Shown: positions 1-64,000 of the stretch, piece by piece
Position numbering within the stretch: position 1 is the stretch's first letter
Layout: each line of letters opens with the position of its first letter
Virus record (IMG/VR): IMGVR_UViG_3300032327_000348
Location: 47,935-111,934 of that record
Direction: 5' to 3' (one strand)
Length of the DNA: 64,000 bases
Source: a virus
Lineage: Duplodnaviria > Caudoviricetes
Program-made: the position numbers and the translations under genes
The notes under the pieces: model-generated
What the model saw: the letters and a program-made list of their open reading frames with translations, nothing else
Told to the model about the DNA's origin: nothing
Database searches by the model: none

Positions 1-214
1 GCTTATGTGTTAGATATGCTCTAATCTGATAAGTGTATCCATAATTGTACATATCATGATTACGATGCCAACTAGGAGCAGGTAGAGAATTTTCCATTAT
101 CCACTTACCCGCTTCTGTTTGTTGCCACTCATATATAGGGTGTGCTACAAACAAGTCAGGATCTTCACAATCACTAATTTTAATAGTGTGAACTACATGA
201 GTAATAGATACCAT
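1..214 (-). CDS. Small hypothetical phage protein, 3' end outside window (MVSITHVVHTIKISDCEDPDLFVAHPIYEWQQTEAGKWIMENS...)
   Basis: Hand-translated, not in the ORF track. ATG at 214 follows purine-rich GGGGAAGAA and the frame is open to the window edge. Confidence 0.75.
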   Translation of the reverse strand, partial: MVSITHVVHTIKISDCEDPDLFVAHPIYEWQQTEAGKWIMENSLPAPSWHRNHDMYNYGYTYQIRAYLTHK

Positions 215-269
215 TTCTTCCCCACTATCAGACAGTCGTATCTGATACTTAGGTCTAGTGAATTCATCG

Positions 270-1175
270 TTAGACTGCCATTGTTGCTTTAATAGGGCCA
301 TGACTTTGATAGTTTTCTAAATGAATATCTTGCATTGTCATTTCAAAGATGTTATTCTTTTGTATGTTTAACATCAATGTAGGCAATGGATATGTTTCAC
401 GTGTTAGTTGTTCTTTTACCTGTTCAATATGAGTTTTATAGATGTGAGTATCTCCTGTACTGATTACAAGTTCTCCTACTTTCAAATCACAGTGATGTGC
501 CAATAGATGTGTAAGTAATGCGTAACTAGCAATATTGAAGGGGAGGCCTAAAAAAACATCCACTGATCTTTGATACATATGGCAAGATAGTTCACGATTT
601 TTGTTGACATAGAATTGACTCATAACGTGACAAGGGGGCAAGGCCATTTCGTCTAACTCGCTCACGTTCCAGGCACTTAGAATGTGTCTGCGCCCATTAG
701 GATCTTCAATTAATCCTTTAATGAGATTTGCCAATTGGTCGACTTCCGTCCTATCCACTGCGAGGCGTGTGCCGCCTTTGTGTGCCGGGCCCATGTCTTT
801 TTCAACTGTGTCTTTGTTCCAATGACGCCACTGTACGCCGTAGATACGGCCAAGATCACCTTCGAATTTTGCTTTGTGCTTCCAATACGGTGCTTCCGCA
901 TTTGGTGTCCAGATAGTAGTCTTTCCTTCCGTATTACCCTCACCGTGGGTAAGTTCTGCCAGTCTACGGTCATCACTAGAGCCTTCAATAAACCAAAGAA
1001 GCTCACCGACGCAAGATTTCCATGCAAGTTTTTTAGTAGTGACTGCGGGAAAGCCCCTACGCAAATCAAAGCGAATATGACGTCCAAAAACACTAATGGT
1101 GCCCACACCAGTTCTGTCATCTTTAATTTCCCCGTTATCTAGTATATCTTGTAATAATTCTTTGTATTGTTTCAT
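270..1175 (-). CDS. thyA: Thymidylate synthase
   Basis: DRTGVGT, GRIYGVQWR, LPPCH (catalytic Cys), YQRSVDVFLGLPFN, DTHIY, C-terminal MAV. Confidence 0.97.
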   Translation of the reverse strand: MKQYKELLQDILDNGEIKDDRTGVGTISVFGRHIRFDLRRGFPAVTTKKLAWKSCVGELLWFIEGSSDDRRLAELTHGEGNTEGKTTIWTPNAEAPYWKHKAKFEGDLGRIYGVQWRHWNKDTVEKDMGPAHKGGTRLAVDRTEVDQLANLIKGLIEDPNGRRHILSAWNVSELDEMALPPCHVMSQFYVNKNRELSCHMYQRSVDVFLGLPFNIASYALLTHLLAHHCDLKVGELVISTGDTHIYKTHIEQVKEQLTRETYPLPTLMLNIQKNNIFEMTMQDIHLENYQSHGPIKATMAV

Positions 1176-1180
1176 AATAT

Positions 1181-1189
1181 ATTATAGCA
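1181..1189 (-). promoter_or_regulatory. Extended -10 promoter (TGCTATAAT) for thyA, probably leaderless
   Basis: TGnTATAAT ends 5 nt before the ATG; no Shine-Dalgarno sequence. Confidence 0.6.
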
Positions 1190-1196
1190 TATTAAT

Positions 1197-1223
1197 AAAA
1201 AAAGCCCTGATTAATCAGGGCTT
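1197..1223 (-). terminator. Rho-independent terminator
   Basis: Inverted repeat AAGCCCTGAT/ATCAGGGCTT followed by a T run on the minus strand, downstream of 1234..1530. Confidence 0.75.
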
Positions 1224-1233
1224 ATTGATAAGA

Positions 1234-1530
1234 TTAAAGTTTGCCCAATAGTCTATCGGTTTCAGGTTGCACTGCATCTGCAATACTTTGCACATTAAGA
1301 ACAAATTCAACACTTACTATCATGTCATCCAATTCATCTAATTTACGACTGACGGCATCTTCTATTTGGTCAGGATCTAGTCCTTGTTGTAGGAATTTTT
1401 GAATGTTGATAGTCTGTTGTTTTTTACCTTGAAGTTTAATAATCAACTTCTTAATAAACTCTATAGGTATCTTATTCTTTTCAACATCTTCAAGGATGTG
1501 TTCCCATTTTGAAATAAATTCTGGTGACAT
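1234..1530 (-). CDS. Hypothetical phage protein (98 aa)
   Basis: Start is coupled (TAATG) to the upstream gene; a terminator follows. Confidence 0.8.
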   Translation of the reverse strand: MSPEFISKWEHILEDVEKNKIPIEFIKKLIIKLQGKKQQTINIQKFLQQGLDPDQIEDAVSRKLDELDDMIVSVEFVLNVQSIADAVQPETDRLLGKL

Positions 1531-2192
1531 TAGACAATAACTTTTGCTCTTGTTTTTCTTGCTTTAGTTGGTTTTGTTTCAATAGCAGGTTCAGGTATCA
1601 CCGATGGATCGAGACTTTTAGCCTCATCCATCAAGCGTTGTGCTTCTGCTAGTAAACCTTTTGCTTCACGTTCCATTTTCTGTGCTTGTTCTAAACGTTG
1701 TGATGCTAGTGCCGCATCACCTAACAAGTCACCTGTTGGTGTTACTGGGTTCTGATTGCCGCGCATACGACGGACAACATCAGCCGGATCTTGTAATCCG
1801 CGACTGTTATCTAGTTCTTGCAAACGCTTGACTGCACTTTCACCTTGTTGCATTTCATCTAGAATTGTATTCAATTCATCTAAACGAATAGTTTGATTTG
1901 GTGAAGGTGTCATCAAAATTTGAGTTGTTTGAACTTTTTTTAGTTGGCCCTCAGCGTGTAACACTTGTAAAATGATTCTACCGTCTTTGGTATGAGTACG
2001 ATTTAATGCATCTGCTAAATGCTCGCTGTTTTGACCAATATCACTTTCAATACATTTGATTAGTGGGTCATGTATGTGTTGGTTAAGAAGTTCTGTATAA
2101 GTAACCAAACACATATGTGGCTCTCCCGGTACTTCTCGGAATACGACTGCAACCTTACGATCACCCTGTTTCCCTACATGTCGTGTAAACAT
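1530..2192 (-). CDS. Hypothetical phage protein (220 aa, C-terminal coiled coil), probably late
   Basis: AGGAG RBS; TAAATA motif at 2221-2226. Confidence 0.85.
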   Translation of the reverse strand: MFTRHVGKQGDRKVAVVFREVPGEPHMCLVTYTELLNQHIHDPLIKCIESDIGQNSEHLADALNRTHTKDGRIILQVLHAEGQLKKVQTTQILMTPSPNQTIRLDELNTILDEMQQGESAVKRLQELDNSRGLQDPADVVRRMRGNQNPVTPTGDLLGDAALASQRLEQAQKMEREAKGLLAEAQRLMDEAKSLDPSVIPEPAIETKPTKARKTRAKVIV

Positions 2193-2220
2193 ATTAATCT
2201 CCTATCGTATATGTTAAAGA

Positions 2221-2226
2221 TATTTA
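2221..2226 (-). promoter_or_regulatory. Late-type promoter motif TAAATA
   Basis: Same motif as upstream of the structural genes; lies just upstream of the RBS of 1530..2192. Confidence 0.5.
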
Positions 2227-2318
2227 ACTGATGTCAGTCAATCAAATATTTTTATTTGACTGTATAAGGTTCGTACAGGGAGAATTTAGTGTTTTTTGGG
2301 CATTTACATTTTAGTAAA

Positions 2319-2567
2319 TTATGACCATTTTAATTCAAAAAGCATGGCTTCTTTGGGATCTTCAAAACTAATAGTTCCCATTGACCCATTGGTGATTAAT
2401 AAAAAATCATATGCTTCTATAATAGAAAATCTACCACGTAATTTATTCAATACCCATTGTTTTGATTCTTCTGTTAAAGGCGTAGTAGATGTGACAAAAT
2501 GAACCGGAGGATAGTCTAATTGTCGTTCGGCAAACCATACTATGGGATCAACTTTATATTCTATCAT
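2319..2567 (-). CDS. Small hypothetical phage protein (ends FEDPKEAMLFELKWS)
   Basis: ATGA overlap with the upstream gene. Confidence 0.75.
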   Translation of the reverse strand: MIEYKVDPIVWFAERQLDYPPVHFVTSTTPLTEESKQWVLNKLRGRFSIIEAYDFLLITNGSMGTISFEDPKEAMLFELKWS

Positions 2568-2974
2568 TTAGTCAACATGTCTAACATTTTATATTTTTCA
2601 TATGCATCCACTACTGCCAAATTTGTATTTTGATTAGTGGGCACAACTTGCATCCACAATCCATCTAATCTTGCAGGATGACGATACGAATAGTCAGTAT
2701 CTGCATATACTCTGGGTTGGTGAATTTTTCCACTATGCCACAATCTTTCAGCAAGTTTAACTACTTCTTCTAAAGGATAACTATCCAATTCATATTGTTC
2801 AGGATCACGAGAATGGGGATTGCCCTGAGCATGGTACGCCTCTACCACTTTAATATAATCTTCAAAGGTAGGACAATTTGTTCGTGTTACAATGAACATA
2901 ACATTATCTTCGGACACTTCGTCTGTCATAAGGCTACGTAAACAACCACCAAGGCTTGTACCAATATACATCAT
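2564..2974 (-). CDS. Hypothetical protein (136 aa)
   Basis: Overlapping start/stop chain with both neighbours. Confidence 0.8.
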   Translation of the reverse strand: MMYIGTSLGGCLRSLMTDEVSEDNVMFIVTRTNCPTFEDYIKVVEAYHAQGNPHSRDPEQYELDSYPLEEVVKLAERLWHSGKIHQPRVYADTDYSYRHPARLDGLWMQVVPTNQNTNLAVVDAYEKYKMLDMLTK

Positions 2975-3345
2975 ACAATCATCTTTCTATCTTGCTTAAC
3001 GTAGTCACTATAGACTTTTTTACCATTAGTTCTAATCCATTCAACAACGGGTTGAGGATTATCATTGAATGCTTCTTTTAGTTCATTATAATCCATTGTA
3101 CTATTGAATTCATAAATTTCATAGGCACGTTGACTGTTGAATTTTGCACGAAGGATCAACTGTTGTAATGGAATTGCAGGAGGATTATCTGGAAGTTTTT
3201 CTTCTTTAAGAATAGCAACAACTTTTAATTTGTCCCATTCATTATACCTGTTCATATACAAGTCAACATCATACAAACACTCAAGTCCGTTGCAATCCCA
3301 CATTGCTAGATAGTGTTTAGTTTTTTTCTTTCTTGACGAGGGCAT
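2971..3345 (-). CDS. Hypothetical protein (124 aa)
   Basis: Part of the overlapping minus-strand gene chain. Confidence 0.75.
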   Translation of the reverse strand: MPSSRKKKTKHYLAMWDCNGLECLYDVDLYMNRYNEWDKLKVVAILKEEKLPDNPPAIPLQQLILRAKFNSQRAYEIYEFNSTMDYNELKEAFNDNPQPVVEWIRTNGKKVYSDYVKQDRKMIV

Positions 3346-3559
3346 ATATTATCTCTGCTTTGTTAATAGCGTCTGCTAATGAAGGTTCTGTTTCTGCTAG
3401 TTTAAGAATTTCTTTCCACTCATACCACTTAGTGATATAATGTTTGCCTGGATCTTCTTTGACCATGGATCTATCAGACGATCCACTCTTTCGTGAGTAG
3501 ACCGTCTTGCCTCCATCTGAACTTTCGTAAATGATTATTTCCTCACTTGATTTAATCAT
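3317..3559 (-). CDS. Small phage protein with IYESSDGGKTVY motif
   Basis: In the gene chain; motif resembles small proteins of large phages (from memory). Confidence 0.75.
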   Translation of the reverse strand: MIKSSEEIIIYESSDGGKTVYSRKSGSSDRSMVKEDPGKHYITKWYEWKEILKLAETEPSLADAINKAEIIYALVKKEKN

Positions 3560-3674
3560 TGTTATTACTCAACGCCTCTAGTGCTGTTGCAAGTAATTTA
3601 ATAAAAACACCCAACACTATACCCAGTACTACTACAATGAAACCATATCCCAAAATATTAAGTACTAGATCCAT
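3552..3674 (-). CDS. 40-aa single-pass membrane protein (MDLVLNILGYGFIVVVLGIVLGVFIKLLATALEALSNNND)
   Basis: Hand-translated. Fills the gap between 3559 and 3677 and has one hydrophobic helix. Confidence 0.7.
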   Translation of the reverse strand: MDLVLNILGYGFIVVVLGIVLGVFIKLLATALEALSNNND

Positions 3675-3676
3675 GA

Positions 3677-4954
3677 TTACTTACCATCATACAGTGCATA
3701 TGTACCAAATGGGGGATTTGGATTAGGGTCACCATGAATGATCCAAGTTGTATCGCAGTAATCTGGATCACCCCAACTACCACAAGGGTAACCATCAGTG
3801 AACACAATCAAACGATTAGGCACATTGCCAACTTTTTTCAAGTAATCAAAGATAGCATCAAAATCTGTGCCACCACCGCCAACTGGCTCATATGTGTCAA
3901 TTGAATCAAGATTTTCACTTGTAAAGTCTTGAGGGTTATATGTATCGGTATCAAAACAGAATACATGAACCTTGTAACCATCGAATGAGTCCATCATGCC
4001 ACCGATCTCGCCCAAGAATGCTTGTGCTTGACTGTTACTGATAGAACCTGACATATCGATAGCAACGACCACATCAATTTCTTCGCCGGGAGTCATACCA
4101 GGCATGATAGCATCCATATGCCAGCCCCTGCGTGAAGGACGCATCCAAGAATAGTCTGTGCGAATAGCACTTGTCAAATTTGTTTGAATCAGTTCACGCC
4201 AGGGCATGATTGGATCAGTAGCCTGCTTAATCAATCGTTCTACACCTAGGGGCAATTGACCTGCTTCTGCACTTTGTGCGGCGTTGATAATAGCCTGCTT
4301 GACTTCCTGACGCATACGTTCACGTTCCTCAGGAGACATTTTAGGGCGCCTGCCTTTGCCTTCTTGATCTCCGTCGCCGTCACCTTCACCGTCTTCACCA
4401 TCCATGTGATCATCAATCATTTGGTCGAGTAGACTGTTGATGTCAATTTTTTGAACATTCTTCATCAAGTCATCATATACTTCCTCAGCCGCTTTGCCAT
4501 CATACTTTTGTTCATATAAGCAAGGCACAGTGGTAATGAATTGACCAATCTTATGACGTTTCAAGTCAGCATTAACGCAATAGTCATCGGCAATGTTCCA
4601 GATTTGAGGGTCACGGTCACCTCTGCGACCCATGTGATCGTAAACCACATGTAATACCTCGTGTCCCACAAGAAACTCAACCTCTTTAGGCTTGAGCATC
4701 ATAATGAAGCGGCTGTTGTAATAGAATTTCAGACCGTCAGTTGCCGCAGTACTGCACCATTCATCAGCATTAACCAGTTGCAATCGTGTTGCAAGATTAC
4801 CAAAAAATGATTGTCGCAACAACAAACCAATACGTGCTGTTACCAATCGTTCACGTGCTAGTGCATCAATCTTGGGATCTATAGGTCCTACAAGATTTTC
4901 AAATTTAGTACTATGCTTTTTCTTGGCTTTTGATTTTGTGATTACTTCACTCAT
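3677..4954 (-). CDS. Putative metallopeptidase-VWA protein (DUF2201-like), partner of the AAA+ ATPase
   Basis: TAATDG, HEVLH (HExxH), acidic linker, MIDAS motif DMSGS, GGGGTDF, FTDG. Confidence 0.88.
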   Translation of the reverse strand: MSEVITKSKAKKKHSTKFENLVGPIDPKIDALARERLVTARIGLLLRQSFFGNLATRLQLVNADEWCSTAATDGLKFYYNSRFIMMLKPKEVEFLVGHEVLHVVYDHMGRRGDRDPQIWNIADDYCVNADLKRHKIGQFITTVPCLYEQKYDGKAAEEVYDDLMKNVQKIDINSLLDQMIDDHMDGEDGEGDGDGDQEGKGRRPKMSPEERERMRQEVKQAIINAAQSAEAGQLPLGVERLIKQATDPIMPWRELIQTNLTSAIRTDYSWMRPSRRGWHMDAIMPGMTPGEEIDVVVAIDMSGSISNSQAQAFLGEIGGMMDSFDGYKVHVFCFDTDTYNPQDFTSENLDSIDTYEPVGGGGTDFDAIFDYLKKVGNVPNRLIVFTDGYPCGSWGDPDYCDTTWIIHGDPNPNPPFGTYALYDGK

Positions 4955-4979
4955 AACAAGTCCTTTCTGAATATGTTAT

Positions 4980-5008
4980 ATTATAACATATTACTAATTT
5001 ATTGTCAA
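4980..5008 (-). promoter_or_regulatory. Sigma70-type early promoter
   Basis: TTGACA-17 nt-TATAAT, perfect consensus with TG extension. Confidence 0.85.
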
Positions 5009-5009
5009 A

Positions 5010-5255
5010 TTAATGCAGATTACGAGGTGTAAACATTTCGTTTACAATTTTTTCAATCTCTAGCGGGTCAGTGTCATCAATAAGGTCACCGATATTTTCA
5101 TAAAGAGGAGGCAAGGATTGATTAAAAATTTCGCCGGCATCTACCATTTCTTTAATCTGTTGAATCAATTCATCAAGTTCTTCTTGTGTACCCTCAAAGT
5201 TATCAAAGCACCCGGGAGTAAACAAAATTTCAATTTTCTTTTTATCTTCACTCAT
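5010..5255 (-). CDS. Acidic hypothetical protein (81 aa)
   Basis: ATGA overlap with the upstream gene. Confidence 0.75.
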   Translation of the reverse strand: MSEDKKKIEILFTPGCFDNFEGTQEELDELIQQIKEMVDAGEIFNQSLPPLYENIGDLIDDTDPLEIEKIVNEMFTPRNLH

Positions 5256-5404
5256 AGTGAAAGTCCTCGATAACCTGCATCAAATGCAATACGTGCATAA
5301 TTCTGTGCTGAATTAATGACATACAATACCAGGCCCTGGTCCTTTGTTAAACCTTTTGCTCGGGCACGTTGTCCCAATGCATAGAAATACTTTTTACCAC
5401 TCAT
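5252..5404 (-). CDS. Hypothetical protein (50 aa, MSGKKYFY...)
   Basis: Start moved from 5446 to 5404: AAGGA RBS precedes 5404 and the longer start lies within a terminator hairpin. Confidence 0.65.
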   Translation of the reverse strand: MSGKKYFYALGQRARAKGLTKDQGLVLYVINSAQNYARIAFDAGYRGLSL

Positions 5405-5414
5405 AATAATCCTT

Positions 5415-5449
5415 AAAAAAAAGGGTGAGCATATTGCTACACTCACCCT
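5415..5449 (-). terminator. Rho-independent terminator after the AAA+ ATPase gene
   Basis: AGGGTGAG/CTCACCCT stem followed by a T run on the minus strand. Confidence 0.7.
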
Positions 5450-5464
5450 AAAGGCTAGTAACTA

Positions 5465-6568
5465 TCAGTTACCAGCTTCCACAATGTACTTGCCGTACTT
5501 TTTGTGAAATTCATCAAAATTCTTCAATTGACTTGGTTCAATTGGAAGCTTGTATGTCTTCAATGCAATCTTTGCACCCATTACAACCAATTCAGTTTCA
5601 AAGTTAGCCATAATGTAGTTGAAGAAATTGTCAGCCATTTCATGGAACTTTTTACTATCCACTTTTTTGTTTTCAAGTACATCACGCAATTCATAGCACA
5701 TTGAAATGGTCAATGAATACATTGCCGAAATTTCTTTAACTGCAAGGTCCTTAACTTTGCCTGACAAAATGTCTGCAGGCTCGGGCATCTTACCTGCAAT
5801 CTTACGGTGTGCCGCAAACTTAACAGCAAGACCTTCACCAACTGAACCTGCAACCAAGTTGAACAAGGTATCAGTATCGATATTTTCTTCGTCTTGCAAC
5901 AGATCGGAAACGAAACACCATGAGCGAGGTGTAGCAAACGCACGTGATGCAGACTTACTATCAAAGTCGTACAAGTCTTGTTTTGCAAAACTCAAATAAC
6001 CAACAACGTCTTTATGAATGCCTTTGTTCACAGCCCAGTTCTGCCATGATGTAAAGTCAGGGCGCATTTCCAAGTGCAAGAAACGATTAGCAAGGGGCAT
6101 CGGCATACGATATGTAACACCTTTGTCACTGTCACGATTACCTGCCGCAACAATCACGACATTATCAGGCAGTACATACTTACCGATACGACGGTTCAGA
6201 ATAAGTTGATAACCGGCGGCTTGTACTGCTGGGGGCGCACTGTTCATTTCATCAAGGAACAGCACAACGATAGGGTATTGTGCCGCAAGTTCCTCGCTAG
6301 GCAAATCGATAGGGGGCGCAAACTCCATAACGTTTTTGTCTTTATTATAGAAAGGAATACCACGAATGTCAGTGGGTTCCATTTGTGCCATACGCAAGTC
6401 AATCATATGACCTTTAAGTTCCTGGGCCACCTCTGCAACAACATCAGACTTGCCGATACCGGGAGGACCCCAGATAAAGAGTGGTCGTTTTGCTTTGAAT
6501 GCTTGAAGCATTGCTTTACGTGCTTGAACAGAGGTGATTGTCAGATTGTCAGAGATTTGCGATGCCAT
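5465..6568 (-). CDS. MoxR-like AAA+ ATPase
   Basis: Walker A GPPGIGKS, Walker B LFLDE, AAGN sensor, LANRF arginine finger, TPRSW; near a VWA gene. Confidence 0.92.
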   Translation of the reverse strand: MASQISDNLTITSVQARKAMLQAFKAKRPLFIWGPPGIGKSDVVAEVAQELKGHMIDLRMAQMEPTDIRGIPFYNKDKNVMEFAPPIDLPSEELAAQYPIVVLFLDEMNSAPPAVQAAGYQLILNRRIGKYVLPDNVVIVAAGNRDSDKGVTYRMPMPLANRFLHLEMRPDFTSWQNWAVNKGIHKDVVGYLSFAKQDLYDFDSKSASRAFATPRSWCFVSDLLQDEENIDTDTLFNLVAGSVGEGLAVKFAAHRKIAGKMPEPADILSGKVKDLAVKEISAMYSLTISMCYELRDVLENKKVDSKKFHEMADNFFNYIMANFETELVVMGAKIALKTYKLPIEPSQLKNFDEFHKKYGKYIVEAGN

Positions 6569-6609
6569 TTGATGCTCCTAAAAGATAGAGTTAAATTGAA
6601 AGAAATTGT

Positions 6610-6638
6610 AGTGTAACAGAGATTTGATTTATCGTCAA
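6610..6638 (-). promoter_or_regulatory. Sigma70-type early promoter
   Basis: TTGACG-17 nt-TACACT upstream of the AAA+ gene. Confidence 0.7.
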
Positions 6639-6645
6639 ATTATTT

Positions 6646-6945
6646 TTAAATGATTTGGGCAAGAATGCGATTGTACACATCAGCCTTGCTCATGTAATAG
6701 TCGTAGTCACGTTCGCCGGGACGAAAGTTTTTCCACTGATTCTGACCTGCGTAGGACAGAATGTCACGTTTCAATGTTTCGCCGGTATAACTAGCAATGA
6801 AGCCATAAAGGTTGTAGTGAGCAATGAAGCCAGAGCACAAATACAAATACTTGTAACCAGTATTATTCAGGTTATCAATGTTCTTACATGCTTTCACAAC
6901 GTTGGAAACAATCAATGTTTTTTGGCGTTCTGTCAGTGGAGTCAT
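6646..6945 (-). CDS. Hypothetical protein (99 aa)
   Basis: Has its own promoter and an AGGA RBS. Confidence 0.8.
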   Translation of the reverse strand: MTPLTERQKTLIVSNVVKACKNIDNLNNTGYKYLYLCSGFIAHYNLYGFIASYTGETLKRDILSYAGQNQWKNFRPGERDYDYYMSKADVYNRILAQII

Positions 6946-6977
6946 TTGAGTTCCTATGTTTCAGTGTCAATACAAGT

Positions 6978-7006
6978 ATTGTATCACAGAGTCCATTTAT
7001 TGTCAA
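6978..7006 (-). promoter_or_regulatory. Sigma70-type early promoter
   Basis: TTGACA-17 nt-TACAAT with TG extension. Confidence 0.8.
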
Positions 7007-7007
7007 A

Positions 7008-7262
7008 TTATTTCATCAATTGTGCCATAAGAATGAGTTTTTCTAGATGGTCAATAGCGTTGTTAATTTGCAACACTCTTTCATCTAAAACTGAATACTT
7101 TTGTGTGCGCCTCAAAGTTACTTCTAACTTACTAAGTTCTGTTACCATTTTTTCAATATTTTGGTACATTTTTTGAAGATCGGGATTGTAACCAATCGCC
7201 CCCAATCGTGTTCGTAAGTCAATACTAACTTTATTCCAATCTAATGCACGATGTATTTTCAT
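7008..7262 (-). CDS. Helical hypothetical protein (84 aa, MKIHRALDW...), probably leaderless
   Basis: The track start at 7280 lies inside the promoter spacer; ATG at 7262 is 6 nt after the -10 box. Confidence 0.75.
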   Translation of the reverse strand: MKIHRALDWNKVSIDLRTRLGAIGYNPDLQKMYQNIEKMVTELSKLEVTLRRTQKYSVLDERVLQINNAIDHLEKLILMAQLMK

Positions 7263-7268
7263 TTGTTC

Positions 7269-7297
7269 AGTATAACACACATCGTGTATTTTGTCAA
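7269..7297 (-). promoter_or_regulatory. Sigma70-type early promoter
   Basis: TTGACA-17 nt-TATACT with TG extension. Confidence 0.8.
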
Positions 7298-7300
7298 ATT

Positions 7301-7327
7301 AAAAAAATAAGGACCGAAGTCCTTATT
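7301..7327 (-). terminator. Rho-independent terminator of the tmRNA gene
   Basis: AATAAGGAC-TTCG-GTCCTTATT hairpin (UUCG tetraloop) plus a T run. Confidence 0.9.
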
Positions 7328-7650
7328 GCTATTTTTGGTTACAAGGTATAACTACCTCGCTATTAGGCGTTTGCTGCCAATAGGAATTGTGAATCGTTTG
7401 CGATTACTTTGTTGTGCTTCTGCGACCGGGTCACCCCAATCCTAACGGCTTCTACATTGCCGGACTGTCCATTTCCGTACTCTTGACCCAATCGATCCTG
7501 TGTCAGGCCCATTAGAAAGTACACTAGCACCAGCAACCGGATCAGTGGCGGGGAATCGAACCCACGTTGATAGTGTACTTACTGGTGGACCCGGCGGGCA
7601 CTGCCCCCGCGTCTTGAATCCTTTTCTATCTACTTCATACAGTCTTAACT
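7328..7650 (-). ncRNA. ssrA: Circularly permuted (two-piece) tmRNA; tag ANDSQFLLAANA at 7401-7363; outer ends approximate
   Basis: Acceptor piece comes first: T arm GCGGG-GGCAGTG-CCCGC, then CGGGTCC-ACCA ending at 7583. A 72-nt intervening segment follows. The coding piece starts GGGCCTG at 7510 and forms a 7-bp acceptor stem with the G3:U alanine determinant. Helices TTGGGTC/GATTCAA and ACAGTC/GACTGT join the pieces. Resume codon GCA; stops TAA TAG. Confidence 0.93.
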
Positions 7651-10600
7651 CAATTGTATTTATTACTAAAATACTCTTTTAGCCAAGGCCAATCATAACT
7701 TAGTCGTAGTTTGTCTAAATCACCATTGAATGATTCATAGTATTCTACAGCATCTGTGGCACCATCGATACTATATTGGGCAAAGTCACCTATACCTACA
7801 GTTGACCATGTTTTCAATCTGTCTCTACTTACCGGGCTATCATCTAACTTTAGCTTAATTGCTTCACGGAAGCTAGTACGCCACGTACTAAATTCGTCAG
7901 TGTTGTATCTTGCAACACCGCTATTCAATTCAACAACTTCGTGTTCATTGTCCAACGTAAAGTCAAGACCTTTACCTATGTTACCCAATGTAATCTGTTT
8001 ATTGTATGCAATCATAGCTTGGTGACCATACACTAATCCATTGACAGGGTTACTTGCATAAAAAATATAATGCTTTGGTACTTGTAATCTATCTGGTTGC
8101 CAACTGAAATCAAACCTACTGTTGACTCGTAACTTAGCAAATACAGTAAACATCCAAGGTGTGTTACTTGCTTCTGCAGCCGCGTGATAGGCTTGTACAC
8201 GACCATTTACACCATCAACTCTAACAACTCTATTAGATAACCCCTTAGTCACGCTCAGTAAGTGTTCATAGTTCTCGTCAGCGCCGGTTTCACCGTTGCT
8301 TAGGAAGACTATATCCAGTGGCCGGGATGTTGCTAGTTTGTTAGATTTAGCAATGTATGGGTAATCATACAATTCATTGTTGACATATTCTTTGGCTTCT
8401 TTAGGTACAACAATACATGTTCCACCCGTACTAGTAATTAGTATGTTCTTAGATTCTTTTGACCATAAACTAATTGGTTCATTGTCAACAACTTTTATTT
8501 CTTTGTTGTCTGATGTAATGAATGTAGCATAAGGCCAATCAAAATCAGTATTAGTAACAGAGACATGTGTATCACTTTCAGTTATAAAGCTAGGAGCAGG
8601 TAAACGTTTTACTTGTTGATGTTGATTGAAGTTAATCTTATCGATATTTTCTAATGTATCTAAATCTTCAACCAATGTACGCAAACGGTTTACATTGATA
8701 AAGAATGTATCGCCGTATTTTTGTTTATCACTAGGGAATACATGCAGTTGTTCCAATGAGAACGGGTCACATATATAAGTGAAGTCAAAGTTAGTGTAGT
8801 CGCAGATAGAACTACACACCCAGATATAGTGATCTTTTTTAATACCCAACTCATACAGCATGTTCTTCAACGTAGACAAATAATCACCGTCATATTCAAT
8901 GGTGTAAACATTCTTCTTTGTTTTGTTTTCAAGCAATGATATGATATTATCTATGTTATCATTGCCATAGTCAATCAAGTACACATCATATATACAATTG
9001 CTTGCGAGTGCTCGTTTTGTTTTAACAAAATTGAGATTATTCAAATGTTCTATGATTTTTACATACTTTGTGTCTTCGGGGAACGATTCTTTATTAACTA
9101 AGAAAGTTGTACCCCAATGACTCCATTGAGTACCAAACACATGTACCATTTTTTGTTGCCATGGACTAGGGTAATAATCAAATGTAAAATCAGTATAATC
9201 TAGTTCACTGTTCAATATCCAACACAATTCTGTTTCAGATTTATTGATACAACGATTAATAGTATCAACCCAACTGTTTAAATACCTTGTCTTTTGAATC
9301 TTGGGATAACGTTTTTGTAATTCTTCAAAACGATATTTGCTTTCTATGTTGCTCTTATCAACAAAGAACATACTCAAGTTACTATCAACTTCAACTTTCT
9401 GATCCTCAACATAGTTAAACTCTCTATGACCCATCATGTATAGTGGTGCGTTAACATAGTAAGTTTGTGTGTTCTTACTATAGTCGTTGCCGAATACGTT
9501 AATGTGTCTAAAGTTTTCTTCGTTTGGTTTCCAATTAAAATCAAATTTATCATAATTCAAGTCAGGGTTGATAGCCCAGAATACTTCATCTTGATGTTGT
9601 AATATCAAATCTTCAAGTGTCGTTTTAATCTTGTAACGATTAACTACTGCCTTGCGGGTTTCTTCTGTTCGTTCCATGAACACAACTTCTGTTGCTCCGG
9701 GCACTGTGTATCTAGGACCGTTGTCAGCCCATTGATATATCTGAGGTGGACTGTGTGGGTTAGGTCTCCAACTAAAGTCAAATGTTTTTAAATCATCGTT
9801 GTTGTTTACTGTCCACAATGACATATCAATCTTAGGTATAGCAAGAGGATAGTCCATGTATTTTTTAATAGTGGCTCCGGGTACAATGTACTCTACTGTT
9901 GGTTCAGTCGCACTATCATTCCATTTGTTACCAAAGACATATATCATAGGTGGTTCATATAGATTAGGGTCAGGCCTCCATCTAAAATCAAAACTATTCA
10001 TATCAATAGGAATAACTATATTCCATCTGTCCCATTCAGGTGCCAAGTCAACAATATCCATATACTTGTACTCAGTTGCACCCGGTACATGATATTCAAT
10101 AGTGGGTTTTTGTTCTGCTGGATAAAATTTGTTACCCCATACATATATGTAGGGTGGACTTGTTGGGTCGGGTCTCCATGTAAAATCAAACTTAGTTCTA
10201 TCCACTGGTTGAATTTCTCGCCATCTATCTAATTCAGGTAATACTTCAACCAATTCACTCATATACTTGTACTCAGTTGCACCCGGTACATGATATTCAA
10301 TTGTAGATTGTAATTCTCCGGCAACATGTTTGTTACCCCATACATATATGTAGGGTGGCTCGTGTAAGTTAGGATCCGGTCTCCATGTAAAATCAAACTT
10401 ATTTCTATCCACTGGTTGAATCTCTTGCCATCTATCCCATTCTGGTTCTAAATCAACAATACCCATGTATTTTTTATCAGTGGCGCCCGGTACTGTATAT
10501 TCTAATGTAGGTTTAACTTCAGCAGGGTCATATTTGTTACCCCATACATATATGTAGGGTGGACTTGTTGGGTCGGGTCTCCATGTAAAATCAAACTTAT

Positions 10601-11555
10601 TTTTATCTATATCGCAATAAACAGTCCAATTATCAGATGGCTTGAGAGCAACATCTTGTGACATATGCTTGATGTTAGTCGCACCCGGAACGATATATTC
10701 TACTGTGGGTTTTAAATCACTACCATAATGTTTATTACCCCATTGATAGATATAATCAGGTTCTTTTGGATCGGGAATCCAACAATAGTCAAAATCAATA
10801 ACATCTTCATGTGTAACCCAATGTTCTGTAGTGGGCAATAATGTTAATAAGTTTGACATGTACTTACGTTCAGTAGCGCCCGGTACGTGATACTCTAATG
10901 TTGCTTGTGTCTCACCTGGAACATATTTGTTCCCCCACACATAGATATACGCAGGCTCACGTGGATCAGGTCTCCATGACATATCAAATTTGTTTTTATC
11001 AACTTTATAAAATTCGACCCAACATTCACTATTAGGTAACAATTCTACAACATGATTCATATACTTGATTTGCGTTGCATTAGGAGTATGATACTCTAAG
11101 CAAGTTTTTAATTGTACGGGTGCAAATTTACTACCCCACTTATAGATATAAGGTGGATCAGTTGGGTCAGGATGCCAACTAAAATCAAATTTAGCACTAT
11201 CAATTAAATCTAATTCTACCCAATGTTCTGTTTTAATATCTTTTCGTTTAACAATATCAACATCTGCACGATAGATAGTCAGTGGGTCATCGTTATCTGT
11301 GTTACACAACCAAGTGCCACTATCTTTTTGATGTTGACTTGGCCATACATTGTTATGTTCTTGTGCCCATACATCTTCGTCAGGCAAGAAATCAAAATCA
11401 AAATCCCAATCAAAATTTCGATAATCACATAATTCGTTAATTATCCAAAAATGTTCTGTAGTAGATTGACTTCTAGCATCAGTTAAATCAATTGCGTGTC
11501 GTTCTCTTGGGTGGACATTCGGTTTTTTACCGTAATAAAATACATCTCTTAACAT
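7650..11555 (-). CDS. 1301-aa repeat protein with degenerate glycosyltransferase-like domains
   Basis: Eight tandem W/P/Y-rich repeats, several FDF-x-W/Y-x-P domains, and a C-terminal domain paralogous to 25915..26868 (VDGVNG..AYHAAA, NGLVYG, WRTSFRE). Confidence 0.8.
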   Translation of the reverse strand: MLRDVFYYGKKPNVHPRERHAIDLTDARSQSTTEHFWIINELCDYRNFDWDFDFDFLPDEDVWAQEHNNVWPSQHQKDSGTWLCNTDNDDPLTIYRADVDIVKRKDIKTEHWVELDLIDSAKFDFSWHPDPTDPPYIYKWGSKFAPVQLKTCLEYHTPNATQIKYMNHVVELLPNSECWVEFYKVDKNKFDMSWRPDPREPAYIYVWGNKYVPGETQATLEYHVPGATERKYMSNLLTLLPTTEHWVTHEDVIDFDYCWIPDPKEPDYIYQWGNKHYGSDLKPTVEYIVPGATNIKHMSQDVALKPSDNWTVYCDIDKNKFDFTWRPDPTSPPYIYVWGNKYDPAEVKPTLEYTVPGATDKKYMGIVDLEPEWDRWQEIQPVDRNKFDFTWRPDPNLHEPPYIYVWGNKHVAGELQSTIEYHVPGATEYKYMSELVEVLPELDRWREIQPVDRTKFDFTWRPDPTSPPYIYVWGNKFYPAEQKPTIEYHVPGATEYKYMDIVDLAPEWDRWNIVIPIDMNSFDFRWRPDPNLYEPPMIYVFGNKWNDSATEPTVEYIVPGATIKKYMDYPLAIPKIDMSLWTVNNNDDLKTFDFSWRPNPHSPPQIYQWADNGPRYTVPGATEVVFMERTEETRKAVVNRYKIKTTLEDLILQHQDEVFWAINPDLNYDKFDFNWKPNEENFRHINVFGNDYSKNTQTYYVNAPLYMMGHREFNYVEDQKVEVDSNLSMFFVDKSNIESKYRFEELQKRYPKIQKTRYLNSWVDTINRCINKSETELCWILNSELDYTDFTFDYYPSPWQQKMVHVFGTQWSHWGTTFLVNKESFPEDTKYVKIIEHLNNLNFVKTKRALASNCIYDVYLIDYGNDNIDNIISLLENKTKKNVYTIEYDGDYLSTLKNMLYELGIKKDHYIWVCSSICDYTNFDFTYICDPFSLEQLHVFPSDKQKYGDTFFINVNRLRTLVEDLDTLENIDKINFNQHQQVKRLPAPSFITESDTHVSVTNTDFDWPYATFITSDNKEIKVVDNEPISLWSKESKNILITSTGGTCIVVPKEAKEYVNNELYDYPYIAKSNKLATSRPLDIVFLSNGETGADENYEHLLSVTKGLSNRVVRVDGVNGRVQAYHAAAEASNTPWMFTVFAKLRVNSRFDFSWQPDRLQVPKHYIFYASNPVNGLVYGHQAMIAYNKQITLGNIGKGLDFTLDNEHEVVELNSGVARYNTDEFSTWRTSFREAIKLKLDDSPVSRDRLKTWSTVGIGDFAQYSIDGATDAVEYYESFNGDLDKLRLSYDWPWLKEYFSNKYN
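7657..7662 (-). promoter_or_regulatory. Late-type promoter motif TAAATA upstream of the tmRNA
   Basis: Lies in the last codons of the 1301-aa gene, just before the acceptor piece. Confidence 0.55.
9675..11225 (-). repeat. Eight in-frame tandem repeats of about 65-69 aa, last one truncated (FDFxWRPDP..PYIYVWGNK..PTxEYxVPGAT..KYM)
   Basis: Exact DNA copies: 68 nt at 10127-10194 = 10532-10599; 42 nt at 10059-10100 = 10260-10301. Confidence 0.92.
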
Positions 11556-11565
11556 AGATACTTAC

Positions 11566-13071
11566 TTATGATATAACTTTAACATTATACATTAATTCAA
11601 AGCGATCGGCATCTTTTCGGTTATTTACCATTGGCTCACCGCGGATGTTTAGGCTAGTGTTCAATAACATTGGACATCCTGTCATGATATACCATTTTTC
11701 AAGGAGTTCTCGTATTCCACTTCCATCTGACGGCACTGTCTGGACACGACTAGTCCCGTCGTGATGAACAATAGCAGGAAATAAGTCAGGTACCCTACAA
11801 CGGGCGATTGACTGCATATACCTGCTGTTACTGAAACCATGAGGCATATCAAAATACATATCAGCATACTCCTCCAGAATGACTGGCGCAAATGGTCTAA
11901 ATTTTTGTCTTCGTTTAATTTCATTTACTTTGTCCTTGATTTCTGTTCCTCTAGGGTCTGCAAGTAGGCTTCTATTTCCCAAGGCTCTTGGTCCAAACTC
12001 GGCTCGGCCATTGGCTACACCCACTATTTTATCGGATATTAATATATCAAGTAAATTGTTTACGGGATATTTACCATCTATGTTATATCCTAGGTATGCA
12101 TTACTCCATTCTACTTTATACCCATATCCTAAACAGGCTGCTCCAAGACTAGAACCAGCATCGCCGGGATTAGGCATGATCCATATATTATCAAAATAAT
12201 TACCTAATAATCTATTCGCTAAACAATTTAACGCAACACCGCCACCGTATACTAAGTTCTTACTACTACCTAACATTCGTGCTTTGCTAATAACATTTTT
12301 AATAAGTTCTTCAGCAATCAGTTGTGCGCTACAGGCAATGTCCATATTATCAGCACCCTCAATGAAATCATCAGGTACTCCTATGTGTAAATTGTTTCTA
12401 AAAGTAATATCTTTATATGATTTTACTAATGTGTCAGACATTTCTTTTAATTCTTTTGATAGATTAGATTTGCCGTATGCTGCCATACCCATCAGTATGT
12501 ATTCTTCATCCAACGGTTTTAGTCCCACTCTTTGTGTCATAGCACTATAAAATAAACCAATGCTATGTGGATATGTTTGTCCCCACAATTTTTTATATTG
12601 TGCCAAGCCGTTCTTATCGTACCACGCATCATAAATGCTAATGGTATCAAATTCACCAATAGCATCAATAACAACCACCGTGGCATCATCATGAGGACTT
12701 GTTTGAAACCCTGCTGCCGCGTGACTTAAGTGATGGTTGTGTGTATGAACTTTGCCACCACGACCATCTTGAAGATGATGTAATAATCTAGTACCAATTA
12801 ATTCTTTAACAGACAAATTAGATAATTTAGGCTTTTCACCTGAACGCACTTGTCGTAAAAATTTCATCCACGGGCGTTCATAGTAATGTATTTCTACGTC
12901 ACGTGATGTGAGGTATGATATAGCATCTTCTATTAAACCATAGCATAGGTATTTGTTATGTTTGCTTTTACTGTACCGTTCGCTATGACCAGCAAATAAT
13001 ATATTACCATTGTCATCGAGTACGCTCAATGCGGCATCATGGAAGCCGCATGATATTCCAATATAGTTCAT
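11566..13071 (-). CDS. Carbamoyltransferase, NodU/CmcH/TobZ family
   Basis: HDAA..ERYS, HHLSHAAAGF, DAIGE, GGVALNC, PGDAG, EFGPRALGNRS, FRPFAP, DGTSRVQTV, LNTSLN. Confidence 0.95.
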   Translation of the reverse strand: MNYIGISCGFHDAALSVLDDNGNILFAGHSERYSKSKHNKYLCYGLIEDAISYLTSRDVEIHYYERPWMKFLRQVRSGEKPKLSNLSVKELIGTRLLHHLQDGRGGKVHTHNHHLSHAAAGFQTSPHDDATVVVIDAIGEFDTISIYDAWYDKNGLAQYKKLWGQTYPHSIGLFYSAMTQRVGLKPLDEEYILMGMAAYGKSNLSKELKEMSDTLVKSYKDITFRNNLHIGVPDDFIEGADNMDIACSAQLIAEELIKNVISKARMLGSSKNLVYGGGVALNCLANRLLGNYFDNIWIMPNPGDAGSSLGAACLGYGYKVEWSNAYLGYNIDGKYPVNNLLDILISDKIVGVANGRAEFGPRALGNRSLLADPRGTEIKDKVNEIKRRQKFRPFAPVILEEYADMYFDMPHGFSNSRYMQSIARCRVPDLFPAIVHHDGTSRVQTVPSDGSGIRELLEKWYIMTGCPMLLNTSLNIRGEPMVNNRKDADRFELMYNVKVIS

Positions 13072-13073
13072 GC

Positions 13074-13175
13074 TTACTTGTAGATAAACGGATCTCGTTT
13101 TTTAAGTTCTTTAAGACGCTTGCGATAATAAATTTCCATTCGAATTTTATTTATTAAATTTTTAATCCATTTCAT
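13074..13175 (-). CDS. 33-aa basic peptide MKWIKNLINKIRMEIYYRKRLKELKKRDPFIYK
   Basis: Hand-translated. AAGGAG RBS; fills the gap between a radical SAM gene and the carbamoyltransferase. Confidence 0.8.
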   Translation of the reverse strand: MKWIKNLINKIRMEIYYRKRLKELKKRDPFIYK

Positions 13176-13184
13176 ACTAACTCC

Positions 13185-14525
13185 TTATTGTGTTTTACAT
13201 TCATCGTAGAATTTTGCTAGTTCAGGAAACGTATTAACAAAATTCAAATTTCGCTTGCTATCAAAGTCATCAAACCATGTAGCAAATCTTTGTTTAAGCA
13301 TAGTATTGTCATTCTTATTGAATCTAATGCCATCACGTAGTTTAATTAAAAAATCAGTATAACCGGGCCATGTGCCAAATTTGTCACTAACATCTGGCAT
13401 ATCTACTGATATACTTTGCATCCAATCAATTGCAGGATCTAAGTAGTCAGCAAATTCAAAAGGAAGTATGAACGGTGATTGAACGTCGGGATGTGTCACT
13501 ATATTTTGTTTAAGCATAACTGCTTTGTTATGTGTCTTAGATAAATCATAGACCCACTTGAGAAACTTAGGGAATCTTGGTATGGCCAACGCAGTGACGC
13601 TTGGTAAGAATGCCAATTCAATATCAGCCTTACTAGCAAATAATTTATTTACATTACTTTCAAAACGATTCCACTCTAATCCATTGCGAATATATTCAGC
13701 TTGGTCATTCAATGCTTCCATACTAATGTGAACTTCTAATATGAACTTTTCTGACAGTTTAGGAATGTATTCTAAAAACTTGTTATAGTAATTGTTTGTG
13801 GCATTTAGATTAGTAACCACCCAGATTCTAGTTTTAGGAACTTCTTTGTCAGCGTATACTTCTAACAACTTGTCTAGAAAATCATAGAACTCAGGTGTAA
13901 TTAGTGGTTCGCCCCCAATTATACCTATTCTGTCTAATGAATGTTTTGCCTTAGTATTGACCCATTCCCAAAATAAATTAATGAATCTTTCATTGGGATT
14001 TGATTGTACTTGCTTGTATATTTCTATATTGATAGAGTTGTTCTTCAAACTTTCAGCAGCCCATTGACTACTGTATACGTGATTGCAATACATACACTTC
14101 ATGTCACAAGTGTTGCCTAGACTTACTTCAAGCATGAATGGATTGTTGCTTTCTAGTATTTTACTGTCTATCGTTACTTGATTAGCAATCTCTATAAGTG
14201 TAGGAGGGGTGAATTCCTGAAACATCTGATGTTTGTTGGCATAATCTATAAACCCATATGGATTGTTACCCCTTAAACTCTTTGCTCCTGCTTGTTCAAG
14301 GCTCCAACAGCTTTTACAATCAGAATGTTGTACGCCTTGAAGCATTTCCATTCTTCGTTTCTTCTGATAATCAGTATTTAGAAAAATGTCTGTTCCATAC
14401 TCATCCATCATTCCATCATTGATAGTTTGAAAGGGTGTCTTACAACAAGTGCGAATTTCATTTCGAGACAGGCTAAAGTTAGGGTACCCCCAACGCAGGT
14501 GACATACGGTATCTTCATTATTCAT
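13185..14525 (-). CDS. Radical SAM enzyme with N-terminal Twitch/SPASM-like Fe-S domain
   Basis: CDMKCMYC, GGEP, N-terminal C..CC..CxxCW. Start moved to ATG 14525 because TTG 14543 lies upstream of the TAAATA motif. Confidence 0.92.
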   Translation of the reverse strand: MNNEDTVCHLRWGYPNFSLSRNEIRTCCKTPFQTINDGMMDEYGTDIFLNTDYQKKRRMEMLQGVQHSDCKSCWSLEQAGAKSLRGNNPYGFIDYANKHQMFQEFTPPTLIEIANQVTIDSKILESNNPFMLEVSLGNTCDMKCMYCNHVYSSQWAAESLKNNSINIEIYKQVQSNPNERFINLFWEWVNTKAKHSLDRIGIIGGEPLITPEFYDFLDKLLEVYADKEVPKTRIWVVTNLNATNNYYNKFLEYIPKLSEKFILEVHISMEALNDQAEYIRNGLEWNRFESNVNKLFASKADIELAFLPSVTALAIPRFPKFLKWVYDLSKTHNKAVMLKQNIVTHPDVQSPFILPFEFADYLDPAIDWMQSISVDMPDVSDKFGTWPGYTDFLIKLRDGIRFNKNDNTMLKQRFATWFDDFDSKRNLNFVNTFPELAKFYDECKTQ

Positions 14526-14530
14526 AATTG

Positions 14531-14593
14531 TATTTAGTAACATGTTTTTGTAAAATTTATTAATTTATGACTGAAAACAGCCCCTGATAAATA
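14531..14593. promoter_or_regulatory. Divergent late-type promoter motifs (TAAATA at 14531-14536 minus; 14588-14593 plus)
   Basis: One motif sits immediately upstream of each of the two divergent radical SAM genes. Confidence 0.65.
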
Positions 14594-14608
14594 CCATATA
14601 AAGGATTT

Positions 14609-15655
14609 GTGATGGAGATAACACCTGGAAAACCCATAAGAACATATGGCGTGAACGGATCATGGAGAGATTGGTCAACTGACGAACTAGTTGGAGCAAA
14701 ATTAAACTACTTAACTGATTGGAAGTGTGGGGCCGGCGTCGATAGTTTATTCATCGATATGGATGGTGGTGTTTGGACTGCCAGTTGCAGAGTGGGAGGT
14801 AAGTTGGGTAGTGTTTGGGATGATTTTAGTGTACCTGAAGATTGGATTAATTGTACTAAAAATGTCTGTAGTTGCGGTGCTGACTTGTTCATCCCAAAAA
14901 CAAGTACACTAGAATACAAACCCTTATTGCGTAAGGGTCAAGATTTACCTACCCAGCACGAATTACGAAATGATGAATTAACAGAATTTGTTGGTATGGA
15001 GCGCACTCATGCTAGTACACAAAAACAAGTGTACTGGGAAATAGGTCGTAGATGTAATTACGATTGTAGTTATTGCTGGCCCTGGATTCATAATAATACC
15101 GACCCACACAAGCCACTAGAAGATTTAATGAGGGCTACTCATTTGATTGAAACTAAATTCACCAAAGGTGAGAGTGTTAATTTCATTATTAGTGGTGGAG
15201 AACCAACCGTCAATAAAGATTTCTTAGATTGGTTACGATACTTAAATGCATGTGGACACCATGTGAGTTTACATAGCAACGGCTCACGATTACCTGACTA
15301 TTACAAAGAGATTATTCATTATGGTGATTTGAACCTTAGTGTTCACTACGAGTTTTATGACCGTGCTAAATTTGTCAAGGTCGTTGAAGCAATTGCTAAA
15401 GAAAAATCTGAACACGGTGATTGTGGTCACTTAGAAGTTAAGTTCATGATGGCTCCGCATAATCGTGAGGAAACATTAAGTTTGGAAGCAGAATTAAAAG
15501 AATTGCCATTTTTCAAAGAATACTGTACATGGGCTATTGTTCCTATTCGCGGTGATTTGAATAACAAGACTAGTGCCCCTAATACAGGGTCGGGAAGTGA
15601 AGTCATGATTGGTTACACTAAAGAAGATTATATTTTGTTTGGGGATAGAAAATAA
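14609..15655 (+). CDS. Radical SAM enzyme, auxiliary Cys-rich domain N-terminal to the core
   Basis: CNYDCSYC, SGGEPT, SNGSR; N-terminal WKC..G...C.VGG.LG...C..NVCSC. Confidence 0.9.
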   Translation: MMEITPGKPIRTYGVNGSWRDWSTDELVGAKLNYLTDWKCGAGVDSLFIDMDGGVWTASCRVGGKLGSVWDDFSVPEDWINCTKNVCSCGADLFIPKTSTLEYKPLLRKGQDLPTQHELRNDELTEFVGMERTHASTQKQVYWEIGRRCNYDCSYCWPWIHNNTDPHKPLEDLMRATHLIETKFTKGESVNFIISGGEPTVNKDFLDWLRYLNACGHHVSLHSNGSRLPDYYKEIIHYGDLNLSVHYEFYDRAKFVKVVEAIAKEKSEHGDCGHLEVKFMMAPHNREETLSLEAELKELPFFKEYCTWAIVPIRGDLNNKTSAPNTGSGSEVMIGYTKEDYILFGDRK

Positions 15656-18259
15656 ATGGCAATGGATAAAGACACCTGGATTGCAGAAAATCTAATTCCA
15701 AAAAATACTGAAGCAAACACGACCAGACGACCTAGAAATAATGTAAAATCTGTTGGAGTTAAAATTGGTCATCGAAAAACAAAGATGACATTATGTGTAT
15801 TAGGTAGTTGGGCTATTTATATGCCTCCTTATAATTTAGCTAGACTAACTGGATTAATGCGTGAAGCCGGATACACTACTACAGTATATGATTTTAATGT
15901 GGAATCACACTATGCACTTAAAGAGGCTAATCCAGATTTAGATGATGCTTGGAACGGAGCAAACTATTGGTGGTGGCAGGGTGACGAATATTATAAGCGA
16001 ATTCATCCTACATATGAACCTATTCTTAAAGAATACTTAGAAATCTTATTAGATGACAATCCAGATATTATAGGGTTCAGTACTTACTATACCAACTTGT
16101 TACCTACTAAGTGGATGATTAAAGAGATTCGCAATAGAAGGCCCGATATCACAATTGTCATGGGCGGACCTGAATGTCACGAAAATTACTATGAAAGGCC
16201 GACGGAAATAGATTATTATTTCATCGGAGAGAGCGAGCAAAACATTTTAGATTTCCTAGAGAATTGGGAAAACGGCATTAAACCAGAAAAACCGGCTATA
16301 GGTAGTTTATACAGTGATACACGTATTGACATTGATAGCTTACCTTATCCCGACTATAGTGACTTTGATCTAACTAAGTACTGGGGCAAGAATAGTATCT
16401 GTGCTGAAATCAGTAGAGGGTGCATTGCCAAATGTAGTTATTGCACTGAAGTATATTATTGGAAGTTCCGTGACCGTGGTGCTAATAATGTAGTAGATGA
16501 ACTAGAATATCAAGTTAAAAAATACGGGATTAATTTTGTGTCATTTGTTGATAGTTTAATGAACGGTAACTTGAAAGAGTTTAGAAGTTTTTGCCAAGAA
16601 TTAGTTGATAGAAAATTAGGAGTTAATTGGTGGGGATATGCTAGAGCTGATGGTAGAATGGATTTAGAATTCTATAAATTAATGAAGGCGGCGGGTGCCC
16701 AAGGATTCAATTATGGAATTGAGACCGGTAGCGATAAAGTTTTAAAGGCTATCAATAAGAAAAATACAGTAGCAGAAATTAATCAAAATATCATTGACTC
16801 TGATAAAGTGGGTATGAAAGTATCTGCATGTTGGGTCATTGGCGCGCCGGGTGAGGATATTGAGGCTTTTACGCATAGTTTTAACATGTTATGGAATCAT
16901 AGAGCAAGAATTATAGCATGTAGTCCGGGCCCTGGTTTGGGTGATAATATGGGTTCTGCGTATGATGATAGAGAAAAGTTTAATTTAAACCCAAGAAATA
17001 AGCCATGGCTAGGTGGATGGTATACATTAGATTTAATGAACACAAAGTTACATAGACACATTAGAATTAAACTAATGCATATTTGGTTACATCTATGTAA
17101 GGAGTATGGTGGTACTATTACTAATGTACATAGTTCAGAGGGAGATATTACCGATCATTTTGAATTGAAATTTGATTCAGAATACATAAATGAACATGTT
17201 GAATATGAAAATTTTGATTTTAATATTATTAAATCAGGACATGGAATGTTTGCTGATAGTGTAATGAATGAAGTATTTGGATTTTTTAGAATGTTGTGGA
17301 GAGTGCGTGGAGGATTTGAAATGACATTGAATTTTAATTCAGAATTAGACCACAGAGATTTTATATTCACTATTGCTCCCGATTCACATACATATACTGC
17401 TAAGTTGTATTTTAAAATAGATGACGCAGGTAATTATATTACTAAATGTGATTTTAACTTTGTTAATAACTTTAAAGATATAGTTAGTATGGATGGTTTT
17501 AATTATACACATGAAGATGTTGGTCAATGGACAGAGGCAACCAAAACTAAAATAAATAAAATATTTTTTATTAAATCAGACACAGTAGTTCCCAATGTAT
17601 TACCTATTGAGAGTTGCTTCTCATCTATATCGGTAGAAGAACGTTTTATGCTGTTACGTATTTCAAAGTATCTTAAGCCAAATAGTGTAGTATTAGAAAC
17701 TAATTCAGGATTGGGCGGACGTGCATCTATTCTAGCAAGAGCTAATAGAAATATAAGTATTCATTCTATTGAATCATTCAATGTGGATTCGTTAAAGAAT
17801 GAGTTTGATTCTATGCAATCATGGATTAGAGAACAACTATTCGATATATGCAAAGACAATAATATAGATAAGAAAATAGGGTATGATCTATTACAATCTA
17901 TACAAGAAGATTTTCAGTATGATACTACCGGTAAGTCAGTGTGGCAGCGTATTACAAAAAAATATTCTAATATACAATTACATCATACATCAGATTTTGT
18001 AGATTGGAATACTCCATTGGATATTTGTTTAATTAATATACACCAGAATCCTATTTTTAAAACTAATTTAGAATTTTGGTCTAAACATGTTAAACCTGAA
18101 GGATATATTATAGCACATTTATACCATGAAACATACGGAGTTGATGTTTATAATGGTATAAATGAATTATTAAACCATGGATGGAAAATAGTTGAAAAGG
18201 TAGACACTTTGATATGTATCCAACGTAATACATCTAATCTAAACACTTATCTTCTTTAA
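15656..18259 (+). CDS. Cobalamin-binding (class B) radical SAM enzyme fused to a C-terminal class I methyltransferase-like domain
   Basis: PPYNLARL, PDIIGFS, IVMGGP, GESE (B12-binding domain); SRGCIAKCSYC; GIETGS; C-terminal VVLETNSGLGG and VKPEGYIIAH. Confidence 0.9.
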   Translation: MAMDKDTWIAENLIPKNTEANTTRRPRNNVKSVGVKIGHRKTKMTLCVLGSWAIYMPPYNLARLTGLMREAGYTTTVYDFNVESHYALKEANPDLDDAWNGANYWWWQGDEYYKRIHPTYEPILKEYLEILLDDNPDIIGFSTYYTNLLPTKWMIKEIRNRRPDITIVMGGPECHENYYERPTEIDYYFIGESEQNILDFLENWENGIKPEKPAIGSLYSDTRIDIDSLPYPDYSDFDLTKYWGKNSICAEISRGCIAKCSYCTEVYYWKFRDRGANNVVDELEYQVKKYGINFVSFVDSLMNGNLKEFRSFCQELVDRKLGVNWWGYARADGRMDLEFYKLMKAAGAQGFNYGIETGSDKVLKAINKKNTVAEINQNIIDSDKVGMKVSACWVIGAPGEDIEAFTHSFNMLWNHRARIIACSPGPGLGDNMGSAYDDREKFNLNPRNKPWLGGWYTLDLMNTKLHRHIRIKLMHIWLHLCKEYGGTITNVHSSEGDITDHFELKFDSEYINEHVEYENFDFNIIKSGHGMFADSVMNEVFGFFRMLWRVRGGFEMTLNFNSELDHRDFIFTIAPDSHTYTAKLYFKIDDAGNYITKCDFNFVNNFKDIVSMDGFNYTHEDVGQWTEATKTKINKIFFIKSDTVVPNVLPIESCFSSISVEERFMLLRISKYLKPNSVVLETNSGLGGRASILARANRNISIHSIESFNVDSLKNEFDSMQSWIREQLFDICKDNNIDKKIGYDLLQSIQEDFQYDTTGKSVWQRITKKYSNIQLHHTSDFVDWNTPLDICLINIHQNPIFKTNLEFWSKHVKPEGYIIAHLYHETYGVDVYNGINELLNHGWKIVEKVDTLICIQRNTSNLNTYLL

Positions 18260-19106
18260 TTTTATGTGCAATAATTGTAGCAAAACTTTTTACTGAATCT
18301 AAATTTGGATGTGCATTTTTAGGAGAAACCCAAAATTTTGGGTTTTGCCCAGTAACCTCTAAGAGTGCACTAGTCCACGATTCTCCTACAGATGGGTGTA
18401 TATCCTCAGTTGGAGTAAAATTAACCCAACATTTAGCATCTAATGATTCGACTAGGCGAAGTGTATCTACGAAAATTCCAGAATTAAATGATAGAGATTG
18501 TTTTGTAAAATCGTTAGAAGAGCCTAATGCTCGATAAAAAGTATAAGATATACCATTTAATCGTAGAAAATTTTCTAAAAGCAATATATTTTTAATATAG
18601 TTAATATACAAATCTACCTCATCCGCGTTTATTAAAACAACTTTTATATAATCTTCATAATCTAATACAAAATCATTTTTTCCTAACTGATTAGGATTTA
18701 AATTTATAAAACCTTTTGATTTTTTAATAAATTTCATAGCTCTAGCAATACTAGACCATCCTATTACTACGTGATAGTTATGTCTATCTTCTATTGGAAT
18801 AGACAATATATAATTTACAGTAGATAGTGAAATCATATCGTTGCTTTTTCCTTCATTCGACAGATCAATTTTATTATCAGTATCGATACCTACTAACTCA
18901 GATACAACGTGTGGCAAGTTATATTTTCTCTTATAAACGTTGTGGTACTCATTCCAAGTATCTCTGTTTTCATTAGTATGTTGTTTTGACGAAACCGTCG
19001 TAAACCATTCCCATGATAACTTATTACCTACTTCTTTTGAATAATTATCCCATACAAGTTCGTCACCTGCCATAAAACTACAACCATTAAACACTATTTT
19101 TTTCAT
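18234..19106 (-). CDS. SGNH/GDSL-like hydrolase or acyltransferase
   Basis: VFNGCSF (block I Ser), LS..G.SN, C-terminal HPN. Confidence 0.65.
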   Translation of the reverse strand: MKKIVFNGCSFMAGDELVWDNYSKEVGNKLSWEWFTTVSSKQHTNENRDTWNEYHNVYKRKYNLPHVVSELVGIDTDNKIDLSNEGKSNDMISLSTVNYILSIPIEDRHNYHVVIGWSSIARAMKFIKKSKGFINLNPNQLGKNDFVLDYEDYIKVVLINADEVDLYINYIKNILLLENFLRLNGISYTFYRALGSSNDFTKQSLSFNSGIFVDTLRLVESLDAKCWVNFTPTEDIHPSVGESWTSALLEVTGQNPKFWVSPKNAHPNLDSVKSFATIIAHKIKEDKCLD

Positions 19107-19108
19107 AA

Positions 19109-20257
19109 TTAAATTTCCCTAATAGGTATTATTTTTTTATTTATCACTTGCTCTCTTGCTGACTGTTTGTTATACCAATTAGATATTTGTTTATTAACAA
19201 AATGATTTAACTTCTCCCAATTGCCATGAGCTACATAGTTTGAAAAATCTGTTGGTTTTAGTTCTTCAACATGTGGTTCTAATGTTTGTAGAATAACTCC
19301 TAAATTTTGACTAGGCAATTTCCAAATACTCAAATGCTCAGGATGATGAATAGTATTATACCACAAATTAACTTCATGTTTAGTAGTAAACCGAACAAAT
19401 TCAGGCATTTCCCACCAGTTGTTATTCATAGGATTAACCATGACACTTAATCCACGATTATTATCTTTACAGTATTGCTTGAATGTTTGAAAGTTTTCCA
19501 TCAAATCATCAAAGTTTCCGTTGATTCTAATCGACTCATAGTTTTCTTTATCTAAACTGTCAATACTAATATTCAAGTGAATATTACACTTGTCTAATAT
19601 TTCACGCACTTGCTTGTTATACACGGTACCGTTAGTGGCAATGTTGATTCGTAATGATGGATTAATCTGTGCTACAAGCATACAAATATCATATACAATT
19701 TTTTGTGCGAACGGTTCACCGCCGTTGAATCTAAGTTCTTCTAAATGGGGGATAAATTCTTTCAATTGTTCCACAAAACTATCATCATATACCATTGGCA
19801 TAGGTGGTAGTTTATCTCTGTTTTTTCTAATACCAGAACTTAATCTACCGTCACACATTACGCATTCTAAATTGCACTGGTTACTTAACTCTAATTCTAA
19901 TACAGTTGGATAGTCTTTCACACTAAAACCATCATATGCTAATGCTAATGGCCAAGTGTCTGCTTCTATTTTCTGTTTACATACTCTACATTCACTATTA
20001 AATATACCTTCTTTTAATTGATTTCTATATTGAGTAAATTTTTCACCAAACCATATATCTTTAATTGACCTAGTAGTTGACCATTTATCAACATGTCCAA
20101 CTAATAACCAGCATGGAGCTACATTACCTTCAACAGTAAAATACATATTGTTCAACGGGGCGATACACGGACTTATTGTGTTGATTTCTCTACTTTGGTC
20201 AAACTCTTTCCGTTTGATATTGTATGTGTCAATCTGTTCTTGCGTTAGTTTATTCAT
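19109..20257 (-). CDS. Radical SAM enzyme with N-terminal Twitch-like domain
   Basis: CNLECVMC, GGEPF, TNGT; N-terminal C..PCW..CRVC. Confidence 0.92.
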   Translation of the reverse strand: MNKLTQEQIDTYNIKRKEFDQSREINTISPCIAPLNNMYFTVEGNVAPCWLLVGHVDKWSTTRSIKDIWFGEKFTQYRNQLKEGIFNSECRVCKQKIEADTWPLALAYDGFSVKDYPTVLELELSNQCNLECVMCDGRLSSGIRKNRDKLPPMPMVYDDSFVEQLKEFIPHLEELRFNGGEPFAQKIVYDICMLVAQINPSLRINIATNGTVYNKQVREILDKCNIHLNISIDSLDKENYESIRINGNFDDLMENFQTFKQYCKDNNRGLSVMVNPMNNNWWEMPEFVRFTTKHEVNLWYNTIHHPEHLSIWKLPSQNLGVILQTLEPHVEELKPTDFSNYVAHGNWEKLNHFVNKQISNWYNKQSAREQVINKKIIPIREI

Positions 20258-21431
20258 CTTTGTATTCCATAACTAAATTACCCCATTCACCAAACGTGGT
20301 CTTAAAATCTTGTTGTCTAAATTTATCTAGTTCTTCATTCTTGCTAATGAATTCATTGATAAGTGAATCACTGTCTCTGGATAAATGCAAGAAGTTTTTA
20401 ACAATATCAAAGTCTTTGTGAGTTAAACGAGCAGACACTATTTCTTTTAATTTATCTGGTAAATTTTTTATACTATGACTAGGAGGGTAATGTAATATGT
20501 TATAGTAGGTGAATAAGTCCATTGATTTAGCCCACTCTAAGTATTCTGGCATGTAATAGATATTAAACGAACTAACAGTTGGACACAATGTTAGGAACAA
20601 ATTCTTATTGTTCTTTTTCAACTCTACAAATTTTGTAATATTTTCTTGTACTACATTCCATTCAGTAGGGTAGCGTTCATACTCTAATCTAGCACCTAAA
20701 TCATCAATTGATAGGCACAATGTTATTTCTTTGAACTGAAGTATGTTATCTAAAAATTTCTTATTATATAAGGTGCCATTGGTGTTCAATAATACTGATA
20801 TGTTTTTTGCTTTACCTGACTTGATTAATAAGTCTAGAATTTTTATATTTTCTGGACTTGCCAATGGTTCACCACCAGTAACCTCTAAGTGAATCAAGTC
20901 TTCTGCCCACTTGTTAATAACTTCTTCGTTAGATGTTCCTAATATCTTATTACTAATCCAATAATCACTACCCTCAATTGTTACGTTCAACCGTTCTTGA
21001 TATTCTTTTAAAAATGTAGAGCTTGCTTGCGGTCCACATATTCTACATTTAAGATTACATACATTGTTTAATTTCAAATCCATAGCACGTGGTCCACCGG
21101 TGGCTATAGTCTCAAACACCATACCAGTCGTATCTACTTTTTTATCAATAGACCATTGTAGTCTAAAACTCTTGATTCCGGCGGCTTCTTCGTCCCAGCA
21201 GCTTTGGCATTCTTTGGGACGTTTGCCATCTAAGAACGCTTGTCTTAAATTTTGAAATCTAATATCATTCCATAATACATTTAGTTTGCCTTCTTTCATG
21301 TTAGGCAATTGATACTCATTTGAAATATCAGGTTGTGCGAATTTACAACATGGACGCAATGATCCATTAACGTCAGTTGATATGTTAGTCCATGGCAGTG
21401 AACAAAATGAGTCAGGCAATTGATTACTCAT
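20250..21431 (-). CDS. Radical SAM enzyme with N-terminal Twitch-like domain
   Basis: CNLKCRIC, GGEP, TNGT; CSLPW..PCC..CQSCW. Confidence 0.92.
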   Translation of the reverse strand: MSNQLPDSFCSLPWTNISTDVNGSLRPCCKFAQPDISNEYQLPNMKEGKLNVLWNDIRFQNLRQAFLDGKRPKECQSCWDEEAAGIKSFRLQWSIDKKVDTTGMVFETIATGGPRAMDLKLNNVCNLKCRICGPQASSTFLKEYQERLNVTIEGSDYWISNKILGTSNEEVINKWAEDLIHLEVTGGEPLASPENIKILDLLIKSGKAKNISVLLNTNGTLYNKKFLDNILQFKEITLCLSIDDLGARLEYERYPTEWNVVQENITKFVELKKNNKNLFLTLCPTVSSFNIYYMPEYLEWAKSMDLFTYYNILHYPPSHSIKNLPDKLKEIVSARLTHKDFDIVKNFLHLSRDSDSLINEFISKNEELDKFRQQDFKTTFGEWGNLVMEYKDE

Positions 21432-22821
21432 ACTTCTTTAACATCTCATATAGTTTAGGAAAAGTATCGTTGAATGAATCTTTACGATAATCATCATGTA
21501 AACGTGTTTTATCAAAAAATGTTTTTAACAGTTCTTCATCATATTTAGATCCATACATAAAATTAATAATATTGTCAATGGAGGGCGACCAATTGGTCAA
21601 TAGATTGTGTACATCTATAGATAGCAATTGTTCTTTAATTATATCTTTAACTTCATTGGGAAGATTTACAATAGAATAATGATGCGGGTAATGGACTAAA
21701 TTCAATACTACTTGCATGCCATAGTCTTTAACAAACTCAAAGAATTCTTTTAGATATAACACATTTAGTATACCAACTGTTGTATAGAATTTTAATATTA
21801 TGTTAACGTTGTACTTTGCAGCCAATTCTTTATATTGTGCAATATTTTGCAATACTTCATCCCACTTAGCATTCTTACGTTGAAATTCAAAACGAGAACC
21901 AATATCGTCTATACTAAAGTTTATTCCAACTTCCTTAAAGGGAGCCCATAGTTTAAAGAATTCTTCATCACAAATAGTACCGTTGGTATTGTAGTACAGA
22001 CTAGTATTTGCCGGTGTGCCGAACTCATTTATAATACGTAATATTTTATCATGCTCTTGTTGCATTAATGGTTCGCCGCCATAGAATTCTAAATATTCAA
22101 TAGTAGGAGCCCATTGTTTTAATATTTCTTCATTGTTAAGATTCTCAGAAAACTTTTCTCTTGCATTGCTAGTAAAAGTTTTAACATCACCCATATCAAT
22201 AACTTTTAAATCAATTATTTCTTTCATCCACTGAGTACTTAAAAAAGGTGTGCATATTCTACACTTGAGATTGCACAAATTACTTAGTTTTAAATCTAAA
22301 GTTTTTGGATACAGTCTAGGTATATGATGGAAAAATGTAGCATAGGGATGTTCTTTACCGCCCTTTTCTTTAGTTAGCCTCATACTGGGTATGCCAGCGG
22401 CTTCTTCATCCCAGCATGCCTTGCAACCAGTGGGACGTTCATTTCTAAGAAACTGATCTCGTAAATTTTGAAATTCAGGCTGCTCCCATAATTCACCTAT
22501 ATCTACCTCAGGTAATTTAGGAACATTTTGTTGCCATGTAGGATCACCTACTTTATACTTACAACAAGGACGTGCTCTACCATCTGGATCTAATTGAAAA
22601 TGTGTAAAGGGATATAAACAAAAATTATCCGGGACCTGTTTTCTCAAAGTTTCGGTATATTCAGGTTCATACCCCGGTTCTTTACCGTAATGTGGAGAAT
22701 TTTTAATAATACTCAATAAATCTAAATTATAGGTTTCATCAAGTAATTTACTAGTAAACCATACAAAAGATCCTTTACCGTCATCTTCTTTATAGATAGG
22801 TATGAATTGTTTCTTATCCAT
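21424..22821 (-). CDS. Radical SAM enzyme with N-terminal Twitch-like domain
   Basis: CNLKCRIC, GGEP, TNGT; CLYPF..PCC..CKACW; close paralog of 20250..21431. Confidence 0.92.
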   Translation of the reverse strand: MDKKQFIPIYKEDDGKGSFVWFTSKLLDETYNLDLLSIIKNSPHYGKEPGYEPEYTETLRKQVPDNFCLYPFTHFQLDPDGRARPCCKYKVGDPTWQQNVPKLPEVDIGELWEQPEFQNLRDQFLRNERPTGCKACWDEEAAGIPSMRLTKEKGGKEHPYATFFHHIPRLYPKTLDLKLSNLCNLKCRICTPFLSTQWMKEIIDLKVIDMGDVKTFTSNAREKFSENLNNEEILKQWAPTIEYLEFYGGEPLMQQEHDKILRIINEFGTPANTSLYYNTNGTICDEEFFKLWAPFKEVGINFSIDDIGSRFEFQRKNAKWDEVLQNIAQYKELAAKYNVNIILKFYTTVGILNVLYLKEFFEFVKDYGMQVVLNLVHYPHHYSIVNLPNEVKDIIKEQLLSIDVHNLLTNWSPSIDNIINFMYGSKYDEELLKTFFDKTRLHDDYRKDSFNDTFPKLYEMLKKYE

Positions 22822-24206
22822 TATAAACCTTTACACATGTTATAAAAGTCAGTGTATTCTGGGAATGTGCCAGTTAACTGTAATCCTCTGCGTGAATCAT
22901 AAGTGTCAAACCACTCAGCGAATTTCTTTCTGTCATTTAATCTATCAATTGATTGATTGTTAATACCATCAATAATAGTTTGTAGGAATTTAGCATACGC
23001 TGACCATGTACCAAGTGAATCTTTTACAGGTGGCATTGATTCAGCATTATCATTTAGATACTGTATTGTATCTTCTATGTATGGAATAAAGTCTTGTGAC
23101 AATATCATCGGACTTTGCCAACTAGGGAAGCTAACTAAGTTTTGCTTCAATGTGACTGGTCTACCATGTTTTTCGTATAGTTCTTTTGTGTAGGCAATAA
23201 AGTTTTTACTACTGGTTATATTCAATGCGTTAACACTCATGATGAACCCAAAATCAAACTCTAGTTCTTTGTTGGATAATATCGTATCGATGTTCTTAGT
23301 GAATCGTTCCCAACTAACGCCATTGCGAATGTACTCTGCTTTGTCTCCCACACTCTCCATGCTACCTAATATTTCTAAGTTAAATACTTTGGATATCTTG
23401 GGTAGATACTGCATTACCTTCTGAAGATAATTTGATGGTGTATTAAAGTTACTTACTATCCATAGTGTAATCTTTTCTTTGCGTGTATGATTAATTTCTT
23501 CAACGCTAGCAATAACTTTATCCATGAAAGTATAGAACTCAGGCATGATTAGTGGTTCGCCACCAATCAATCCAAGTCGTGTTATACTATGGCGTCCAAC
23601 CTTATTAAACCATTCCCAGAACTTACCGTCAAAACTAGTGGGTGCTTTGGGAAATTCTCTATCGTATTGTTCTTGTGTTATCTCGTTATATTTGATGCGC
23701 TCAGTTGCCCACTGTGTAGAATAATGATGACTACAATACATACACTTCAAGTCGCATGTATTTCCCATACTGATTTCCAACATGTATGGTTTGTAACTAT
23801 ACAACGCTGGATGATTTATATCATTGATTTTACTTAATTCTAGTGAAAGTTTTTCATCAGAATATTCACTAGGTGCTACTTGTTTAGACTTGATTAATTG
23901 CCACCACATTTGTTTAGGATGATGGCGTGGACTCTGTATGCCTGATTCTTCTAGTCGCCAGCAACTGACACATGCTTCAGTTTTACGACCTTGTATCAAG
24001 TCCAATCGTTCTTGCCGTTGCTTTGGAGAATTCAAGAAAGCATCAACGCCAAATTCTTGTAACTCGTTCTCTGTTACTAGACTAGTAGGCGTTCTACAGC
24101 AACTTCTAAACTCACCCCTATCCATACCAAATATAGGATAGTTCCATTTTAAATCGCATATAGTGTCTAATGGGCCAACATTAGTTGCATTAGTTATTAT
24201 TTTCAT
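22821..24206 (-). CDS. Radical SAM enzyme with N-terminal Twitch-like domain
   Basis: CDLKCMYC, GGEP; CDLKW..SCC..CVSCW; close paralog of 13185..14525. Confidence 0.92.
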   Translation of the reverse strand: MKIITNATNVGPLDTICDLKWNYPIFGMDRGEFRSCCRTPTSLVTENELQEFGVDAFLNSPKQRQERLDLIQGRKTEACVSCWRLEESGIQSPRHHPKQMWWQLIKSKQVAPSEYSDEKLSLELSKINDINHPALYSYKPYMLEISMGNTCDLKCMYCSHHYSTQWATERIKYNEITQEQYDREFPKAPTSFDGKFWEWFNKVGRHSITRLGLIGGEPLIMPEFYTFMDKVIASVEEINHTRKEKITLWIVSNFNTPSNYLQKVMQYLPKISKVFNLEILGSMESVGDKAEYIRNGVSWERFTKNIDTILSNKELEFDFGFIMSVNALNITSSKNFIAYTKELYEKHGRPVTLKQNLVSFPSWQSPMILSQDFIPYIEDTIQYLNDNAESMPPVKDSLGTWSAYAKFLQTIIDGINNQSIDRLNDRKKFAEWFDTYDSRRGLQLTGTFPEYTDFYNMCKGL

Positions 24207-24218
24207 GAGTTATAGTAG

Positions 24219-24971
24219 TTAGGTTATTGAATTATCTATTTTACTTTTTATTGTCAATAATTGGTCATAATTAGTAATCATTGAACTATACGGAAGGTCA
24301 TATAATTTTAGTAAACCCGGTGTTGAGTTAAACGGTATCATATTGGATGTGCAGTCTGATTTCAATGTTTGATAATTAACAGTCACACAATCGATCTCCT
24401 CTGCCATCTTTTGTTTAGTATCATATGCTAGTAAAAATTCAGTATACAATACTTCAAACTTATATGTATCCAATGTGATATTAGGAGCAATAATATTTTT
24501 TTGTTTCCCATTAATGGTACTATACCAATATTCATTATTTGTATTCCAGTGGTGAGCCACTCCGGTGTCTATAGCTACCAACAAACTTATGGTACTATCA
24601 AACGGGTCTCTATTAATATTGACAATCTTAAATCCATATTCTTTAATTTTTTTAAGATGTTCTATGTCATCTGTAACTTGATTTGGCCAGTACATGTATT
24701 TTATAATGACTGATTGATTTTTTGATCCACGTGATAAAATATCTAATCTAGAATTTATAAAGTCATTTTTAGAAATTTCTATAATAGTTTTTTCTTCTTT
24801 AAATGCACAGATTAAACCAGTAGCGTTTACTTCATAATGTTTATCATCTACAAATGGCGTGAAAAATTCATCTAAATTAATAAAATTTTTAACGTTATAT
24901 AAGTTAAAAGCAATTCCATTGAGCAGCCAAGAACTTCCTGTTCTAGGAATACTAAGTACGCAATATCTCAT
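24219..24971 (-). CDS. Sulfotransferase-like protein (Stf0/NodH-like PAPS-binding fold)
   Basis: 5'-PSB-like motif PRTGSSWL and 3'-PB-like motif RDPFDSTIS. Confidence 0.7.
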   Translation of the reverse strand: MRYCVLSIPRTGSSWLLNGIAFNLYNVKNFINLDEFFTPFVDDKHYEVNATGLICAFKEEKTIIEISKNDFINSRLDILSRGSKNQSVIIKYMYWPNQVTDDIEHLKKIKEYGFKIVNINRDPFDSTISLLVAIDTGVAHHWNTNNEYWYSTINGKQKNIIAPNITLDTYKFEVLYTEFLLAYDTKQKMAEEIDCVTVNYQTLKSDCTSNMIPFNSTPGLLKLYDLPYSSMITNYDQLLTIKSKIDNSIT

Positions 24972-25921
24972 AATTGTTCCTTTGTACTCATGATGTCAAA
25001 ATTACAGTGACACATTGTTTTATTACAAATGACAGGTGTTTTAGTTACTTCAAAATTTTCAAAGATGTTGCCAATCTTGCCGCCAACTTTACACCATCCT
25101 CTAAACACATCTCCAGACAAGTCAACAACAATTTGTTCTTCTCCACTGTAGCATTTCCATCCACTCCAATCATTTGTCTTTTGACTAATGAATCTATGTG
25201 CGCTAGATACAATTTCTGTGCCATCTTCTTTAACCATCTTCATAGCACCTCGATAGTAATCAAATGATTTGGTATATTTGATGTGTTTAACAATTAATTC
25301 ATGTTGCTTATCAAAAATCTTTTTCTGAAAATCATCATAGTCAAACAATGTATCACCAAAATCATGAATCAATGGTTGTAGTGCCATACTGATGTTACCC
25401 AATGTTTTAACTTTGTTTGCGATAGCATAACAGAAGTCAAACTTCTCTGGACTCATCATAATGTTTACGTGTGTTCTTACATCATTATTTAATAACTTAA
25501 CTACTTGAACAAAGTGGTCAGCATCAGCAAACTCAGGATGAAAACTTAGACACACGTGGTCAAAGTATTGTTTGTTATCTTCCCACCAACGTAGTGTTCT
25601 ACTACCATTGCTAATTAATCCCACCTTAGCACCAAGCGCAGTAGCATGTTGGCAAATTTCAGTGAAGTGTTTATATAGTGTTACTTCTCCACCTGTCAAC
25701 TCATAATATACTTTTCTAGGAGCAACTTGTTCAGATACCCTAGTCATAAATTGTTTAATCTGTTCTATCTCAGGCCACTTTATGCTACCTGAGTGAAGGT
25801 CATCTGGACAATAACTACATTCAAAATTACAAGTGTTGCCTAAGCACCAGTTAACTACGAACCAATCTTCATGTGTGGGATTACTGTGTGCTAATTTAAT
25901 ATAGTCGTGTTGCATTACCAT
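24968..25921 (-). CDS. Radical SAM enzyme with C-terminal Twitch/SPASM-like domain
   Basis: CNFECSYC, GGE, SNGSR; C-terminal WKC..G...C.VGG.IG...C..TMCHC. Confidence 0.92.
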   Translation of the reverse strand: MVMQHDYIKLAHSNPTHEDWFVVNWCLGNTCNFECSYCPDDLHSGSIKWPEIEQIKQFMTRVSEQVAPRKVYYELTGGEVTLYKHFTEICQHATALGAKVGLISNGSRTLRWWEDNKQYFDHVCLSFHPEFADADHFVQVVKLLNNDVRTHVNIMMSPEKFDFCYAIANKVKTLGNISMALQPLIHDFGDTLFDYDDFQKKIFDKQHELIVKHIKYTKSFDYYRGAMKMVKEDGTEIVSSAHRFISQKTNDWSGWKCYSGEEQIVVDLSGDVFRGWCKVGGKIGNIFENFEVTKTPVICNKTMCHCNFDIMSTKEQL

Positions 25922-26868
25922 CCTTCTATTTTTCTAATAACGTCCATTTCTTTTACTAATGGTCCGAGATTATATTTATCGGCACTATAATGGCGTTTGA
26001 AGAACTTGCTTTGAGATCCGTCAAAGTGATGCATTGGTAAACCAAGTTTATCAGTCAATGCTAAACCTATTAATCCTGATTGACGATCAGGGTCTCGGTT
26101 TTCGTGTTCTTCCCATAGTACAGTATAGTTATCAAACCATTGCACATTAGCAGGATCCCATTCTGTAAGCATAGTCATGTATGTACCAAGTCTTGCACCA
26201 TAAATAGCCCATTCTCCGTTCTCCACATCACGACCAATATTGTGCCAAATAGTTAAGTTATTTAAGTTGCGGCTTGCTACTGATTCTTTTAATGTATCTA
26301 CTGTAGGTTTTGCCCCTCTATCAAGAACCATTTTCACACCTTCACGGAAACCTGCACGCCATGCTTGAAACGGTGTATGGTTTGGATAGGTAGTAGAATA
26401 GCAGTCATGCATTGCCCAGTATAAGTTATCTTTGCTATCTAAACAAAAATCAGCAATACGAGACACATCTCCATCTTTTTGATGTTCATGTGTTTGCATC
26501 TCACGCACATAAGTCTTTGTCCAACTACTCATGCCACCGTTACCATAACGTAGCCCGTTGATTGAGTTAGTTGCTTTCCAACGAAATTGTGCTAACTTAA
26601 AGTTAGGATCTTTCTCAGTGAAATCTAATTGTAGGTTAAAGAAACTTTCTTCTGGCATGTTGTCCCCATCAATCAGAATAAAACGTTCAGTATCGCTTGC
26701 TTCACCTGCTGCTTTGTGTGCGGCATCACTACCTTTAACGCCATCAACACGCTTTGCCCATGGTACCATGTTTTTAATTTTTAACCAAAATTCTTCTTTT
26801 TGTGGTTCGTCATAACTGAGATATATGCAATCTAAATCAGCTATGTCTACAATATTATCCAAGTTCAT
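25915..26868 (-). CDS. Glycosyltransferase-like protein (GT-A fold)
   Basis: LSYDEP, GVKGSDAAHKAA, DxD motif IDGDN. Confidence 0.65.
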   Translation of the reverse strand: MNLDNIVDIADLDCIYLSYDEPQKEEFWLKIKNMVPWAKRVDGVKGSDAAHKAAGEASDTERFILIDGDNMPEESFFNLQLDFTEKDPNFKLAQFRWKATNSINGLRYGNGGMSSWTKTYVREMQTHEHQKDGDVSRIADFCLDSKDNLYWAMHDCYSTTYPNHTPFQAWRAGFREGVKMVLDRGAKPTVDTLKESVASRNLNNLTIWHNIGRDVENGEWAIYGARLGTYMTMLTEWDPANVQWFDNYTVLWEEHENRDPDRQSGLIGLALTDKLGLPMHHFDGSQSKFFKRHYSADKYNLGPLVKEMDVIRKIEGW

Positions 26869-27205
26869 ATATGTTTAATTTCCATTTAATAGTTTCGCCG
26901 GTGTAATCGTTAGGGACTATGATACTGATATCTTCTTTAGCGCATTTTACACCTTCTGTGGTGTTGGGCGTTAATCTTGTTACGACCAAACTAGAATTTA
27001 TTGTTGAGAGTTTACCATTGACTATTCTTATGTCAGGTCGAGCCTGAGCAAAAGTAATACTGTCAATGACTACATAATTTCCTTCTATCTTCTCACACGT
27101 ATATGTTATTACTTTACCTTGATCATCGTAATATAATCTAAATTCGGGCGGGATAATTTTAGGTGCTTCCCAAATTATAAAACTATCTTCTATGCTTTCA
27201 TTCAT
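26855..27205 (-). CDS. Hypothetical protein (116 aa)
   Basis: Overlaps both neighbours in the coupled operon. Confidence 0.8.
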   Translation of the reverse strand: MNESIEDSFIIWEAPKIIPPEFRLYYDDQGKVITYTCEKIEGNYVVIDSITFAQARPDIRIVNGKLSTINSSLVVTRLTPNTTEGVKCAKEDISIIVPNDYTGETIKWKLNIYELG

Positions 27206-27951
27206 AATATACCCTCATTAATTATAGTTGCAAAATCCTTAATATGATAATGTAAGGGGTAATGTTGTGGATATGTGTTGATTCTTATTTGATCCGATAA
27301 ACATTCAGTGACCAATACATCTGTCCAATTTTCAGATGGCATGCCATTTATATATTGTTTCATGTGTGTCATACTCAACAACCCGGGTATTTGAGTTTTT
27401 TCTTTACCCAAAATATGACAAGCAATTGAGTATGCCCAGTCAGTTGTTGCTTCTTCTTGTGGATTACATTTCAATATTGCCTTATAGTCTTTCCAATTCT
27501 CAAATACATCTCTGACAATTTCAAAGAACTTTTTGGCAGTATCTGATTTTTTAAAATATGTAATAGCGTTATAACACTCCGGTAAATTGTTATCATCAAT
27601 GAATTTGCGATAGGCACGTACATTAGATATTTCACCTTTAAAGTTTCTGATAGTGTCACATACAACTACATCACGCTGACCTAATGTATCCCATAGATAA
27701 TCTAAACTATTTGGTATGTACATGTCTGCTTCCAACTTAATTGTCTCGTCATATGGACTACATTCATAAACTTGCCAATCATTCTGCAACTTCCAATTTG
27801 TATGAGGTGCTTGGTCTCCGTAGGGCAACATTTCGGTAGTGACAATCGTTATATTGGCGTCAGGCATTACTCGTTTAATACTTGCCTTTAGTGTTGTAGC
27901 ACACTTGACATAATTTTCACCTTGTGCCATAATTACAAAGCCTTTGGTCAT
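27202..27951 (-). CDS. Glycosyltransferase-like protein (GT8-like)
   Basis: SPYDETIKLEAD (ExD variant); paralog of 27948..28751. Confidence 0.7.
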   Translation of the reverse strand: MTKGFVIMAQGENYVKCATTLKASIKRVMPDANITIVTTEMLPYGDQAPHTNWKLQNDWQVYECSPYDETIKLEADMYIPNSLDYLWDTLGQRDVVVCDTIRNFKGEISNVRAYRKFIDDNNLPECYNAITYFKKSDTAKKFFEIVRDVFENWKDYKAILKCNPQEEATTDWAYSIACHILGKEKTQIPGLLSMTHMKQYINGMPSENWTDVLVTECLSDQIRINTYPQHYPLHYHIKDFATIINEGIL

Positions 27952-28751
27952 TTAATGAGCTCCATAAAAATATCTTTGTTCATAGTATGAAAGTCTGTGT
28001 TTTTAATTGTAATATATTCTTTGCGAATTTTACCACGTTGCCAATTATCATACATGATTGTGTAGTCTGTATTAAATTCATCATTGTTGTTATTATAAAC
28101 TAAGGTGTTTTTGCCAACGTGTACTAAATTCCACGGAATGATGTCTTCTTTAGGACTTGTGTGCCCGTTAACAATTCTTGTTGCTAGTGTTAGTGCATAG
28201 TCATTACGATACACGCCGGCAATAAAACTATGAATGTTTGCGTAATGGTCATAATTATTTTGAATCATCTCCAAACATTCAAAAATTTGTTTTGCTCGGT
28301 TTGTTTTTCTAAACATCACTACAGTAGCCCATAATGTTTTAAAACTATATGCACTTAATACTTCTTGTGCTACTCCGGGATGCATTAAGAAACTAGTAGT
28401 GTCATGGCAACAAAAATCTGTAGGTATATCAAATAATCTTAATAGAGTAGTTGAATTAACTACATAATCGGTGTCAAGCAAAATAGTGTCATCATATGGA
28501 CTTAATTCATATGCCTGATATCTACCTTTATTAATCCAAACTGAGTGCTCTCTGATATTATTCTTATCTGGTTCAACAACAATAGTATTGTCAAACTGAT
28601 AGTCAGGGTTTGCCGGGATAGATGTTATATCTGTCACAACTGTTACAGGTAGATCCAAAAAGTGATTAATGCGTTTAGCAGTTGCTACTGCCATTTCATA
28701 GTATTTGTACTTTGGTGAGTTAAACGCAAATAATAATGCGCCTTTGCTCAT
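27948..28751 (-). CDS. Glycosyltransferase-like protein (GT8-like)
   Basis: SPYDDTILLDTD (DxD), RNDYAL. Confidence 0.75.
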   Translation of the reverse strand: MSKGALLFAFNSPKYKYYEMAVATAKRINHFLDLPVTVVTDITSIPANPDYQFDNTIVVEPDKNNIREHSVWINKGRYQAYELSPYDDTILLDTDYVVNSTTLLRLFDIPTDFCCHDTTSFLMHPGVAQEVLSAYSFKTLWATVVMFRKTNRAKQIFECLEMIQNNYDHYANIHSFIAGVYRNDYALTLATRIVNGHTSPKEDIIPWNLVHVGKNTLVYNNNNDEFNTDYTIMYDNWQRGKIRKEYITIKNTDFHTMNKDIFMELIK

Positions 28752-29053
28752 CGGTTACCTTCTAGTTCTTTCCATTCTTTATACCATTCTAGCATAACGG
28801 TATTATATGTAGTTTGTAGTAACTCTAATAAGTGTTCACGATTAACCTGTACCGGATTAGAAAATGTATCAATCATGACAATATAATTGTCTGTGAATGA
28901 ATTTAAAAAAGAAATGGTTTGTTGGTCGGCCTTCCAGAGTCCACCTTGATCAGCAACCGTTAGTTTACTATCATACTTATCTTTAAGTTGGGCTTTTGCC
29001 GAGTTGTGATTGAAGCGGGCTTTGGCTTCTAAAATTAAGGTCTTTGTATCCAT
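28748..29053 (-). CDS. Hypothetical protein (101 aa), first gene of the tailoring operon
   Basis: AGGAG RBS and upstream TAAATA motif. Confidence 0.8.
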   Translation of the reverse strand: MDTKTLILEAKARFNHNSAKAQLKDKYDSKLTVADQGGLWKADQQTISFLNSFTDNYIVMIDTFSNPVQVNREHLLELLQTTYNTVMLEWYKEWKELEGNR

Positions 29054-29068
29054 ATGTACTCCTAAGAG

Positions 29069-29074
29069 TATTTA
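29069..29074 (-). promoter_or_regulatory. Late-type promoter motif TAAATA heading the glycosyltransferase/radical SAM operon
   Basis: CTAAATA directly before the RBS of the gene starting at 29053. Confidence 0.65.
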
Positions 29075-29098
29075 GAGATACAACGACTGATTGAAAAA

Positions 29099-30049
29099 TT
29101 ATGATCCTGAGACAGTTCCAGTCACAGAAACTATGCCCCAACTGTTTGCTAGATATGTAGTTTCGGGTGATTGGACAGTAACTGTAGTAGCCGAGCCAGC
29201 AGATACGGTTAAGCCATTTGGCACTTCATCCCAAACTGTGTACAATGTAATGACTGAGCCGGTATCGTTATTAGAACCCTGTGTACCATTTGATTTGGCA
29301 ATTACACGAATAAATGTGCTTAAATAAGCAGAAGGTCCAGTAGACGCCAATTGAGTAAACACATTAGCGTTACTTGTTGTCATAGCATAATAGCCACTGT
29401 TTGTGGAAATAGTAGGGCTATTTCCGCCGCCGCCAATTTTAGTAATACCGTTGTAACTTATACCGGAAATAGTTACTGAACCACTACTAGGGGCTGACAT
29501 TGTAACTGTACCTATATTAGAACACAAATTATTAAATAGCAAATTAATGCCGGTACCAGATGGGTGAGAACATGTAACTTTCAATTGTCCACCGGAGTTA
29601 AAGAAATAACGGGCTGCATCACCGTTAGCAAATGTAACAGTATGAGTGAATGTTATTGCTGCACTCCAAGTAGAACCATATGTTGCAGTGTTGGAAACTG
29701 TACTTCCCTGTGATGCTGCATTTAATCTAGAACCGTAAATAGTCGTTAAGTTAGTTGGGATAGCAGACAAATATGTAATAGTGCCACCAACTGTTGGTGC
29801 CGTTACTGAAGTAATACTTGTACCTTGATGTGAAGCTGAGTTTGCTGTTTTGTTAACAAGATTGGCCCAATTAGAAGCAGTGACTGTATTACCTGCTGAT
29901 ACGTTTGCTTCAGCAGTCTGTCCGTACCCTGCTGTTGAGCCGCCAGTTGCCCATACAGTGTTTAATGTACCACTAGAAGTAACCGGATTCCCGCCCACTA
30001 GCGTGTTAAAATCTGATGCTTGTATTGTTCCAAATTGTGCGTAGGTCAT
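29099..30049 (-). CDS. Putative virion (tail fibre-associated) protein
   Basis: Thr/Ser/Gly-rich beta-type composition; follows the tail fibre gene. Confidence 0.65.
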   Translation of the reverse strand: MTYAQFGTIQASDFNTLVGGNPVTSSGTLNTVWATGGSTAGYGQTAEANVSAGNTVTASNWANLVNKTANSASHQGTSITSVTAPTVGGTITYLSAIPTNLTTIYGSRLNAASQGSTVSNTATYGSTWSAAITFTHTVTFANGDAARYFFNSGGQLKVTCSHPSGTGINLLFNNLCSNIGTVTMSAPSSGSVTISGISYNGITKIGGGGNSPTISTNSGYYAMTTSNANVFTQLASTGPSAYLSTFIRVIAKSNGTQGSNNDTGSVITLYTVWDEVPNGLTVSAGSATTVTVQSPETTYLANSWGIVSVTGTVSGS

Positions 30050-30057
30050 TTTTATCC

Positions 30058-31281
30058 TTAATTTATTTTAACAAATGCTTCTACTACACCCAACTCGTCT
30101 GTTGTTTTGTGTTCTAATGCACGACCAATAATGTTAAATGCTGTTGCTTCGCCGGGCTTGGCTGCACGTGCAATGCCATTACCAGCAGAAACAAGGCGTT
30201 GACCTTTGCGAACTTTACCTGTAACCTTAACATGCACACGGCCACCGACTGCAATTGCCGGGTGAGTTTCATCATCACCTGCCATGGCGTTCATTAAATA
30301 CCCTGCTGTTGTTGATACAACACCAAATACATCTTCTGATAATTCATATTGTACTGCAGTAACTTCTTTTTCCCCACCCATTTCAACGACAGTTCCAGCA
30401 TCGTATAATGCGTCTGCTTCAAATCGTTCTGCCAAGTCAGCATATGTGGACAATAATCGTGAACCGGGTGTCAATGTCCAGTTACCAGTGATATTACCTG
30501 TTGTGGTATTTGCGCCTGCAGTAATAACTTGAGTTGTAACTCGTCCCGGAGCAATATTGCCACTGAATTGAGTTATTGCATTTGATCCTGTTAGATAATC
30601 AAAAACATTACCGTTATTATATGTACCTGCAAAACTGATAGGATCACCGTTAGCATACATGTACTTGTCTGTTTTAATACCCCAAACGTTACCTACATTA
30701 GAAACGTAGACATTACCTGAATTAATTACAAAAGAATTTGCTGAGCCGTTCGCTGTCCATGTACCGGTAATAGTACCGGCTGTACTGTTGCTACCAGCCG
30801 ATATAATTTGTGTATTTAGTGTGCCAATATTAGCAGTGGTAATTGAAGCATTTGCAATAGTTGCATTTGCAGTAACTGTAGCCAAACGAACAGTGATTGT
30901 ATCCCCGGTGATGCCATTTACCGCAGTAATATTATTTGCCTGCAAATTACCCGTTACCGAGACTGATCCAAAAGTGGTTGTTGCAGTGCCTGAACTAACT
31001 GCTAATGAAACCCACGCATTTGCATTTGATAGTCCATCAGTAGGACAAACTTTCAACAGACTACTATTAATATCGTACCATAATTGACCACGTAGTGGAT
31101 TAGCAGGTGGAGTGTTTGCGGCAAAATTTTCAATTTGATGCACAAAGTTTGTGTCTATTGTCTGTCCATAACCTGCAAAGTTTCTACCAGGCAAGCCGAC
31201 GCTCGTGCTAGTCGTATTAATAGTTCCGTCAGCAATGGTTGTTAGTACAGTACCATCACTTTTAACAATTGTATATGCCAT
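30058..31281 (-). CDS. Tail fibre-like protein with C-terminal intramolecular chaperone/autocleavage-like domain
   Basis: NPLRGQLWYD, beta-helix-like N/T/A repeats, C-terminal YADLAE..GTVV..GRVHVKV..KGQRLVS. Confidence 0.75.
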   Translation of the reverse strand: MAYTIVKSDGTVLTTIADGTINTTSTSVGLPGRNFAGYGQTIDTNFVHQIENFAANTPPANPLRGQLWYDINSSLLKVCPTDGLSNANAWVSLAVSSGTATTTFGSVSVTGNLQANNITAVNGITGDTITVRLATVTANATIANASITTANIGTLNTQIISAGSNSTAGTITGTWTANGSANSFVINSGNVYVSNVGNVWGIKTDKYMYANGDPISFAGTYNNGNVFDYLTGSNAITQFSGNIAPGRVTTQVITAGANTTTGNITGNWTLTPGSRLLSTYADLAERFEADALYDAGTVVEMGGEKEVTAVQYELSEDVFGVVSTTAGYLMNAMAGDDETHPAIAVGGRVHVKVTGKVRKGQRLVSAGNGIARAAKPGEATAFNIIGRALEHKTTDELGVVEAFVKIN

Positions 31282-31304
31282 TTCAAATCACTCCGGGTAT
31301 TTTT

Positions 31305-31310
31305 TATTTA
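31305..31310 (-). promoter_or_regulatory. Late-type promoter motif TAAATA
   Basis: GATAAATA before the GGAG RBS of the tail fibre gene. Confidence 0.55.
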
Positions 31311-31312
31311 TC

Positions 31313-31933
31313 TTAAATTGTGACTAAGTTTGTCAGGGCTTGAATTCTGACTGTATAATCTATCTGTATTTGCCTATTTAAAGACTTTTGGACTGGGTGA
31401 AAAATTACATGAGTCAACAATCTAGTAATGACATCTCCATTTTCATCTGTTCCATAATTTGCTAATAATCCCAATTCATCAAAAATGTAACTAGAATCAG
31501 TTTGTGTGCTGTTATCAAACGCATCTTGGCCTGAAGGCTCACCGTAGTCTAATAAACATTGAACTAAGATATCAGTATAGACACGACCAGTAGTGTGTGA
31601 AACTGTCATCTTGTTGCGTGTAGGGTCTAAGTTAAAAACACTAGTATCATCTACAATTTTAGCGTAAGTTTGATTATATAGTGCCGCGTTTTGACCAATT
31701 GTATTAGGAGGTAAATAGGTTATAACACCGGTTTCATTAACTGATGCTCCACCGTTTCCAAATGCCATTTGATAAATTTCACCATAACCTCGACTACTTA
31801 ATGTGTCGGCAATTGCTTCTGACATATTTTCGTAATTGATAGCATTGTGTTTATCTACAAAAACTTCCCCATTGTTGGGATCGTAGACTTTCAAAAAGCC
31901 TTCAATTTTGTATGTTAATTGTATTCCTGACAT
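31313..31933 (-). CDS. Putative baseplate/fibre attachment protein (206 aa)
   Basis: MAFGNGG, FDELGL, LLTHVIFHPVQK motifs recall tail-collar proteins; structural gene context. Confidence 0.6.
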   Translation of the reverse strand: MSGIQLTYKIEGFLKVYDPNNGEVFVDKHNAINYENMSEAIADTLSSRGYGEIYQMAFGNGGASVNETGVITYLPPNTIGQNAALYNQTYAKIVDDTSVFNLDPTRNKMTVSHTTGRVYTDILVQCLLDYGEPSGQDAFDNSTQTDSSYIFDELGLLANYGTDENGDVITRLLTHVIFHPVQKSLNRQIQIDYTVRIQALTNLVTI

Positions 31934-32085
31934 TAGATATCGCCTCTTGTTTCAATCAAAACTTCTTTGGTATTTGGATCAGTTATTTTCAAAAAAGACG
32001 AAAAATAGAAACCACCAGATTCATCTGGCTTAGGGCCATATTCTTCTGTTAATTGTGATTCTTTGTTATTTTCCTGATTATTCAT
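31933..32085 (-). CDS. 50-aa protein MNNQENN...GFYFSSFLKITDPNTKEVLIETRGDI
   Basis: Hand-translated. TAATG-coupled to the next gene; TAAATA 5 nt upstream at 32091-32096. Confidence 0.8.
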   Translation of the reverse strand: MNNQENNKESQLTEEYGPKPDESGGFYFSSFLKITDPNTKEVLIETRGDI

Positions 32086-32103
32086 AGTATTATTTATCAT
32101 TTG

Positions 32104-35100
32104 TTAGAACTCTGCATTTAAGAAATTTGCTGCAGTTGTATTACTGATTTGCAACGGATCGCCCAACGTTGGATTATAATTATATGAATTCCATGTTAAA
32201 TTGTAGTTAACTTGCGGAAGTCGGTTTGTAGACAATATTCCATATACCTTTTCATATGCTGGAATATAATATCTTTCCCCGGTGCCATTCGACCCTCGTT
32301 GCAATCCTGACAATGAATTTTCATTAAAATTGACTGTTGTGAACTTAATTTGTTCTCCGTCTACATAAATTAGATTACCTAAAATTACAGTAATTGTAAC
32401 ACTATCTCCTGTACTTACATCTGATGTGATTTCTACTACAGGAGCAGTATTTACAATCTGAACACTATAAGCAGAATTAGGTAGTGTAGTAGATGTTGTA
32501 TTATTTACAACAATAACCTGACTGATAATTCTCTTGTCTGCATCTAAACCGATAGTATAAACACCATTTGCTATTGCTGGTACAGTTTCATTTTGTACTA
32601 CATTGGTTGTGATTTTTGTCACATCTTCAACATAAATTACATCATCAGTGTATGATAATGGTTCTGTTAACCAAGTAGTATTTAATGTTGTTGCACGATA
32701 TACGTTAGGTACATTAGACTGATTAACATTGTTAATGTATGTTAATTCGTCAGGTGTAGATGTTGGTATCATGTTAGTAATAACAACCAGATCACCCGGC
32801 ACAATTGTAGTTAGAATACTTAAATTATTGTTTGGATTCAAATACAATGCACTTGATGGTACTCTATATCCGTTAACAGTTACCCAAATTCTATCAACAT
32901 TGATTTGTTCCCACATTGCGACTCCCATAGTGTCATCACCGGTATAGGTAGTTATTGATAGGGTAGATCCTTGATAAGTTGTAGATAATGTTATTTTATT
33001 GTAAACATAGTCTATTGATTTAATAAAATATTTAGTACCTTCAACTATTCCACCAAAGACCGTACCTGAAAAATATACCGGAGTGTCAATAACAATATTC
33101 TCTAAACTTCTAACTGTAATAGTATTATCCACTGCTGAGGATGAAATTGCAGTTGCTGAAATTAATGTAAATTGTTTATCAAGCCAAACATAGCCTTCAC
33201 TGCTCCAGTTAGAAACTCCTGTTACAGGATTATTATTTTGATAATTTTCAGGTAGATAAGGTGATAGATATAAACCAATTTCTGTATCAGTTATTATATG
33301 AGCATAATAAGTATTGTTGTTTAATTGTTCAGCACCAGTAAGCCCATCAATACGAACCACCTCATTTTGTTGTAAGTTATGTGGTACTCCAGTTGTAATA
33401 GTAGTTGTTGGATTTCCACCTGCATATGCAATCATTATATCAGATGAACCATCAACTACAAATGCGGCACCGCCTGGTGTTTCTGATATAGTAAAATCAG
33501 TATCATTGATTACCGTATCTACCCAATATACTGTGCCGTCGGTTAATACTCCACCTGCACCCGGCTCACCGGTTGAATTTTTAAATATAATAGGTTGATA
33601 TGTTCCAGAACTTGCTGAGATAAATCCAGATGTGCTAATTGCAGTTAATGTGTATGGTACAGTTGATCCAGTCACATTAGTAACTCCGCTAGGAGATGTA
33701 ATATCATTATTAATTGCAACAATATTAGAGACTCTATATGTTCCGCCTAATGTAGTGTTTAGATATTGTCTCTCAGTACTGTTATATGTAGTAACTGCTA
33801 AAATATCGCCGTCTGTTAAACTATTTGTCAAATACAATGTTTGTGTAAATAAATCGATCGTATATTGTGATTGATTTGTTAAACGCAATCCGTTAACTTC
33901 AACTATTGCATTTTCAGGATTAGTTCCACCTATATAATTAGTTAATAATAACTGTGTTTCTCCCCCGAGTGACACGTAAAGTTGTGTTGTGGGTATTGAA
34001 TATCCATACTGTATGGGTGATGTTTCTCCTAATACAGCAAACGTAACAAAGTCATCAGATTGTGTGTAATTATTTGCAAACATTAATTTTGCAGTAGGAC
34101 CGATATCTGCTTGAGAAATTGCAAAATCATTAGTAATAAAACTTGCAAAACCTGTAGCATCAGTCAATGATTCAATACTTCCTCCTAATGTAGAAGATAC
34201 TGTAAATTCATTAGAATCAACTATTGAATTAACATAATAAGTTGTATGAGGTAACAGTCCACCAAATATATAATCACTGAATACTATAGGGTCATTTATA
34301 TCGATAGTGATTGCGGTATTAACTACAATTGAATTTGTAAAACTCTTGGTTTGAGTTACGACCCCACTTTCTCCTAATGTTAATTTATTTCCATTGTGTG
34401 TTACTAATGGATCTGTCCATACAATTCCTGTACCCAATTGTTTAATTAATTGCATAGAACCAGTAGCATTAGTTAATGGATACGTAGGGCCAGCAATTCC
34501 ACTAATTAATGGGGGTAATGATATTGTAATTTTATTATTTACATAACTGATAGTTTTAATATAGTAAGTTTGATCTAATTCAATGCCACCAAATACCAAG
34601 CCTTGGAATTGTATTGGTTGATTGAGTGTAAGATTAGATACATCAACGCATGTTATAGTATCTATAGTTTCTTCAGTTCTAGTACATTCTATTTGAATAG
34701 GCTCAGTTCCCGGTCTTATAAGACCATTTCCATTAAACTTATTAGCAGAATAATTGCAACTTAGTACTATTTCAACAAAACCGGTATCAGTGTTATCAAT
34801 AAACGGAACCGTTTGTGAATTTGATCTTTGTAGTTGATCGCCATTTCCCACTTCATATAAATCAATTCCCAAAATATGATTTGGGGCTAAAGTATCATTT
34901 AGAGTGATTGTTTTCAATACCCAATTTACGGTGTAATCATATGTTTCATAAATTCTACGACTTAGGCTAGTGGAAGGATCAATATCATATACTGCAATAA
35001 ATGCAGGATTTTGTACAACATTTAAGAATGAATATTCTGTTTGCGGATAACTTGGTGTAATTTCAGCGGAAACCACCAAAAATCCAGTGTGACCATATTG

Positions 35101-38100
35101 TCCTACATCCCAGTTTGTTCCAGGACGTGTTGTAACAATCATTGTCAAGTTGTCAGTAACTACACCCGGTACCAATTCTTCTGGGCCATATCCTTCAGTG
35201 AATGAATCACCCTGCACAGTGTATACAGGTTCTTCTTGTATAAACAATGCCTTTGGTGTCCACGTAGTAACATCACTGCCACTAGATATTAGAATGGTAT
35301 TATTATCACCTACAATGATAAATTCATCGACAGTTTCGTTATATGAAACACTGTTTAAATTATTAGTTGTAGTTGAAGTTTCTGTAGTCCATGAAGAACC
35401 ATTGGAACTTGTTAAAATTGTACCATTATTACCAACCGCAATGAATTTACCGTTGCCGTATACTATATCTACTAAATTTTCACTTGTACCTGATATTTGT
35501 TCGATATTAGTTTGTGATCCGTCAGTACTAGTAAATATTTGTCCATTATTGCCAACAATGGCTACTAAACTATCACTGGTAGTTATTGCATTTACATATG
35601 CAGAAGTGATTACAGTAGTAATATTTTCATTGATAATGTTCCATGTAATACCATTATCAGTGCTTCGTAATATTATTGTTTGTTCTACCCCATTGACAGT
35701 TTGATTACCAATAATCAACCATCCTGTAAATCCAGCAGTAGTATATACTACATCTGCAAAATAACCGGTATTAGATAATTTATATGTTTCTAACCATGTT
35801 ATAGTATCAGTACTTGTTATAACATTTTCTCCAACTGCTACCCAAACACCACCATTGCTACTAACAGTATTTAAACTATTAGAAGGAACTATTAGTGATG
35901 GGCCAGTCGTATACACTAATCCATTTGTGCTTGTATATATTGGTGTTGCTGAATTATTTGTAGTGATTACATATCTAGTACCATTATAATAAATGTCAGT
36001 TAAACTGACAGGATTATTGCTTAGTTTAGTCAATAACCAATTATCACCTGTAGCACTTGTTATTAATGCAGAGTAAGTAGGAGAAGTTGATATTGATATA
36101 TATTTGGTGCCGTCCCATAAAACTGACATATTGTTTATTGTTGCAGGATAAAACGGTTGGTCTTGTAATTCTGTATCAAGTAAAAATTCTTCAGTAGGCG
36201 GGAACGCATTATCCATATAAACTGAGCCAGGATAAGTTATTCCGGTAACTAACTGGGTTAAATCTCTACCCGGCATATTAACAGTTGGATTGTAATATCC
36301 AATTATACGATCTAACTCATTGAGTCTTCTGTCACCACTATCCAATAATTCCCACTTACCTATTACAAATTCAGTGTCATTGTTACTAACAATACATTGA
36401 TATAGTCTATTGTTGTAACGAACAATACTTTGATTGAAGTAAAATGGTTCTGGTAAGAATACATAATCACCTGATTTAGCCATAGTAAATGATAGACCGG
36501 TTGTTGTTCCAGTAAAGTTTAAAGTACTACCTCCAATTGTAGTTGAGATAGTAACTGTAGTTGCTGTTGGTTTTGATTTAATATAATAAGTTTGACCCAA
36601 TGTCAATTCTTCATATACATTACCTGTAAACACCACTGGATCATTCAATTCAAATTCATCAGAACTTGTCACCGTCAATCTATCATTAGAGGCTGTTACT
36701 GCGGTAACTGTTGTTGATTTAACACCAGTATATATTGCTCCTAATGTATTACCATTAACCGGAACTGTCAACAATGGATTAAAATATACTTCTAGTTCTG
36801 TTGGACTTATAACCTTCAAATAATATTTTTCATTTAACCCCGGTGGCGTACCAGAAATAATTGTAGATGTTATTGCTCCGTAAGACAATGATGGATTATA
36901 ATTCAATCCAGGTTCATTTATACCACTAACATTAATTACAATATCATTTATACCAGTGGTACCACCGACGTTTGAGCCTGCAATAGTAATATTATTGTTA
37001 TATGCAAATCCAGAACCCGCAGTATTAATTGTAACACTATATCCACCTGCTTTATAGTTAATAAAGAATGTTGGAGTTGATGTTGGGTACTGTGTTAGTG
37101 TTGACGTTGCCGAGAAATTATCAGTCAATGATACTACACTGCCGCCGATTGTTGCACTAACAGTGACGAACGGGTTATCAGCAGTCAATGTCATCGACCC
37201 ATTATCGCCGGTTAAATTAAAGGTTGCGCCGCCGGGTGTTTCACTGATAGTAAATTTCGTTGAACTAACAACTGATTTAATATAATAGGTCACAAATTCT
37301 ACTACACCACCAAATACACCGCCAGTGAATGATACTGGCATGCCTTCATAGAATCCTGTTGTATTTGCACAAGTATATTCTTCTGTTCCTGTATTTGAGC
37401 TTGTAACTTCAGTAGTAATAACTCCCAAAGATTTTATATAATATGTAGTACCGGCAGTAAGACCACCAGTTGATGCGGACAACCTAAAGGGCATGTTTAT
37501 ATAAATGTTTGTTGTGCCACCTGATAATGAGCCTAAGTATAAGTAATTAGATCCAGAAACAGTTGCAACAGTGCTCCTATCAATTAAGTTGCTATTTGTA
37601 CCTGAGTAGCCTGCACCACTATTTGTATATTTGCCGGACGTACCATAAAATGTAAACTGTTGTCCATTAATTTGTCCCGGACTTATTGGTAAGCCAACGT
37701 TGCAATACATAATACCTGTATCAGTTGTCAATTGTACTACATCTTGCTGGCTTGTTAGTGTTGCAGTTCCTGTAGCACTCGTAAGCGTTATTACGCCTCC
37801 ATTAATTGAAGTAGATAATGTAATCTTACTTGCGCTGTAATTAATGCTTGCAACATAATACAATTGTCCGGATACAATTCCACCAAACACTGCACCTGTA
37901 ATGATTACAGGAGTATTGATATCTAAATCCCCAATTTCACTCAATACAACATAATCTCCTGAATCTTCGGTTGCCTCAACTGTTAGCACAGTTGGCGTAT
38001 TAGTAGATGACATTGTAAATGTCTGGTTGTCAATAACTGTTGTTACATAATAATTTTCATTTTCAATAACTCCACCAAATACATCACCTGTAAAAAATAT

Positions 38101-41100
38101 TGGCACACCTGTATAGAATCCAGTCGTTCCGCATATACCACTTGAGTTTAATGGAATTTTTACAAAATTAGTTGTTTTTTCAGTATTAGTAGTAGCAAGT
38201 ATTCCAGGATACTGAATTGTAACTACTGCATTGTTAGATACTTCGCCAACAATCATTGTTAATCCAGCTGGTAAAACTGTAGTGCCTGACATTGACAAAT
38301 TAATTTTAAATTCAGTTTCACTTAATAATTCTGTTATATAATAAGTAGTACCTATTACAATATTTCCAGTCACTGATCCTGAGAATTTAACTGGCATTCC
38401 TATATAGAAACCAATAGTTGAACCTGAGGCATTAGTCTCAGTTGATGACGGAGGAGTTAATGTTATGACATTAGTTGCAGTATTAATTGAAGTTATATCT
38501 CTTGTTCTAGAAGACCAATTGATTACTTCATCATTTCTAATGTTTTGAATTTCAAAGGTAGCACCCTGAGCACTGGCCAAAACAGTATCAATATTAGGCT
38601 GAGAAGATTCCAAAGACAAGGAAGAACTTGCAACTTGCTCAGTATTTTCAAATTGTCCTGCATAGAAGCTGCCATAAAAATTACCACTGGTCCAGTCAGT
38701 AATCTGCGAAGTGTAAGTAGTCCTATCATATCGTAAAGTTGTAATATTTTCACGAATTGGTAAAGAATTAGTAACACAACTTGCTCGGGCACTGATTGCC
38801 AAATTATTATTTACTCCACTACCAGCATTTAAGAATACTACTCTGTTATGATCTTTTAATGCATCCGCATAAGAAGTATACAATGCAACAACATATGTAG
38901 GCACAGATTCTAACACATTTACATAATAATATTGTTTATTTGTTACCCCGCCAATGGCAGTCGTATCATTTCCTACATAATATTTTATCAAATCACCTGT
39001 TTGAATAAGTTGATTTTGAATGGCAATTGTATTATTTGTTACATCCACATCTATGCTTGGGAATGTAATTACTGAACTAGGTTCAATTATTATTTCTGGT
39101 AAAACTACATAACCATCGCCCGGATCAATTACATCAATCCGTAAAAGTTGATCTAGATTCATAACAGGCTGAAGTATAGCTTCAGTTCTAGGTGCAGGAT
39201 AAATTGATGTATCAATATATGCAGTAACTTTTGGCGGGTTAGCATAACCTCTACCACCATTCAATACAAGTACTGCAGGTAAGTCAATATAAATTTGTTG
39301 TCCAGGTAAATGATTTGATATAGGTGTTTCGTTTACACCTCTAGTTAAACCATTTAATGTTCCATATGCTCTATCAACACTTGAATATGCAATTAGTTCA
39401 TATGCTTTTTTACCTAAATCTGTTTCAGGGTCCATCGGATCATAAATTTTAATTACGCCGTTGATTGGGAAACCATAAATGTTATCCACTGCCATTGAAT
39501 TGCTATTCAATGTTAGATATGATGCTAATGTTGTTATTGGATAACCGTTAACACCTGTTATGCTTACACCATAGTTATTAAACCAATTATTATATGCAGG
39601 ATCTTGCCAAATATTATCAGTTGGAAGATACTGATTATCACTACTTGGATTAGCATTTACTAATTGAGGTGTTATATATTGTTGTAAACTTGTATTGTAT
39701 TGTGCCGGCAAATCAAAGTCAGTGATATCTCCGGCCCAAAGAGCAGTTCCAGTATACTTGAATAAAAAGTCTTTAACAACCACATGATATGGTTTAACTT
39801 CATTAATATATCCTGCTAAAAATTCTTGATTGTCACTTTGAAATACTTCTAAAGGAAGCAATTCACGTATAGTGTGTGCAACATCAATAAATGACGTTTT
39901 GTTTAACCACGGCAAATAGTTCTGTGACTCAATTGTTTCGCTCATGATGTAGTTAAACAATAAAATCAATCCTTGATTTCTAAAGTAGAATATTTCACCA
40001 GGAAGTTCTTCATTTAGGAATCGTGTAATAGAGCGAGTTTCTTCACTTGGGTATGTGTCGAACGGGGTAGTATCGAAAAAGTTATCTCCAAATCCCAATC
40101 TTGCAGTGCCATAATCCCACAATGAACTCTTAAATTGAATTGTGCCATTTTGTAAGCCAATACGAACCCATGTAGATAACGTGCTATCATATCTGTATGT
40201 TTCTTGGAAGCCGGCTCCATTTTTATTAACTGTAACTATCAATCCATTTTGTGCATTAATTGTTGCCAACTGATAATATGATTCTACTAACATGGCAGAC
40301 TTTGTATTATCATTATAACCAGTAGCCCACCAATTTACATATTCCCAGTAATCTGTTGTTTCATAGAATGGTAATCCTGTACTTGGATTGATAGGTCCAG
40401 TTGTGTACAAGAACTTACTAGATTGTGTTTCTGTGAACGGAATCTTTGCTAACTCTTGATTTGCAAGTGTTAAATAATTTTTCAATGCACCAAATCTTGA
40501 ATAGAAGAAGCCCTGACGCGGACGTACTAGTATACCAGATTGTACTGGTTTTGGTAAGTATGGATCAGGGACAATAGCGCCGGACTCATCTACGCCACTT
40601 AAACTATCTAACATTCTATCATATAATGATAATGGTGGTAGATTAGTTGCAGCTGGCAATCCCGGTAAGAAATCATCAGGATAATTTGATCGTATCAAAC
40701 TGTAAATGCTATGTGAAACATCATCATTGGTTCCTGTTGCAAAACCAATGTGCATTACTGTATCGGTGCTATTAACATATTCATCAGTGTTATATAATCC
40801 CATTACATCAGATTGTATTGGAGAAAAATACGCAATTCCCGATGCTTGAGGAGAAGTAATATACGCCTCACAAATTGTGTCACTTAATGTTTTGCCTATT
40901 TGGTTAAAAACAATATTTGTATTTCGTACCCAATAGAAATATACCGGAGTAATTGCACCTGTAGAGTTCAACACATACTCAATAGAATAGTCAGTTATGC
41001 TTAAAGGAGTACCAGTGCCAGCATATTCTGCAGGAACTACATTGCTAGTAATCCAACTATAAATGGTAACTTGACTTCCGGGGAACACACGACCCCACCA

Positions 41101-44100
41101 TTTGCTATTATATACCACATCATCATTTTGATGATAGTTAACAAATTTAGTAGTACTTGTGTTGAACCACAATTTACCAACTTGTTTGGACCCCCAAACA
41201 CTAGCACTAGACTCTGTTACATTGGGACTATTATATGACGCCGGATCTGCGTTAGAAATAATATCTAAATTTTCGGCAACTACGCCTAAAATTTTACCCT
41301 GTAGTGGGTCAAAATAATCTAAATTAATTAATGTATTATTAGTTGATGCACTATACAATTGTGCATTTTGAATACCATTGATATCAACTGTTGTTTCCGA
41401 TTGTCGATATACTGACCAGTTTGTTTGACCAGTTGCATTTGTGTAGATGATAGCTTGGCCGTTATTATAACCGGGTCTAAAATTTGGCGTACCGACTATA
41501 ACTGTATTGTCATTAAAATCTAATGCAGTACCATAGTATGGTTGACTTCCATAATTACTATTCAATGCGTTTACACTCTGTGCATATATGAACTGGCCAA
41601 CATTTGTTAAACTTTCGTTGTAGTTTTCTACATAGTCAAACATGTAAACTGCGCCGGCGTTTCTAGCAATGTCTATAAATTGTGTAGTGTTGTTATCAAA
41701 TAACAAATCATTATTATAGTTATCGTCATCAGTTAAATCAAATGTCGTTGCTTCATATCTTGCTGATGCAGGTGCACTTGTTATGAAAGAACCATTATCA
41801 TTAAATTTAATAACAGTACCAAATTGTGTTCTGCCGGCTGGATGCGGATCAGTGATTGTTTGAGTTAATGTATATTTTGAAATACCCAATTCATACATTG
41901 TATTTCCACTCAATGTTGCAATATCTAATTTGTCATTGATAGTTGCCAAGTCAATATTAATTAATGAGATTATCAATTTATTATCTATTGCAGTCGCAGT
42001 GATATTGGTAATATTTGCTGCTGCTATTGCGGCTGCAACAGTTGACGCATTACCTACAGGAACTGTTACTGCGTATCCATTTAACAAAATGGTACTAGCA
42101 CTAGTCACTTGACAATCAATTACACCACGAATAACACCATAACTTCCACCACCGTCTGTATAACGATATATTGCACCTTCTTTATTTTCTGTATTGATTT
42201 GGAAAGGTGAGCCAATTAATAATTCATTTCCGTATGTGTCTAAGTCTGCACTATAACCATATTGTTGACCTATCGTGAGTGCACCGGGTGCAATAAATTG
42301 TTGTATTAAAACAAATGTAGATCCACTAACAGTTAATATATCTCCTGCATTTAATGATTGATATACGGACAATGTTGAACCATTTGTTGCATAGTTATTA
42401 TCATCTATTAAGGTGCCGTTTACACTAACATATATAGGTTCTGTCTGTGCAACCATTGACATTGTTCCAGAACTGTTGGTTAGTGATAGTGTTGGACCAT
42501 TTCTTGTTAATGACAATGTAATTGTTGAACCAACTATAGATTTTACATAATATACTTGATCTAATGCTATACTACCAAATACATTACCAGTAAAGATAAC
42601 AGGGGTGCCATTTACACCATCAGATAAGCCCTGTACAGATGATAAAGTTATAGCATTACTACTTATAGAAGTTCCTGTGCTTATTCTAGTCCCGGGCGTA
42701 AAGGCCAAATCAAATGGTTGCGGTACAAAGGGTTGGCTAGTAAATCTTACTTCAAAATTTTGCATCAATCGTTCAAACACATATGATGCACCAGTGTTGT
42801 TTATTATACCAGAATCAACACTCGGTGCACCAACTACTATGGTGTTACCATAATAATTTGTTGCTATTGAGAACGAAAAATTATCGTCTGTTGTTAAGTC
42901 AGATAGCGTAATAACCGTACTGTATTCATACAATCCGGTAATTTGAGATTTGCGATATACATAACACTGATTTTGTTCATATGCACCAATGAACAACCAA
43001 TTCTCATCGCCGGACAATTCTGTTTTAGTTCCCCAGTTTGTTATGCCTGTAGGCGCTTGAATTGTTTGTAATAATTGTAACTCATTTACCTCGTTGGTAG
43101 TAATTAAACTATAAATTTTAACTTTTCTGTCGGCAAGCAATATGCCAGTTGGTTGACTAATTGCAAATGTTACTCCTGCATACCCGATTGATGAACCAAA
43201 ACTAGTAGAACCCGTAAGTGTCTGTACTAAATCATATCTATCAAACACTGGGTTATAGGTGTATCTGTATGCTACACCCAAATCAGAATCACATACTAAA
43301 TATCCCAAATCACTGGTAGTTGCTACTGCACTACCAAATGTTTCAGACCCGGTTTTTAATAATTCTAAATCAAATTGATAATTAATATCCTTGCGATATA
43401 CTGCCCAATCGCCATCAGTGTTTGTATCTACCCATACTTTATTTTTAACAAACTCAGTATTCAATAAAGGCAAGTTAATAATATCACTAGGTTGAGACAC
43501 ACGCTGTGATTCAAATCTCATTACAATACCATTGCCTGTCAATTTTGGCAATGTTGAAACTAGTGATAGTGCAACTGTGACTCTATAATTATCCACAACT
43601 GATTGTACAATTCTATAACCATTAACCGCATCATTAAAATTAATAATTGCAATTGTTTGATATTTTGTTAAATTATGTGGTTCAGCAAACTGTAATGTCA
43701 CACTACCGTTTAAGTTATTAATAACTTGAATCAAATTACCATTTGAGATAGGCGTATATACTTGCCATGTGCCATTATAGTCAGCAACCCATACGTATTC
43801 ACCTACGTATAATTGTGACAAAGGTGTTTGTGCAAGATTCAAATCGTTGTAGTAGTAACCATATGTTGTAATGTCATTAAAGTTGACATAACCAGAATCT
43901 GGAAATAGTGTGTTAGGTACATTTGTTGTAAAAGTAGGTAAGACATTAGGATTGGTTATAGGTCTACCATAATTAAATATAGAATATAATGGTACTTCTT
44001 GTTGTACACCATCTGTAAATGTTCCATTAGATAATCCAACGATTGCAGGATTACCTGTTAATTCATTTTGATTTAGTCTAAAGTCAACAAAGTTATTATC

Positions 44101-47100
44101 TAATACACCACCAAACTCGCCGGTTTTAATAGCCCAATTGTCATAGATATCATAGTCAATGCCACCTTGTGATAAATTAATACCTTTAAAGTTTTTAGCA
44201 GCAATTCTAGTACCTTTTTCTTCAATTAAGTTTTTATAAACATTAACTTGAGTAATGTCAGTTAAATCTGCTAGAGCCATATAATCACGAGGACGATATC
44301 CAATTAATGACCAGCTTAACAAATCTGCATCTTTACTTAAGTTAGGAGTATTTGTATTGTAATACAATATACTTTCGTAACTGCGTGTACTTGAGTTTGG
44401 TAATAGTCCTTTTTGAATTTCATTATAATCAGTTTCTTTCCAATATCTACCATCAAACGTCATGCTTGGCTCTAATACTTTCAATGAAACCCAATATTTA
44501 TTCTTATATTTTACTATGACACCTTTGGTGTACTTTGTAATATTATTCCACTCTTGTATATTATCTTGATTAAGAATAAATCCTTGTGCATCAATCGTAC
44601 CGTTCCAATCGGCAGTTTTAGTACCACGTGCAATGATTCGAGTTTGACGTAAACCGGTAACTAAATTATAAATGATATCATTGAACAATGTTACATTATT
44701 AAATACTATTCCATGTTCAAAATTACTAATATTAAATTGACCATAGGCAACTGTATCTCCTTCATTTAGAGGTTTTGCTGAAAATAATGTATCATCTCTA
44801 ACAACAGACAAATCTACTGATTGTATAGGATACAAGTTTTGATTTAGAATAAAATTCTGTCGTTGCAGTGTTAATGGTTGTACGACACAACTATCTTTTT
44901 GAATAGTAATCAAGTTGGCAGCAGGGTTTAAGTTAATTAAACTACCTTGGCCCCAACCAGACAGTGTCCAGTATAGATATTCTGCAACCATCTGATTCCA
45001 GTTAATATCTAAACCAGATTCAATTTGGTCAAACAATACACCCTGAGTTGTTAGGTAGTTGCCATAACTTCCGATAAATTGAGCTAAATCTTGTTTCGAT
45101 ACAAATTCAGTACCATATGGTACTAATATTTCACTGTTTTCAAAATAATCTTTTGCCACTTGAACAGATTCATTTTCAACTCTTACTAAATTATAGTTAC
45201 CATTGATCTTTGGTTTACTTACAGTAAAGTACGCTTTATTTTGTGAGTTGCCAAATACTTTCCATCCACTACCTGAATTTTGTACAATAATACTACTGTA
45301 TATGATTTTGTTGAATGGAGTGTTGTCATATAGTAATATGTCTAAACTTTCAGCAGGTATCAATAATGATGCATTGTTACTGTTGGGGGTTCCCTTTTCA
45401 ACATAAAAGTTAACAAGTGTTTTGTCGGTAAAACCAGCAACACGGTATATTAAGCGAACATCCAAGTTGTCTAACAAGTCAGTAGTTGTCTGTGTTGAAT
45501 CTATGCCAACTTGTTTTTCATAATCTATTATCCAATTAATGTAACTGGTTTTAGCAATACCATTTCCGTATAATTCAACATCACTGATTATTAAATGAGT
45601 TCTATCATTAACTAAAAATTGATTAAATTCTTCATTGTATTTGTAGTTATCAACATCAACTCCCAAATTGTAGAATTTAGCAGGTTTAGTCAATTCCATA
45701 ATCTTCATTAGATCGAACGGCCATGTGCTGCTTCTACGATATGCGAATTCAGTTGGTGAAACATCTCCTACTTTCCAATCATTACGGAAACTTCTATCAT
45801 TATAGTTCCCCACAATAGAATCAAACGGTGATACTAAATTGCCTTGGCTGTCAACTGGTAACACTTCTAATAATTGTGGTCTAACACATTGTGCCACTAC
45901 AACAGGGTCGCCATTGTTCCAATTAATGCCGGCTGCTAAATCACCCCATAACACTAAGTTATCGCTTGTATATGGTGCAGGACCATATCGTGTCTCCCAC
46001 CATGTGGGTTGATCAGTAAATCCAATCATCTCCCATGGAGCTATATCAGGTTGTGATGTATCATAGAAGTATTGATATATACCTCTCCAATAGCCTTGAG
46101 GAATTTGAGCATTATTTATTTTGTTCCCAGATTGGTTATAATTGTATGAAAATTGATTAGTAGAGGTATAACCTGTATGTAATTTATATTCAACACGATT
46201 CTGACCAACCCAATTTAAGAAAAATTGACTATAAATTGATAAAAATTCATCATATGAATAATCAGTTGTTCTGAAGAACCCAGGAACAACATCATAGTCT
46301 CTTATAGGAATAATATTACTTAATTTTAAATTATTATAAATTCTAGTTTCAAATTCAAATAACACTTTATCCCTAAAGTCTATTAAGTTGCCGTCAATGT
46401 ATTCACCATATAATTTTGTATATGAACCGTCGTGACCACGTATAAAATAAGTAGGATTGGTATAATTATCATCTAGTATTACTTCAGGAATAAAAGAAGG
46501 ATATAATCCCAACTTAGTTGGTGTGTTTGGAACATATGAACCATATGTTTGATAATATTCTTTGACAGTAATAATGTCATTTGGTAATAGGTCAGTCTCT
46601 ACAGTAAGTGACGGGCTGGTTGTGCTAATAGTGTAATCTACTCCACTCACTAATTGTGTGATACTGGTGTAATTATTCAATGTTCTTGTTAGGTACACTA
46701 ACACGCCATAATAATTTGATGTACTAAAATTGTATATTCTACTTAATGGATATCTACTAACATCTAATGAATTTGCAAATGTATATGAATTCGTTACATA
46801 TGGTGATTTGTTAGGTAACATATCAGACCAGAAAAACGGAGCAGTGTCTGTTTTAGATATAGTAATTTGATCTAATGCATCATCTAGCATTGTTGCCGGT
46901 GATTGGTATACATTATATTCTGTTTTATTAACTGTATCTACTAATAAAGTTTTAAACAAAATATATTGATTACTGTTATATTGCAAGGCATCTGTTAAAT
47001 TAACCCCGGGCTTTCTTAAGAAAGTGGCAGGTAATACCAACGATGCACTATTTTGAATAATTTTGTTGCCCCATGGCACAAGATTACCCAAATCACGATA

Positions 47101-50100
47101 ATTGTTTGAACCAAATACCACTCCAGTAGTATTTGGATTATTATAAAAAATACTTTGATATTGGTTGCGAATATCACCCACGTTAGCAGTAGTGATATCT
47201 GTATTAAATGGATTGTTTTGTAAGTTGTCAGGTATCTGATAATACGCAGTTTTACTTACTTGATCGCTAAGTATTGCAATTTCTATTACAGTGTCAACGT
47301 TAACTTCCGGAACAACAAAATTAATTACAGTAGAATTAGAATCAATTATATATGTATAATTAGTTGTATCTTGTAAAACATTGTTTAGATAAACTTGAAT
47401 ATTAGGCCATACTGTATCTGTTGCTGCCGCTACATCACATGTATAAATAAATGTTCCACTACCAGCTACATAATTAAATGAGAATATTTGATATTGACGG
47501 CTCTCCGCAACCGCTGTTTGCCAACCCAATTCTCTAGTGCGAGTATTTAAATCACTATAATTGTGAACATATCCTGTGTTGACTTTTTGAGTAATTGGTG
47601 TTGAGCCGCGCACATAGTTAAATTCTGCTGAATTTAATGGCACATCAAAACTTATATCACCTACATTATTTACAGAACTATATCGTAGTGGAAATCCTAA
47701 TACAATATCATTAATTCCCGATCCAATACCAAAACTGAATAACTTATTACCTTTAAAAGATGAGCCGGTGTATAATTCTTTGTCTCCAAAACTTATTCCA
47801 TCTTTATCAAATACATCAAACAATGGTGCTTGATTTACTGTTATTTTTTGTTGACCTTCCTGCCATTGATTTGCTAATACTTCAGGATCATTATTGAAAT
47901 AGTAATAAAAATCTTTACCTTGATTGTAATAGCCTTTATAAGTAACAGTACCTTCATTTTCTAATACTAGTCCGTCATCGGCTTCGGTTAATGTTATGAT
48001 AGGAGTTGATCCAGAAATACTTGAAAGGCGCACTACATAAATTTTGTTTTTTACATTAACATTTGTATCGGCAGAGAATATAATTCTAGCACCATCATAC
48101 AATGCATAGTTGTCGTTAGATATATCATTGGCTACCAGTGATATATTTGATGCTCCCGTAAATGTAGTAGGACTATTCCAACCAACTGTAATTGTTAAAG
48201 TAGTTGAACCCGTGACATCAGTAATTTGAGAATTGTTAGGTAATAGTCCTGCAGAATCTGTAATGAACTGTCCTATTTGAAACGTGCCGGCGCCAATACT
48301 ACTTGCTGGTACTGATATTGTAGTAGATGTAGATGAATTGGCATTTGCAATAGTAGCCAATGCAGAAGTATATACTTCTACGTCGGGATAATAATTATAT
48401 TGCCCTGCTACTTGAGTAAATGCATCAGTGGTCCTTACATCAAAAAAGTCAACAGGTTGTTTACCTACAATACAATTATCAAAGAGTTTTAAGTTTGGAT
48501 AAAATTCAATAATTGGTCTTTTTGCTTTATTATCTTGTGTTGCATACACAGTATTAATATTTGGATCATTATTGTATGTTGCGGTGGCATTAATAACATC
48601 AATATGAAACCATCTGTTACTACGACTCCATGGATTTTTATCAATACTATTTCTAGATATAGTAATATAATCTTGTCTTACTGGAATATATAAAGTTACA
48701 TCATAGTTTCCAATATCATACGGTAAAGTATCCCATGGATTGTATGTGCCTTCAGTAAATGGTTCAGGAACAATCAAATCTTGGGTATTAACTAATTCAA
48801 TAGCAGTTCCCACACCTTGTACATAATATTCACCGGTTAAGTAACTTGTAGGATAAATATCTCCGTCAAAAGTAACTTTTAAACCATTAGTAAATACCAC
48901 ACCGTTGGGGGAGGTATAATTTTTTTTGCCTAAAATTTCAAGTACATTTATCTGATTAGTTTTATTACTATTGATTAATCTAATAATACCCACTTTATTT
49001 GGAACAGTACCATCTTGATAATATAATATGTCTAATAAACTACTTAAGTAAGGAACTATATTGATATTACCTTGAATATTACGATAGAAGTTTCGTGCTT
49101 TCCATTGAATGCCATAATTTGCAGTAATCTTTTGATTTGTTGGAATTTCTGAATCAGGTATTAATTTAATGACTGGGTTTGTAGGATCTCCTACATATGT
49201 TATTCTATAAAATGTAGCGGATACATTTGTGTAATAACCACCTTCATAGTTGTTATCATTGGCAGATGAGCCTGGATATACATAAGCGTCTCCGCCATCT
49301 TGATCATACTCGGTTGTATCATAATATTGGCCAACAAACCCAATTTCATCAATAACACCGGTGTTATAAAACATCAATGTTAATCCATCCAAAGCAGTAA
49401 CACCGTCAATGTCAACTACATCACTCAATAGTCTACCTTCGATTGCATCAAATGGTGCAGATGATACTACATCAACTAAATTGTTGCCAGGAAAATTATA
49501 TTCATCTTGTGCATTTTTATAAGGTACAGTAAATTCTACAATACCAGATTCAGCACCGTTATTGTTAACTCCTAACACATCACGTGTTAGTACATTTGGT
49601 TGGTTTGGATCATAGCCAGTTACACCCGGTTGTCCTTGAATCCAAAAAGGACTATTTTGATTAACCGTAAATGTATATGAGCCACCGCGAATAAGAGTTA
49701 GTGTTGGGTTTGCAGATCCATTTGGATTAATATCACTTGAAATAGTGTATGCGTTAGGATCATCTTTTACGTTGTAATCTTGCACATTATAAACTATGTC
49801 AGTTGCAACAGTCACAGATGGCGGACCTGAAGGTAACCAGTAGTACTGATTAAAGTTTATTAGTTTATCTAAATCAACAAATGGATCCCAAGAATAAAAT
49901 TGACTATTAAACAATCTATCATTGTTATTTGTGATTCCACCATTTAATTTTAATGCATCAATAATTCCAGGGTAAGTAATAAAATCAGTGGCAGTGGCAG
50001 TATTTGTTTTAGTAAACACTACTCCCGGATCTAATTGATAATCTGTTCTGATTTTTGTAGGTTCTACTACATATTTGTCTTTGGCATTTATACCATATCC

Positions 50101-50244
50101 AAACTTACTTCCAATATACCCTTGAATACGCATAGTATTCGGCTGGGATACAATTTGGTCTAACGTGGCCCCTAAAAATTGTGCATTAGTAGGGGTTCTG
50201 AATACCTCAGGTAAAAAATTTAAAGTTCTAATTCTTGCTGCCAT
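32104..50244 (-). CDS. Giant 6046-aa virion protein (baseplate wedge or fibre scaffold)
   Basis: Uninterrupted 18.1-kb ORF after the gp6-like gene. Contains FG-GAP-like and BNR-like propeller motifs and about 12 copies of a PV.F.G..FGG....YY(V/I) module. Confidence 0.8.
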   Translation of the reverse strand: MAARIRTLNFLPEVFRTPTNAQFLGATLDQIVSQPNTMRIQGYIGSKFGYGINAKDKYVVEPTKIRTDYQLDPGVVFTKTNTATATDFITYPGIIDALKLNGGITNNNDRLFNSQFYSWDPFVDLDKLINFNQYYWLPSGPPSVTVATDIVYNVQDYNVKDDPNAYTISSDINPNGSANPTLTLIRGGSYTFTVNQNSPFWIQGQPGVTGYDPNQPNVLTRDVLGVNNNGAESGIVEFTVPYKNAQDEYNFPGNNLVDVVSSAPFDAIEGRLLSDVVDIDGVTALDGLTLMFYNTGVIDEIGFVGQYYDTTEYDQDGGDAYVYPGSSANDNNYEGGYYTNVSATFYRITYVGDPTNPVIKLIPDSEIPTNQKITANYGIQWKARNFYRNIQGNINIVPYLSSLLDILYYQDGTVPNKVGIIRLINSNKTNQINVLEILGKKNYTSPNGVVFTNGLKVTFDGDIYPTSYLTGEYYVQGVGTAIELVNTQDLIVPEPFTEGTYNPWDTLPYDIGNYDVTLYIPVRQDYITISRNSIDKNPWSRSNRWFHIDVINATATYNNDPNINTVYATQDNKAKRPIIEFYPNLKLFDNCIVGKQPVDFFDVRTTDAFTQVAGQYNYYPDVEVYTSALATIANANSSTSTTISVPASSIGAGTFQIGQFITDSAGLLPNNSQITDVTGSTTLTITVGWNSPTTFTGASNISLVANDISNDNYALYDGARIIFSADTNVNVKNKIYVVRLSSISGSTPIITLTEADDGLVLENEGTVTYKGYYNQGKDFYYYFNNDPEVLANQWQEGQQKITVNQAPLFDVFDKDGISFGDKELYTGSSFKGNKLFSFGIGSGINDIVLGFPLRYSSVNNVGDISFDVPLNSAEFNYVRGSTPITQKVNTGYVHNYSDLNTRTRELGWQTAVAESRQYQIFSFNYVAGSGTFIYTCDVAAATDTVWPNIQVYLNNVLQDTTNYTYIIDSNSTVINFVVPEVNVDTVIEIAILSDQVSKTAYYQIPDNLQNNPFNTDITTANVGDIRNQYQSIFYNNPNTTGVVFGSNNYRDLGNLVPWGNKIIQNSASLVLPATFLRKPGVNLTDALQYNSNQYILFKTLLVDTVNKTEYNVYQSPATMLDDALDQITISKTDTAPFFWSDMLPNKSPYVTNSYTFANSLDVSRYPLSRIYNFSTSNYYGVLVYLTRTLNNYTSITQLVSGVDYTISTTSPSLTVETDLLPNDIITVKEYYQTYGSYVPNTPTKLGLYPSFIPEVILDDNYTNPTYFIRGHDGSYTKLYGEYIDGNLIDFRDKVLFEFETRIYNNLKLSNIIPIRDYDVVPGFFRTTDYSYDEFLSIYSQFFLNWVGQNRVEYKLHTGYTSTNQFSYNYNQSGNKINNAQIPQGYWRGIYQYFYDTSQPDIAPWEMIGFTDQPTWWETRYGPAPYTSDNLVLWGDLAAGINWNNGDPVVVAQCVRPQLLEVLPVDSQGNLVSPFDSIVGNYNDRSFRNDWKVGDVSPTEFAYRRSSTWPFDLMKIMELTKPAKFYNLGVDVDNYKYNEEFNQFLVNDRTHLIISDVELYGNGIAKTSYINWIIDYEKQVGIDSTQTTTDLLDNLDVRLIYRVAGFTDKTLVNFYVEKGTPNSNNASLLIPAESLDILLYDNTPFNKIIYSSIIVQNSGSGWKVFGNSQNKAYFTVSKPKINGNYNLVRVENESVQVAKDYFENSEILVPYGTEFVSKQDLAQFIGSYGNYLTTQGVLFDQIESGLDINWNQMVAEYLYWTLSGWGQGSLINLNPAANLITIQKDSCVVQPLTLQRQNFILNQNLYPIQSVDLSVVRDDTLFSAKPLNEGDTVAYGQFNISNFEHGIVFNNVTLFNDIIYNLVTGLRQTRIIARGTKTADWNGTIDAQGFILNQDNIQEWNNITKYTKGVIVKYKNKYWVSLKVLEPSMTFDGRYWKETDYNEIQKGLLPNSSTRSYESILYYNTNTPNLSKDADLLSWSLIGYRPRDYMALADLTDITQVNVYKNLIEEKGTRIAAKNFKGINLSQGGIDYDIYDNWAIKTGEFGGVLDNNFVDFRLNQNELTGNPAIVGLSNGTFTDGVQQEVPLYSIFNYGRPITNPNVLPTFTTNVPNTLFPDSGYVNFNDITTYGYYYNDLNLAQTPLSQLYVGEYVWVADYNGTWQVYTPISNGNLIQVINNLNGSVTLQFAEPHNLTKYQTIAIINFNDAVNGYRIVQSVVDNYRVTVALSLVSTLPKLTGNGIVMRFESQRVSQPSDIINLPLLNTEFVKNKVWVDTNTDGDWAVYRKDINYQFDLELLKTGSETFGSAVATTSDLGYLVCDSDLGVAYRYTYNPVFDRYDLVQTLTGSTSFGSSIGYAGVTFAISQPTGILLADRKVKIYSLITTNEVNELQLLQTIQAPTGITNWGTKTELSGDENWLFIGAYEQNQCYVYRKSQITGLYEYSTVITLSDLTTDDNFSFSIATNYYGNTIVVGAPSVDSGIINNTGASYVFERLMQNFEVRFTSQPFVPQPFDLAFTPGTRISTGTSISSNAITLSSVQGLSDGVNGTPVIFTGNVFGSIALDQVYYVKSIVGSTITLSLTRNGPTLSLTNSSGTMSMVAQTEPIYVSVNGTLIDDNNYATNGSTLSVYQSLNAGDILTVSGSTFVLIQQFIAPGALTIGQQYGYSADLDTYGNELLIGSPFQINTENKEGAIYRYTDGGGSYGVIRGVIDCQVTSASTILLNGYAVTVPVGNASTVAAAIAAANITNITATAIDNKLIISLINIDLATINDKLDIATLSGNTMYELGISKYTLTQTITDPHPAGRTQFGTVIKFNDNGSFITSAPASARYEATTFDLTDDDNYNNDLLFDNNTTQFIDIARNAGAVYMFDYVENYNESLTNVGQFIYAQSVNALNSNYGSQPYYGTALDFNDNTVIVGTPNFRPGYNNGQAIIYTNATGQTNWSVYRQSETTVDINGIQNAQLYSASTNNTLINLDYFDPLQGKILGVVAENLDIISNADPASYNSPNVTESSASVWGSKQVGKLWFNTSTTKFVNYHQNDDVVYNSKWWGRVFPGSQVTIYSWITSNVVPAEYAGTGTPLSITDYSIEYVLNSTGAITPVYFYWVRNTNIVFNQIGKTLSDTICEAYITSPQASGIAYFSPIQSDVMGLYNTDEYVNSTDTVMHIGFATGTNDDVSHSIYSLIRSNYPDDFLPGLPAATNLPPLSLYDRMLDSLSGVDESGAIVPDPYLPKPVQSGILVRPRQGFFYSRFGALKNYLTLANQELAKIPFTETQSSKFLYTTGPINPSTGLPFYETTDYWEYVNWWATGYNDNTKSAMLVESYYQLATINAQNGLIVTVNKNGAGFQETYRYDSTLSTWVRIGLQNGTIQFKSSLWDYGTARLGFGDNFFDTTPFDTYPSEETRSITRFLNEELPGEIFYFRNQGLILLFNYIMSETIESQNYLPWLNKTSFIDVAHTIRELLPLEVFQSDNQEFLAGYINEVKPYHVVVKDFLFKYTGTALWAGDITDFDLPAQYNTSLQQYITPQLVNANPSSDNQYLPTDNIWQDPAYNNWFNNYGVSITGVNGYPITTLASYLTLNSNSMAVDNIYGFPINGVIKIYDPMDPETDLGKKAYELIAYSSVDRAYGTLNGLTRGVNETPISNHLPGQQIYIDLPAVLVLNGGRGYANPPKVTAYIDTSIYPAPRTEAILQPVMNLDQLLRIDVIDPGDGYVVLPEIIIEPSSVITFPSIDVDVTNNTIAIQNQLIQTGDLIKYYVGNDTTAIGGVTNKQYYYVNVLESVPTYVVALYTSYADALKDHNRVVFLNAGSGVNNNLAISARASCVTNSLPIRENITTLRYDRTTYTSQITDWTSGNFYGSFYAGQFENTEQVASSSLSLESSQPNIDTVLASAQGATFEIQNIRNDEVINWSSRTRDITSINTATNVITLTPPSSTETNASGSTIGFYIGMPVKFSGSVTGNIVIGTTYYITELLSETEFKINLSMSGTTVLPAGLTMIVGEVSNNAVVTIQYPGILATTNTEKTTNFVKIPLNSSGICGTTGFYTGVPIFFTGDVFGGVIENENYYVTTVIDNQTFTMSSTNTPTVLTVEATEDSGDYVVLSEIGDLDINTPVIITGAVFGGIVSGQLYYVASINYSASKITLSTSINGGVITLTSATGTATLTSQQDVVQLTTDTGIMYCNVGLPISPGQINGQQFTFYGTSGKYTNSGAGYSGTNSNLIDRSTVATVSGSNYLYLGSLSGGTTNIYINMPFRLSASTGGLTAGTTYYIKSLGVITTEVTSSNTGTEEYTCANTTGFYEGMPVSFTGGVFGGVVEFVTYYIKSVVSSTKFTISETPGGATFNLTGDNGSMTLTADNPFVTVSATIGGSVVSLTDNFSATSTLTQYPTSTPTFFINYKAGGYSVTINTAGSGFAYNNNITIAGSNVGGTTGINDIVINVSGINEPGLNYNPSLSYGAITSTIISGTPPGLNEKYYLKVISPTELEVYFNPLLTVPVNGNTLGAIYTGVKSTTVTAVTASNDRLTVTSSDEFELNDPVVFTGNVYEELTLGQTYYIKSKPTATTVTISTTIGGSTLNFTGTTTGLSFTMAKSGDYVFLPEPFYFNQSIVRYNNRLYQCIVSNNDTEFVIGKWELLDSGDRRLNELDRIIGYYNPTVNMPGRDLTQLVTGITYPGSVYMDNAFPPTEEFLLDTELQDQPFYPATINNMSVLWDGTKYISISTSPTYSALITSATGDNWLLTKLSNNPVSLTDIYYNGTRYVITTNNSATPIYTSTNGLVYTTGPSLIVPSNSLNTVSSNGGVWVAVGENVITSTDTITWLETYKLSNTGYFADVVYTTAGFTGWLIIGNQTVNGVEQTIILRSTDNGITWNIINENITTVITSAYVNAITTSDSLVAIVGNNGQIFTSTDGSQTNIEQISGTSENLVDIVYGNGKFIAVGNNGTILTSSNGSSWTTETSTTTNNLNSVSYNETVDEFIIVGDNNTILISSGSDVTTWTPKALFIQEEPVYTVQGDSFTEGYGPEELVPGVVTDNLTMIVTTRPGTNWDVGQYGHTGFLVVSAEITPSYPQTEYSFLNVVQNPAFIAVYDIDPSTSLSRRIYETYDYTVNWVLKTITLNDTLAPNHILGIDLYEVGNGDQLQRSNSQTVPFIDNTDTGFVEIVLSCNYSANKFNGNGLIRPGTEPIQIECTRTEETIDTITCVDVSNLTLNQPIQFQGLVFGGIELDQTYYIKTISYVNNKITISLPPLISGIAGPTYPLTNATGSMQLIKQLGTGIVWTDPLVTHNGNKLTLGESGVVTQTKSFTNSIVVNTAITIDINDPIVFSDYIFGGLLPHTTYYVNSIVDSNEFTVSSTLGGSIESLTDATGFASFITNDFAISQADIGPTAKLMFANNYTQSDDFVTFAVLGETSPIQYGYSIPTTQLYVSLGGETQLLLTNYIGGTNPENAIVEVNGLRLTNQSQYTIDLFTQTLYLTNSLTDGDILAVTTYNSTERQYLNTTLGGTYRVSNIVAINNDITSPSGVTNVTGSTVPYTLTAISTSGFISASSGTYQPIIFKNSTGEPGAGGVLTDGTVYWVDTVINDTDFTISETPGGAAFVVDGSSDIMIAYAGGNPTTTITTGVPHNLQQNEVVRIDGLTGAEQLNNNTYYAHIITDTEIGLYLSPYLPENYQNNNPVTGVSNWSSEGYVWLDKQFTLISATAISSSAVDNTITVRSLENIVIDTPVYFSGTVFGGIVEGTKYFIKSIDYVYNKITLSTTYQGSTLSITTYTGDDTMGVAMWEQINVDRIWVTVNGYRVPSSALYLNPNNNLSILTTIVPGDLVVITNMIPTSTPDELTYINNVNQSNVPNVYRATTLNTTWLTEPLSYTDDVIYVEDVTKITTNVVQNETVPAIANGVYTIGLDADKRIISQVIVVNNTTSTTLPNSAYSVQIVNTAPVVEITSDVSTGDSVTITVILGNLIYVDGEQIKFTTVNFNENSLSGLQRGSNGTGERYYIPAYEKVYGILSTNRLPQVNYNLTWNSYNYNPTLGDPLQISNTTAANFLNAEF

Positions 50245-50268
50245 TATAACTCTCTAGTTGTTATATAC

Positions 50269-53200
50269 TTATCTTATTTGTAATTGCACTGGTGTCAAGG
50301 CTGCAATTACCACTACATCATTCGCTGTTGCACCATTAACAAAAATTTCAAATGGTGCTGATTTAATTTCATACAAATCACCAAACGACATAGTAGGATC
50401 ATTGGGTACTAACACGATTGAACTTGCCAAATCTCCTAATTGTGCATGTAAGTATGCGCTTAACTCTGAGAAATAAAATGTGTCACCAAAACTCCAATTA
50501 TTAATATTGAAATAACTATTCATTGCAGATAATACCGCACTACGAATTTCGCTATTACTTACACTAATATTTGGTGATGGAATAACTTTAATGGTTCCTC
50601 TTAATTGTTCAGGTGCTTTAGAACCAAACAAAGGTACAAAACGAACGCTATTCATTATTACACTGTCAGTTAACATTTTGTAATCATCAATACGACCATA
50701 TGCTTGTTGTAGTTCATTAATGGTAGGTACTGCAGGTTTAGGAACTGTATTTGTTGTATCCTGTATCCAGTTTTGATATTCAGTATAATATGCCTGCGTT
50801 ACCAAATATAAATCAATAATGTTTGTAGTTGCGGGATCAATGCGTGTTGTATTATTACTGTTATGTTTATACTGGAACTGTAAACCCTGGCGACCCGGTT
50901 GCATCGAATATTGTGTTTGAGGAGTAACAATATAATAAGGAGTTGTTACAGTAGTATCTTGAACTGTTGTATAAAATGCATTTTCACTATATGCATAAAA
51001 CAATTGGCCCAATGGGTATTCATACTTAATAACTTCAATTGCAGAATTATTTGGATATTGATAGGCAATATTAGATGAATCAATTAATTGATATCGTGAC
51101 AGATTAACTGCATCTTGAATTAATTCAAAGAATGAATATATACCAATATTAGATGACCCTGTTACATAACCAGTAACCGTTTGAAAGAAATCAGGATCAA
51201 GAATAATTTCCGTATTGTTAACATCTATACTAGCAACTTCTACTTCAAAGTCATTAACATAACCGTCACTTTCTACAGTCTGTCCAATTACAGAAACATC
51301 AACTGGTTTAGATAATGGATAGTTACTACTAGGTTGAGTATTTGTTGCTAATACTTTAATATTGTCTGCTAAAATTTTACCAGTAAACGGATCATACACT
51401 AGTTTACCTGTTTCATACCAAAATCTTGTATCTGCTACACTACCAAAATAATAACGCAATGATCTATAGTAAATTCTATAAGTATTATTTCCTGTACTTT
51501 CAAAATTAACAAACCAATTATTGGCATTATAGTTTTCAACTGACCAGCGATTTTGAGTCACCAGTAATGAATTATTAAAAACTAAACTAAAATTTTGATT
51601 CAATTCCATTCTTGTAATACACTCTTGTAGTACAAGATTTGGTAATGTGTTACTGAATGCAGGTATTACTTGCGTGATAATTGCACCAGTGGGAATATAA
51701 CCGTTTAACGTTACTGGTCCAGTACCATTACTAAAATTACCTTGACCATTATTATAACCATCTCCAATCACCGCTAATGTAGTAGTCCAGTAACTGGTAG
51801 TGTCAGACGGGCTTGCAATACCCGCAACAAGTCTATTATTATTATCAAAATAATAACCACTAGGTGCTGTTACTTTTATCATTGCACCTTTAGTAATATA
51901 CTTTACATTATTTGTTGAATATGTACCTATTGCAACTGGAATATTTGTTGATCCAGATATATTATAAAAATAACCAGTTATACTATTGGCATTAACTGTA
52001 CTAGTGTTCCAATATAAAGTACCATCGCCTGTTGTAGTGTTTATATTATATCTAGTATAATTTTGCAAATAATATTGTTTTGCTCTTGTATCTGACAACG
52101 CTACTGCTAAATTATCAGTTAAAAACTGAATAATATCGCCTGTATTGGTTATAGTTAATAACAACCAACCATCGATGCTGTTTTGATACATTCCACCATC
52201 ATTGGCAAATGAATTAGAGCTAGAGTATTTTCCAGTGGGGTCTAACAAATCTAAATTTTTAGAAACTCCCACTGAGCTACGGTTAATGGCTTTACTTTTA
52301 ATAATTGAATTATATAATGTATATGGGAAGTTATTATAATCTTCCCCATTGACCATTCTATTTTGAGTATAATAGCGGGCAGGGGCACGTAGTTTAATGT
52401 TGGCTAATGTTTCTCTAGCTTGCGCTGTTGAAACTGTTGATTGTAATTCTAGTCCTATGGTAAGTGCTTCTGTTCTACCTGTTCTACTTATATACTGAAA
52501 TGTAATTTGAATGCCTTGCATCTCAGAAGGGTTAATTGTATATGTAAGTGCATTACCTGCACGAACATATGCTCTAAAAGTTCCAACTGGTGCTTCAGAA
52601 AATACTCCATCTCCAAATGTATAACTAACTTGGTCATTAAATCGTGACACAACTGAAAATACTTTTTTATCACTATTTTCGGTTTGAAGTTGTGCATTAG
52701 CATACACACTTTCTACTTGTTTCCACAATGTTCTTCCACCATTGTTAGTGTTTAATTGATATAACCAAGTATCAGTGTTATTGATACCTTGAATATCAAT
52801 ATCTACAACTTGGTTACTAATTTGTTGTGCTAAATTAAAATCATAGGCTTGTAATGCACCTTGCTTAAAATAGAAAAAGAAACCTGTATTAGGACTACCG
52901 TAACCTAACTTATCATTACGATATACCATATTGAAACGACCACTAGGGGCAGGTGGTATTTCATAAACATAATCTTCATTTACACTAGTAACTGAAACTA
53001 ATTCAAAGTTCATGTTGATAGTATCAACTGTAGAATTAAAAGATGCAATTGGTAAATTATTAGGTGGAATATTAATACTGTATTCATCAGTTTTAACACC
53101 TAGTAATACAGCAGAGTTACCGGGCCGACCAACACGCTGGCTATTCACTAGTGTAGCATTAATGATTGTATTGAACTGTTCCAACCAATTAATATTTGCA

Positions 53201-53640
53201 GGATCATTCCAAAGAATGATTTGGTTACTTAAGTTGAAACCATTCATATCGGTTATATTTTCGGTGGTACGAATATTTGTAACTTTGATATACCCTTGTC
53301 CTGTATCATTTCTTTTTGGATTATAACTTACTAAGTTAGCCAATTTAATAACACTATCACGGCGTTCGGCAGTGTCAATAAAGTTTTCACGGGTGTTTAA
53401 GTCATTACGGAATGATAAACCCTGCCCCATAAACGCCATAACGTCCATGAGAGCAATAAATTCTGAACTATCAATATAGTCATTGAATGTTTCAGGATAG
53501 TATGCTCGTAGATAATCAATGAAACTCTTACGCAGGGTCTCATAGTCATAACTTCTAAAGTCGGCTTCACGGAACGTTTGGTAGATTGCTTGCCAATCGT
53601 TGACGCCGAATAATGCTGATTGTCTTGAACTTGTGGCCAT
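50269..53640 (-). CDS. Baseplate wedge subunit, T4 gp6-like
   Basis: DYETLRKSF..YL..ETFNDY..SSEF, ENFIDTAERRDSV..LA..SYNPKR, FGDG, QNRMVNGEDY. Confidence 0.85.
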   Translation of the reverse strand: MATSSRQSALFGVNDWQAIYQTFREADFRSYDYETLRKSFIDYLRAYYPETFNDYIDSSEFIALMDVMAFMGQGLSFRNDLNTRENFIDTAERRDSVIKLANLVSYNPKRNDTGQGYIKVTNIRTTENITDMNGFNLSNQIILWNDPANINWLEQFNTIINATLVNSQRVGRPGNSAVLLGVKTDEYSINIPPNNLPIASFNSTVDTINMNFELVSVTSVNEDYVYEIPPAPSGRFNMVYRNDKLGYGSPNTGFFFYFKQGALQAYDFNLAQQISNQVVDIDIQGINNTDTWLYQLNTNNGGRTLWKQVESVYANAQLQTENSDKKVFSVVSRFNDQVSYTFGDGVFSEAPVGTFRAYVRAGNALTYTINPSEMQGIQITFQYISRTGRTEALTIGLELQSTVSTAQARETLANIKLRAPARYYTQNRMVNGEDYNNFPYTLYNSIIKSKAINRSSVGVSKNLDLLDPTGKYSSSNSFANDGGMYQNSIDGWLLLTITNTGDIIQFLTDNLAVALSDTRAKQYYLQNYTRYNINTTTGDGTLYWNTSTVNANSITGYFYNISGSTNIPVAIGTYSTNNVKYITKGAMIKVTAPSGYYFDNNNRLVAGIASPSDTTSYWTTTLAVIGDGYNNGQGNFSNGTGPVTLNGYIPTGAIITQVIPAFSNTLPNLVLQECITRMELNQNFSLVFNNSLLVTQNRWSVENYNANNWFVNFESTGNNTYRIYYRSLRYYFGSVADTRFWYETGKLVYDPFTGKILADNIKVLATNTQPSSNYPLSKPVDVSVIGQTVESDGYVNDFEVEVASIDVNNTEIILDPDFFQTVTGYVTGSSNIGIYSFFELIQDAVNLSRYQLIDSSNIAYQYPNNSAIEVIKYEYPLGQLFYAYSENAFYTTVQDTTVTTPYYIVTPQTQYSMQPGRQGLQFQYKHNSNNTTRIDPATTNIIDLYLVTQAYYTEYQNWIQDTTNTVPKPAVPTINELQQAYGRIDDYKMLTDSVIMNSVRFVPLFGSKAPEQLRGTIKVIPSPNISVSNSEIRSAVLSAMNSYFNINNWSFGDTFYFSELSAYLHAQLGDLASSIVLVPNDPTMSFGDLYEIKSAPFEIFVNGATANDVVVIAALTPVQLQIR

Positions 53641-53657
53641 AGTTGTTCTCTTTTAAG

Positions 53658-53663
53658 TATTTA
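53658..53663 (-). promoter_or_regulatory. Late-type promoter motif TAAATA
   Basis: GATAAATA upstream of the gp6-like gene. Confidence 0.6.
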
Positions 53664-53685
53664 TCTTAACTGAAAACACCGGTTT

Positions 53686-54138
53686 TTATGGTCTAAGAAC
53701 AGCTTGGTTAGTTATATTATTGAAAAATACATTAACTATGGTAGCATCATTGAATGGTTGAATAGCAACTTCCACTTCTAAAAGTATACCATTATCTTGT
53801 ACAAATGATTTTACAGAATTTAACAAAATTCTAGGGTCTGCACTGGCTACACGTTGTATTTCTGTTTGAATTCTAAATTGTGTATCAGCATCATTAGGTT
53901 CAAATATATAAGACCATATATCTGTTCCATATCCAGGTTGCCCTACTTTTTCACCTTTATTAATATTAAGTGCATTAATAAAGTCTCGTAATACCAATGG
54001 TCCATCAACCATTCTAAACTTTTTGCCTAAAATAATTGGATCTACCATACTACCGGTGCCACCGCCAGTACCGGTAGGTGCCCTAGTAGTTTTGGGTCTA
54101 TTAGCGTTAATTGTTGAAAAACCTATATATGTCGTCAT
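53686..54138 (-). CDS. Baseplate wedge/sheath initiator, T4 gp25-like
   Basis: KGEKVGQPGYGTDIWSYIFEP and DPRI motifs; lies between gp5-like and gp6-like genes; TAAATA at 54155-54160. Confidence 0.85.
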   Translation of the reverse strand: MTTYIGFSTINANRPKTTRAPTGTGGGTGSMVDPIILGKKFRMVDGPLVLRDFINALNINKGEKVGQPGYGTDIWSYIFEPNDADTQFRIQTEIQRVASADPRILLNSVKSFVQDNGILLEVEVAIQPFNDATIVNVFFNNITNQAVLRP

Positions 54139-54160
54139 GTTTTACTCTATTCTATATTTA

Positions 54161-57100
54161 TTAGACTTTTTCAGATAATATATCTACTTTTTTATTCAAT
54201 AAGTCATAACCTCGTAATTTAATTGCTCGTACTTCTTTTACTTTAGTATCGCCCTTTTCAAAGATAGATGCAAGTTGTGGGTCACCGGCTGGTAAATTAT
54301 TTTTTTCCTCACTATATTCAGTTTCAATAACTGCAAGCTCTGCTCTGGCAGTTTTAAGTTCTGCCATAACTGCATCAATCTCTATATCTACTGCTTTAAT
54401 TCTTTCATCTCTATTTTTTATTCGTTCTTGCAATGCAACAAGAGATGCAGATTGTCCTGTTGTTGCAGGATTGCCTGCATATGACGGCGGTGGTATTTTG
54501 GTATCACCAAGTACAGCGGTTGTTTGTGCATTAACAGTAGACCTGTCTACTGTGTTGGTACTAATTACAGGCAGTTTAATTGGTATAGCGCCGCCTGAAC
54601 TTAATGAACTAATTGCAGAGTTTAGTTCGGCTGCTGCCCCGGCCGGCAATCCAGCAGAAGCCAATGATTGTAATGATGCGCCGGGTCCTTTAAGTTTATC
54701 TAACAATCCAGAAGCCACATTACCCAATCCTCCACCTGAATTTAATGCAGAAGTTACTTGTCCTAGGGCCGTTGAAATACCTGCAGTTCCGGGTATTGCA
54801 TTTAAAGCACCTTTTGCATTGTCAACAATAGATGCTACTGCTTTTTGTGCTCCTGGTAGTGAACCAAGTCCACTAGATGAAGATCCGGGTGAAAACGCAG
54901 CCAATGACCTAGTAGCGGCACCTGTGACACTATTGACTGTAGTGGTCAATGCTTGTGCGCTGCCCGTCACTTGTCCTGCTGTATTTAATGATGCTTCAGT
55001 GGCAGTTGTTAAGTTTGTTACTGCACCGGTTGCACTATTAACTAGATCATTAACACTCTTGACTCCGTTAACCGCAGAAGAAGCGGCGCCTGACGCAATA
55101 GATGCTGCATTAGCTCCAGATGTATTGAATGCTGCCGCTGCCTTATCAGCACTGTTTTGCAGTTCGGTTCCCACTGCTTGTGCAGAGGCAGTTGCTTTTT
55201 CGGTAATCTGTTTAAGATTCTGCGGAACACCTGCTGTCAAGTTAGGGAATGAATTCTTAATTGCCGCAAACGCTGATCCTGCAATACCTTTAGCAGAATT
55301 CAATAAACTCTCCGCACCGCCTGTTAGATTTTGTGCCAATCCATTCAATGACCCTGCAATAGAATTCAATCCACCTGTTACCGTGCTTGCAAGATTACCT
55401 GCAAAGTTACCAGCATTTAATAGATTAGATGCACTACCCAATACTTTATTTGCGGCTCCACCTAATGCAGCAATTGGTCCTGTAATTGCTTGTCCTACAG
55501 TTCCGGCTGCAGATTTAATTGCGTTTACAGCGGCAGCCGGACCGGCTGTTGCGGCTGCGGTTACTGCACCAGCCAACTGACCGGCAGATTCTTTCCCAGT
55601 AATTATCCCTGCTTGAGTTAATTGTGTTTGTGCTGTTTGAAAGTTAGCAACTTGTGCGGCTACTTGAGCAGTTGGATTGTTTAAATAGTTTGTTAAGTTT
55701 TCTGCGCCTGGTTTACCTGTAAACATATTACTAGTCAATGCTTGTTGAACAGTTTTACCTCCTTGAATTAAGTTATTAACAAGTGCTCCTGCACCTTGTT
55801 TAATAACTCCTGCTGCTTCAAGTTGTTGAGGGGACTGCGCCATTTTGCCAATTGCCGCTACCTTATCTACTGCTCCGTTAACGGTACTAGTCACTACACC
55901 TGCACCGTTTTTAATTGCAGCCGCAACATTAGGAACAGATTGTGCAATTGTTGCCACTTGTCCTACCATAGCAGTTGTTGCGTTCTTATCTAGTGCTCCA
56001 CTTACTGCGCCGGTAACAGGAACAGTTGACGCTACACTAGCACTAACTGGCGCCGGCGGCGTAGTTGTCGTGTTGTTTGCTGCTTGCACTGCAGGTGAAG
56101 GATTACTTGGAAAATTAGCGTCAGCATTATTGTTAATTTTAACATCAACTCCTTGATTGGCAGATGCCCATGGTGCGTGTGCGGGTGCTCTGCTAACAAT
56201 ACTTAACAATGCAGCCGGGGCAGCTGCCCAACCCTTTTGACTATCATACAATGTATCAGTGTGTGCATTTGTTGGTATTGGTTTAACATCTTCAGGAGTA
56301 GTTGATGCTTCACCGGTATTTAAGTTTACTTTTTTACCATTAATGAATGTGTTATTGCTACTTGCAAAACTTGCTTCACCTGATGACTTTAAACTCATTG
56401 CACCTGTCGATTTCAATGTTGTTTTACCATTGACACTAGTAGCATAATCAGTACCAACTTTAACATTAGTTTTCTTATCACTATTTGTTGTAATGTTTTC
56501 AGCATAAATGTTTAAATCTTTTTTGGCATGCATATTGATATTGTTATCAGCATGTAAATTCAAATCGCCCTGTGTTCTAATGTTGACAGAGTTAGTGGAG
56601 TACATGTCAATTGTACCTTCTTTGCCTAACTCAATCCAACTTTGTCCGTTGGCATGAATGATATGTAGGCACTGACCATCGTCACTCATTAATATCTGAT
56701 GCCCTAAACTAGAACGGATGCGTACTAGTTGATCTCTACCAACTATATCACCGTCATCCATAACAAAGCTATGCCCGGCTCTACGGGCGATAACTTTTAA
56801 ATCACCTGAGGAATTTTCATTGGCAGCTGCATCAGCAATAGTTTCATCAGTGAAGCCACCTTCGTATATAGGTCTGCCAGGAGTATTAACACCCCAACCA
56901 ACACGACTTGGAGATTCACGCTGTGCGCTTGTACCTATAGTTCCTCTAATAGTATCTCTGATTAACCCCTGTTGATTTAATACGCTTGCAATATAACTAT
57001 GTACTGGTTTTGGTTCATTATAGAAGGTTGGTGATTCATTGATTTTTTCATTATTTTTATTAATGTTTGCTACTGGAAGTTTTTTTGCGCCGCCATAACT

Positions 57101-57556
57101 GTTGCCTTCATTTTCGTTGACCACAACTGTTTCTGCTGACCCTAATGCGGGTACGGTATACAATGCTTCTGGTTCCGGCACACATCCAATCCAATATCCA
57201 TATTCAGGATCGCCGTTGATGAATAGACAAATTACGGTCGTACCAATGTCTGGTTGTGCAAACCACATACCATATGCACTTTGATTTTTTAGATATGTAC
57301 CGTAACCTTCTTTAGGTGCATCGCCTTGAGTAAGCCCGTAAAAAGGAGTCATGTAATTTACGGTAATCCAAGAATTTGAATCGTTAGGGTCTTGACCACC
57401 CATATCAGCAATATATACACGCAATCTACCCGAGCGTATAGTGTCAATGTTATCTTTAACTACTCCAAAAACCGGTACTGAGCGTAATACTGCGCCGCCT
57501 GCATCTGGTTTGGATGCACTTGTTGCGCCTCTGGGTTTGAATACATTTTGTGCCAT
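54161..57556 (-). CDS. Baseplate central spike, gp5/VgrG-like, with long Ala/Gly-rich C-terminal extension
   Basis: N-terminal OB fold (GVVKDNID..GRLRVYI, YGMWF..PDIG), GHSFVMDD and GHQILMSD, beta-helix repeats, APAHAPW tip motif. Confidence 0.85.
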   Translation of the reverse strand: MAQNVFKPRGATSASKPDAGGAVLRSVPVFGVVKDNIDTIRSGRLRVYIADMGGQDPNDSNSWITVNYMTPFYGLTQGDAPKEGYGTYLKNQSAYGMWFAQPDIGTTVICLFINGDPEYGYWIGCVPEPEALYTVPALGSAETVVVNENEGNSYGGAKKLPVANINKNNEKINESPTFYNEPKPVHSYIASVLNQQGLIRDTIRGTIGTSAQRESPSRVGWGVNTPGRPIYEGGFTDETIADAAANENSSGDLKVIARRAGHSFVMDDGDIVGRDQLVRIRSSLGHQILMSDDGQCLHIIHANGQSWIELGKEGTIDMYSTNSVNIRTQGDLNLHADNNINMHAKKDLNIYAENITTNSDKKTNVKVGTDYATSVNGKTTLKSTGAMSLKSSGEASFASSNNTFINGKKVNLNTGEASTTPEDVKPIPTNAHTDTLYDSQKGWAAAPAALLSIVSRAPAHAPWASANQGVDVKINNNADANFPSNPSPAVQAANNTTTTPPAPVSASVASTVPVTGAVSGALDKNATTAMVGQVATIAQSVPNVAAAIKNGAGVVTSTVNGAVDKVAAIGKMAQSPQQLEAAGVIKQGAGALVNNLIQGGKTVQQALTSNMFTGKPGAENLTNYLNNPTAQVAAQVANFQTAQTQLTQAGIITGKESAGQLAGAVTAAATAGPAAAVNAIKSAAGTVGQAITGPIAALGGAANKVLGSASNLLNAGNFAGNLASTVTGGLNSIAGSLNGLAQNLTGGAESLLNSAKGIAGSAFAAIKNSFPNLTAGVPQNLKQITEKATASAQAVGTELQNSADKAAAAFNTSGANAASIASGAASSAVNGVKSVNDLVNSATGAVTNLTTATEASLNTAGQVTGSAQALTTTVNSVTGAATRSLAAFSPGSSSSGLGSLPGAQKAVASIVDNAKGALNAIPGTAGISTALGQVTSALNSGGGLGNVASGLLDKLKGPGASLQSLASAGLPAGAAAELNSAISSLSSGGAIPIKLPVISTNTVDRSTVNAQTTAVLGDTKIPPPSYAGNPATTGQSASLVALQERIKNRDERIKAVDIEIDAVMAELKTARAELAVIETEYSEEKNNLPAGDPQLASIFEKGDTKVKEVRAIKLRGYDLLNKKVDILSEKV

Positions 57557-57570
57557 ATTTTATTCTCTTG

Positions 57571-60522
57571 TTATACACCGCCCGGTGCATTAAAATTTAA
57601 AAGTGTAATATCAGTTTGTCCTGTCCTTGTATCTGCAGGAGTAGTGGTATTTGTATTGATAGTTTCTCTACCCGCCTCTTCAAAATTGTTTGCTGAGCCT
57701 GCCTGAGTACTTCCGGCTGGATCTGATTCTCCGGACGCAACAATAGGATTGGCTGCATTTCCAGTAACTGTTATGCCGGTGCCGCCTAGTGCATTGTTTA
57801 CTGCTGCTGTGCCTTCATCAACTACTCGTTGTGTAGCAGAAGTTAATGCAGATGCAGCATCTTGTGCTAGTCCGGTACTACCAGAAGAATTATTAGTGTT
57901 TGTACCCGGAGTAGGAGTCGAACCTGCTTGACTAGTTCCTGTACGGACATCTGATCCTGCTAAATCTATCCTTCTTGGATCGGTAGCTGCAAATGCAGCC
58001 CTTGCGTTATTTGCACTTCTATCAGATGCTGCCTTTTCTGCGGCTTCAATTGCCTCTGGCATTTCGTTAATATTCAATTGTAGTGTTTGAGTAAACTTAC
58101 CTCCCTTAAACACACTTTCACATTCTCTTACTTGATAACTAACACCCTTAATCTTATTTCTTATATTATCAGGGTAATCCCAAAAGAAAATACTATCGTT
58201 AATTGTCATGACACCGGTGCCATTATCACTAGGTATGATATCATTTCCATTAATGGTGGCTCCATAATCTATACCTTCATTAAATGCAATTTCAATAAAA
58301 ACTTGACCACCATTTGGGTTGATAGTAAAACCATCACTTTGATAAAATTGTTTGTATACTTCATTGACACCGGTTGCTGTTTCACGCATCAAATAGTCAG
58401 GATCACCTAATATTTGTATACGGGCTTGAGCATAAGATCCTGGATCAAATAAACTAGTCATATAAGTATTTTGTGCCTCTGAACCCGGGTTTAATTTACC
58501 AGTAGCATCTTGTCCAGTTTTCTTGTTACCTAACTGAGCAACTTGAGCATTTCCACCCGAAGCAGCCGGATCTCCATTAGGATTAAATGTTATGTTGAAA
58601 AATGCATTGTCAAGTTGTTGTTCATAACTTAATATTTCACTGTTTTTTCCAGTGTACCAATATTCATATCTTTTGTGCGGACCATAATATTTTGCAGATT
58701 TACCATATGGACTTACAGATGCCGGCGTATCGTATGGCTGAATAACATATGTTATTTCATATGCAAAATCATTTATTTTTGTATCAAATTCAGTTGCTAC
58801 AACTTCAGGACTTACATTGTACCATCTTAATGTAGGAGGGTCTTTTTGCTCTTTTTTCTCAGGTGATGCAGTATCCTCAGAGGGAGTTTCTTCACTCATA
58901 AACAAAGTATCCATTGCATTGGTCAAATATGTACTTTGTTTGATAATTTTTTCTATTGCTTGTAATACACTCATACCTTGTGTAATACTAATTTTTATTT
59001 TTTGTTTATCGTATGCAGTGCGTTCTGCAGTAGCATCATTGACATCTTTTGAATTTTGAGCCGAGTTTGGTGATGATTTTTTCTTGTCTATATCCGCTTC
59101 ACTTTTTAACAATGCATCTCTAATTTCTTCCGAACCTTGACCAACAAATCGAACATAATACTTATCGGGAAATTCTCTACTGTTGGCAGCTTTAGATTTT
59201 TCAAGATTTTCGTTCATTGTTTGAAATAAACTGTTTATTCCTTTACCGGTACCTTCTAATGCTTCACCTACAGTATTGGCAACCAATTCTGTATTTGCGT
59301 CAACTGTACCTCTAGCAACATGAAGTCCTATTTCAGATGCAACATTTTTAGCAGTAACTGAATACACTGTTGAGCCGCCTGTTAATTTAAAAGTAACCTT
59401 TTCAAATAGTATGTCATAAAATCTTTCATACACTCCACTAGCATCCGGAGATGCATTGAACGTGTCATCACTAAAATACTTACTAGCGTTTGCTATTTCT
59501 CCATTTGCATCATATCCCTGAAATCTTATACCTAATATAAAAAACTGTTTACTTGCGTTTGTTGCCTTTTCAATGTTTGGTATTTTACTAGTTTTCATTA
59601 GTAATTCACGGGCACGTTTTAATTTAGTAGTAAATGAAAACCCAACCGGTTCAATGATATTAAAAGTAATCTTTGTAATATTACTTGAAGTAGATGTTTG
59701 TTTAGTTGATACTACATTAGTAATTCTAAGATCATCAATATAATAATCATATGGCATATTAGGAGCACGCTGACTTATTGAATTGTTAATGCCCCCGCTT
59801 TGTACTATTAAATATGCACCTCCGCCGGCGGCTGCATATTTACTAATGTCTTTTCTACCTGTTGCTACAAACTGACTATGTGCATCAGGTGTTATCATGT
59901 ATAAACTAAGTTGATATGTATAACTACTAAAATTTCCTAATGGGTTCTGTAGTCTTGTACCCGGTTTTGGATCTTTGCTTGCACTCTTTTTTACCGGTGC
60001 CTCTGTACTAATATTTGAGCCGCCAGCTTGAGTTGTTCCTGCAAATGATTTGTTTGTAATTTCAGCTTGTTGAGGACTAGATACATTACCTTGGCTTTCA
60101 CCAGTTGCTGTTTCTGGATTTTCTTTACTGGCTATTTGTGCGGCTGCTACTGAATTGTTTTTTGAATCGTCACTTGCAGGTGTACCACCTAAATTATTTT
60201 TATCAGGCTTATTTTCCGTTGCAGGTGGAATTGGTTCTACGGGTGCAGGCGGAGTAAGTGATTGTGCAACTTCATTTTCTAATGACGCTGCGGCAGGAGG
60301 AAAATCACTTGATAACTGTAGTAAACTATCTGCTAGTTCAGTATTTCCTGCATCAAGAGCCCTCTGTCTCAATGTTCGCAATCCTCCTTGGATACCGGCT
60401 TGACCATTACCAGCAACCAAAGTAGACCCATCAGGATTATATATATCAAATCTGTAGCCAGTTGAGCCAAGACTAGCTACAACTTTATAACCATCAACAA
60501 CACTTGTAGCAGATTTTGCCAT
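57571..60522 (-). CDS. Baseplate hub protein (gp27-like) with low-complexity termini
   Basis: NPLGNFSSYTY, KRYEYWYTGKN, ILGDPDY, FKGGKFTQTL; lies between gp53-like and gp5-like genes. Confidence 0.7.
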   Translation of the reverse strand: MAKSATSVVDGYKVVASLGSTGYRFDIYNPDGSTLVAGNGQAGIQGGLRTLRQRALDAGNTELADSLLQLSSDFPPAAASLENEVAQSLTPPAPVEPIPPATENKPDKNNLGGTPASDDSKNNSVAAAQIASKENPETATGESQGNVSSPQQAEITNKSFAGTTQAGGSNISTEAPVKKSASKDPKPGTRLQNPLGNFSSYTYQLSLYMITPDAHSQFVATGRKDISKYAAAGGGAYLIVQSGGINNSISQRAPNMPYDYYIDDLRITNVVSTKQTSTSSNITKITFNIIEPVGFSFTTKLKRARELLMKTSKIPNIEKATNASKQFFILGIRFQGYDANGEIANASKYFSDDTFNASPDASGVYERFYDILFEKVTFKLTGGSTVYSVTAKNVASEIGLHVARGTVDANTELVANTVGEALEGTGKGINSLFQTMNENLEKSKAANSREFPDKYYVRFVGQGSEEIRDALLKSEADIDKKKSSPNSAQNSKDVNDATAERTAYDKQKIKISITQGMSVLQAIEKIIKQSTYLTNAMDTLFMSEETPSEDTASPEKKEQKDPPTLRWYNVSPEVVATEFDTKINDFAYEITYVIQPYDTPASVSPYGKSAKYYGPHKRYEYWYTGKNSEILSYEQQLDNAFFNITFNPNGDPAASGGNAQVAQLGNKKTGQDATGKLNPGSEAQNTYMTSLFDPGSYAQARIQILGDPDYLMRETATGVNEVYKQFYQSDGFTINPNGGQVFIEIAFNEGIDYGATINGNDIIPSDNGTGVMTINDSIFFWDYPDNIRNKIKGVSYQVRECESVFKGGKFTQTLQLNINEMPEAIEAAEKAASDRSANNARAAFAATDPRRIDLAGSDVRTGTSQAGSTPTPGTNTNNSSGSTGLAQDAASALTSATQRVVDEGTAAVNNALGGTGITVTGNAANPIVASGESDPAGSTQAGSANNFEEAGRETINTNTTTPADTRTGQTDITLLNFNAPGGV

Positions 60523-60523
60523 C

Positions 60524-60835
60524 TTATAATCCTAATACTGAAATCAATGTAGAATTCTCTGGAAGATATATTGAGGTGCCGGTAATAAAATCAAAGAACG
60601 GATCTGCTAATGTGTTTGGATTTCTACTAGCAAACACCCACCATAGTTTAGGATTAGCGTACAAGTCATATGCTAACATGTCAGGTCGCAAATTATATTG
60701 TGATGTAATTGTCCAGTATCTATCACTACCTAATTTAGGTATAGGTCTATCTATCATAACATCTAAAAACTTATTATTAACTACACCTGTAGTATAATAA
60801 GGACTTGTTGCTGGATATAAACTGTTAAGAGCCAT
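60524..60835 (-). CDS. LysM-like baseplate wedge protein (gp53-like)
   Basis: RPDMLAYDLY...LWWVFA..N; start 60835 is TAATG-coupled to the upstream gene. Confidence 0.82.
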   Translation of the reverse strand: MALNSLYPATSPYYTTGVVNNKFLDVMIDRPIPKLGSDRYWTITSQYNLRPDMLAYDLYANPKLWWVFASRNPNTLADPFFDFITGTSIYLPENSTLISVLGL

Positions 60836-63021
60836 TACCAAATTCCTCCGCCGTTACGTTTGCTACCTTGCATTAATGCACCTGTTGCGTATTTTTCAAG
60901 ACTAAAGTTGTTACTGATGTCGTTGCGAGTTACAATTGGAATACATGTTATTGCTATTTGCATTTTTGTTGGTACATATGTTGCATCACTGTTAATTGTT
61001 GATTGTTGTCTTTGAAAATTAGGAACTTTAGGACCTAAATTAGATGAGTTAATTCTTGCAGTTGATGCATTATCTGTGTTATTTACTGCTTTTTGACCAC
61101 TAGTAGAACTTCCGGGTTCAGTTGTTACACTACCTACACGTATATAATCTACTTCATTTGGTAAACTATATGTAAAGTTTGTAATTGCTAGTGGGTGATT
61201 ATCAAATTGAAATGTTCCCATACCACTCATATAAACTAACGGAGGGGGTGTACCATTTCTTGGATTTTGATCTTGTCCGTAAAACATCTTTGTAACTGAT
61301 TTAAAAAAATGAATTACTGCTAACATATAATTTGCTTCAGTTGTGTCTTGTGCAGTAAAATCTCCTGTAATAGATACTGTATCAACACTACTATTTTTAT
61401 AGTTATAAATCTTATAATTACTATGTATTAATTCTGATGAATCATATGATGCAGCATAGACCACATTTACAGTGGGTGTGTATGGGAAAATTACACCATT
61501 AGTTGCTTGTAGTGCCTTCAATATTCCTGGATTGTCTGCTTTATACAAATACTTTGCGCTTGGTGCTAGGCTTAAGCGTACACGCCAATCTTTTGCTTTT
61601 TCAAAGCTAACTGCATCTTGTTTTGTTGCAACACTTCTTGTATTATTTAATGCTCCGGTGCTAGAACGCTCTGCACTTAACCTTTCAAATGCTTCTGCGT
61701 CACCAGCCGCTGCTGCTTCTTCCGCCAATGCCGCATCTTCTGCCGCTAGTACGCCATATGGGTCTGCTACTGGTTCGTTTAATCGATATATTGCGGCGTC
61801 ATCATCTGCTACAGCTTGCGCTGCTAAAGCCGCATCTTCTGCCGCTAGTACACCAGTTGGGTCTGCTATTGGTCGATTGTTTCGTTCTCTATCAGTAAAT
61901 GCTTCTGCGTCACCTTCTTCAGCCGCTTGTGCTGCCAATGCCGCGTCTTCTGCCGCTAGTACACCAGTTGGGTCTGCTATTGGTCTTTGCTCTTCGGAAA
62001 TACTAAATCCATCTGATGTAGTATATGTAGCAGAACCATCTGCGTTAGTTGTTACTTGATATGTCTCACCGTCTATTGTTTCTGTTTTTACATTATATCC
62101 AGATACTTCTCCATTAATAGTAGTCGATTGTGATACATTTGCTACTTGAATATTCGTTACGGTGACTTCAGTTGTGTTCTCGTTTGGTGTTACTGTTACA
62201 GTTGGAGGAGGTTGAATCTTTGCACTATTTGCCTCTGCTCGTAACTCCGTTGCCTTGTCTGATTCTGCAAGCTTTGCGGCAACTCGTTCTTCATTGCTAA
62301 GTCCTTTAACATAACTATACTGTTCTTGTGTGATGGTACCTTCGGCTAGTTTTCTATCTAATGCTCGTTGACCAAATGGCGTGTTTGGATTTAAACTTAA
62401 CAAATCAGCTTGTTTCTGGGCAACATCAGCTTGTTGTTGTAGTGCTGTGCTTTGTGGAGTAGATATTGCAGGAGTAGATACTCTAGTTACAGACCCGCCA
62501 CCTGTTGTATTTTCTACTGTAGTGGTCTGTGATCTACTGACCGTAGCAGTAGTGACTGAAGAGGCTGAAAATTCATTTACTGGGTTGGGTGACGGAGAGG
62601 TCACCGGTGTCACTGTTGCGGGGATATTTTGATACGATGTAGGGTTCCCAGGACTAGATGAGGCAGGTGGAGGTGTCGTTTCCGATAATGGACTATTTGC
62701 ATTTTCTGCTGCTTTATTGGCGGCTGCTTCAGCCGCCAAATTTGCGTTATTTGATTGCTGTCTAACTTGGCTGGCATTTGCGCTAGAAGTCACTACTGAA
62801 TTTTGTGCGTTTGCTAATTGTTGATTTGCGGCGGCTAGAGCTTGGGGGTTACCTTGAGCTTTTGCTGATTCGATTGCAAGATTTGCTTTGTAAACATTCG
62901 CTTTTGCGTCCAGCACACTTTGTTCTGCCGCAAAAGCTGCCAAATCAGCTTTATAGGCAGCATCTTCTGCCGCAGTCGCGGCAGCTTTCCATTGATTGGA
63001 TGTTGTTGTTCCGGTTGCCAT
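60835..63021 (-). CDS. Tail tube initiator-like baseplate protein with long Ala/Thr-rich N-terminal extension
   Basis: C-terminal GVIFPYTP, HSNY, HFFKSVTKMFYG, PPPLV, LPNEVDY; first gene of the baseplate operon. Confidence 0.7.
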   Translation of the reverse strand: MATGTTTSNQWKAAATAAEDAAYKADLAAFAAEQSVLDAKANVYKANLAIESAKAQGNPQALAAANQQLANAQNSVVTSSANASQVRQQSNNANLAAEAAANKAAENANSPLSETTPPPASSSPGNPTSYQNIPATVTPVTSPSPNPVNEFSASSVTTATVSRSQTTTVENTTGGGSVTRVSTPAISTPQSTALQQQADVAQKQADLLSLNPNTPFGQRALDRKLAEGTITQEQYSYVKGLSNEERVAAKLAESDKATELRAEANSAKIQPPPTVTVTPNENTTEVTVTNIQVANVSQSTTINGEVSGYNVKTETIDGETYQVTTNADGSATYTTSDGFSISEEQRPIADPTGVLAAEDAALAAQAAEEGDAEAFTDRERNNRPIADPTGVLAAEDAALAAQAVADDDAAIYRLNEPVADPYGVLAAEDAALAEEAAAAGDAEAFERLSAERSSTGALNNTRSVATKQDAVSFEKAKDWRVRLSLAPSAKYLYKADNPGILKALQATNGVIFPYTPTVNVVYAASYDSSELIHSNYKIYNYKNSSVDTVSITGDFTAQDTTEANYMLAVIHFFKSVTKMFYGQDQNPRNGTPPPLVYMSGMGTFQFDNHPLAITNFTYSLPNEVDYIRVGSVTTEPGSSTSGQKAVNNTDNASTARINSSNLGPKVPNFQRQQSTINSDATYVPTKMQIAITCIPIVTRNDISNNFSLEKYATGALMQGSKRNGGGIW
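61686..61986 (-). repeat. Three in-frame repeats P(I/V)ADP(T/Y)GVLAAEDAALA
   Basis: DNA copies spaced 111 and 99 nt apart. Confidence 0.9.
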
Positions 63022-63043
63022 ATTATGTTGTTATCCTTACTTA

Positions 63044-63057
63044 TATTTAGCTAAATA
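63044..63057. promoter_or_regulatory. Palindromic back-to-back late promoter motif TATTTAGCTAAATA
   Basis: Perfect 14-bp palindrome reading CTAAATA on both strands, between the baseplate operon and the sigma gene. Confidence 0.6.
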
Positions 63058-63094
63058 AAAATGCACTGTTTTTACCCTTTCACTCACCAAATAG

Positions 63095-63123
63095 TTGCTA
63101 TTCTGCAACAATAATGTTATACT
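63095..63123 (+). promoter_or_regulatory. Sigma70-type promoter for the late sigma gene
   Basis: TTGCTA-17 nt-TATACT with TG extension. Confidence 0.65.
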
Positions 63124-63148
63124 TACATCAACATAATAACGGAGAACT

Positions 63149-64000
63149 ATGAGCCTACCATCAAGAAAACCTGTCAATTACCTAAATAATAAAGACATTC
63201 TCAAAGAAATTCACGATAGCAAAAATACATATTGTTACTTTACAGATCCAAGCTATCATAGATATGACTTTATCGTAGATATGCCGCAATCAAGCATTGA
63301 GGATAGCTTAGAATATGCTTTTAAACCAGAATCTATTCAGCAAGCACGTGAAACAAGGGCACTTAGAATGGATATTGAACAGGGGTTGTCTAAAGGTACA
63401 ATTGACCCGTTGTCTATTCCAATCACTGATTTAGTATTTCGTGTAATGAATTGGGATCATGTCCCAGTTGCCCCAAAAGTTCCCCGTAAAACAGCTAAAA
63501 AGAAAACAGCAAAAGATATTATTGAGTTTGAAGAACCAGATCCAGATGAGATTTTTGCCGACTTAGAAGATGCGGCGCCTATCAAAGCAGACGTTGATGA
63601 TATGGTTCATTTAAAAGTTAACTTTCCTCCATTCCAGCATTACAAAATTGACAGTAATAATACGTTCTATTGTGTAGGTAAAAGTCATTGGAAAGGTGAT
63701 TTAGAAAATGGAGAGTTCAGCAAAGATCACGGTCAAGTCACCAACAAACTTGCCCGTATGTACATTATGATGTGCGAAAAATACGCAATGAAATATAATT
63801 GGCGTGGGTATACATACAATGACGAGATGCGTAACTCAGCTATATTACAATTAACATATGTCGGCTTACGATTCAATGAAGCCAAAAGTGCTAACCCATT
63901 CGCTTATTACACGGCTGCTATAACAAATAGTTTCTGTAGGGTATTAAATACCGAAAAACGTAATCAAAATATTCGTGATGATATTTTGGAAATGAACGGC
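63149..64000 (+). CDS. gp55: Late transcription sigma factor, T4 gp55-like (3' end outside window)
   Basis: Hand-translated; GGAG RBS. NYLNNKDILKEI...NWRGYTYNDEM...FNEAKSANPFAYYT...NSF.R.L..EK. Confidence 0.88.
   Translation, partial: MSLPSRKPVNYLNNKDILKEIHDSKNTYCYFTDPSYHRYDFIVDMPQSSIEDSLEYAFKPESIQQARETRALRMDIEQGLSKGTIDPLSIPITDLVFRVMNWDHVPVAPKVPRKTAKKKTAKDIIEFEEPDPDEIFADLEDAAPIKADVDDMVHLKVNFPPFQHYKIDSNNTFYCVGKSHWKGDLENGEFSKDHGQVTNKLARMYIMMCEKYAMKYNWRGYTYNDEMRNSAILQLTYVGLRFNEAKSANPFAYYTAAITNSFCRVLNTEKRNQNIRDDILEMNG

Follow-up and report, generated by a model that had tools for sequence, protein, structure and literature searches.

Candidate glycan-tailoring island of glycosyltransferase and radical SAM genes beside the tail-fibre genes of an uncultured jumbo phage

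Gene content of the island

The DNA analysed here (the window, 64,000 nucleotides in full) is part of the genome of an uncultured jumbo phage, and the island occupies positions 7650 to 29074 of it, directly after the tail-fibre genes. Genes lie on the minus strand unless marked (+). Between 29053 and 18234, neighbouring genes share 1 to 14 nt or leave gaps of 2 to 12 nt, forming a single operon. No transmembrane segments were detected in any protein of the cluster, and there are no nucleotide-sugar synthesis genes within the window. Among solved structures, the cluster proteins come closest to enzymes acting on sugars or nucleotides (BtrN, viperin, AprD4, and glycogenin).

The context upstream is set by a fibre-like structural gene (30058..31281), which anchors the island and is present in 1 to 4 copies in relatives. 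It is recognized by synteny, by a C-terminal intramolecular-chaperone domain (PF11962, Peptidase_G2 IMC; 1.4e-5), and by its assignment to the virion structural proteins of phrog_14394. Cotranscribed with it is the gene for a 316-aa protein (29099..30049) that is 52% Ser/Thr/Asn/Gly; in relatives, this gene starts about 10 to 15 nt after the fibre gene, and it is found in 79 of 80 loci. We infer from its composition that this protein is a candidate glycan acceptor.

The core operon begins with the gene for a conserved 101-aa protein (u101; 28748..29053; 79 of 80 loci), and a conserved 116-aa protein (u116; 26855..27205; 69 of 80 loci) is encoded further along; family searches gave no match for either. 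Between them lie two genes for GT-A glycosyltransferases of GT8-like type. The first (27948..28751), predicted to be a retaining enzyme, gave an AF2 model of pLDDT 94 whose Foldseek matches are glycogenin, alpha3GalT, GlyE, and Skp1 GalT (E about 2e-6), and glycogenin accounts for 19 of 20 matches in a profile search of the PDB. The second (27202..27951; phrog_1903) is its paralogue (BLASTP, 1e-7), and in a joint alignment of the two, the D of the DxD motif is invariant, as is H..K. Several of these solved GT8-type neighbours (glycogenin, GlyE, and Skp1 GalT) glycosylate proteins. The third glycosyltransferase (25915..26868; AF2 pLDDT 90.5) has a DxD motif, with D67 and D69 nearly invariant, and a helical C-terminal domain. 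It belongs to a nameless but very abundant family (>8000 clusters at 90% identity; 1125 representatives at 50%). Its fold matches are modest: Foldseek gave E values of about 1e-3, and VIA gave Z values of at most 9.8 across residues 4 to 171, in a range (8 to 10) close to the background of that tool. Its nearest solved neighbours include SunS and the PBCV-1 capsid glycosyltransferase A64R. All three candidates are predicted to fold as GT-A, and the two models (pLDDT 90 to 94) both adopt this fold, in line with the earlier assignment of these genes.

Each of the eight radical SAM genes in the window encodes one CxxxCxxC motif; five are of an N-terminal-twitch type, one is B12 dependent, and two are small. 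PF04055 scores above its cut-off in seven, and the remaining one (22821-24206) is recognized by NF033640 (N_Twi_rSAM; cut-off, 170 bits) at 247 bits. This gene opens a tandem of four twitch genes, continued by 21424-22821, 20250-21431, and 19109-20257 (333, 309, and 158 bits), and a fifth lies apart at 13185..14543 (246.5 bits); four of the five therefore pass, at 246 to 333 bits, and 19109-20257 falls below the cut-off. The tandem enzymes have four invariant N-terminal Cys residues in addition to CxxxCxxC. Their twitch region is closest to that of BtrN (6e-8), and their radical SAM core matches viperin, MoaA, and BlsE; we found no characterized member of NF033640. Bacterial homologues occur in small-molecule and sugar neighbourhoods rather than peptide ones, but the family extends beyond sugars: in Paenibacillus, its members adjoin ketosynthases and an acyl ligase. 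The small enzymes (24968..25921, 317 aa, PF04055 at 7.3e-10, CxxxCxxC at residue 31; 14609..15655 [+], 348 aa, PF04055 at 1.1e-15) fall short of the QueE cut-offs. The B12-binding (class B) enzyme (15656..18259 [+], 867 aa; PF02310 at 1.7e-11, PF04055 at 5.8e-14) has AprD4 as its best solved relative (9e-7), and no domain was assigned to its C-terminal half.

Further tailoring functions are suggested by three other genes. The carbamoyltransferase of the NodU/CmcH family (11566..13071) carries PF02543 (4e-34) and PF16861 (1.8e-47) but misses the NodU equivalog cut-off (134.9 versus 1000). The sulfotransferase-like protein (24219..24971) has no Pfam match; its PRTGS(S/T)W and RDxFxSxxS motifs are invariant, and sulfotransferases make up all of its ESM-Atlas neighbours, by feature as well as by structure (TM 0.58 to 0.69). 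It is a variable accessory gene, missing in loci L010 and L011 and duplicated in L012 and L195. The SGNH-like hydrolase or acyltransferase (18234..19106) scores just under the DUF6071 cut-off (26.6 versus 27 bits) and retains invariant Ser10 (in GCS), G86-x-S-N89, and H266. At the far end lies a 1301-aa protein (7650..11555) in which sequence comparison reveals at least eight clear copies of an FDFxWxPDP...YIYxWGN unit, a repeated GT-A beta-strand fragment, followed by a C-terminal GT-A-like domain homologous to the 25915-26868 glycosyltransferase (E 3e-13), with DxD replaced. Immediately upstream of the carbamoyltransferase gene is a conserved mini-ORF (13074..13175) for a basic 33-aa product with KKRDPFIYK at its C terminus, which has no Pfam match and occurs in at least 1681 metagenomic clusters. 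The mini-ORF accompanies the carbamoyltransferase gene (in L018, a cytidylyltransferase-HD gene instead) rather than the radical SAM array.

These results agree with the gene inventory that the first-pass annotation had drawn up for 7650-29074: eight CxxxCxxC radical SAM genes, a NodU/CmcH carbamoyltransferase, sulfotransferase-like and SGNH-like genes, three GT-A genes, and a protein of glycosyltransferase-derived repeats. The single operon of overlapping or abutting genes that it proposed for 29053-18234 is likewise confirmed.

Conservation and promoters in related phages

Across 80 of 80 related viral loci, the gene order is fixed: fibre genes, Ser/Thr/Asn/Gly-rich protein, u101, the two GT8-like glycosyltransferases, u116, and the DxD glycosyltransferase. 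Right after this core come 1 to 8 twitch radical SAM genes in all 57 loci with enough flanking sequence, and these genes fall into at least 28 subfamilies (clusters at 40% identity). A glycosyltransferase core fixed beside the fibre genes, with varying radical SAM content, is the pattern that had been anticipated. RmlC-like and cytidylyltransferase-like genes are added in related arrays. The cultured Ralstonia phage RsoM2USA has the same layout, with the module inside its structural gene block. Genomes of the lineage are of jumbo size (about 320 to 370 kb), and relatives carry up to 21 radical SAM genes per genome. A second group of loci (L019 to L037) has a six-gene radical SAM cassette like that of pelagimyophages.

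A late-type TAAATA box (29069..29074, minus strand), followed by a TAGGAG ribosome-binding site, precedes the operon's first ATG by 21 nt. The box is kept as ATC(C/T)ATCTAAATACT in every one of the 33 distinct upstream sequences from the window's clade. Four such motifs had been cited as promoters, and all are present. Besides the box at 29069, the TAAATA at 14588 is promoter-like, at -21 of the plus-strand unit that starts with 14609..15655; the other two are not credible, as the motif at 14531 sits within an annotated ORF and the TAAGTA at 11559 shares bases with the stop codon of the preceding gene and is 3 nt away from the next ATG. In the sister clade, the same module is preceded by a terminator and by a promoter of sigma-70 type (TTTACT-N17-TGTATAAT). 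Sigma-70-type promoters precede nonstructural genes in the window, and going by T4-like phages, the sister-clade promoter would mean early expression. The argument from late promoters therefore holds in the window's clade but not in its sister. The carbohydrate logic of the earlier interpretation is supported by the GT-A folds, a fixed core with variable radical SAM genes, the BtrN and AprD4 matches, and the RmlC-like and cytidylyltransferase-like genes of relatives.

A proposed function and its alternatives

We conclude that the island probably builds and tailors a carbohydrate. This reading is well supported by the predicted folds, the fibre-linked gene order, the matches to BtrN, viperin, and AprD4, the RmlC-like genes, and the small-molecule and sugar contexts of homologues. 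From the folds, the core (two GT8-like retaining enzymes, the DxD enzyme, and two small proteins) may assemble a short glycan from nucleotide sugars; from family chemistry, the variable enzymes would then oxidize, epimerize, deoxygenate, C-methylate, sulfate, acylate or deacylate, and carbamoylate its sugars. The acceptors would be the proteins encoded upstream, namely, the Ser/Thr/Asn/Gly-rich protein and the intramolecular-chaperone fibre. A virion protein as acceptor is the weakest link, and we propose it tentatively. Overall, we consider a cytoplasmic glycan-building and tailoring island, with phage fibre proteins as the most likely acceptor, the best explanation (probability roughly 0.42). 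The protein-glycosylating enzymes among the nearest solved neighbours, the lack of transmembrane segments, and the late-type box before the first operon also speak for this explanation. Against it count the missing nucleotide-sugar synthesis gene, the sister-clade promoter, the Paenibacillus contexts, and the modest fold matches of the DxD enzyme; moreover, soluble glycosyltransferases are also able to modify host O-units on a lipid carrier. If fibre proteins are the acceptor, virion glycans would differ between relatives.

The literature itself reads pelagimyophage host-recognition glycosyltransferases with radical SAM cassettes (PMC7029224) and cyanophage sugar clusters (PMC7824862) as acting on the host envelope. 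Here, an island that remodels the O-antigen, capsule, or S-layer glycan of infected cells could block superinfection or keep progeny from being trapped on debris; hypervariability beside receptor-binding genes recalls O-antigen loci, and the sister-clade promoter would fit early expression. We nevertheless regard it as unlikely. The island encodes no flippase, polymerase, polyprenol-phosphate glycosyltransferase, or any membrane protein, the module is tied to fibre genes at every locus, and the late-type box of the window's clade would act too late for exclusion to help. Strict fibre linkage is also left unexplained by a free soluble metabolite (aminoglycoside-, nucleoside-, or glycolipid-like) acting on the host or competitors, which we consider less probable again. 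In its favour, the nearest solved relatives (BtrN, AprD4, BlsE, and viperin) are aminoglycoside or nucleoside enzymes, bacterial homologues are found in clusters with ketosynthase, SDR, and acyl-ligase genes, and jumbo cyanophages have been proposed to carry metabolite clusters built around a carbamoyltransferase (PMC7824862). Yet the window encodes neither an enzyme that would form a scaffold (cyclitol synthase, PKS, or NRPS) nor an exporter or self-resistance protein.

It is improbable that the radical SAM enzymes act directly on a protein or peptide (the Ser/Thr/Asn/Gly-rich protein or the mini-ORF product), introducing epimerizations, C-methylations, or cross-links as in proteusin or mycofactocin maturation, with glycosylation as one further step. 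Peptides are frequent SPASM/twitch substrates, and the island contains the highly conserved mini-ORF with its DPFIYK ending. A B12 enzyme alongside several further radical SAM enzymes is also reminiscent of polytheonamide maturation. However, the mini-ORF keeps company with other genes than the array, no leader peptidase or transporter is present, the bacterial twitch homologues have small-molecule neighbours, and among solved structures the best matches act on sugars and nucleotides. Hypermodification of phage DNA, such as base glycosylation followed by tailoring, seems the least probable of all, even though phage glycosyltransferases and radical SAM enzymes do modify DNA (T4 glucosylation and 7-deazaguanines) and the sister-clade promoter fits early expression. 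There is no consistent hydroxymethylase partner (a thymidylate-synthase-like gene occurs in only two of five large relatives), and the sub-QueE scores of the small enzymes, the late-type box of the window's clade, and the constant placement within the fibre block all argue against it.

Comparison with known systems

Glycosyltransferases for mycobacteriophage capsids and tail tubes were reportedly described by Freeman et al. in 2023. Like the clusters of those phages, of PBCV-1, and of the Megavirinae, whose fibril glycosylation clusters are a case of virus-encoded virion glycosylation (PMC10117803, PMC9614988), the island combines virus-borne cytoplasmic GT-A enzymes with sugar-tailoring enzymes, adjoins structural genes, and varies in content between related viruses. 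PBCV-1 A64R and a Che8 glycosyltransferase are among the fold neighbours of the island enzymes. In contrast to those clusters, the island has a tailoring set made up mostly of radical SAM enzymes, with 8 in the window and as many as 21 in a single related genome, a composition undescribed for those systems; the window is without nucleotide-sugar synthesis genes, and the virion glycan of the island is putative.

Radical SAM cassettes with glycosyltransferases have already been noted in the host-recognition region of pelagimyophages, where host O-chain modification was proposed from gene annotation only (PMC7029224). That pelagimyophage and cyanomyophage cluster is likewise hypervariable, with tail-fibre genes, GT8-type glycosyltransferases, and variable radical SAM cassettes. 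That work does not describe the fixed three-glycosyltransferase core or the N-terminal-twitch subfamily, nor how strongly the content varies, and the genomes of the island lineage are much larger.

Several island enzymes resemble those of aminoglycoside and Nod-factor pathways (BtrN, AprD4, GenK, TobZ/NodU, and NodH): the twitch domain resembles that of BtrN, the B12 enzyme AprD4, the carbamoyltransferase TobZ/NodU in having both NodU/CmcH domains, and the sulfotransferase-like model NodH clusters. None reaches an equivalog cut-off, and the island is without a cyclitol or chitin-oligomer scaffold enzyme. The twitch is C-terminal in BtrN, whereas in the island it precedes the radical SAM core. 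There is also kinship with NF033640, to which four of the five island twitch enzymes belong by score and with which they have the four N-terminal Cys in common; its bacterial members stand singly or in small groups within mixed small-molecule clusters, whereas those of the island form tandem arrays.

The enzymes of the island

We conclude that the island (window 7650-29074) is best read as a pathway that builds and tailors a carbohydrate, a reading to which we give a probability of about 0.7. It is favored by the structural matches and gene neighbors of the twitch and B12-binding radical SAM enzymes, and by the presence of three glycosyltransferases (GTs) together with carbamoyltransferase, sulfotransferase-like, and SGNH-like genes. 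The gene list of the first-pass annotation is correct by our analysis, and two of the GT-like genes, for which it had left the fold to be checked, were modeled and do come out as GT-A (pLDDT of 94 and 90.5).

The two GT8-like genes (27948-28751 and 27202-27951, both minus strand) are paralogues, and both are predicted to encode GT8-like glycosyltransferases of the GT-A fold. The model of the former (pLDDT 94) has 275 PDB matches at E<=1e-3, with glycogenin at the top, and matches glycogenin, alpha-1,3-GalT, GlyE, and Skp1 GalT at ~2e-6. D95, H255, and K259 (the DxD and the C-terminal H..K motif) are invariant in the family of the pair. No Pfam match (PF01501) was found for these genes even at E<=10, and their sequence profile retrieves glycogenin almost exclusively from the PDB, but at weak E values of 0.07-0.7; their Atlas neighbors carry PF01501 or PF03407. 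The third enzyme, the DxD GT (25915-26868, minus strand), was modeled from 44 diverse homologues (pLDDT 90.5) and is likewise a predicted GT-A fold glycosyltransferase. The fold spans residues 4-171, over which many GT-A GTs match with Z of 9.8-7.0; nucleotidyltransferases, which share this fold, are also among the matches. Foldseek hits, each at ~1e-3, include SunS, TarP, RmlT, and the PBCV-1 capsid GT. D67 and D69 are kept in at least 90% of sequences, and a single-sequence PDB search with this protein gave no hits. Between the GT8-like and DxD GT families hhalign gives a probability of 1.4%, so that no relationship in sequence can be demonstrated. The repeat protein (7650-11555) contains a repeated strand fragment of the DxD GT and ends in a GT-A-like domain homologous to it, in which the DxD is replaced.

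Each of the eight radical SAM genes counted at first pass indeed has one CxxxCxxC motif. Seven pass the PF04055 (Radical_SAM) cut-off; the eighth reaches 23.5 bits there versus 247 bits on NF033640. In five of them, the twitch genes (22821-24206, 21424-22821, 20250-21431, 19109-20257, and 13185-14543), a SPASM/twitch Cys set lies N-terminal to the radical SAM core, and C68, C86, C133, and C136 are invariant across all five. Four score 246.5, 247.3, 308.6, and 333.3 bits on NF033640 ("twitch domain-containing radical SAM protein," NCBIfam; cut-off, 170 bits), and 19109-20257 falls under the cut-off at 158 bits. The best solved matches of the twitch profile are viperin (core, 1.7e-8) and the BtrN twitch domain (6e-8), the latter aligning with the N-terminal region, followed by SkfB, MoaA, and BlsE. 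A single-sequence PDB search with one twitch gene gave no hits, and no characterized N-terminal-twitch enzyme was found in a literature search. The class B (B12-binding) enzyme (15656-18259) is recognized by PF02310 (44.5 bits; cut-off, 32.1) and PF04055 (53 bits); its closest solved match is AprD4, and it scores below every equivalog cut-off. Identity as QueE or viperin was rejected for every island gene, the scores being far under the equivalog cut-offs. In the 348-aa radical SAM protein (14609-15655, plus strand), the first ~100 residues resemble the last ~100 of the 317-aa one (24968-25921, minus strand) at 29-36% in tblastn hits, which suggests that the two share an accessory domain, located before the core in the former and after it in the latter.

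Bacterial homologues of the twitch proteins are widespread (Bdellovibrionales, Chitinophagales, Acidimicrobiales, and Paenibacillus). They are encoded near further radical SAM genes, ketosynthases, SDRs, PhyH dioxygenases, methyltransferases, and sulfotransferases, as well as NDP-hexose 2,3-dehydratase, FdtA, and a GT1; precursor peptides, peptidases, and exporters are not among these neighbors.

The carbamoyltransferase (11566-13071) carries both NodU/CmcH domains (Carbam_trans_N, 119 bits; Carbam_trans_C, 161.5 bits). Its profile scores place it in that family and not as NodU itself, an identity rejected at 134.9 bits against the NF041651 equivalog cut-off of 1000. PAPS sulfotransferases are recognized by a 5'-PSB loop of the PxxGxxW type, a 3'-PB motif RxxxDxxxS, and the sulfotransferase fold; in the family of the sulfotransferase-like gene (24219-24971), both PAPS-binding motifs are invariant, and all Atlas neighbors by features and structure are sulfotransferases. 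The SGNH-like gene (18234-19106) has invariant S10, G86, N89, and H266, the SGNH Ser/Gly/Asn/His set of blocks I, III, and V, and scores 26.6 bits on DUF6071, just under the cut-off of 27. Pfam and PDB profile searches with the sulfotransferase-like family and a PDB profile search with the SGNH-like family returned nothing relevant, the PDB searches giving only chance hits (KtrA and EPRS). These two assignments, like those of the twitch enzymes, are putative ones based on motifs, profiles, and Atlas neighbors. Even at E<=10, the seven non-radical-SAM unknowns matched only phrog_1903 and DUF6071 in Pfam, PHROGs, and NCBIfam. No island protein has a hydrophobic segment of membrane-span length, and no peptidase or transporter family was found in the island family searches.

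A mini-ORF (13074-13175, minus strand) encodes a strongly basic 33-aa product, MKWIKNLINKIRMEIYYRKRLKELKKRDPFIYK, whose C terminus, ...YRKKLKELRKRDPFIY(K), is conserved in both the window's clade and its sister clade far better than the neighboring genes. Its usual position is directly upstream of the carbamoyltransferase (in the related locus L018, upstream of a cytidylyltransferase-HD gene), and it is found in at least 1681 metagenome clusters, without a family name, when the longer stop-to-stop frame from locus L176 is the query. The island does not have the makeup of a RiPP cluster, in which a precursor peptide adjoins its radical SAM maturase and is accompanied by a peptidase or exporter: the mini-ORF adjoins the carbamoyltransferase and not the radical SAM array, and the family searches gave no peptidase or transporter.

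A fixed core and a variable array

The IMG/VR record (111,934 bp, of which the window is bases 47935-111934) has a CheckV completeness of 32%; complete relatives are 320-367 kb. Between 63021 and 18234, almost everything lies on the minus strand, and the genes preceding the island include a baseplate-hub-like gene, fibre-like genes, and a 6046-aa ORF. That 6046-aa protein is a single ORF (32104-50244, minus strand) between the baseplate-like and fibre genes; the equivalent place in Ralstonia phage RsoM2USA holds a 2541-aa structural protein confirmed in the virion.

In the comparison that the first-pass annotation had proposed, the GT core stays fixed beside the fibre genes and the radical SAM content varies. 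The DxD GT profile retrieved 80 viral loci, and all of them have the same gene order: u206 (first in the series), fibre, the Ser/Thr/Asn/Gly-rich protein, u101 (28748-29053 in the window), GT8-like, GT8-like, (u116) (26855-27205), and DxD GT. The fibre gene, which has an intramolecular-chaperone domain, is present in one to four copies. In every locus with at least 9.5 kb downstream (57/57), the core is followed directly by one to eight radical SAM genes of the twitch type. Clustering of the 296 twitch fragments gave 28 clusters at 40% identity and 50 at 50%, the window's own set being mostly in rare clusters. In phages whose u206 shares ~90% identity with that of the window, the twitch genes share only 22-28% identity with the window's twitch genes. 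The sulfotransferase-like, SGNH-like, carbamoyltransferase, repeat-protein, and B12 enzyme genes also vary among loci, and related arrays include an RmlC-like epimerase fold and a 1285-aa cytidylyltransferase-HD protein. The large relatives have 3, 13, 13, 17, and 21 radical SAM genes; in the complete genomes G001 to G005 (with loci L149, L166, L155, L146, and L175), such genes are scattered over many sites and are not confined to the island. The DxD GT family has >8000 metagenome sequence clusters, without annotation, so the lineage is a common one.

A second group of loci (L019 to L037), probably from pelagimyophage-type phages, carries a different cassette of six genes that is well conserved (in order: twitch, twitch, B12 radical SAM, twitch, small radical SAM, twitch). 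This marine-type cassette is accompanied by DUF6071, a cytidylyltransferase-like gene, DUF6267, and a metallophosphoesterase; no DxD GT was found in the flanking sequence retrieved (at most 10 kb, less where a contig ends).

No cultured phage matched the window in a megablast search with a 12-kb query. The nearest cultured phage with parts of the island is RsoM2USA (344 kb; XacN1/Rak2-like jumbo group), in which the core module occupies ORFs 348-355: the fibre (ORF355), a small ORF, homologues of the two GT8-like genes (ORF353 and ORF352), another small ORF, the DxD GT (ORF350), a twitch radical SAM gene (ORF349), and a further DxD-GT-like gene (ORF348). The module sits within the structural block and adjoins virion proteins confirmed by mass spectrometry. 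The published virion proteomics of this phage analyzed the 10 strongest gel bands only and is therefore silent on glycosylation and on the module proteins.

Candidate promoters of the module

Overlapping or abutting genes run from 29053 to 18234, as claimed at first pass. Neither sigma-70-like sites (89, versus 97 in shuffles) nor terminators (9, versus 9.3) are enriched inside the island. The minus-strand SGNH-like gene and the plus-strand B12 radical SAM gene converge in a 26-nt tail-to-tail overlap (18234-18259) without a terminator between them.

Two of four promoter motifs originally proposed are retained as candidates: TAAATA at 29074-29069, 21 nt before the first ATG of the first operon, and TAAATA at 14588, 21 nt before the plus-strand gene pair. 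The motif at 14531 lies within an ORF, and that at 11559 shares sequence with a stop codon and is 3 nt away from the following start; both were rejected. The box of the first operon lies at -21/-22 in 33/33 close relatives, and the block around it, ATC(C/T)ATCTAAATACT...TAGGAG, is kept in 33/33 distinct upstream sequences of the window's clade. A T4-type late promoter has TATAAATA ~6 nt before the transcript start; here the TAAATA core alone is present (CTAAATAC). Since the window's non-structural genes have textbook TTGACA-N17-TATAAT promoters and the island's first operon has a late-type box, the phage probably uses both promoter classes. The region's strongest sigma-70-type site (TTGACA-N17-TATACT with TG; minus strand, 7297-7269) adjoins a perfect bidirectional terminator hairpin (7306-7327).

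In a sister clade (DxD GT 56-64% identical), the TAAATA box before the same module is replaced by a terminator hairpin with a TTTACT-N17-TGTATAAT promoter behind it. This element (loci L151 to L199) is ~60 nt upstream of the u101 homologue and consists of a GC-rich hairpin followed by an extended -10 sigma-70-type promoter. Late timing is thus not a conserved property of the module, which appears, from these upstream sequences, to have been rewired between promoter classes.

The acceptor and known systems

Linkage to the fibre genes is the basis on which virion glycosylation may be proposed. Fibre genes are tied to the module in every locus, the module proteins are all soluble, and protein-glycosylating enzymes are among the fold neighbors of the GT8-like proteins. 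In the window's clade the module has a late-type box, and the gene immediately upstream (29099-30049, minus strand) encodes a 316-aa protein that is 52% Ser/Thr/Asn/Gly. Late expression in the window's clade, together with probable early expression in the sister clade, would fit enzymes needed only during structural-protein synthesis; it would fit poorly with DNA modification or exclusion functions, as both need early expression. This is an argument and not a measurement, and the original point that late promoters speak against DNA modification stands for the window's clade, with its late-type box, and fails for the sister clade, with its early-type promoter. That early-type promoter is consistent with modification of the host envelope, which is the published reading for similar pelagimyophage and cyanophage regions. 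DNA modification is a reading of lower odds; a thymidylate-synthase-like gene, a marker of hydroxymethyl-pyrimidine DNA, occurs in only two of five large relatives. Synthesis of a free metabolite and modification of a peptide or protein backbone are also possible at lower odds. Returning to the virion, we suggest tentatively, as an idea more doubtful than probable, that this abundant lineage of uncultured jumbo phages may diversify a tail-fibre glycan through fast-evolving tandem arrays of twitch radical SAM genes, with one to eight genes in a locus, as many as 21 radical SAM genes in a genome, and dozens of subfamilies.

Whatever the acceptor, no characterized member of the N-terminal-twitch family was found, so the family holds a large reserve of uncharacterized radical chemistry on sugars or small molecules. 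The core module occurs in the cultured phage RsoM2USA, so the question can be addressed at the bench. A glycan on the fibres would matter for host range, for phage stability, and for escape from host defenses that sense glycans.

Virion glycosylation by virus-encoded enzymes is established in a few mycobacteriophages; we know of no established case in Gram-negative jumbo phages and, to our knowledge, radical SAM enzymes have never been the main tailoring set. It is also established in Megavirinae and chloroviruses (PMC10117803, PMC9614988). In the pelagimyophage host-recognition cluster, Zaragoza-Solas et al. described GT8 genes together with radical SAM cassettes that vary (PMC7029224), and Iyer et al. 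pointed out that jumbo cyanophages have carbamoyltransferase and sugar clusters (PMC7824862). New here are the fixed three-GT core, with folds verified by modeling, the N-terminal-twitch subfamily as the variable element and the extent of its variability, the promoter swap between clades, and the DxD-less repeat protein. If the fibre glycan exists, its synthesis would involve sugar-modifying radical chemistry without characterized precedent, and the array would constitute a radical-SAM-driven virion "glyco-serotype" system, analogous to O-antigen variation in bacteria.
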